Below, piece by piece: positions 1 to 40,166 of a stretch of DNA of 40,166 nucleotides. The translations under genes and the position numbers were made by a program. Source of the DNA: Asterionella formosa (lineage: Eukaryota); assembly GCA_002256025.1 (NCBI GenBank), contig NKIB01014852.1, positions 1 to 40,166 on the forward strand. The letters are read 5' to 3'. The notes under the pieces were generated by a model. The model was not told the origin of the DNA. It made no database searches and saw only the letters and a program-made list of their open reading frames with translations. Numbering within the stretch: the first letter of the stretch is position 1; each line of letters begins with the position of its first letter.

Positions 1-576
1 GATATAATTCAACATTTCAGGTCTCGTAAAAATAATACCGAGTCTACAGAGATAATATTATAACGTGTTCAAAGTAAGCGTTAAAGCATGCATGGTTGTT
101 TTTAGTACCACGTACGTATGTAGACTAGATGACTGCCGGTTCCGGTAGAATATCCGTTAAGCATCATTACATACATGACCGGAGCAAAAACTTGCCACCA
201 ACATCAGATGTATCGATATCATCGTGCGTCCGACGAAATATGGACGATGCGACTACATGAATACCTCGAGAAGACAAGCAATCCAACAATCAACCGCATC
301 CGTTAGGCAAAGAATCGCTACTGGCGTCATCGCGGACCTGATTTCGCTTCAAACCGGTCATGATGGACGACGATTGGCATGGTGAAAGGTGAATTGCCGG
401 AGTCCACTTTTCAGGAGACGAACAAAAACGAGGTGAATTCTAGATATAAATTATTAGAATCTGAATAGTATATAAAATGGTTTCCTTAAGTAGACCCCTT
501 GCCGATTTCGGCAATCCCAGGGCTGGAAAACCGAGGGGCAATTGGTGTCTGTTGTCTTGCCAAAATGCGAACATAT

Positions 577-680
577 GAAATATACAAAATATATTTTAAT
601 GATGGGCAATATCGGACCATTGGCAATTTTCGAGGTGAAGATAGGAAATATACAAAATATATTTTATATGATGGGCAATA
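577..680. repeat. Two direct copies of a ~35-bp AT-rich unit, probably subterminal repeats of the adjacent transposon relic
   Basis: GAAATATACAAAATATATTTTA(T)ATGATGGGCAATA at 577-611 and 645-680. Confidence 0.8.
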
Positions 681-1129
681 GTAGGCTAAAATTGACATTT
701 ATGCTAAATTTGTGGGCAGTAGGTAAGCGAATGACGCGACGATAGCTAGAGCGAGAATTGCCTCAACAATACCCTTCTCGGTTCTCGCAGCGCCGGGGGC
801 GCCACTCGTACGGTCAACCTACTCGCGCCACCCAGCCTCGAACACATGTATACTCGCAGGCAAGAGACCACCTCGGGCGTGTATTGCCTTCAGCATTGTT
901 GCATGGTCACTGCCTCGTATGGAGCGCAACCTCCAATAATTCTCCGACTACCTCTTATTTAAAAATTATTCCGAGCACAATGGTGAATAAAATAAATGTT
1001 CTAAATAGTCTACAATTACTACTAGGTGAACCTGACTACGGGTTTTTTGGTTCGTTTTTCGTAGATCGCACCCCGATTGGAATGTTTGCTCTGGAACCCC
1101 CCCCCCCTTGTTGAGCCTTTGTTAGTCAA

Positions 1130-1520
1130 TAGGCATAAGAAGAAAGGTTCTACACCAGAACAGTGACAATACATCATCGATTGCTCGCTTCGAAGCCTCA
1201 AAAGGGACAAGATCAGAGGCCATGATTTGGAGAACCGACTCGTAAATCCGGGTTTTCACCTGCAGTTGGCTAAACAATTCGACATCAGAAGAAGCACAAT
1301 TTATTCTATCTGGAAGCGTGCACTCGAATCAATCACAAACGGAGATAGTGAAAGTTACTTGGCACTGTCCTGGAAATATAAGAGTGGTAGAGGTAAAGAT
1401 ATTCTCCTGATGATTTTATATCAGCTGTCAAGTTGATTCCTTACCATCAGCAATGAACTTACCACACATCAGCAGGGAAGAAGCTTGGACTCCCGGTCAC
1501 TACAATCTTTCATACCAGCA
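1130..1520 (+). pseudogene. Mariner/Tc1-like transposase N-terminal HTH fragment, degenerate
   Basis: LAKQFDIRRSTIYSIWKRA...KSGRGK (ORF 1227-1436) followed in another frame by IPYHQQ*...KKLGLPVTTIFH resembles the paired HTH region of plant/stramenopile mariner-like transposases; stops and frameshifts; no DDE core follows. Confidence 0.6.
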
Positions 1521-2399
1521 ATTCAACCGAGATAGAGGTGATACAATTTTTTGTTTAGCGAGTCATTTTTACTCTTGTTTGTTGCATTTGTAGTAAGCCA
1601 ATCTTGAATATTGCTTGCATTCCAATCCATGTAGAGCATCATAACAACTATGTTGGCTGGATAGCGAAATCAAGTAAATTCAATAGCCCTAAATGATCCA
1701 CATTTATTGCTATTTAGCGTTCTACTCACCTAAATATACAAATCTAACCGACCTACCCTTAGCCAGCATCATCTCACGTAGAAAATGTATGTTGCTTCCA
1801 CAGAGTGAGGGCTTCTTTGAACAACGTCGATCGAGCTGGGCTTGGTGTTCAACTATACCGGAACAGAGAGAGTACTTGTTATTGGTAGAACCACCAGCAA
1901 GTTGAAATTATTTTGCTGAAATTGATAACTTGAAAAAGGTCATGCGCTTGAGTACATAGAAAATGTCATCAATTCACTCTTTAAAATTGTCTATACTATG
2001 ATCACCACTTACCACACAGGAGCCGAAAATTAACCAATTTTTTGGCTGTTTCGATTTTCACTTATGGCCATTGGCTAATATAGCTACATCATCAGATTCC
2101 AGCTATATAATTCAGAACAACAAACCTGCCGTGATGGTTTATAAAAGAATAGCAAAGAGAGGCACATGCATCAATTTGGAATTGGAATCACTTTAGTGGG
2201 CATGAAGACGATGTACCTGCAGTATTAGTAGGTAGCAAAATAGATGTACTAAAGTTAAAATGGCTTTGAGCCATGTCGAATGGCTTTGAGCCACTAAACA
2301 ATACAATATTCATAAAGTATACATAAAAAATTGTCAATTTAATCTTAGTATAGTACGTTAACGCGATCCAATAGTCGCATGTGTGCCCAAATAAATTGA

Positions 2400-2570
2400 C
2401 ACAATTAGTACAGTTTTATTCATCCATAAGGTAGCCTATAACGGAACCTGTCTCCTTGTCAACCACACAACCCGGAACCCTAGGTACTACATAAAAGAGC
2501 AACAGGTGGAGAATTCAGGAATCTAACCCGCCACCTCGTGAGGTGTGGTTATCACTAAGCCATTCCCCTT
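2400..2570 (-). mobile_element. Degenerate tRNA-headed SINE-like element
   Basis: Minus strand reads GGGGAATGGCTTAGTGATAACCACACCTCACGAGGTGGCGGGTTAGATTCC: A-box-like TGGCTTAGTG (identical to the 12.5-kb element) and B-box-like GGTTAGATTCC; 3' boundary uncertain. Confidence 0.45.
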
Positions 2571-3036
2571 ATTCACAGTGTATACATAGATTTTTTCTAA
2601 TTTTCCAGTTACTAACTATGACTATTTTTAGTACGACAAAGTTGTTTCTGACGTGCGTTGCGCTGCTGGATACAACATATCTTATTGTAGATTAGTAGTT
2701 CTTGTGTTTTAGATAATCAGATATATATGTCAGAAAGTAGCAATCGGCCAAAAATGGGCAAAGAAATCACACAATTGAGCTGGCATCTCCCGGAAATACA
2801 CACATACACTTGCGAAGAAAACTTACTATCTAATAGATATTTAGTTGCCTTTATTCGCCACAGACAATGTACTAAAGCTATAAATGAATCAATTAGTCAC
2901 TCTTGGTAAATAAATGCATTTTTTTGTGGGCAAAAAAATCGCGCCATATTTATATGTCAGAGACCATAATTCACATCAGAAATTGCTTCCGACGCACCAC
3001 AAGTTGAAGTAAATCGCGATCGTCTCATTAACAACG

Positions 3037-4216
3037 ATGAAAACTACAACAAGAAAACATCCTCAACAATCCAAAAAATACAAGGTGAGACCTAACTCTT
3101 TGGATAAGACTGTAGTGTTGCTTATTTTGAATAATATTATTATGGAATTAGAAACTTTAAAGGCAAATAACAATGGTAAAATACCACATGGTGCATTATT
3201 GAATATTGCTGCGTCTAAGGTGGCTACACTGACTTGAGCCAAGACATCACTGAACCCTTGTTGATCAGGTCATACAGTATCGCAATCATGAAGACACTAG
3301 AAACAGAATAAATCTGGACAAACTTGCCCGCCAACGAAGAGAAACAGCAATAAAGGTGCGATTGCAAGCAATAAACGATACACAGCCGGTCTTCATGTTG
3401 CTGCAGGCAGGTACTACTTGTTGGGTCCTGAAGTGGTTGATGACCAGCTGAAAAGGAACAGGCATGCTGAAGAAGTGCAGAGTGAGCAAGAGAATAAGAA
3501 AATTGACGCACACATTGCGCTTGCAAACAAGGTTTATGCATTCAGAACGCTTGACAAACATTCAGCAGAGTGTACAGTGGCGCAAACGAAAACAATGGCA
3601 ATGTGTGGTACAAGCAAGCAGGTGATCTTCCATTACCAAGAACAATGAAGCAACTTCTACTTACCAGATAGTACCATGACACCATGATCCATGGCAATGC
3701 TGATGCACCAGTTATAACTGTAAGGGCGCCACTTCCTAACTCTTTGGTTGCTCCTATTACATGACAAGATATGATGGGAGAACCACCAGTCTAAGAATGA
3801 TGCAACAACTAGCTACTGCGAAAAAGATGCAAGGAGTCTTCGATGGAACTGACAAGATAAAATGGCAACACAACCAGTCTAAGAAGAATCATGCAACTAC
3901 TGCGAAAAAACATGCAAACAATATAATATTTTCTAACCGTTCTTGCCTATAATAATAACTAGTACATGTATGGTAAAATTTAAATCAGTGGCTTTGAGCC
4001 ACTTCGAGTGGTTTTATCGCTTTTCAAATGGATAGATCTCGCTCAGTTAATATATGTTGAAGTTTAAAAATGATCTAATTTTCATGTAGCATAATGAACT
4101 AAGTAATATTGTGCCAAAGAGCGAAAGAGGGGATCAATTTTAGTAAAAATCTAGAAAAAGTGATATAATAAAGTGGCTCATAGCCATAATATATAATTAG
4201 CCTGACCACCACCGTA
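3037..4216 (+). mobile_element. Internally deleted, degenerate pogo-like DNA transposon related to the 9.8-12.1 kb copy
   Basis: ILNNIIMELETLKANNNGKIPHGA matches ILTNIVSKLEVLRANKNGILPHGA at 9.87 kb; LGPEV (3421) matches LGPEM (12052); the DDE core between them is absent; TGGCT(T/A)TGAGCCAC motifs at 3989 and 4173; candidate terminus ...CACCACCG|TA at ~4216. Confidence 0.65.
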
Positions 4217-4269
4217 CCCGAGCAGTTACCTGTTTTTTCCTGATAGTAAAATCTGACTTCTACCGAAAC

Positions 4270-4470
4270 TCCCAAGGTACCTGGTACCGGCACTGTTACC
4301 AGGTTACCATGTACAAGTTGTACCAGATACCACTCCTCACGGCCGATATAGAGATATCATTCTAGACTCTAAGATACCAGTACCAGCACTCTATCTAGAC
4401 CAATCATAGATACATAAATGTACCAGTGGTATATACCGGTAGTCGACATTTTTATGTACCGGTATACTCC
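4270..4470. repeat. ACC(W)GGT/GGTACC palindromic micro-repeat cluster
   Basis: GGTACCTGGTACCGG, TACCAGGT, TACCGGTA, GTACCGGTA upstream of the 4555 gene. Confidence 0.75.
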
Positions 4471-4554
4471 GTATCGGATAATAAAATCCAACATACATTC
4501 TCTTGGATGTGAGTAGGGGGTCTGCAACAAGAAGTTCATGAGAACAATGAGTTC

Positions 4555-5511
4555 ATGAGGACCATGATGGCGACGCAAGAACGGTCCCTAACTAATATAA
4601 CATGTCCATCGTATGGCAGCTGCGCTACTCTTAGTTTCCAAATTCAAGGACTCTACTATCTCTTCTGCCTTGTTTCTGCCGTAATTCAAACGGCCTATGT
4701 TGTATCCCGAATCTCCCGCCGAAGGAAGCAAAATTGTCCTTCGAAAGAACAACTAGGGATCGGAGAGTGGCATCTACTTCTCGGGAGAATCGGTCTTTTG
4801 ATTTTGACTGTAGGCACGGCACTAGACAACCTTCGGCTTTTTACTGGTGCGTTCACGCAAGCATGGCCATCGTCCATTTGGAATTCTCCCGATGCGAGAA
4901 TCGCCACAGTGACATGGGCTCTTGATGATTACAAAGGAGCACAAATTCAAAGCCTCCTATGGTGGATTTGTGCCTTTTTTCACATAGTCATGGTTCCTTT
5001 GAGCACGTTCTCGATCAAGAATCTAATTTATCAAGGGATTCATCAAGCTGAAGGTCGGTACAAAATGCACTTCGTACCTATCAACAAAGAAATGTGGTTT
5101 TTGTCGTCCACGATTATGACTCTTTGTCTATTAGTTCCAAGCGCATACGGATTTATAGTTGGGCCTATGCAAGGTCCGTTAGAAGTTCGTAGATTGTCTG
5201 GGATGAATACACTTTCATCGTCAATAAAGAGTCCCGTTTTGCACGGACTTTTGGCTGTGATCACATGGCAACTCTGCGTTATATTCGTGGCTTTGTTTCT
5301 TTTCATTATCCAGGGCAAATCTCGAAGATTTGAAAACATGATCCTCCTTTTGTGCAATATGTTTTGTTTGTTTTTGCAGGCTATCGCTAATTCGGGGGAT
5401 GGCGACTTGTCAGCTTTGTCCAACCTATCGGAGCAGCTAGCGATTGGCTCTCAGGTTTGGGCGGACTCGGTGCACAACAACGACGACGTTTTAGAACGCA
5501 AAAGGCAATAG
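4555..5511 (+). CDS. Uncharacterised multi-pass (~6-7 TM) membrane protein, intronless
   Basis: 318-aa ORF with regularly spaced hydrophobic segments and embedded polar residues (DN, H, N-x-x-E); start may be any of the first three Met. Confidence 0.8.
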   Translation: MRTMMATQERSLTNITCPSYGSCATLSFQIQGLYYLFCLVSAVIQTAYVVSRISRRRKQNCPSKEQLGIGEWHLLLGRIGLLILTVGTALDNLRLFTGAFTQAWPSSIWNSPDARIATVTWALDDYKGAQIQSLLWWICAFFHIVMVPLSTFSIKNLIYQGIHQAEGRYKMHFVPINKEMWFLSSTIMTLCLLVPSAYGFIVGPMQGPLEVRRLSGMNTLSSSIKSPVLHGLLAVITWQLCVIFVALFLFIIQGKSRRFENMILLLCNMFCLFLQAIANSGDGDLSALSNLSEQLAIGSQVWADSVHNNDDVLERKRQ

Positions 5512-5775
5512 CAATCCGCCTTCAAAATTACTATCCACCGATCTTTGGACGGAATAGAGCGCCTTAAATAATTACATTCTACTAAAAGTAGGATGAATGC
5601 AAGCTACAAAGAAATTGTCCTTTCGTATTCAGTTCACTTTTATCCCGAATGCGGAGTGAGTAAGTCTTAGACTGAGCTTATCCTTGAGCATTGCTACTGT
5701 AGATCAAGATGGCTAGAAGATTAAAACACACGAGTTTGCACTTTCCCATCAAGTTGCGATATGGAGCTTCTTGAC

Positions 5776-8325
5776 TTAGTTGCGGAGGAGAGCTGGGTGA
5801 ATGGTATCAGCGTAACGCAAAGATCCGAGGAGATCAACTTCCAAGGCTGCCACTCCACATGCATCAGAGCAAAACATAGAATCGAAGCGAGGATGCATCA
5901 CGCAACCCGCTCTTACACATTGTTGCAATGATTGGGTAGGGTTCGCGTGTTCTGGCAATCTCTCGAGAACAGATTTTTGAGAATAATATCGTCGTCCTGT
6001 CGAACCTTCGTCGCTGCCAACCGCCTCAACCAGGCCATCTGAGCTGTCTCGCTCCTCGCTAAGGATATCATCATCAGCAGGGTCAAAAAGATTTCTTCTT
6101 CGTTGCTCGTAACCAACAGGGAATTCAAGATTAGTATCGTTTTGAAGGAATACAATCATGTTATGACGATCAGTTGCTCCTTCTGCATCCTCAATTGACA
6201 CTAGAAGGCGTTCTAGTTCTCGGGAACGGACCTTTACACGTTCTTTTGGGCGATAGCCGTATCCTCGACCTAGACGAGTCACCATATCGGACCAATGCTT
6301 TTCTGCTTTATCATGACGAGAGTTAACTCTGCGAGTGTGACCGACAATGTGAGCAGGCGACACACTCCCTAGGGGCCACTTGTACTGGCCTGCGTGCTTG
6401 GAAAATGCAGATTGCCGGATGACTGCGGAAGTAGCGAGGCCACGGCGTAGCAGTTCGATACGTTCCTTCTCAAGGAGCATTTTAGCCTTCGGAAATTCCT
6501 CGAGGAAGGGTTTTTCCGCATGACAGCGGTCACAGAGTGCAACGAACGCTTCCTGGGTAGTGTCGCGAATCGTCAGTGGTTTATAGTGACCACCGCATGC
6601 CGCATGTCGCCAGGAGCTACACACGGAGCAACAAACCATTGGTTCATTGCAGTAGTTCTCTGTAACTTGCCAACAAAATGCGTGGTCTGGGGCAGTTGCA
6701 ACTTTCATAGATCGCATTGCCATACGATGAATTCGACAATGCGGGAGCTTTTCCAGAACACCGGGTTCTATTTTGTCGGCCAATCGTTGACGGATAGCAG
6801 TAGCATCGAGTCGGAAAGGGGAATCCTCGCTTGTAAGAGTTGGTTCTTCAACAAAGTCTTCTTCGTCGCTCTTTTCAGCATGAATTCTTCGCTCCTTTCG
6901 GATGATTGATACAGCTGGCCACCATGTATCGACAGGGTAAGGATATTCAACAGTCATACCAAGGCTAGACTTGACACTTGCAATAGTCGAGTTTTCCTTA
7001 GTCGACAATGGAGTTTGTTCTACAACTTCTGTCGTGGGAAGTGGACGATCAGACAACATATCAAGCTCTCTGAATTCTGGTTCCTTTGGAAGTCGAGGAA
7101 GTGTAGACTTGAATCCGGGAAGTTCGATGTACTCGTCTTCCTCGAGCTCGTCCTCTTCGGGTTCGGTGTCATACCAAACTGCCGTCTCTTTGAAGTTGAC
7201 TATGCATCTTGCAGCATCAACTGCTTTATCTTCGGCTTCAGCCGCTGCAACAATATCATTAACTGTTCCCTTAGTGAAATAATTTTCGGCTTCAGGTGCA
7301 GGGTCAAGATCAGGTTCATAATCCGGTTCGGGATTAGGTTCAGGCTCAGGATCGGGTGTGTTGGATTCCAAACCCTGTGGTGGTCCATCTCCGGCGAGGG
7401 CTGCAAGAGCTTCCTTGGCTAATTCGATTTCACCGTAAAGGTCATTTGTTGTGAAAGATGAAGCTGCATTTTCAGTCTTTATTTTCTTCGCGACGCCTCC
7501 GGCAAGGATCTTGTGGCCCTTGATGGTCGGCATAGGTTTCTTGCCCTTGGGTCTCCCACGTTTCTTCTTAATTTGAGTGGGGTCCTTGATAGCTGTCCCA
7601 CCCCCGTCAGTGATTGCCGGTTGCTTACCAGTGCCGGTCTTGGGTGTTTTTGGTGTTTTGTTTTTCCTTGTGATCTTGTCTTGTTCTTTCTTTACAGCAT
7701 TATCAGCTTTCGGTGTTTCCTCTCGCTGATCAAAGCTGCGCTTTCTTTGAATGCTATTCGATGGAGTTCTGCGAATGGCATTTGCAGCCAAAGAATCAGC
7801 GATAATAGCTTCAGCGGTCATTTCAGGTCCCCCCAGTGCATTCGAAATGGCCATGCTTGGTTGAATTTGTTGAAGATGCTGCTGCACCTGCTGATGGCGA
7901 CGGAGTTGGTCCTGGTGATGCATGATGAATTGTTCCTCGCGGAATTGAGCGGCCAAGGCGCTTCCTCCAAACTGAAGTTCATAGAGACTCGCAGCGTTCA
8001 AACCAGAACCAGATGCCCCTGCACCTTGCATAAGAGCCTGATGATCAAGTCGGTCTTGGAGAATTAAGCGCTGGATTTGAATGTCTCGTTGGAGCTCCTG
8101 CTGTCGTTGGATATAGAGGGCCTCTTCCATTTCCAAAGCCGCCTGCAACTGATAGCGCATTATAAATTTAAGAGAACAGTTAGAATAAGTGATAAGGGTT
8201 CTGTGCGGCAATAAGAAGTCTTTGCAATGATGTAGTCCTGTAATATGTTGAAACAGGCTCGAACTTACTGTTTGCCTATGTTGGCCAGAAGCAGTATCAT
8301 ACGGATTCAATCGATTGTGATCCAT
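5776..8325 (-). CDS. Chromatin-associated protein: Gln-rich N-terminus, AT-hook, PHD-like finger, C-terminal Cys4 zinc motif; probable exons 8325-8269 and 8148-5776 (~809 aa)
   Basis: KKKRGRPKGK AT-hook; MVCCSVCSSWRHAACG...LCDRC PHD-like; CVRAGC...FCSDACG; in-frame 120-nt intron 8268-8149 with GTAAGT donor, TTCTAAC branch and CAG acceptor; start Met uncertain (ORF is open to 8448). Confidence 0.85.
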   Translation of the reverse strand: MDHNRLNPYDTASGQHRQTVSSSLFQHITGLHHCKDFLLPHRTLITYSNCSLKFIMRYQLQAALEMEEALYIQRQQELQRDIQIQRLILQDRLDHQALMQGAGASGSGLNAASLYELQFGGSALAAQFREEQFIMHHQDQLRRHQQVQQHLQQIQPSMAISNALGGPEMTAEAIIADSLAANAIRRTPSNSIQRKRSFDQREETPKADNAVKKEQDKITRKNKTPKTPKTGTGKQPAITDGGGTAIKDPTQIKKKRGRPKGKKPMPTIKGHKILAGGVAKKIKTENAASSFTTNDLYGEIELAKEALAALAGDGPPQGLESNTPDPEPEPNPEPDYEPDLDPAPEAENYFTKGTVNDIVAAAEAEDKAVDAARCIVNFKETAVWYDTEPEEDELEEDEYIELPGFKSTLPRLPKEPEFRELDMLSDRPLPTTEVVEQTPLSTKENSTIASVKSSLGMTVEYPYPVDTWWPAVSIIRKERRIHAEKSDEEDFVEEPTLTSEDSPFRLDATAIRQRLADKIEPGVLEKLPHCRIHRMAMRSMKVATAPDHAFCWQVTENYCNEPMVCCSVCSSWRHAACGGHYKPLTIRDTTQEAFVALCDRCHAEKPFLEEFPKAKMLLEKERIELLRRGLATSAVIRQSAFSKHAGQYKWPLGSVSPAHIVGHTRRVNSRHDKAEKHWSDMVTRLGRGYGYRPKERVKVRSRELERLLVSIEDAEGATDRHNMIVFLQNDTNLEFPVGYEQRRRNLFDPADDDILSEERDSSDGLVEAVGSDEGSTGRRYYSQKSVLERLPEHANPTQSLQQCVRAGCVMHPRFDSMFCSDACGVAALEVDLLGSLRYADTIHPALLRN

Positions 8326-8992
8326 TTTGTGCGATGCGTGGATATTCAGCGCAATTAATTGTAAATGCGAAAGCTGCGATGGAGAAGGAAAAGGGGTTGA
8401 GATTGGCACATTTCCACGGCCCATCAGTTCCTGCGCAACTTGCAACAACTGTAGAGTCGTATTTGGAATGACGAAAAGATACGTATGGAGCTAAACAGAC
8501 CGCAATATTTGAAATTCTGCATGCTTCCGTCCTCTTGATATGATTGTGTCCTCCAACTTACCTCTCTACTTTTCCTAAGGGATAAGGATTGATGGCCATT
8601 ACTCAGGAGAAGATCAATGACTGGATATGAAAGCGAGTCAGAGTCGATTAAGAATTATAGGGAGTACAATCGATGTTGCGCTGAGTGAAGCACGAAAATT
8701 TTGATCATCATGAGTGCTTGTTACGAAGTGGGGACACAGCAGAGTTGGATTTCGTGTGTGGGGCAGATGTACTGCTGTGACAAAAATGAAAGACAGAATT
8801 AATTAATCCTCAAGAGTGATTTACTGTCAACATCCATAACACGGTACCCAGTATAGATAACTTTTATTCGTGACTTCAATTTTCGACACTTCACAAAGAA
8901 AGAAAATGATTTCCTGTATGATGGGCAAGTTGGATCGACATTATTGGTTCCCTTTAAATACTTCGCCTTGTTACTGCACATATTGTCCATTC

Positions 8993-9176
8993 TACCAGGT
9001 ACCAGTTCTGGTACCAGCACCATCCAACCGGTTGCAACGACACATCACATACCGGTACCAGGTACCCGGTTTATAGTTCGTATGCCGGTACCGGTATGTC
9101 TCGGCGGTGCAACAGGTACCAGGTACTCCGCCATACATGCATTCTAATCATCCGGTAGAATACAGGTACCGGTAGT
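8993..9176. repeat. ACC(W)GGT/GGTACC palindromic micro-repeat cluster
   Basis: ACCGGTACCAGGTACCCGGT, CCGGTACCGGTA, AGGTACCAGGTAC upstream of the PHD gene. Confidence 0.85.
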
Positions 9177-9799
9177 TCTTTTCAAAGGAACTTCAGACAA
9201 TATATTGGTTCGTAAATACCATACGCGATCTCATTTCGATTGTCATTATTCACCAGGATTCTGGTATACGGGGACGTATTCCCAACATACAGTTTGGATG
9301 CATAACAAAAATGGAATATATGATAGTAAATGCCAGTTAAGCTTTGAACCTCTATAAAAATTATTTTACCGCTTTGGACCTCTATACGTGGAATAACACG
9401 TTTTGTCACGAATTTTTGATAGTTTACAAATCTGAAACTATCGCTCCATTTGCAGCTGAGCATATAGCGCTTCTATATGCGTGAACGAGCTGCACCGAAA
9501 ATTCATTTCTGGTACAAGGTACATATAATCGATAAAAATACGTGAAAGTGTCGATCGACCTTTTTTGTACAAAATAGCTGTGGCCTCGGAGTACATGAGA
9601 ATATGTATACCGGTACACACATGAATTAGGTAAACCTTATTATCATATATTTATTTAGATCGCACTTACATTACCAGTAATTTAGCTCCATAGTAATTAT
9701 ACCAAATGAATTAATTGATGGCGCACCCGTCAAAACATGCAATAAAATGTGCGCCATACTACTAATATATATAATCCATTTTGTTTCATTGAAAACATC

Positions 9800-12070
9800 A
9801 TGATGATGCCAACAACAAAGAGGAAATCACCAAAATATTCCATCTCTGATAGGGAGGTGATGAATCTCATACTCACAAACATAGTGTCCAAACTGGAGGT
9901 TCTGAGAGCAAATAAAAATGGCATTTTGCCCCATGGGGCAATCAAGGAAATCGTCGAAAAGAGAAAGCTATTTCTCCTTTAGTTGAAAAAATGAAAAAGT
10001 TAACTATATCATTCAAAAGTTGACCAACAAAGGTGCCATTGTCACATACAACAAAAGCAGCGCACTATGGGGGAAGTTCTCCCCAAGATAATTCAAACTA
10101 TTTTACTTCATCATTGTCTACCCTGACACTGGCAAGTACAGATATGGTGGACAACATGGAAACCAGGTGTGCTGTTGATACTATGATTTCTATTTTGAAT
10201 GAAGATAAAAATATGGTTAATAGTATATTAGTTAGTACTACAAGTACAGCTGTAACTACTGAAGCTTCTAGTTCTGCTGTTGGGGTTAGAGTGCCAAAGG
10301 GAGCAACCAAAGCAGCCCCAATATCAATGGCCGCAAAAATCAATCATTGTTACCATTTTTCCATCAAGGAGTTCACAAGAGTGAGAAAACATGCACAGTA
10401 AACAGGAAGGTAGCTAAGCAAGACTTGAGAAGGGCACACTTACCTGTATAGTTTTGAGGCAAAAGAAGGCGCTTGCTATTCCTCCTGAGACTAAATTAAA
10501 CTTAGAAACAATCAAAAGTAGATCAAAGTGCAACATGAATGTCACAGGAGAAGAAGTTAACAAATTGAAAGCTCCGCCAATGGTGATTGAGGTCGAGCCC
10601 TTCAAAAGGAAACAACTGGAGGCAGACTCAAACATTGTAGCACATTCAAACATAATCATAAGGAGGGAGCATAATCAATTTTGCTGCGACCGTGTACTTA
10701 CTACTGGAGAGGGTTCATGCAGAGAAATGGTCATCTTGTAGAAGTAAGGAGAGGAGTCAAATTTGATGTCAAACGAGCGGAGTGGTGTACTGTCCAGAAC
10801 TTTCATCAGATGTACGACGATGTTTATGAGGAGCATGCCAAAACTGGAATTGCCTCAAAATTGGAACAGCCAGCTTAGTTCAATCAAAAAGGGAGCATTG
10901 TTCAACTGGAAGAAGAAGTATTTGGGTTGAAGGCATAATACAAACTCCTGCACCCCGATAAATTCATATTCGTTGATGAGGTGGGAAGCAGTACAAATCA
11001 AACCAAGTATAGCCACTATGGAGGGGAGAAACACTTGGTCTTACTTGGTGCAGCCGCTGCAAGGCCTCAACAAGGAAGGCGTGCTCACAAAGATGCCCAT
11101 TTCACTGTTCTGGTATTTACGGCTACTACTGGGGAACCCCTAATGAGCGCTATAATCTTCGCTGCCAAGGAACTGGAGTATGGTTGGTTACAAGGACTGT
11201 ATGTATTTGCAGATGAGGTGGGGGAAGAAGACGACCTTAAATCAAATACAGGGGGTAAGGGGAAACGATATCCACAGGGTCCTGGTGTGTGTGAGTTCAA
11301 AGGCAAAAAACTACCAACCATGTGCTGTTGTTCTGAAAGTGGGTCTATCACTGCAGATCTCCTTGTTCTTGCTATGCTTAAGGTCATCGATAAAAGTGAA
11401 CAAGTGTTTGACAGAACTGATCATGCCTGGCATTGCTACCTTTCTACTCCTTGATGGACATGGCTCATGTTTCGACTTGACTTTCTTGGAATATATAAAC
11501 AATCCTGCTAACCCATGGAGTGTATGTATTGGCGTGCCTTATGGTACCTTGTATTGGCAAGTCGGAGAATCCAGCCAGCAGAATGGAAGTTTAAAGATGA
11601 AATTGGTTAAGTAAAGAAACATTTACTTAGAAAGAAGTCGTAGGCAGACCTCCCATATGTAATTGATAAATACGATATCATTAGCCAACATTCTTGTAAA
11701 TTCGACTTGGCGACTCTGCTTTGCCAAAATCGGATCAAATCGACATGCAATATCTGAACGAGGTTGGGGGCCACTTAACTACCATTGCTTACTGGAGAAA
11801 GAAATACAGCTGACATGATCTTTCAGGGAGAAACATCCAATTGGCAACACAAATATACTCGCTCATGATTTGAATTTTTCTACGGGACTTTCTGGAAAGC
11901 TGACTGATTCAATTGTTGAACACCTAAATCGCATGAGAGCAAGGAATGGAGTTGATGCGACAGAGCAGATGCAAAAGTAAATAACAAACAGACATCGACA
12001 ATCACAAGAAACGCTCCTCAGTGTTGATTTTTACAAGCAGCACCTGCAGATTGGGTCCTGAAATGCTTCA
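9800..12070 (+). pseudogene. Degenerate pogo/CENP-B-like (DDE_1-type) transposase
   Basis: FIFVDEVG (~10965), LLLDGHGS (Asp at 11453) and IGVPYGTLYWQVGESSQQNG; broken by many stops and frameshifts over at least five ORF pieces. Confidence 0.85.
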
Positions 12071-12530
12071 CTAAATGTTCTCATCTGTACGATGGTCTTC
12101 CTCTTGATTCAACTCATTTCACAGGTGATTGTGTTGATTTCATGAAAAATCTTGAATGTACTGTTTAAAGTAGCTACTTACGCCGAGAGGAAGAGGAGTA
12201 AGCAAAATAATGATATGTGCATCTCTTGTACCAACAAAAAATCTGTTCTCACACTGAATGATTCCATCGACGGAAATACGTTCTAATACCTGTATAGCTA
12301 CATAAGTAACAGGTGATGCCAGCTTCATGGAGTAACAACTAATTTAGTTTTTCATTTCATTTCTTGTCAACAGCAACCTTTGGGACTAAATATGGAAGTA
12401 ACACAAGCTAATTGACGAGTTCAAAGCAAGATAATTATTGGTTAGTATATAAATCACCACAAAATTTCTTGAACAATTATGTTCGTATCTAGAAAAAAGA
12501 AAAAGTTGCCAATATTAGTATTTTTATGTA

Positions 12531-12890
12531 GGGTGTGGAGTGGCTTAGTGGTTTAGCACGGTGGCCTTTGATCTGAGGTTGTGAGGTTCGACTCCCGCAA
12601 TTTTTTTGAGAAGCAATTGTTGGGTTCGACTTCCTTACCGTCCCGCACGGTCTTGCGTGGTGTACAAGAAATAGTGGGTTGCCTCCCTACAAGCAGCTTG
12701 TGCCGCCTTCCTAGTAGGCGGTTGGAGTTTCACCTAACACTGCGGCTAAGACGATCACATTTCGTGAAAGGTGGTTGGGGAATCACCTACGCTAACAAAA
12801 CTAGGGAAGCACAGGTCTTGTTGGCAGGCAGCACAATTGGTACTTGCCTTGAAAAAGGGGAGTAGGAATGGGCTATAAAAGAGATTATCA
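12531..12890 (+). mobile_element. tRNA-headed SINE-like or Pol III structured RNA element
   Basis: A box TGGCTTAGTGG (12541) and B box GGTTCGACTCC (12585), second B-box-like GGTTCGACTTCC (12623), GC-richer hairpin-rich body within AT-rich flanks; no tRNA acceptor stem. Confidence 0.6.
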
Positions 12891-13246
12891 TTTTATATAC
12901 ATGGATCTCTAGCTTAAAGCAAGGCACATTAGGGTGATTGAGCTGGAGAAAATTGTAGAAGTCAAGATGGCCCCTTTGAAAATTTTAAGAGTGGACGCCA
13001 TTGTTTTCACCAAGAGGGAGCAAGTACAAGTTAGAATAAGTCTATTGAATCAAGGAAAAGATATCCTTTCAATTTTTCACACAGTAATGACTTGCTAGAG
13101 TCTAGCAGCATTTTGCGCGATAAAACAGGTAAACAAACTGTACATGAAAGTTGATTCAAAATTCATTACCTAGGTAGTTTGTTTTCTGCCACTTAACTAT
13201 CTAGAATCTACTTTTATAATGCCCCCATGGTTCAGAAAGACTTGCT

Positions 13247-13786
13247 TCAGGCATTGAAATCAAGATAATCGATAGAGTTCATCTTGTAGAAGGACTCGGC
13301 TTCAGTATCATACATATCAGCCTTCTCCTCCTCGGAGATCGACTTGAGCTGGTGTAACTTGCGTTCAAAGTTTCCTAGCTGTCGAGTCACACGTTCATGT
13401 TCCTGCCAAGGTATGAATAAACAGTCAGATTCGCGAACGTAAATTTACAATCAAGAAGAAATTCTAAAATGATACGTACCTCTCCACTGAGAAGCTTGCG
13501 TCCAGCTTGGTGGTCTTCCATTAGGGCCCTGCGATGATTGAGCATCTCCTCGAGTTTTTCCATGCGTCGTTCGTGCCTTTTTGAAACAAACTGGACCACA
13601 TTCTAAAAAAGGTGGAATGTGGAACGTTGAGCTTTAAGGAGCAAGGCATCTACATCAACACGCAATATGACTAACCTCCTTCTTGACATTGCTTAGATCA
13701 CGGAAATCTTTGATTCTCTGCTTGATATCGTTGGCGCTTGCAAAAGCCAAGAGGAGGAAAAGAGTCACGAAGGTAACGCAATTCAT
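13247..13786 (-). CDS. Small secreted/ER-entering helical protein, 129 aa, three exons (13786-13676, 13602-13480, 13402-13247)
   Basis: Two phase-0 GT-AG introns (73 and 77 nt) join an open frame MNCVTFVTLFLLLAFASA-NDIKQRIKDF...DHQAGRKLLSGEEHERVTRQLGNFERKL...DFNA*; clear signal peptide. Confidence 0.85.
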
Positions 13787-14674
13787 TTTACTTTGAATCT
13801 GATGGAATAGAAAAAAGGCTACGGTCAGCGACTGCTCTTTTTTAATTGCAGCTGGAAGAACTTTCTGGAAGGATGAATGAATGATCGAATGATGGGAAAG
13901 CTCAACGTAATAACTTTGATATCATCTACCGTAACTGAGAAGGCGTTTCATAATGACATGTTGGTCGTGAAACTGATAAAACACGACGAGACCGATTACT
14001 CTGCAATAGAGAATACTAAAAACTTAGCCGAAGGCAACCATGCCTCCGTTTTCTTCTTTTGCGTGTGTTCCGCTGCATTTCATTTCAGTTCTTTGAATGT
14101 TCTTTCCCTCTCATGTACAATGATATTCTCCCAACAGGAGGTTTGACGCACTCGAATCAACCCGACAACCGCCAACGGTCACTCACATTTGATTTCGTTT
14201 TTGTTTTGTGTTGATCCTTCAAGCGGGTCGTGTGATTTATGCATATACTATGAACTATTTTATATATATCTTTTGCTTTTTGTCATCCATGATCAGAATT
14301 CCCCTCATCGTATGTTGAATTCTGCATGCAAAATGTAGTTGGGAAAACGCTGCTATTTCGAAGCTGTGTACCTATACCGGTACCGGTATTCGACTCTCTC
14401 TGATGAACAAACCACAAATAACGCACACATTATTCCGCCTACCCCTGTATTTCCAGTAACTTCCTACCAGTAGGGTCTAATCTATCTTTGACCATCAGCA
14501 AGTTGCGGCAATTTTGCCATATCTAGTTCCACGTACCGGCAATACTGATTCGAATTCCAAATAAATACATGTGTCTCTTCTTGAAATCCGTATAAAAACC
14601 CAACCCAACCATCTTGTTGTTCCTATATATATTTAGCTTTGACCTAATTTAGCCTAAATATTGAGACCAATCTG

Positions 14675-14776
14675 TTTTGCTTATTCTGCCATTTGCTTCT
14701 CGTTCGTTTTGCTTAGATGTAGGACCGTTTTGCTTAAAGTGCGTTCTTTGCTTAAGGTTCCTGCATTTCAACCCTA
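14675..14776. mobile_element. hAT-like transposon terminus (right end) with subterminal repeats
   Basis: Five (T)TTTGCTT(A) copies spaced 15-21 nt, ending in TTTCAACCCTA; reverse complement TAGGGTTGAAA differs by one base from the maize Ac TIR TAGGGATGAAA. Confidence 0.55.
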
Positions 14777-14969
14777 GTTTAGAGGTGGGGTTAAAAATAT
14801 AATATTGAGTCAGAGTACTCAAACACACATTTCATACAAGTAAAACATAAATGTATATCGCTAAATGGAGCTTTCACCAAAATACACCCTTTCCATATGC
14901 TTAGAAACAGTCTTCTGACAAAGTAGGGGTATAGGTCAAAGCTATATATCGTCAGGATAGAGGATCTGT

Positions 14970-15088
14970 TGAGAAAGTGCAGAAAGGAACTTCGGTTTTT
15001 TAACTATGCTAAAAATAGTGGATTTTACAGGGCCAACTCGTGTATCTGGCCTAGTTTAAAAACCGAAGTTCCTTTCTGCACTTTATCA
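14970..15088. repeat. 40-bp inverted repeat with 39-bp spacer (MITE-like hairpin)
   Basis: 14970-15009 vs reverse complement of 15049-15088: 37/40 identical (core AAAGTGCAGAAAGGAACTTCGGTTTTT). Confidence 0.9.
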
Positions 15089-15360
15089 CCGAAAGTTGTT
15101 AACTTCTGAGGCTATAAGAAGATTACCTATGTACTTAAATCTTCTTCAAACCTTGCCAACGTTGAGCTATCATTGTTCCAAAATTCGACAATAACGGCCT
15201 TTTCAACCGTCACCAAAATGTTGGAATCAGAATCACTAATCACCAAAACGTTATCATCGGAATAGGAGTCTTGTTATTCAATTTTTCGTCCTACAATCGC
15301 CTGTACAAAAAGTTCCATTGTAAGTGCACGCTTCACAATAAATATTTTGATTGGTCAAGT

Positions 15361-15870
15361 TCAATTACTTACCAACAATTGATTGGCCTGGTTTGCGTGG
15401 TCTTCCAAAGCCACGCTGGCCACACTGGATGCACATGTAACATTTTCTTGGGTGTTGGCCAATACAATATCCACAGTGGGTAGCTGATCACCAGTGATAA
15501 TACGCATACCAGTACTAGAATGCACTTTGCCTGCATTGAATGGACAGAGTGCGCTGCTTTTCCTTTGACGATCATTGCGGCCACAATGATTGCAGACATC
15601 TGTTCTCACCAACTCTTCGACTTCATACCATCGACACTGACATTCAGGGCAACCAAAATCGCAGCATTCACAGAAGATGCGTGCCTCACATCCCTCCAAA
15701 TTCGACTCTACAATTAACCGGTCTTGACATGGTGGACATGTATCATGACTGTAGTTGAATTCGAAGACGCCATTGTTGTCCAAATGGTGTGTATTTTCAC
15801 TCATGGTGGATTGTTGCATTCTTTGTTTGTTCTTTACCGGTACTATATAGTCATCAACATTATTTGCCAT
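15361..15870 (-). CDS. Cys-rich hypothetical protein with zinc-knuckle-like motif, probably TE-derived and possibly pseudogenised
   Basis: 169-aa ATG ORF with CPPC, CECCDFGCPECQC and CNHCGRNDRQRKSSALCP; Cys-rich sequence (YCEACTYNGTFCTGDC) continues in another frame after the stop. Confidence 0.45.
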   Translation of the reverse strand: MANNVDDYIVPVKNKQRMQQSTMSENTHHLDNNGVFEFNYSHDTCPPCQDRLIVESNLEGCEARIFCECCDFGCPECQCRWYEVEELVRTDVCNHCGRNDRQRKSSALCPFNAGKVHSSTGMRIITGDQLPTVDIVLANTQENVTCASSVASVALEDHANQANQLLVSN

Positions 15871-16085
15871 GCTGCCAGCTCGTATGACACATATATGTTG
15901 ATCGTATTATAGGGTATATATACATTGAGCGATGGAGAACGTGTATATGTATATTTAGCGAATTCGAAAAGGAATCTTCGTATGCACGCGCAAATTTCCA
16001 CTGATTTAAATATTTCAAATGGAATCATGTCATTCAAAAATAGCTCATATAAATTCTTGCCTAAACAATATTTTCATTTTTGCCT

Positions 16086-16130
16086 TAGGGTTGAAATGCT
16101 GGAACTTTAAAGTAGCAATTTTGCTTATTG
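16086..16130 (+). mobile_element. hAT-like transposon terminus (left end), same family as 14675-14776
   Basis: TAGGGTTGAAATGCTGGAACTTTA is 22/24 identical to the reverse complement of 14753-14776 and is followed by a TTTTGCTTA repeat. Confidence 0.55.
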
Positions 16131-16719
16131 TGATGTCATCATTTCAACGCTGCTGCCATCACAGTCACCTACAACCCATGTACCTAGTAATCATGATACT
16201 GTATCTATAACTATGATATTGAATACACACCGGTAGTTGTGTAGTTGCAAGTGGCTGTGATTCACCTTCGTGTCGTTGTAGCGTTGACCATGATGAAAAT
16301 AGCGAATATCTCGACGAAAAATGAGAACGATGCTTTCCTTTTTGATGAATATATCAAACACAACGTAGATAGAACAATCATAAAAGAATAATTCTAATAG
16401 CACTAATATTGACAACGAAAATTGAATTCGCTGCTGGCACATTTTTTTATCTTATTTAGAGATGCGCAATCTTTAAACGACAATACTACTACAAGCAGAT
16501 ATAACACTTTTGCAGTCGCTATACAACAGATGATACTACGACTACAGTATTTACATGAATAATCGAAGCAAAAGATGTGAAAAAAGGCTATTATCTACTG
16601 AGAGTTGATTGATTGCGAATGTGCAATTTGTATATAGTTCTTGCTTTTAGAAGCATCCTCTTGCGGTCTTGCAAGAGTCTATTGACTATTGCGACTGATT
16701 TGACTAATTTGATTAGGAG

Positions 16720-16810
16720 TTTGGAACTTGAGGCTTGTCATTGGGCTTCTCACTGAAGCTTCTCGAGTTGAGGCTTCTTGAATTGAGGCTTTTCGAATTT
16801 GGGCTTACAA
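16720..16810. repeat. Degenerate ~15-bp tandem repeat
   Basis: About six copies of a GAATTGAGGCTTCTC-like unit. Confidence 0.6.
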
Positions 16811-19123
16811 AACTTTTTTTATATTCTCATAATTTCTGTTTTACAATTATTTGTAGACTGGTGAATTACCTTAGGGTTGTGCAGGTCTTTTGAAGGTCTT
16901 TTCGTTCTTACTCTCTCAGTGTGATACTACCAGGTATACTATTTCTTGCCGTGTATTGGAAACAATGATCATATTGCCCCTGGTTGTTTCGAGTTGTGCA
17001 TACATTTCAAGAAGTATGCGAACTTCGCAAAAGAACGCGAACTTAGGAGAGGAATGCACAACTAGAATCTTGCATGATATTTGGAAAATAAACAATCAGG
17101 TCTGTGCACAATACAAATAAGGAATTTCAGCATACCAAGGAAGTACACCAGAGTTTCCCATACCTCCCTGCTGTCAGTGTATGATTATTGCAACACTGGT
17201 ATGTACCAGATATAGTGGCTATGCTGGTACTAGCTGTATGGCGCATGCGTGGTATGTCATACCCAGGGATTAACAAGGTACTCCTACTTTGTACCAGCAT
17301 ATGATACCACAACATTGTACCAAAAGCTATATTCATACTACTTTTTTGCAGGGCCATGTACTCCTAGGGGGGCTAATACATTGACTTCCCTCCAAATTTC
17401 GAAGCCACCCATGATTCAATTTGTCTCAATTTACAAGTGAGTGCCCCCCCTGGAAGGCCTGGTAGCACACATTTTATGCACTCATTTTCAGTTTTGACTC
17501 ACTCCCAATGACTTGTCCCATGCCTAGTACCATACAAGATGGGCTGACTTTCTATTACAAACTCTCTCAAGTAAGTTTCTATTATCTTAAATGTCAATTC
17601 ATTAAATCCAAGCCATGTTCTGATCATCAAATCATGTTCAACTATCTCTACTGGAAATGGTATTCAGAAACTGGAAGACGGTTTGATTATAAATTTCACT
17701 GATCAGTAACTTCTAGTCGTAAGCAGCAGCAAATTCTAGTGTCTTTGGCTGGCATATTGTGCCGCTCAAATGATTCTGTACTGAGAGTGGACTGTGTATG
17801 ATGCTAGCATACATCCTGGGACATAACGCCCTGAGCCAACACTGAATAGTGACATCACAAACATTTCATTTAATATCCTCTACAATGATTTGCATCAACC
17901 ATTTTCTCACTGTTTTACTCATCTCCCGCTGAACAGGGAATGCGCGCGATCATAGACAAGGTGCTGTGCTTGAGGAATTGGAATTGTTTCGCAACATAGC
18001 ATGGAGGTCCTTCCACTTTCTTGGACTTATTAAGAAGGTGCATGAACATTACTCACCTGTTATTGTTATTTTCAGAAACATAATGATCTCTGTCTCAGTG
18101 ATCCATTCTATGTCATTGAAAGATTGGTGAATTGTTGAGTGCTGATTGGAAAGAAAGAAACAGCCAACTCGAGTAGTTGTTTCATGCAAAATGATTTAAG
18201 TAATCCAAATTCGTGAAGTTTTTGTTGTTGCATTGTTTTTGCATGTTATTTCTCAAAGGTACTCTTGCTTCTATCATTGCAGTGCTTCACGTACTGTATA
18301 CATCTTTCTCAGAGCTCTAATTTGATTTGACTGGTTATGGAGTGTTGAATTCCGATGAAGGCGAAGCTGGGACTCGAGAAACACCAACAGATCAAAAAAA
18401 CTTCAGAAATTCGATATTGCAATAAGACTCAATAATGTATTCGCTTCTTATTCAAATAGCACGTTGTTGTCCATTTCAGCAAAATGACCGCAACTTGCTG
18501 CTGTGAGTGGCTATTGTTCTGTATGAATTTTATATATATATATATAATATATACACATATTATGGTTTTAGCATCATCATCATATTTAATTTAACAGTCA
18601 ATCAATGTCAGCTACTTCCAACAACCAGCCACTCTTCCTTCCAAAAATGGTGGCTACAACATGGTGGAACATGGAACTGTAGAGCCAGCATGATGCATGT
18701 CATTGCACCATCAGTTCAAACAAGTGCACTCTATCTGGGGCGCCGCTTTTTGACATTCATTTCCGCTGCACCATACCCCCACATCACTAGCTAGAGTGGA
18801 AGGCCAACTCAAGAACCTATGTCAGCCAAAATTATAATGATGCCTCTCCTTTGTGCCAGTGATTGCTGATCTGTCAATTCCAAAAACGCAATAGGATCTT
18901 TCCTTGGTAGAGCAAAAAGGGACTCATTGTAAAGGGGAATTTCCTTTGTTCGATTCATTGTATAAATATGTGCATATAGAAAAAGCCTTTTATGTACTAT
19001 GTAGCTACATATGTACCACAGATGTTTGCGCTTCTGTACATTCATAATGATATGAAATGCATGTAAACAAGGATTTTTCTGGAACAAGGACTCTTAACAC
19101 TCAGAATTGAGATTTGGGGGGAG

Positions 19124-19209
19124 GGAACCCCAATCCAAGACAACCCCCTAATTATAGCAAGGTTCAGGAACCCCAATCCAAGACAACCCCTAATCATAGC
19201 AAGGTTCAG
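19124..19209. repeat. Tandem duplication of a 42-43 bp unit
   Basis: GGAACCCCAATCCAAGACAACCCC(C)TAATYATAGCAAGGTTCA occurs twice head to tail. Confidence 0.9.
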
Positions 19210-19790
19210 CAGGAAACAGAAAATCATTATTTAAAATTAGATTTTGATAAAATTGAAATTAATGGGCCAGCCCAGCACCGAAACCATTAGAAATTTCTAG
19301 ATTTTGATCTAATATTGCCGTTTGAGTGGAATTTGAGTGCATCCTGGAGCCAAATTTTAGTCTCGGCAAAGTCACTTGAACTTGCTGGTGAACACTGTGC
19401 CAAGAAGCAGCCATGCTCGTCCCTATCAAGGGCAATACAGGAGACCGTACAGACCTGTTCGAACGGGACGACCACAAGAATATATGTTCTGGTAATTGAA
19501 AGAAATTGAAATGCATCGCATATATTATTTTATGCAGAATACCGGTACTCGATTCTTATTTATGGACCCTTACTTTTTTATGAACACGAAGGAGTATCAC
19601 ATCATAAATAAATGTTTGTTTACGTTGTGAGAGTTTCAAAAACATCGCCATCTTCCAGCAGTAGCTGACGATTGTCCCTTAACTTGTGCTTTGTCTTTAG
19701 CCTTCGGTGCTCACTCCACAATACCACAGTGCATCCCACATCTTTGTGGCACAAGAATACCAAGAAACCAAGGGCCAATATCCAATCGAA

Positions 19791-20522
19791 ATGCTCCGGA
19801 TACAAAGTTATCTGCTTCTGTTTGTACTGCTACTGACAGCACCTATTGTCATCGTTGCCTTTGGTACCATTCCCGCCTCTCAAGGATTCCGAATAAGACT
19901 CCATTCCACTGAAACTGACGATGATAAAAATCTAGAGTGGATTAGCTCAGAGTTGGTGAAGGATCAAGAGGAATCTGACGAACTCGATTGGATGCCAGAC
20001 AGGGACAAGGCCAAGATTCTCAGAGAGCAAGCGAATGCCTTTGCAAGGCCTGTGATGAACGCCGCAACAGAGAAACCTGCTAGATCATCGTATACGGAGG
20101 AGGAAGAAGGACTCATCCGAGACATGGGAGGCAAAGTTAAAGCCAACAGGCGAGAACCAGGTTTTCTCGGGGACTGCACCCTGAAAGAAATTGCCACCGA
20201 TTACAGTGTGCCCGTCTGCTACATGGCGGATGTACTATGCATGTGGGGTGTGCCCGTGCCGATCAATGTCAATGATCGTTTAGGGGATCTAGTGACTGGG
20301 GAACAAGCATTTTCATTGTTGGAAGCGATTCATACCTTGGACGTGGCCTTCTTGCAAGATCGATATTCGAATGACAACTTACTGGCTCTTTGTGATTGGC
20401 ACGGTATTGATATAAAGGATGCGTTTCAAATGGCGATGAAAGAAGGATGGTCGTTGCCCTTTGGAGTGCAAACTTTTCTGCGAGTGGAACAGGAGGACGA
20501 GTTGATTCGAGTTTTGGGTTAA
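19791..20522 (+). CDS. Conserved hypothetical, probably plastid-targeted protein with IF2-N-like helical repeats (243 aa)
   Basis: First ATG at 19791 gives signal peptide MLRIQSYLLLFVLLLTAPIVIVA-F plus a transit-like segment; C-terminal GDCTLKEIATDYSVPV... and ...LPFGVQTFLRVEQEDELIRVL. Confidence 0.8.
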   Translation: MLRIQSYLLLFVLLLTAPIVIVAFGTIPASQGFRIRLHSTETDDDKNLEWISSELVKDQEESDELDWMPDRDKAKILREQANAFARPVMNAATEKPARSSYTEEEEGLIRDMGGKVKANRREPGFLGDCTLKEIATDYSVPVCYMADVLCMWGVPVPINVNDRLGDLVTGEQAFSLLEAIHTLDVAFLQDRYSNDNLLALCDWHGIDIKDAFQMAMKEGWSLPFGVQTFLRVEQEDELIRVLG

Positions 20523-20726
20523 GAGCGACATCAAAGTACAATTGTTGTTGCTACTTTTAGTAAATTACTTAGAGGCATCAAGTTGACACCAGAAGAATAT
20601 CCCTCGTTGAAAAGTATTGTAATTTGACAATCCTTCGCTTTGTAGATTGACCGTAAATCAACAAGCGTAGGGGATTCTCCTAATAGGAGATGTATTCCTA
20701 AGACTAATTAAAGGTATTAATGCCTA

Positions 20727-22157
20727 TCATTGACTCAGAATTCCCTTTAACATTGTTTTGAGCTGAGGACTCACTTGTGTACCTATCTTTTGACCTCGAG
20801 ACCATTTCTTTACAAGCTGGCAAAGGGCTTCCATTTGATCTGACTTTGTCTGTTGATCAATTGCCAGAAGCACGTTGAAATCACACAGGGCATTCAATAA
20901 ACTGCAATGGTCAGTTGTATCCTTCTCCAATGCAGCTAACAGTGCCTTCTTTGTTTTTGTAAGCATCATTCCATTCTTCTTCACTGTACTCGATGTGCTA
21001 CCAGCCAACTTTCCATCATGCGCCAGCATGGCAGTATTGACCAAACACAAAACTGTGTCCAACATGGTTGTTTCTTTCCCGTCCACTAACACGGGATGTA
21101 CAGTCGTCACAAATCTCCCCTCGGTGTCCTTGATCATATCTTCTGCCACCATTTGAACCGCCACGTTGGACAATTGGAATGCTTCTGTGGCACCTGTTGT
21201 AACGTCCATAGATAGGGTCGCCCATCTATCACTACCACTGGCTTGCATCTGCAAAATTTGCAATTTTGCAGCCACCAAAATATCTTGTCCGTGTACTGGC
21301 AATGTTGCCTCATCCTTGCTACGGGCCCCGCAGTGAGAATAGATCCAACCAATGGGCACTAGATCTAGCCACTCAGCGAGTTGACGAACGCGAGGATGGT
21401 GCACCAATGCCTTGGCATCATAATGTGTTGGTGTCGCCTCTTGGGGAGGGTCCCACATGGCATGGACCTTGGCAACTTCACAATACTCAGGAGCCACTGA
21501 CGTGCTGAGCGAGGTTCTAACTTTGGCCGGTCGTGTGTCCAATCGTTCTCTCGATATGGTCCCCAATAGCAACCCCACGCGTAGATTCGGCCCCATGCAT
21601 TGCAAGCGTTCTGCACTGATCCGACACATGTACACTCGTTCCAGAGGTCCCTTGGGTTGGGGATCGACCACGTGTAGATTGGATTGCAGGTTGGCCACGT
21701 CGCCATAGGTCATGATACCGCTTCGCCTTGTCTTGAGCCGCTTCGCCGCTGTATAGTCTTTTGCAATTTCTGGATATGGATCAAAAGGGCGTTGTTTAGC
21801 CTTCCCAAAGGATGGTGGTGCGGAGGAGGAGGCCTTTTTGCTGGCCACTATTGAAATGAGTGCTCCGTGTGTGATATTCAACGCGGCTAGGGTTAGACTT
21901 GAATCTGCAACGTTCGACGATCCCACTTGTATGGCGTCATCTGGTGCAGGGCCAAACGGAGTTAGAGCTTGTGCTAACGTTATTTCTCCTTCCTTGCCAG
22001 AAGGAACTTGGATCTTTTGCATAGTGCCATCTTGGAGGCGAACCCGAAGGATGATCCCATTGGAGGGCGGCGACGACGTCGCGCCTGCTGAACGCGATGA
22101 TGTCAGAAAAAGTAGTGCCAGCAGAGAACATAACAGTGGACTTCGACCAACTTTCAT
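20727..22157 (-). CDS. NPL4: NPL4-family ERAD cofactor with signal peptide; probable symbiont-specific SELMA Npl4 (476 aa)
   Basis: Ubiquitin-like N-domain ILRVRLQDG, MPN-like core RVGLLLG...VHAMWDPPQE...LDLVPIGWIYSH...EAFQLS; Met at 22157 begins a hydrophobic signal peptide with no Phe at +1. Confidence 0.85.
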   Translation of the reverse strand: MKVGRSPLLCSLLALLFLTSSRSAGATSSPPSNGIILRVRLQDGTMQKIQVPSGKEGEITLAQALTPFGPAPDDAIQVGSSNVADSSLTLAALNITHGALISIVASKKASSSAPPSFGKAKQRPFDPYPEIAKDYTAAKRLKTRRSGIMTYGDVANLQSNLHVVDPQPKGPLERVYMCRISAERLQCMGPNLRVGLLLGTISRERLDTRPAKVRTSLSTSVAPEYCEVAKVHAMWDPPQEATPTHYDAKALVHHPRVRQLAEWLDLVPIGWIYSHCGARSKDEATLPVHGQDILVAAKLQILQMQASGSDRWATLSMDVTTGATEAFQLSNVAVQMVAEDMIKDTEGRFVTTVHPVLVDGKETTMLDTVLCLVNTAMLAHDGKLAGSTSSTVKKNGMMLTKTKKALLAALEKDTTDHCSLLNALCDFNVLLAIDQQTKSDQMEALCQLVKKWSRGQKIGTQVSPQLKTMLKGILSQ

Positions 22158-22267
22158 GATCCGTTCAGTAAGAAGACAAGGATGGAAGAATTGAAGTACC
22201 GATACTATTGCTGGAATAAATGGTGCGTGCCTCGATGAATGTCTCCAGCCAAGTTTTAATCTCAAAG

Positions 22268-22690
22268 CTACCGGTACCAGGGTACCAGGGTAGTAGCTTT
22301 TGGCATCACTGCAGATAATGATGTCACAGCAACTTTTCATTTGCTTCTGTGTAGATTTATGTCTGAAATGTATGTGTAATTATATGATACCAAGTATAAT
22401 ATACATGCAAGATGTACAGGTATCTAAATGCCCATAGAACATAGTAATAATAAGCCAGTCTACCTCTGCAGTAGTTGATACCCTGGATGTATAGTACATA
22501 CATGGCGAGATGGAGAACCGGTAACTGTGCGCACGACCAGTACCAGGTACCAGGTAACAGGTAGATGGTACCAGGTACCTACCGGCAGTACACTATTCAT
22601 AGGAACTACGCACGGTCTATACTTCCAGTACCCTGGTACCAGGTACCCGTACCACCAGGTGCATTGATAATTGATAGTCTACCAGTATTA
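22268..22690. repeat. ACC(W)GGT/GGTACC palindromic micro-repeat cluster
   Basis: TACCGGTACCAGGGTACCAGGGTA, GTACCAGGTACCAGGTA, CTGGTACCAGGTACC in the NPL4/trpCF divergent spacer. Confidence 0.85.
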
Positions 22691-23481
22691 GGTCTACCAT
22701 CTGCTGCAACATCTCTGGTCCATACTTTCATGGCTTATATGTGTTTACCGAGGACAAGCAAGGCACAATATCATGTGATTCAAAAGTTTCAGGGGATAGT
22801 TGGTGTTGTATGCCTTATTTCGAAAAAGCAGAATGTTGAGTCCTGGAACTACTGGTAGTACTATACTCTTTTCTGTTTTTCAAAGCAATGGTCAATTGCA
22901 CCAGCCATGTCCTCCCACCACTTTCAAATACGTCTATGCATGACTTGATTTCCAAGCTTGTGGTACACTCCATTTGAGTTTAAACATGGCATAGCTTGAG
23001 TCCCCAAGCACCAAGCTTCTTGACTGCTTGTGCTTGAGCTTGAGCTTTATTTGTGTACTCCATTTGAATTTACCTGCACTGGACTATAACATCACCAAGG
23101 ACAGGGCGCATGAGCCACTTATGAACTTGCATTGAGATTTCAGTTGTTGATTCATTGATGCTGTATGTATTGCATAAAATATTGTCACAGTGACAGTGAT
23201 GGAGCTCGTAGACTACGATAATATGTAGAACTACACTTCTCGAATACTCCCTACCGTACCCGGTATGTAATAATATTGGGTGGTTCAGTGCATTTTCTCC
23301 AAGGAAATCCTCCACGCGGAAGGCTTTGGTGAGCAACATCAGTTCATTGATACTGTATACGATTGATACAACCGATAATTGATTGGTTGATTGCGTGAAA
23401 CAGTACGTGACAGATGTACCAGGTACCGGTATTGGTAGTTATAATGGTGCGCTGAAATATCGCATGCTTATTAATTTGACC

Positions 23482-25601
23482 ATGACGACAGCAGACCATC
23501 ATCATCAGTCCTGGTTTTACTCATTCCTCGTCTTGTCGGTGATTTTTATTTGTATCAGCGATTCGTTTCCAATACTATCCACAGTTGCTAAGAGATTCTC
23601 GTCCTCCTCTCGCCTTTGCTATACCACCGCATCAGCAGCCAGAGCTATGGCCAAGCAAGCCTATACCGATAGTCAATTGAAAGATGCACTGGATTCTCTC
23701 TTGCAGGGATCCAGCGACCCAACTGATGATGGTCGGCATATTTATGGATACGGAAATCAGTCGCATACTCTGAGTATGTTACAGACCATAACAGCAACTC
23801 GTATCCTGGACTACGCGACCTACATGGTAAGTGAAGGGGAAAGTTATTGGAGCAGCCCTCAAAATCGATAAACAATATAGCCTACGGCTTTAGTTGGGAC
23901 AAAAAGTGTCGGAATTCCAAAAGATTGAGATACTTCGTGTTTCTAATACACCCTACACTCTTATAGGCCTCGCCTGAAGCACCGTCCAAGGAAACCCTTC
24001 AATCAGAAGCTGCAACATTTTGTTCCAAGTACGGCCCCATTCTTGACTTGAAGCAAGTCATTCAGTCTCAATCGCCCCGCATGGCTTTGGCGGCGGAATT
24101 CAAGCGAGCATCTCCCAGCAAGGGAGAAATCGCCCCAGGTTTAATCGCTGGAGACCAAGCTATTATTTATGCCAATGCTGGTGCCAACATTGTGTCTGTC
24201 CTGACGGAAGAACATTGGTTCCAAGGAACGTTGGCGGACATGACTGAAGTGAGGTTAGCGACATTGAAACAACGACCCGCAATCCTTCGCAAGGATTTTG
24301 TAATAAACGAATACATGATTGCAGAAGCCGCCGCTAATGGAGCTGATACAATTTTGTTGATTGTCGCCGTCTTGCCTCGCCATTTATTGTGCAACCTCAT
24401 TGCCTTCGCTCGGTCTGTTGGTATGGAACCACTTGTGGAAGTGCATGCGCAAGAAGAATTGAAAGTCGCTTTGGAAGCTGGCGCCAGGGTGATTGGAGTC
24501 AACAATCGGAATTTGCATACTTTTCAAATGGATTTGAGCACTACCGAACGAGTCGCAAATTTATTGCGGCAAGAAAACAAGACTTTCGACCACACAAACA
24601 AGGACGCAGATTATGTCATTTGTGCTCTCTCTGGCATGTCCACAGCTTTCGACGTTGACCGGTATCGCCAAGCCGGAGTCGGCATGTGTTTGATCGGTGA
24701 ATCGTTGATGCGAGCTGCCGATCCTTCCGCTGCCATTGCTGGCCTGAGTTTGCATCCTGACGATTTTACAATGAATCACTCGATTTCGGTGGGCGGTGCA
24801 TATACACAAGGTACAAAGTTGGTCAAAGTATGCGGAATAACAAATGGCGACGACGCTTTGGTGGCGTGTCGATCGGGGGCCAACTTGATTGGGGTCATTT
24901 TTGCACCCAACTCCAAGAGATGTGTAAGCACCGACGAAGCCAAACAAGTGGTCGACGTTGTCCGTAGATTTGGAGAACGCAGTGCACGAACTAGCCTCGC
25001 TATACCTCCAGCGAACGAACGAGCCCTTTCGAATCTTGTGTTGAGGTCTCGGTCTTTAGAAGAAGCCTCTCGACGCCCCATGGTGGTTGGGGTTTTTCAA
25101 AACCAAGATGCTACATTCATTCGAGAAATGGTGCAAGAGTGTGGATTAGACTTGGTGCAATTGCATGGCAAGGAGGGTATGGCGGCTGCAAATATTGCAA
25201 ATACGGGTGCTCCTACAATTCGAGTGGTGGATATTGAAACAGAACCCGTCACTGGCAAGGCCAGTCCGACGACGGTCGAAGATTTGCTGCTCAGTCTTAC
25301 CTCAGACCCAGTTGCCATTTTGCTTGACACATCCATAAAAGGTGCAAAAGAGGGCGGGGGCACAGGCGTTACGTTTGATTGGGGTATTTGCCAAAATGTC
25401 CAAGACGCTGGTCTTCCAGTGATTATCGCTGGTGGCTTGACACCAGTCAATGTTCACGAAGCTGTTCTAGCGGTTCGACCTTGGGGTGTTGATGTGAGTT
25501 CGGGGGTCGAAGCGACGCCGGGAAAGAAGGACCATGCTAAGGTCCAAGCTTTTTGCAAGCGTGCTCGTGAAGCAGCTATCGAGGCCAACAAAGGATTTTA
25601 A
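23482..25601 (+). CDS. trpCF: Bifunctional indole-3-glycerol-phosphate synthase / phosphoribosylanthranilate isomerase, plastid-targeted; exons 23482-23826 and 23967-25601 (~659 aa)
   Basis: IGPS motifs AEFKRASPSKG, SVLTE, LRKDF, LVEVH, GVNNRNL, LIGESLM; PRAI motifs VKVCGIT, VQLHG, AGGL, GVDVSSGVE; phase-0 140-nt intron GTAAGT...TTCTAAT...TAG; presequence ...ICISDS-FP. Confidence 0.95.
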
Positions 25602-26848
25602 GCGCACGTACGTTCCCTTTAAGCTAATATTTTTTCATCGCAGAGTCGAGGTACTTTGATATAGTGTACTCTGATTTTACCATCTGCACGAGCTACATTA
25701 TATAATTGGTATAGCCGGTAGTTGAGACAGACTACAAGGGTAATATCGTGGACATGACAGCATACACATGTTTACCGGTAATCACTCCGGAGTAATACAT
25801 TATGCATGACTATGCAGTAGTAGTCTAGTCTACAGCCTGATCAATGAAGACAGACAATCATATCCTTGATTTCTAAGAATGACCCTATAATCAATAGTAC
25901 CTGGAACACATGGTATTAGTTTTGATAGTATTATTGGCATTTTAGACTGCTACCGGAACATTTAGGCAATGTATACGCACAGGACATATTTTATACATGC
26001 AGACGGATTCAATTTGTCCTTGACGTCAAAGCCGACCAGTATACCGGTATACATCAGGTTGACAACACTACATATACCGATATACCATATATGCATGCCG
26101 GTACATACTAAATGTATGCATAGAACGACACAGAGGAAATCACTTATTGCGGTTCTACATAGTACCGGTTTTTGTTGTTACTCCGGGGTACCGGTACTTT
26201 GTTGAAATGGTCCGTACTCCTTCCCGCGGGTTGGGTCTCTCTTCACGTAGACTCTTACGTGATCGTAGTACTACCTAGTACCACTCACTTTCTCTCTTGT
26301 CTCTGCTTCTAGCCTTCCTGCTAGATAGACTAATTGACCTTCCTGTCAATTAACACACTGTTTCCTCGGTTGATAATCTAAATCTCAAATTAAATTATAA
26401 GCTAAACTAAATGTTTCCTTTCCATGCATCTTTGCTTCCTGCAAAGTCATTCTAAGACTCTCTTCGAGTTTCCACTTAACATTTCCATAGAAATCTTCAA
26501 TCTCTGATCTCGTTAGACAGCTGATTGACGTGGCAATGCAATATTCGACTCGTTCGATTACAATCGAGTCCACAATCCTTGTGACTCGGGCTAATATTCT
26601 TGACAGTACTTGGTACACTGGTACCAGGTACTCTCACCATTTAACAGTACCGCAGGCAGCAGCATCACTGAGCGAGGACGAATATCGGTATTATTAGGGT
26701 AACAGTAAAATACTTCAGATTTGTTCTCTTTTGATATACCTTCCATTATATTGTTGCTCTTTGTTGAGAGTGATGCCGTTCATTCTCATCGGCAATTTCG
26801 ACTTCTCTAATCGCATTGCTAGTCGTCGAAGAAACAAGTGCACCCTTT

Positions 26849-29800
26849 ATGATGAGCCGCTTCAAGACCTTAGGAGGTTTGCTCGACATGAAAGGCACTG
26901 ACGAGCCACCGTCACAACCACAGCAGCCAGCAGCATCAGCACGGCCAACGCTATCCGGGAGGCAAGGCTCAGTTATGAACTTTGAACCACGATCTCTCTC
27001 ATACCACAACATGATTCTCAACATTGACGGTTCTGTGTTGTCACAAGATCTCATCAAAGGCTTACGCGAAAGGCAGGGCTATTGTGTGACCTGTCCTGGT
27101 GAACCAGTTAAGCTGTACGAAATCCGCAAGTCGAAGTTGAATCCGCTCTGGAAATCGAAAGAAAACATTTCAGTGATGCACGAGTCTTACAATGGGGTGT
27201 GCCTGAAATGTAATCCCCAAATGGATCCGTTCAAAGAGCAACGACGAACTAGTCTGCAATTCAGTCTAAGTGCAGCGGGCAGCAGAGGTAGTAGCTTTCG
27301 CTCGGCAAAGCCGCATTATAGAACATCAGATAGTCTCCCTGGTAGTTTGCGATCTTCTTCAATGTCGAGAGAAGGCTCGTTACGCAGTGTGGAAGGATCG
27401 CCTTTACGCAGTCGACAAGAACGTTTTGGGTCACGAGATTCTTTAACTCCTTCCCTTTCACCAGCTCCTCGAGCAAACCTCCCTGGCTTTGATGTTACGA
27501 CCCGTGATCCTCGGTACAATTCATCGTTGACTTTTTTAGAGTCTAATGGCAGTTGCGAGGATTCTTCCGAAAAATACGAATCCTCGCCCGAGATATCAGG
27601 GAAGGAATCTGTTTTTTCCTCTCACCTGACATCCCTACCGAAACAGGAGGGAAATGACTGGGACAACTTTTCTATGCCCGACTTCTCGCAGGGTAGCTCC
27701 AACACGTTTAAATCTCATCGACAGAAGCCCCCCACCAAAATCAATCCGCAGCAACGTTTGTCATCAGTGAGGAACACGTCGATGAAGAGGAATTCACTCT
27801 CAGGGATTAGAGAGAACTCCGTGGGAGAGTTGCAGCGATCAGCGAATTCGATTCATGGGATCGATCATAATATGGACGTCAACACTAGAGAGGAGAACTT
27901 ATTTGATGCTAACCTTTTCAGCGACAGTCGCTCTTCCAAATCTGTGACGAAGAAGGACAAAAGTGACCGAAATAAAAAGAAGAAAAAGGACAAGGAACCA
28001 AAGGATAAGGCAAAGAAATCAAAAAGTAGGGGTAAATTAAAGGGTTCTTTTGAATTTATCGATGACTTTGCCACTGGTTGGCCTGAGCCATTCAACGAAA
28101 ATCAAGCCACAAACAATGGTTGTGAACCGGGCTTCGAGACGGAAGATTTGTTCGGCAGGTCAAACTTATTTGAATCGACTTCGGCTTTAAGTGACAATGA
28201 ATTACCCGTTCAACCCATTTCCAAGAATCAGAAAAGATTATCAGACGATTCTATGAACGATGAAGTTTTCCATTTCGAGTCGTCCTCTACGTCCATTACC
28301 GGCAACAACAGCTGGAGCGGAACACGAAGTCGAAACAACGATTCAAACAACTTTGCTCCTCCTCCACTCGAAGACGAGGCCGGTGGTCCGGATATAATTG
28401 TGTCAAGGCCAGTTACACTCCTACGAAAGGCATCTCCTTCTCTAACCCCACCACCTCGGGAAGCCAATCATGCGTTGCCGGATGACGAGGAAGACCAAGT
28501 CATTACACGTAAGACGCCTGAAGATCCAGTCGACCACGAAAAGTTGGATGAAATCAACGCCTTGCTTAAGGATGTGGCTGCCGCTGGGAGCATGGAATTT
28601 TTGACCGAGCTCTTAGTGAACACCATGCGATCATACCAAGATGTAATGGAAATTCAAGAATTGTGTTTAAGTTACATTTGGGATTTGTGCAAATTCAACG
28701 ATGCCAACAAATCTGCCATAATGTCAGCTGGTTTGCCGGAAGATATTATCAAGGCCATGAAGCTTTTTAAACAAAGTGTCAAAGTCCAGGAATGTGCGTG
28801 CGGAGCCCTCTGGTCACTTTCAGTGAACCAGTTCAACAGGATAGAACTTGTTCGTATAGGAGCAGTCGAACGAATTTTCCGAGCTCTGGAAATGCACTTA
28901 AAGATGGAAGCCTTTGTCGAGGTGGCATTTGGTGCCTTGCGGACGTTGTCTCCTGACCCCGAAGTGCGCGTGTCGATTGGGCAATTATTGGGTGCCCACC
29001 GAGTCTGTCGTGCAATGGGGTTACATCGACAGTCGACCAGCATTCAACGTGATGGATGTGCGTTCTTGTCGAATGTTGCAGTAGATATGGAAAATCAAGT
29101 GGTTTCTATCGTCACATTCGAGGAGTTGGAAGCCGTGGTGCGTGCCATGGGCGATCATTTGAGAAATGAAGCAGTCCTGGCAAGTGCCTGCTTTGCACTC
29201 AAGAACTACACATACGAAGAAAAGAATCTTCGAGCTTTACGGCAGTTTGACGAAGCAAGTTCCCTACTAGAAGATGCTTCGAAATATAGTAGTAGCATTG
29301 AATGTCGCAATGATGCGGCAGAAACCTTGGATCGAATTCGCATGCTCCAGGCAGAAGACGAGGCCCTTGAAGAGATGGCTTACTCTTCGCTTCTCGATAT
29401 GGAGGTATCGGCCATGGTGCAAAGTGCTGAAGATTCTGTAATGTCCATTATTGATATTCTGAGAGAGTATGAGTGGTCAGTGAGGATGATCTGTTATTGC
29501 CTTGATTCGTTGCATGAAATGGCAAAGCGAAGCGAAGAACATGTTGTGCTTATGACGCAAAACTTATCACTACGAGTCGTAATCAACGCAATGGAACGAC
29601 AGAGAATAAATGCAAAAGTTCAAGAGAAAGGTTGCGAGTTATTGAAAATACTTGCAATGCATTCAGCTCAATCAAGATCGTCCATTTGTGACGTGAATGG
29701 TTCCAATTTTGTCTTGACCGCGATGCGCATACACCGTGGTGTGGAAACTGTACAAATGGCAGCATTTGCGGCACTGAAAGCATTATCGGATGACCCTCGT

Positions 29801-29992
29801 TGCGCCAAGGAGGTTGCTCGAATTGGAGGACTTACGCGAATCAGAGATGCCTATCAGGAACGGAGCGTCAGAGAAACTTTGAAGGATGAGCGATCGATAC
29901 GGTCGCTCGCATTTCCTAGGAGTTCAATGAATGCGTCGATTCAAATGATGGGAAACTCCAAGATTCTTTCGTCAATTCTCTTGGTGGATTAA
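26849..29992 (+). CDS. Armadillo-repeat protein with N-terminal CxxC...CxxC motif and long Ser-rich disordered linker (~1047 aa)
   Basis: ARM-like repeats VQECACGALWSLS, IQRDGCAFLSNVA, VQEKGCELLKILA, VQMAAFAALKALS; first ATG at 26849. Confidence 0.9.
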   Translation: MMSRFKTLGGLLDMKGTDEPPSQPQQPAASARPTLSGRQGSVMNFEPRSLSYHNMILNIDGSVLSQDLIKGLRERQGYCVTCPGEPVKLYEIRKSKLNPLWKSKENISVMHESYNGVCLKCNPQMDPFKEQRRTSLQFSLSAAGSRGSSFRSAKPHYRTSDSLPGSLRSSSMSREGSLRSVEGSPLRSRQERFGSRDSLTPSLSPAPRANLPGFDVTTRDPRYNSSLTFLESNGSCEDSSEKYESSPEISGKESVFSSHLTSLPKQEGNDWDNFSMPDFSQGSSNTFKSHRQKPPTKINPQQRLSSVRNTSMKRNSLSGIRENSVGELQRSANSIHGIDHNMDVNTREENLFDANLFSDSRSSKSVTKKDKSDRNKKKKKDKEPKDKAKKSKSRGKLKGSFEFIDDFATGWPEPFNENQATNNGCEPGFETEDLFGRSNLFESTSALSDNELPVQPISKNQKRLSDDSMNDEVFHFESSSTSITGNNSWSGTRSRNNDSNNFAPPPLEDEAGGPDIIVSRPVTLLRKASPSLTPPPREANHALPDDEEDQVITRKTPEDPVDHEKLDEINALLKDVAAAGSMEFLTELLVNTMRSYQDVMEIQELCLSYIWDLCKFNDANKSAIMSAGLPEDIIKAMKLFKQSVKVQECACGALWSLSVNQFNRIELVRIGAVERIFRALEMHLKMEAFVEVAFGALRTLSPDPEVRVSIGQLLGAHRVCRAMGLHRQSTSIQRDGCAFLSNVAVDMENQVVSIVTFEELEAVVRAMGDHLRNEAVLASACFALKNYTYEEKNLRALRQFDEASSLLEDASKYSSSIECRNDAAETLDRIRMLQAEDEALEEMAYSSLLDMEVSAMVQSAEDSVMSIIDILREYEWSVRMICYCLDSLHEMAKRSEEHVVLMTQNLSLRVVINAMERQRINAKVQEKGCELLKILAMHSAQSRSSICDVNGSNFVLTAMRIHRGVETVQMAAFAALKALSDDPRCAKEVARIGGLTRIRDAYQERSVRETLKDERSIRSLAFPRSSMNASIQMMGNSKILSSILLVD

Positions 29993-31369
29993 TTTTTGCC
30001 TTGATATCTTTAAAAGTGACACCAGAATTAACAATGACAATTTTCGCGACACAAAAGGAGTACCAAGTCCAACAAATGTTCATTTTTGCCTTCCTAGTGG
30101 ATGCCGGCTCTGCAGTATCAAAACCAGTTTCTTGTGAAGAAGCTCGACAGGAACCCGTGACTGAGTTTGTTGAAACTTCCTTTCTCATTTTGGCAAGATC
30201 TTAACAGAGATGCATAATGGAAAAATATGGCTGTTGCTTGGCCCAATTTTTTGTTTTTGTATCTCCAACATCGAGGGGATATTTTGCTTCCAGCAACACT
30301 TTTTTGTTGCTCCGAAATTTTTTTCTGCGTGTATCACTATAGATACAATTCTAAGTAACACTATTTTATAATTTATTTCATGTCATGTGACAAAGTCCCC
30401 TTTTCCATTGCTAAAAAAGCAACGGAAACAATTTTTGGGAGGAAGGATCAACAGCAATTATTATCACTACTTGTGTGTGTATGTAATTATGCTTTTCATA
30501 AATTATTGCTACATTTAGGAGTTGCACTTGTTGTTGCTAGTCCCTCAAAACACATTGCAACAAAATCGAGCAGTCATCAGCATTTGTAAAGTTTAAGTAG
30601 TGGCAATATACATCTTCAAATTCTTGTCAAGACACAAAACCATCTCGGTCTGTATCCAAACTGGAAAACAGATTCTCAGCTTGTTTGGAGCACAAGTCAT
30701 TCGATCAAGCAGTTTGGGATTTCCCAAGGCAGTATCTTTCAAGTCTGCAAAGCCATCTCTGAGGGCAACTTTGCCATGGACCCCAAGATCGAAATGCATC
30801 CATGTGATGATTTTATGCAGCTTCTGCCTTGTAGTCATGGCTAGTCCCACAAATATTATTATTTCGTATGTCCATGCCTGGATGAATATCATTCTCAGCT
30901 GCATAGTCTAAAAATGCCACTGACTCCATTTGAATTGAGGTGTTATTTGATGACTGGTTGGATTATTTGTTCTTCTTGACAGGCTGACACGGAACTGACC
31001 AAAGAATTTTTTTTAAGAAGGATAAGTGATGGTGTCAAACAATGAGTTTTGTGAAATGTAAAGCAAGTAATGAGTGTTCTTCACTTCTATTGGAAACTTG
31101 CAAATTTGATAGACAATTTTTGCTTGAAGGACTTGTGCGATTGTGTTCGAGGGGAACAAAATTGTTGTTGCTCACGATTGACATGAAAAAGGTGTGAGGA
31201 TTCCGATCCAGAAGCATGTGTCGACGGAATCTTACTCGTACCTGCTACTATGTATACTTGAGCGATGAGGAACAAGCAATGATAAATGAAAAAGATACGC
31301 ATTCAAGATTCCTTTTGTTTTCATCATCCTCTCGCTCGTCTTGCTCACACTGATTATCACCGGCGTCAC

Positions 31370-31715
31370 TACCTGGTACCTGGTACCTCCTGTGCTTCGG
31401 GTGACAGGTATAACTATACTACGTATGTAGCTACAGGTAGTTGGAAAGCAACGACAGCGCACGCATCCATGATTATGATGGGTACCGGTACCCGGTACCC
31501 TAGTACCAGGTACAGTAACAGGTATTCCAGCCCACCACCGATACAAGGTTCCCCTAGGCACCTCGTACAAGGTACTGGTACTTGTTATCTACCAGGTACC
31601 AGGTACCCACCCGGTAGTGTCAGGCGCAGGGTTTCAGGTACACCTGTTAGTCTACCGATACTGGTACAATATCTGGTACATAGGAGTAGTCTACCAGTTA
31701 CCGAGCTACCGGTAG
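31370..31715. repeat. ACC(W)GGT/GGTACC palindromic micro-repeat cluster
   Basis: TACCTGGTACCTGGTACC, GGTACCGGTACCCGGTACC, TACCAGGTACCAGGTACC upstream of the FNR-like gene. Confidence 0.85.
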
Positions 31716-31868
31716 CATGTTCATGTATGATCGCAACAACGATCAAGCTGAAGCAGGCAGTTCTAATTGATGTGTGATCTTTTTCTGCTGTACTTTGACT
31801 GCTTCGTTACCCACATGCACAATTAGACTTGAGGACGATCAGAAGAGGAAGTGGCATCAGAATTTATC

Positions 31869-33313
31869 ATGCAGAGACAAACGAGGGCAATTGCCTTGTT
31901 GTCGGCTCTTTGCTTGATTCTTCCTTTGAGTTTGGACGCCTTCCAATCTCCAGCTATAACATTGTTGGTTCCGAGTCGCAAGCTAACCTCGCCCATTCAT
32001 TTACATGTAAATCCGTCACAGCGAAAATGTCTTCCGCTGGCAATGGGCAGCCTTCAAATGGTTAGTGCTGTTTCGAATGCTCATGTTGTAGTCTTGTTGT
32101 TAATTGACATTGATCGCTCGCAGATTCTTACAACTTCCTATTAACCCCTTGTCTCATGCAGCCACACGCTAACCTTGCAGTTTCAATTGATCAACCTTTA
32201 CTACCATCAATACCTCGATCACTTTTTATGACTTCTGTGCTGAAAATTTTGGTTTCTGACATTTTCAAAGCGGCCGTTGCTGCTTTTCTTGTGACCTTTT
32301 CCGTCTCAGTTTTGGCACGCACCCCCTCCTTTCAATTACAGGCAACCAACGTATGGAACCTTATAAAAGGCCAAGCAAATCGAATTTGGGAAATGATTCG
32401 TCCCGGTAGGGAAGGAGTTCCCATGACGTTTAACGAGGATGAAAATGAAGGCTGGGGTGTATGCACATTAAGGTCGAAGAAGAAGTTTGGTAGGACTAGT
32501 TTCATGCGGTACGATTTTGATTTGCCAAATCCAGATAATGTGCTGGCGCTGAAATTGGGACAGAAAGTGAACTTTTGTTGCTTGGATGAGAAGGGGGGTG
32601 TCGCCAAAGGAGAGTTTTATGCGTATCAGTCAGGAACTGGGAGGAACCAAAACCTCGGGTCCTTGTCCATTTTGGCTCCAGAACGAACGGTGGAGGACAC
32701 CCAATTTGCAATTGGAGCAGATTCTGCCAAATTTGTACGTAGATTAGGGGTGTGTTTTGAGATATATACCAGGTCCATATTGGAAACTTACTGTTGTGTT
32801 GTTGTTGCTGGCTTTTGTGTGTGTTTTGTTTTGTTCTAGATTCAAGTGTTGAAATATGATATGAAGATCGGGGACGAAGTCGCAGTTCGACCTGGAGCCG
32901 AAATGCTCGAATACCAAGGAAGTCACTTACCGGTGACTGTCATGGTCTACATCGCTTTTGGAGTGGGTATTGTACCCATTCTCGACCAACTCAGGGCTGT
33001 TTTGCCGCATGGGTCGTCGTCGGTTAAGGATGTGACTGTGGTCTATATTAATGACGACACTCTTGATTTTGACCAGACGGAACAGCAATTAGAAAAGGAA
33101 TATTTAAAGTACTCCACAAAGTTGTCGGTCACATGTGCTGTGGACAATTTGAGGGAGAATTCCCTGGCAGATAATGGTTCGGTGAATAGTGCTGTTCCTT
33201 CTTTTGCGCAAGGCACCATGGCGGTGCTATCAGTGCCAAAGGAAGTTGTCAGAATGGCATTGATGTACTTGAAAAAACGGGGATATCCGGAGGATTGTAT
33301 CTGTGTGCTGTAG
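31869..33313 (+). CDS. Plastid-targeted FNR/cytochrome b5 reductase-like protein with divergent motifs; exons 31869-32060, 32162-32734, 32840-33313 (412 aa)
   Basis: Two phase-0 GT-AG introns restore one frame; presequence ...LSLDA-FQSP; YDFDLP...LKLGQ, MKIGDEVAVRPG, IAFGVGIVPI, LKKRGYPED. Confidence 0.85.
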
Positions 33314-33619
33314 CTAATGTTCCCTTACTTAAGTTGGAGGAACAACATCTTGGACTTAACCACCGGCATTGCGTCATGGTTAAGTTGTGACTTCAGTTTC
33401 GTTACAATTCGTATCTTTTAGACATTCGATAAATATGATAGCTGAGCAAACAAATCTGGCTGAAATCAGGTCGTTCAATGGCTAAATCTGTCCAGATTCG
33501 ATACCTCTTGACGTACAAACCACTCCCCAGGGTTAGTCATTACTTATACATAGGTAAGTATATCCCTAGAACCTACGTTTCAATCTGTGTTCAATTGTTC
33601 TAGTTCCCCTGTTAGTTAT

Positions 33620-33985
33620 TTAAGCTTTGACGGCGAATTTAATGACAGGAAAGGAGGCTAGCTTCTTCTTCTGAGCAGGTGTCTTTTTAGACAGTTCCGA
33701 CTTGGTCAGTGCCTTGCGAATAGCACGTGTCTTCTTTGCTCTCAAATCCTTGGAAACATATTTGGATCCAGCGGCAGCCTTGCGAAGACCTTCCTTTTGT
33801 TGAGTGTTGTGCACAGTCAAAATGCGTGCAATGTTCTTGCGGACGCTCTTGATCTTGGCAACCTTGGAGGCAGCCCCTCCAGTGACCTTTGCAACCGCCA
33901 GTTCTGAAAGCTCCTTGCGTTGCTCACTCAGCTGCTTAAGGAGGTCCTCCTTGGTTTGTCCTCTCAATTCGTATGCCTTGACCAT
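33620..33985 (-). CDS. RPL35: 60S ribosomal protein L35 (uL29)
   Basis: VKAYELR...ELSELAVAKVTGGAASK...VRKNIARILTV...DLRAKKTRAIRKALT...FAVKA; probable 5'-UTR intron from GTGAGT at 34230. Confidence 0.97.
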   Translation of the reverse strand: MVKAYELRGQTKEDLLKQLSEQRKELSELAVAKVTGGAASKVAKIKSVRKNIARILTVHNTQQKEGLRKAAAGSKYVSKDLRAKKTRAIRKALTKSELSKKTPAQKKKLASFPVIKFAVKA

Positions 33986-34869
33986 GGTTTTGCTGTCTCT
34001 ATAGTCAGTCTGTTGTGTGTTAATCGGGGAATAGAAAGATTGAGTATATTTGCATCAAGCATCACCGTGACACGAGGCATAGGCCATTTGTCTGTATTGA
34101 GTGTTGCCCACTGTCAAACATCAAATTGAAGGCAATGAAAATGAAACTGGATCCTCTACAATCAGCAATTCGTGCTATAGGGAGTCACAGAAGGGAAAAT
34201 AAACTACAGCCAGCGCCATTGGTAACTCACATTCGTCGAGAGTAGTTCTATATAGAACGAAGGGGGGGTTGGTCTCGAATTGACAAACCAAAATGCCCTT
34301 ATGTATGTAGTAAGAGGTAAGTTTGATCGACTGCCTGGCCTTTGCATCCGCTTGCTTCTCATCCGTTTTGCACAACTCTTGGCTGATGTCTCGAGAATTT
34401 TAGTTTCCGATGCAAGAGTGCAGGTTTCTTATAGGGTGCATATTGTCTTTAGTATTGAACATACCAATAGTCTACCAGGGTATCTGGTATGTATTATGTT
34501 TGACAAGAATATTTCCGGTATGTAGGTAGGAGTACCAGGTTCCAGGGACCCATACAGGACGCAGAAGAATGATTTATGTACCGAATGCAAGTAGACTGGT
34601 ACCTTGTACAGTAGACTGGACCTACCACCGGTACCGGCAATCATGATGCTGTTCGTGTGTGTGGATGAATAAGCAATCAATCAGCGCCTGCTCCATGAAC
34701 AGATGCTTTGAACTTGATAGCATTGACAAGCAACCGGTAGAACAAGCAGCGGTGTTAATCACTATTATTTCTTTTCCATTGACTTCGGTTTACTTTCTCG
34801 TGGCCAGTCCCTAGGCTGCATGAGGAGTGCATCTTCTAGCATCGTACACTCGAAGGAGAGAAATCGATC

Positions 34870-36147
34870 ATGAAATCGCTGTATTCCGTGGTTTTGTTGG
34901 CACTGGTCCCGGCTACTGTTGACAGCTTCTCCGCTCATCTCTGGCGACCATGGGAACCCCCCACTCACTACAACTCGCTGCTGATCCTGGGAAAGAAGAA
35001 GAATAAACTATCGAACCACAACGATGCTGAATCACCCACCGAACAGGCGGCTTCCGCCACCGACGACGACGTCGACACTTCCAAAGGCGATCCCCAGCAG
35101 GACTCGAGCGCCGCCGACGACGATGGATATGAAAGCATGAGTCTCCAAGACGACCACGTTGTCCTTGAATCTCCTCGCGTGTTTGTCGCCGCCGCCGCTT
35201 CCCACGGAGATGCAGTGGCGGCACTCGCGCACACGCCTAACAACAATGCGCCTGTCAGACCTACGGTCCTCAGTTGTTGGCGTCCACTCTTGGCTATGAC
35301 TCGGCCATCTAATTTCCCTGGCGTTGTCATGTTCCATGTTCTCGGAACATACCTGGCCATAAAAGGAACTAAGGAGTCATTGACACAGCTATTGTCTACT
35401 CCCACCATGTGCGTCGTTATGCTCACGCTCGTGCTCACCTCGGCCACCTCCATGGTGGTCAATGATTATTATGATACCAAACTTGGTGTCGATTCCCTTA
35501 GACGAACGAGGCCTTTGGTGTCAGGAAGTGTACCCATGGCCGTCGCAAAACGATTTCTCTATTACCTATATGCAGCACTTTTGTTAAGTCTGGCTCTCGT
35601 TCCAGGTGTTCCCGCTAGACTATCCGTTGTGATTGGTCTCATGCTCACTTTTTGGTACACAAAACACTTGAAACCTATCACTTGGCTCAAGAATGTCGTT
35701 TGTGCATCCCTGATTGCGTTGTCTCCCTTAACATCAGGGTCAGCAGCATTGGCTGGGATCCATCAATCCACTTGGCACGTTGTTACTGTAATGCCATTAT
35801 GGCGATTGACTGGCATGCTCTTATGTGGCTTTCTCGGTCGTGAAATCATGATGGATATCACAGATGTTGTGGATGATCGTTTACACAGAGTGCGAACGGT
35901 GCCAGTCAAGTATGGCCGCAAATTTGCATCTCTCGTTGCTTTGTTGGCCACTGGACTTTCGGTACTCTTGGCGTTGTTGGGCAAGGAGTCACCACGACAG
36001 TGGGCATTCGCAGGTCTGGGAAGTGTGTGGTTGTTGACTAGAGCATGGCAAGTGTGGCGTGTAAATGGCGAAGATCAAAATGTCGTGGATCGGGCTATTG
36101 AAGATGGAAAGAAGAGTGTTTTGCTTCTCCTTGCTAGCTTTGTATGA
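34870..36147 (+). CDS. UbiA-superfamily prenyltransferase (DGGGP-synthase-like), predicted plastid-targeted
   Basis: MTRPSN, NDYYD...D...RPLVSG, YTKHLK...KN, REIMMDITDVVDD...RTVPVKYG; multiple TM helices; presequence ...ATVDS-FS. Confidence 0.9.
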   Translation: MKSLYSVVLLALVPATVDSFSAHLWRPWEPPTHYNSLLILGKKKNKLSNHNDAESPTEQAASATDDDVDTSKGDPQQDSSAADDDGYESMSLQDDHVVLESPRVFVAAAASHGDAVAALAHTPNNNAPVRPTVLSCWRPLLAMTRPSNFPGVVMFHVLGTYLAIKGTKESLTQLLSTPTMCVVMLTLVLTSATSMVVNDYYDTKLGVDSLRRTRPLVSGSVPMAVAKRFLYYLYAALLLSLALVPGVPARLSVVIGLMLTFWYTKHLKPITWLKNVVCASLIALSPLTSGSAALAGIHQSTWHVVTVMPLWRLTGMLLCGFLGREIMMDITDVVDDRLHRVRTVPVKYGRKFASLVALLATGLSVLLALLGKESPRQWAFAGLGSVWLLTRAWQVWRVNGEDQNVVDRAIEDGKKSVLLLLASFV

Positions 36148-36759
36148 CGAGATTGATTCACTTTTGCATGATTTTCGTATCGAAACAACCTAATTTATAT
36201 TAGTATCCTAAGAGTGATAGGGTGCTTACGTGAATGAATTTGAATTATATTGTTGATGTGCATGGCTGTAGTATACAGAGTTTCAACCGTCTACCGGTAT
36301 TGCATAAAGTAGAACAGTGCTGATAAATTTTGCTCAACTAGCGAAACTACCCCAGAATCTATCAAACAACTATGGATGTGACCAGAACATTGAAAATATC
36401 CTTTGACCAAAATAATTTCTGAGCCTTGTCTCAGTTACTGCTTGAACCAAGTGGTGTAACAACCAATACATCCATACGACACACAGGTGGAGCTCAACAA
36501 GAAACAAACAAAAATGAGTTGAAAGTTGTGGTGACTACAACTACACTGGATCAATTCAATCTGGCTACTAACTATAGTGGTGTCATCATATAATATTACA
36601 TGACAAGAAAATGATATTCAGCCCTCGAAACTGGGCATGCTTCGAAATACCAAATTAATTTGTTCTAAAATTATTATATCACAAATATTCGTTGGTGATA
36701 TGATATATAATATCGACATGGCACTCCGGTGCTTGAATTGCTTTAAATTACTTATCTGC

Positions 36760-36900
36760 ATCTTCTTGTTCCTTTTTGCTCCTGATGGGAAAATGCGTTG
36801 CTCTTACTTTAATGAACCTGGTGTTCTCCACAACTCAACAATGCCCTTTTGGCCAACTACAAATGACCAAATTGAAACTGCTTACAATGCAATGGGTAAG
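36760..36900 (+). pseudogene. PIF/Harbinger (DDE_Tnp_4-like) transposase fragment
   Basis: FLFAPDGKMRCSYFNEPGVLHNSTM resembles the F-x-PDG...N-x-PG-x-x-HDS motif, with the catalytic Asp replaced by Asn. Confidence 0.5.
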
Positions 36901-36909
36901 AAGAGTGAT

Positions 36910-37415
36910 TACCGGTATATACGTACCGGGATGTGTGCTGATTAGCGATAGAGTTACTTGATGAGTCACAAACAAGTACCAGGTACCGTAAAATACGATC
37001 GAGTCTGCGTCCGCCAAGCTTTTTTACATACCGGTAAACGGTACGTTAATTATAGGTATGGAGCACAGGTACCCGTACTGAGTAGTATACCTGATACCTG
37101 GTAGTACCAGGTATCAGGTAGAAGTAAAAAGACTACCAGGTACAGTACCTGGTACTACCTGGCATTAAGAACCTCTTTTCATCATGTGCGTCGCATCAGA
37201 ATTCGTTGTCGGAGTTGGCTTTTGTTGCTTGTTGTCGCCGCGAAATGTTCTTGCTTCCTTCTTGTTGATCCTCGCTCATAAGATACCGGTACGTACTGGT
37301 ACAGGAATTCGAAAGTTTCAATTACCAGAGGAAGGTCCGGTAAAAGATTTTTTTACTTAGGAAAAGATAAAGCTAAATATCTAGATTTCCTAACATTCCA
37401 GGTACCTGTTACCGG
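36910..37415. repeat. ACC(W)GGT/GGTACC palindromic micro-repeat cluster
   Basis: GTACCAGGTACC, TACCTGGTAGTACCAGGTA, TACCAGGTACAGTACCTGGTAC upstream of the thioredoxin gene. Confidence 0.85.
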
Positions 37416-37831
37416 TTCATACGTAGGAGTGGTGTCGTTGGCGACGGAAGAAAGATACGGTAGTCAGGAGGGACACAGTGAATGACACGTATCGTTCCAA
37501 TACGTGGCGAAAGCGCGTTGGCATAGCCAGTCCCGGTCTTCCGTTTGTGCAGGTGGTATGCCGCGCTTTTCTTCGTCCAACCTGCGTTGTTCCCGAACCA
37601 TCACAACTTCCAACGCATTGATGCTTGATGATGCACTAGCAAAGAATGGAAGTATTAACATTGGTATCTGAATGATGTCGTACCGGTGCAAAGAAGTGAG
37701 CAAGAATTGTTGTGGTCAGGATGAACACTTTGTTGGCGTGGACCGCGTAAAACCAAATCATTTTCAGTCACATAACTTTCAAACAAGAAGCATCGACGAA
37801 ACAATCAACACACACCACAATTCCTGTCATA

Positions 37832-38640
37832 ATGTACCGTTCATTCTTTGCTCTATCATCATTCGGACCAGCGGCATTACTCGTCCTTTCGATTCTGGAT
37901 GTTGCCAAATCCTTCAGCTCAAATGGCATCGCTGCCGTCAGACCTCCTAGTAGAGGCCTCATTGAATCTGCATTTAGCCAAGCCTACCGAGAAATCAATA
38001 CATCAAGACAATATGCCGATGTAATTGATCGTCGACCATCGGTCGTCGAGGAATCCAAATTTGAACTACGAATGCGCAAACTGTTGGAGAATCAAAAGGA
38101 ATTAGAGGCTGCAGTTGCTACTGCCCCAGTGAAGAAAACCAGCGCAAACCCCATACAAGAAATTTTGACAATGAAAGAGTACAACTCAGTAGTTATGGAA
38201 GAGACTGAAAAGATGGTTGTTGTTCGATTTCATGCACCATGGTGCCGGGTAAGTCCTTCTCTATGGATGAATGTTGAACCTTTTTTGGTTCCTTTCGCTA
38301 ACAAGAGTAATTCTTTTACGAACAGGCATGCAAAGCTATGAAACCATCGTTCGAAAAGTTTGCGAGAGAACACGCGGATACGATCAAGTTTGTGGAATGC
38401 CCCCTTTCTGCTGTGAACACTGAAGTCCATCAAGGACTTGGAATTAAGACAATTCCATTCGCCCATGTGTACCACCCATCCGCTGGATTGGTAGAAGAAC
38501 GGAAAATGTCGAGACCTCACTATACTTCATTTGAAAAGCTTATGAAGGATTACATGAAAGGGGAATGTGTCATCAAAACTACTGAGGATGAAGAATTCGC
38601 CTTGGATCCGTACCCACACATTCCTCGTGCCGAAGAATAG
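37832..38640 (+). CDS. Plastid-targeted atypical thioredoxin, active site WCRAC; exons 37832-38248 and 38326-38640 (243 aa)
   Basis: VVVRFHAPWCR|ACKAMKP across a 77-nt GTAAGT...GCTAAC...CAG intron; LGIKTIPF cis-Pro motif; presequence ...VAKS-FS. Confidence 0.9.
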
Positions 38641-38948
38641 GGAGCTTGACAAATGTACCCCTAACTCCACAATCATGATGATTGTGATGAACAAACCAAT
38701 AGATTGCACAAAGTAATGTAACTGTAAAGAAACGACCCGTACTCAAACCACCCTGGCTTGTTCACCAACACGCACTCTTGAACACAAATTACCAAATATA
38801 GTAGCCAACGGGAAAGGCTACCTGGAGGACCGCGAAGGCTTAACTACCTTTCTTCGAACTTCTTGATTCCAGTTGTGTTGATAGATTAGAGGCCAAGGGA
38901 TGGTTCTTCACACAGAGAATGGAATAACCACAACCATGTCCGTGCTTC

Positions 38949-40166
38949 TGTAAATGAGCATAAAAGTATTGATTAAGAAAGGCAAAAGGGACAGAAAGCA
39001 CACAGTAGCAAACATCTTAAGTCTGCTGAGTATTAGGGGTTTACTATATATAGAGGAAGATCAAAACAGCTGGATATGTTCCGATCTTGAGAATTTGAGA
39101 AAAAGGAATACGTATGGTTGCATACCACGTCAATTCGGGGATTACGTATGCACTATTTACGTATGGAATTAGTATTAACCTACAGGAAGAGAGGAATGGA
39201 TTGACCATTGGAGATCATTTCCATTTTTCACAGTTTATATCATAATTTTAGTTTACGTTTTACATTTTAACCTATATTATCCGGTATTGCCACTGAGAAT
39301 ATCGTCACTGTTTAAGACGGTTTCTGGTTAACAAGGTTAGCCAGCCCATTTTCCCTCCACTAGTTTATCAGACCCATTCCGCTCACCGCGAGCAAGTGAA
39401 GAAAGAGAAGAGTCACTGCGAAGCAACGGCGTGTCTGCCCAAGTTACAGTGAATACTGACAGAGACAGGAAAGAAGTCAACTGTGTCAAGGACAAGGTTG
39501 CAGGTGTCGAGCTTAGGACAAGGAGTCGACATTGATCAGAGTAGAGAGTCCTCTGCTGGTATGGATACGCGTGTCTGCGGAAGATACTAGAAAACCAAAA
39601 GAGGCTGTAAGCCCCAACAAGGAAGAGAAACCTGTTGAGATCCCATATATAACCACTCCGTACAGAGTATAAAACGACTCTCGATAGCAACGAGACAAAA
39701 CAACAACAACTATTAAACAATGAGTACTAATCCAATTATCCCAGAGAGTTATGAAATGGCCTGGGATGACAATGATGAAGACATTGATAATGAAGCAGAA
39801 ATGGAGAATGAACTTGGAACAATGTTAACTAACATAATGGGCATTGAAGACGAATTCAAAGAAATATTACGTAGCAATGGAATCATTACTATGAAAATAT
39901 TTTTCACTTTCATAAGAAGACCAATATTGCAAATCTTATCCATGCTAGGAGAATCAAGATACAGAATATACAGAGCAAGCATTGTGAAGATACTTACTGT
40001 GAATGAAGAAATCAAAGAAGGAGGATCCTTGTACAAAGAGGATATGAATACAATTCACAATGTTATCACAAAACCCGAATACATTAGCGCATACAACACT
40101 CACAAGAAAACATTGCGCGAATCCCTAGAATTAGCTTGGAGACAACATAACCTACAAACATTGCAA
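38949..40166 (+). mobile_element. Probable 5' end of a Ty1/Copia-type LTR retrotransposon (LTR, PBS-like site, gag-like ORF), truncated by the window edge
   Basis: ...GGTTAACA (39333) followed by GGTTAGCCAGCCC, reminiscent of the copia-type half-tRNAiMet PBS; A-rich leader and ORF; LTR start (TG at 38949 or 39077) not resolvable without the 3' LTR. Confidence 0.45.
39720..40166 (+). CDS. A-rich ORF open to the window end (149 codons), possibly Gag
   Basis: MSTNPIIPESYEMAWDDNDEDIDNE...ELAWRQHNLQTLQ with no stop; absent from the ORF track because it is truncated. Confidence 0.6.
   Translation, partial: MSTNPIIPESYEMAWDDNDEDIDNEAEMENELGTMLTNIMGIEDEFKEILRSNGIITMKIFFTFIRRPILQILSMLGESRYRIYRASIVKILTVNEEIKEGGSLYKEDMNTIHNVITKPEYISAYNTHKKTLRESLELAWRQHNLQTLQ

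Follow-up and report, generated by a model that had tools for sequence, protein, structure and literature searches.

Short palindromes crowd the DNA upstream of many genes in the window, the diatom stretch of 40,166 bases (42.9% G+C) analyzed here. This raises the question of whether they are signals that the genes use or traces of something that happened to the DNA. A first-pass annotation had described clusters of interlocking palindromes on the 5' side of essentially every gene and favored a general promoter signature. We integrated motif counts, spacer comparisons, strain alignments and element searches across the window and related metagenome loci to examine what the units are, where they lie and how they may have arisen.

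The unit and how it is chained

The micro-palindrome clusters were borne out, both by their excess over shuffled sequence and by islands lying where they had been described (Table 1). ACCGGT occurs 33 times in the window and GGTACC 35 times, compared with first-order expectations of 4.8 and 4.5, and ACC(A/T)GGT is present in 28 copies. The excess was larger for the longer words. In a dinucleotide-preserving control of the kind the annotation had proposed, counts were far above those of 100 shuffles for both TACCGGTA (21 observed in 40 kb, shuffled mean 0.22, maximum 2) and TACC(A/T)GGTA (21 observed in 40 kb, mean 0.14, maximum 2). Ranking all 8-mers of the window by over-representation placed TACCGGTA at the head (21 vs 0.2 expected); the top nine all belong to the TACC(W)GGTA family, as do 12 of the top eighteen. 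The true unit is TA-CCGG-TA or TA-CCWGG-TA, and GGTACC joints arise because adjoining units have one TA in common.

The flanks define this unit. TA stands on both sides of 21 of the 91 CCGG and 21 of the 77 CCWGG sites in the window, with the runner-up flank pairs occurring five and three times, respectively; the filler thus sits between duplicated TA targets, as in an excision footprint. Among TA-x-TA words, an enrichment of ~100-fold was found only for the fillers CCGG (98x) and CCWGG (118x), and the same filler count gave 0 copies of the fuller join TACCATGGTA. Chaining follows an equally strict grammar. When successive full motifs ≤30 nt apart were counted, spacing was exactly 6 or 7 nt, the signature of a common TA, in 7 of 14 pairs in the window, 20 of 29 in L047, L059 and L080, and 10 of 12 in L052, L037, L038 and L082. 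No spacing of 8 or 9 nt was observed in any of these sets, and no abutting copies without a common TA were found in the window or the fetched loci. Half-site spacing is variable (CCGG or CCWGG), 6- and 7-base units are mixed within chains, and neighboring W units were identical eight times and different six times. We count the mixed chains and the W comparison for independent events. Replication slippage of a microsatellite fits poorly with mixed chains and with most units being solitary or paired; no difference in array length was present among the strain indels listed.

Distribution around genes

Table 1. Palindrome islands, chains and solitary units along the window, with neighboring genes.
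Feature	Position	Gene context	Units
Island	4276..4464	90–280 bp upstream of + ORF 4555–5511	TACCTGGTA at 4278; TACCGGTA at 4434 and 4457; decayed units
Island	8843..9615	Upstream of − ORF 5776–8424	Chained via GGTACC; four TACCGGTA (9050, 9089, 9167, 9608); three TACCAGGTA (8993, 9056, 9117)
Spacer	8491–10938		7 full motifs, 45 half-site words
Two-unit chain	14375..14388	Gene-poor DNA	TACCGGTACCGGTA
Two solitary units	15835..16936	Gene-poor DNA	TACCGGTA at 15835; TACCAGGTA at 16928
Single unit	19540..19547	~250 bp upstream of + ORF 19791–20522	TACCGGTA
Island	22269..22660	At and upstream of NPL4 gene 5' end (ORF 20727–22340, − strand)	Chains at 22269–22292, 22541–22556, 22569–22577, 22637–22645
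Island	23257..23431	Opposite end of NPL4 divergent spacer, directly upstream of + ORF 23464 and IGPS-PRAI gene	TACCCGGTA at 23257; TACCAGGTACCGGTA at 23417
Solitary unit	25773..25780	Within IGPS-PRAI RNA contig 23966–25894	TACCGGTA
Island	26042..26630	Upstream of ARM-repeat gene (RNA contig from 26719, ATG at 26849)	TACCGGTA at 26042 and 26189; TACCAGGTA at 26622
Island	31370..31714	440–790 bp upstream of + ORF starting 32156	Four CCWGG-type chains or units, two CCGG-type
Decayed island	34474..34640	Divergent spacer between ribosomal L29-family gene (− strand, intron 34010–34230) and UbiA gene (RNA contig 34805 to 36219)	0 intact TA-bounded units, 14 half-site words; decayed units only
Largest island	36292..37416	Tandem spacer from UbiA to thioredoxin gene (RNA contig from 37788)	9 full motifs, 46 half-site words

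The 5' bias is real, though weaker than first described. Seven of the 11 ORF starts in the window have at least two full motifs within ~1 kb upstream; of the remaining four, for which "essentially every gene" was too strong, one has a single motif (19540), two have the decayed island in common and one has none (39717). The reported absence from the window's three convergent spacers was upheld (0 half-site words in 792 bp). These spacers contain 73 TAs and no motif, so TA supply is not the cause of the bias. To this we added a pooled set of the window plus seven eukaryotic metagenome loci whose genes are eukaryotic and whose intergenic DNA holds several islands, a restriction picked after viewing the maps and a weakness of the pooled test. 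Half-site density rose from 3.1 words per kb in ORFs (73,022 bp) and 4.4 in convergent spacers (n = 13; 8,822 bp) to 16.2 in divergent (n = 12; 14,456 bp) and 22.0 in tandem spacers (n = 21; 19,796 bp). Densities were unequal, at 13–20 per kb in the pooled gene-start spacers vs 4.4–4.5 in convergent ones. The difference was significant at the level of spacers (Mann-Whitney, p = 0.0013, without six spacers used to fetch the loci and one doubtful window spacer). Over all 21 long loci there was no 5' bias (1.49 full motifs per kb in convergent, 1.83 in tandem and 0.97 in divergent spacers), in a pool that mixes bacteria (e.g. L026, L044 and L075) with loci having the repeat in long ORFs (L010, L012, L035 and L084).

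Position within the upstream DNA is loose. The distance from motif to first ATG has a median of 580 bp (interquartile range 270–940, 10th–90th percentile 162–1215, n = 112), lacking the constraint relative to gene start that a regulatory array would show, and copy number ranges from 0 to >20 per spacer. The islands lie outside the RNA contigs listed, 90–900 bp upstream of their 5' ends, and RNA contigs cross the convergent spacer 33314–33619. Stretches that no RNA contig covers were not taken to be silent. The solitary unit at 25773..25780 is probably in the IGPS-PRAI 3' UTR, since it lies inside that gene's RNA contig, and is an exception to the 5' rule. Arrays upstream of ORFs were also present in other diatom-like contigs.

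The genes concerned had been called functionally unrelated. Pfam confirmed a ribosomal L29 family member, IGPS+PRAI and NPL4, but neither the "chromatin" gene nor the "TE relics". No recognizable Pfam domain surrounds the solitary units at 15835..16936, and the 163-aa ORF enclosing the island at 31370..31714 matched nothing in Pfam and is not represented in the RNA contigs listed. The ARM-repeat gene in L077 was rejected as an orthologue of the window's, with 29% identity over 103 residues only. The island upstream of the window's ARM-repeat gene is interrupted by a polymorphic repeat insertion of 406–412 bp.

Decay, strain differences and candidate source elements

Point mutations erode the islands, which also vary between strains. 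We counted 75 copies of the unit with one mismatch in the window, compared with a mean of 13.6 and a maximum of 22 in 50 Markov simulations. Fifty of the 75 lie ≤300 bp from an intact copy; positions that close to one make up 24.8% of the window. Strain X2 differs from the decayed island at 34474–34640 (167 bp) at four positions, a small sample, and from the surrounding spacer at 10 positions in 785 bp, vs 20 in the whole 6,942-base contig. A regulatory array should change less than its surroundings; the four X2 differences, again a small sample, the 75 one-mismatch copies and the one wholly decayed island do not show this.

Strain comparison covered 19.9 kb of the window against three DNA runs. 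None of the 12 indels listed (of 38) was a CCGGTA or CCWGGTA unit, and the 6.9-kb X2 contig, which crosses three islands, contained 13 gap letters, none corresponding to a canonical unit. Among the indels listed and in this contig, no canonical footprint differed between strains, giving no sign that the process is active in this lineage. At 37050 a 6-base indel (TA to TA-TAGG-TA) is present in the window and missing from X2; its TA is duplicated but its filler is different, making it ambiguous as a footprint.

Another organism shows the same insertion as a genuine indel, in L024 and L073, two homologous contigs from one metagenome (64% G+C, 87.9% identity where aligned). Among their 26 internal indels, two are clean CCGGTA insertions at a single TA and two more are CCGGTA insertions with one mutated base; there is also a three-unit block. 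The empty site in this pair, from an organism other than the window's, is a single TA.

Contigs fetched for their arrays also contained TA-flanked inverted-repeat elements with termini beginning CCG: L068 660–846 (28 of 30 terminal bases paired), L041 1283–1768 (26 of 30) and L113 236–286 (29 of 30), the last adjoining arrays. Their termini make them candidate source elements, from other organisms with CCGG arrays. For the window lineage, a search of the window and the CCWGG-type loci L047, L059 and L080 (~85 kb) for TA-flanked elements ending in CCA, CCT or CCG came up empty, and two TA-flanked inverted-repeat scans returned only array-against-array matches. Transposase domains were detected neither in 115 long ORFs (52+63) of the fetched loci nor in 111 window ORFs (27+84; E ≤ 0.01 or E ≤ 0.05). 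Several candidates were rejected. The 406–412-bp insertion ends in TG..CA, shows a 6-bp duplication and lacks an inverted repeat, and is not TA-inserting. An HTH-like ORF at 1167–1433 matched DUF7769 only below threshold (E 0.0007, 19.6 bits vs a cut-off of 27), and had no relative among longer proteins and no flanking inverted repeat. Seven viral contigs matched a 17-base array word, and as none was motif-enriched the matches were taken as chance.

Origin and meaning of the arrays

The islands are best explained as mutational scars and not as designed signal. We consider it fairly probable that a cut-and-paste transposon inserting at TA left the units as excision footprints, stacked via duplicated TAs in accessible, untranscribed promoter DNA. 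Of the options raised in the first-pass annotation, the nearest fit is a micro-palindrome that propagates itself and is tolerated in, or targeted to, open promoter DNA; the promoter signature favored there fits poorly. The grammar, the over-representation, the 5' bias and, in L024/L073, the identical insertion are observed; for this lineage, the transposon origin of the scars and the cause of the bias are what we infer. An element of Tc1/mariner/pogo type would insert at TA and duplicate it. On departure, staggered cuts would leave its few outermost bases, CC.. at one end and ..GG at the opposite end, between two TAs, resulting in TA-CCGG-TA, or in TA-CC(A/T)GG-TA where the overhangs meet at one mismatched base. 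The 5-base filler needs either a 3+3 join overlapping by one base or a stagger longer than usual. Each scar would carry two TAs at which later insertion and excision could build TA-sharing chains, which would therefore give both the GGTACC joints and the mixture of 6- and 7-base units. Scars would accumulate in untranscribed DNA upstream of genes, the likely cause being preferential landing in accessible promoter DNA, selective loss of scars from transcribed DNA, or both. The bias would also follow from pure purging from transcribed DNA in a compact genome.

Other readings account for parts of these data. The units could have spread without any transposon if the palindromes are fragile sites at which repair of a break, whether through snap-back or templated synthesis (polymerase-theta type end joining, hairpin opening) or through slippage, copies a unit beside itself. 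This would suit perfect or near-perfect palindromic units that are strongly clustered, chains in which one unit is purely repeated, and window-lineage scans in which a parent element was not found. Copying beside a template does not explain solitary units in unique, unrelated contexts with no template nearby (15835, 19540, 25773 and 36292), nor an identical 6-base filler at a single TA in an unrelated organism of 64% G+C. The filler is stereotyped and not taken from local context, 6- and 7-base units share chains, abutting copies always have a common TA, and no array changed length among the strain indels listed. We regard transposon-free propagation as unlikely.

A lineage-specific promoter element, whether a dimeric protein site or a nucleosome-excluding or cruciform signal selected in arrays upstream of genes, appears very unlikely to us. 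The motif is palindromic, gene-start spacers are 3–5 times denser than convergent ones, islands precede the RNA contigs listed without entering them, and other diatom-like contigs repeat the arrangement. Against this stand the loose distances, the wide range of copy numbers per spacer, a gene start with no unit at all, and units in gene-poor DNA and a 3' UTR. An array of dimeric transcription factor sites fits poorly with half-sites at inconstant spacing, and a binding model gives no reason for TA bounds or TA-sharing chains. Islands that decay freely and vary between strains, as at 34474–34640 in X2, argue further against it. Fragments of a single dispersed repeat family (MITE or satellite), near genes by accident, would account for array-holding bins at 4–12 times baseline depth in the DNA runs, and are highly improbable. 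Contigs from elsewhere in the genome match only 20–30 array bases and then diverge at the array edges (flank agreement 0.37–0.46 in X2), so the motif does not belong to one dispersed TE family, the outcome that the annotation had named as refuting it. Blasting the window against itself revealed no repeats around the islands, and no inverted-repeat element spans them.

The footprint reading can be set against known systems. Tc1, Tc3 and Minos leave canonical footprints of Tc1/mariner type. Stowaway-type and other Tc1/mariner-derived MITEs are small, non-coding, TA-targeting elements found near and in gene-flanking DNA. The window is filled by 6–7-base remnants and no MITE was found in it, unlike Stowaway-type systems, which are resembled by the three TA-flanked, CCG-ended elements in array-bearing contigs. 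The P element, Mutator, mPing and Hermes show promoter-biased insertion, Hermes in nucleosome-free DNA. Events in the window and the pooled loci are likewise rich upstream of genes and poor in coding and 3' DNA; however, those elements belong to other superfamilies with other target sites, and the bias here is read from scars, a bias that selection in transcripts could also yield. The transposases of mariner and Sleeping Beauty cleave three bases in from the ends of the element and leave the donor with 3' overhangs, and end joining then produces footprints identical to the overhangs between duplicated TAs; Sleeping Beauty leaves TA-C(A/T)G-TA and mariner/Mos1 overhangs are three-base (PMC7827188). 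The window units share with these a short palindromic filler between two TAs, the ambiguous A/T center of TA-C(A/T)G-TA as given there, and a stereotyped product; in the L024/L073 pair, from another organism, the insertion also shows up as an indel where the empty site is one TA. They differ in their fillers, CCGG and CC(A/T)GG, in lineage scans that found no element with matching ends, and in being the most over-represented words of the window, chained and concentrated upstream of genes. A literature search, mostly at the level of abstracts, found no description of footprints this numerous, chained and gene-upstream.

If the footprint reading is true, the commonest short intergenic words of this diatom would be by-products of transposition and not a regulatory code, and motif discovery in diatom promoters would have to mask them. 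The scars would form a cumulative, sequence-only record of cut-and-paste landing sites over evolutionary time, from which insertion preference and, indirectly, promoter accessibility could be measured without chromatin data. A bolder version, which we hold to be decidedly unlikely, is that in one clade of diatoms a TA-specific transposon inserts nearly exclusively into nucleosome-free promoter DNA and that its stacked palindromic scars, as arrays rich in CCGG and CCWGG, now serve as promoter architecture through cruciforms, nucleosome exclusion or factor recruitment. In that case a promoter feature of the whole lineage would be a product of transposition, which would also have left a lasting, readable record of open chromatin. 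On the footprint reading itself, the scars also supply promoters with CpG and CCWGG sites and with DNA able to form hairpins, on which regulatory change could draw. Because several unrelated metagenome contigs show the scar-array habit, it may be widespread among microbial eukaryotes.

Structure of the repeated unit

The window contains 35 copies of GGTACC, 33 of ACCGGT and 28 of ACCWGGT (W, A or T), against first-order expectations of ~4.5 for GGTACC and ~4.8 for ACCGGT, and this family heads an unbiased k-mer ranking for each k between 4 and 8. The longer words TACCGGTA and TACCWGGTA occur 21 times each (shuffle means 0.22 and 0.14, maximum 2 for both). In 500-bp bins, half-site words form approximately ten islands with nearly none outside, matching the palindrome clusters of the first-pass annotation, which are thus borne out. 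The 6–7-base palindromes described there are real, but they are the core of a longer TA-bounded word. TA flanks both sides of 21/91 CCGG and 21/77 CCWGG sites (next flank pairs 5 and 3), which defines TA-CCGG-TA and TA-CC(A/T)GG-TA as the units. GGTACC is the joint that arises because adjacent, closely spaced full units have one TA in common. Among full-motif pairs ≤30 nt apart, spacings of exactly 6 or 7 nt accounted for 7/14 in the window, 20/29 in three metagenome loci of the window's type and 10/12 in four CCGG-only loci, and none of these sets held a pair 8 or 9 nt apart. The resulting chains combine 6- and 7-base units; neighbouring W units were identical eight times and different six times. 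Enrichment of ~100-fold was limited to the fillers (bases between TAs) CCGG and CCWGG, with TACTGGTA enriched 10-fold and zero occurrences of TACCATGGTA in the same count. One-mismatch copies were also in excess in the window (75 vs 13.6 expected), and 50 of the 75 lay ≤300 bp from an intact unit, a decayed halo; the island at 34474–34640 consists of decayed units only.

Genes and the position of the islands

The 40,166 bases (42.9% G+C) carry compact, intron-poor, eukaryotic genes, and public runs containing the sequence are described as metagenomes of freshwater, lake water or algae. The two thioredoxin ORFs are linked by an RNA-supported intron, and the intron of the ribosomal L29-family gene places its first exon beyond 34230.

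Genes and introns of the window, and TA-flanked elements of array-bearing metagenome contigs
Feature	Sequence	Coordinates	Strand	Basis or remark
NPL4	window	20730–22379	-	Pfam
IGPS-PRAI tryptophan-synthesis fusion	window	23967–25598	+	Pfam
ARM-repeat protein	window	26774–29989	+	Pfam
Ribosomal L29-family protein	window	33623–34054	-	Pfam
UbiA prenyltransferase	window	34840–36144	+	Pfam
Thioredoxin, two ORFs	window	37751–38637		sub-threshold Pfam, 17.5 and 22.4 bits (cut-off 23.5)
Intron GT..AG	window	32735–32839	+	RNA contigs
Intron GT..AG	window	38248–38324	+	RNA contigs
Intron GT..AG, ribosomal L29-family gene	window	34010–34230	-	RNA contigs
CCG-ended inverted-repeat element	L068	660–846		TA-flanked
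CCG-ended inverted-repeat element	L041	1283–1768		TA-flanked
CCG-ended 51-base hairpin	L113	236–286		TA-flanked, adjoins arrays

ORFs ≥130 aa were called, close same-strand neighbours were merged, and the spacers between them were classed, both for the window and for seven metagenome loci with eukaryotic genes and similar intergenic islands, picked after inspection of their maps. Half-site words numbered 4.4 per kb in convergent spacers (n = 13, 8,822 bp), 16.2 in divergent (n = 12, 14,456 bp) and 22.0 in tandem spacers (n = 21, 19,796 bp), and 3.1 in ORFs (73,022 bp). With the six spacers used to fetch loci and the doubtful window spacer 11452–15363 removed, the 5' bias was supported at the spacer level (one-sided Mann–Whitney, p = 0.0013), among spacers ≥400 bp (5 vs 19, p = 0.0375) and in the window alone (3 vs 9 spacers, p = 0.015); it was absent in a cruder pool of 21 loci that included bacterial contigs and coding repeats. 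The proposed 5'-side enrichment stands, though weaker than claimed; convergent spacers are not wholly free of motifs outside the window, as 4/13 across the window and seven loci carry them. The comparison is limited by the shortness of the convergent spacers, at least one of which is wholly transcribed (RNA contig 32161–33896). The bias is not a matter of TA supply, as the three convergent spacers of the window contain 73 TAs but lack the motif. The median distance from motif to first ATG was 580 bp (interquartile 270–940, n = 112), and within tandem spacers motifs were scarce in the first 40% beside the upstream stop codon (6, 8, 31, 15 and 15 in successive fifths); the distance between motif and gene is only loosely set.

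In run X9, the polyA RNA contigs of the ARM, UbiA and thioredoxin genes begin at 26719, 34805 and 37788, respectively. Islands lie outside the listed RNA contigs, 90–900 bp upstream of these starts, and a solitary unit at 25773 falls within the IGPS-PRAI RNA contig. Between the ARM gene and the island at 31370–31714, a polyA RNA contig (30420–31284) has neither a Pfam match nor a convincing ORF and may represent a small gene missed by annotation or a transcript that does not code for protein; a TTAACC insertion in the DNA runs X2 and X14 sits precisely at its end (31284).

In the gene-poor ~10 kb at 9700–19500 the longest ORF reaches 181 aa (none is ≥200 aa), and ORFs ≥65 aa gave no Pfam domain; the first-pass label of transposable-element relics was not confirmed. 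Its sole match among the fetched loci is 171 bp at 75% identity between 16265–16431 and the marine contig L025. Elsewhere, an 89-aa ORF (1167–1433, +) has a helix-turn-helix-like stretch and a sub-threshold DUF7769 match (E 0.0007, 19.6 bits, cut-off 27). A search among longer proteins gave no relatives, and inverted repeats were not found at its flanks; the ORF could be what is left of a transposase gene or of one for a DNA-binding protein.

Arrays in other contigs and strains

A metagenome scan for three chained units returned at least 120 stretches, with 35–70% G+C among the matches listed. Some of these contigs, bacterial or with units in long ORFs, are probably unrelated; several among the matches listed are eukaryotic with multiple intergenic islands. 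L047, L059 and L080 carry mainly CCWGG, and L052, L037, L038 and L082 almost solely CCGG. L059, L076 and L018 carry DUF6824 or DUF6818, Pfam families that are presumably diatom-typical. Between two homologous contigs from one metagenome, L024 and L073 (87.9% identical in aligned parts), two differences are clean CCGGTA insertions at a single TA, two others are CCGGTA insertions with one mutated base, and another is a three-unit block. In that organism, which is not the window's, TA to TA-CCGG-TA, or the reverse, is thus directly shown to be a recurrent mutation. Three array-bearing contigs contain TA-flanked inverted-repeat elements starting CCG (table).

Other TA-bounded micro-units (TA-G-TA and TA-C-TA runs, TA-CTG-TA chains, TAGACTA) occur in islands of L059 (9855–10030), L080 (10650–10700 and 14680–14900) and L047 (3471–3560), and TAGTA is 4.5x enriched across these contigs. 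Several kinds of footprint, or several elements inserting at TA in the same DNA, are suggested by this variety. In L055 (7,386 bp) and L053, 84 TACCGGTA and 216 GGTACC are interspersed with (CCTA)n and (GGTA)n tracts beside a SET-domain ORF; here the words have expanded into a true satellite.

Contigs of three DNA runs (19.9 kb) were compared with the window, and none of the 12 strain indels listed, of 38, was a canonical unit. One X2 contig of 6,942 bases spans three islands. It shows 20 substitutions, and its 13 gap letters come from a one-base deletion, the TTAACC insertion and, at 37050, a 6-base indel (TA vs TA-TAGG-TA), in which the TA is duplicated and the filler is neither CCGG nor CCWGG. 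As this contig crosses three islands without a canonical-unit indel, the islands are common to the strains and old. The island that precedes the ARM gene contains a 406-bp element (26200–26605; TG..CA ends, 6-bp target duplication GTACTT) that is missing from X2 and X14 contigs, which skip 412 bases. Its depth in X2 is ~500x the single-copy level, and it resembles a polymorphic solo LTR or similar high-copy repeat.

Origin of the islands

On balance, the islands are probably excision footprints piled on one another, left by an element that inserts at TA and has CC(A/T or G) termini. Excision footprints of mariner and Sleeping Beauty chemistry are textbook knowledge; that of Sleeping Beauty is TA-C(A/T)G-TA, formed from identical overhangs whose mismatched centre is repaired either way, and TA-CC(A/T)GG-TA has the same form. 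According to PMC7827188, both transposases cut three bases inside the element, so that the donor DNA retains 3' overhangs, whose end joining yields a footprint between duplicated TAs. A departing element would likewise leave its terminal bases between duplicated TAs: overhangs CCG and CGG, with an inferred two-base overlap, would give exactly CCGG, and identical overhangs meeting at a mismatched centre repaired to A or T would give CC(A/T)GG. Chains would follow because every scar provides two new TAs. The 5' bias may reflect preferential insertion in accessible promoter DNA, scar loss in transcribed DNA, or both; the low density in the gene-poor 9.7–19.5 kb (~4–6 half-site words per kb) may lean towards targeting, although this stretch has no recognisable protein domain.

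That the palindromes propagate by break repair or slippage without a transposon is unlikely; it would fit the failure to find a parent element in the window and three loci of its type, but is weakened by the stereotyped filler, by solitary units that lie in unique contexts and by the CCGGTA indels of another organism. Still less probable is a selected binding-site or structural promoter element, which the location of the islands fits and the TA boundary, varying half-site spacing, loose position and free decay of units do not. A single dispersed repeat family is effectively ruled out, since contigs from other genome regions match over 20–30 array bases and then diverge (flank agreement 0.37–0.46 in X2).

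Listings and abstracts of the literature outside subscription journals yielded no description of chained, gene-upstream footprint arrays. In contrast to known excision footprints, the units here are the window's most over-represented words, chained and concentrated upstream of genes. The islands are thus a genuine and striking feature, and the likeliest reading is that they record past mutation and are not a signal.
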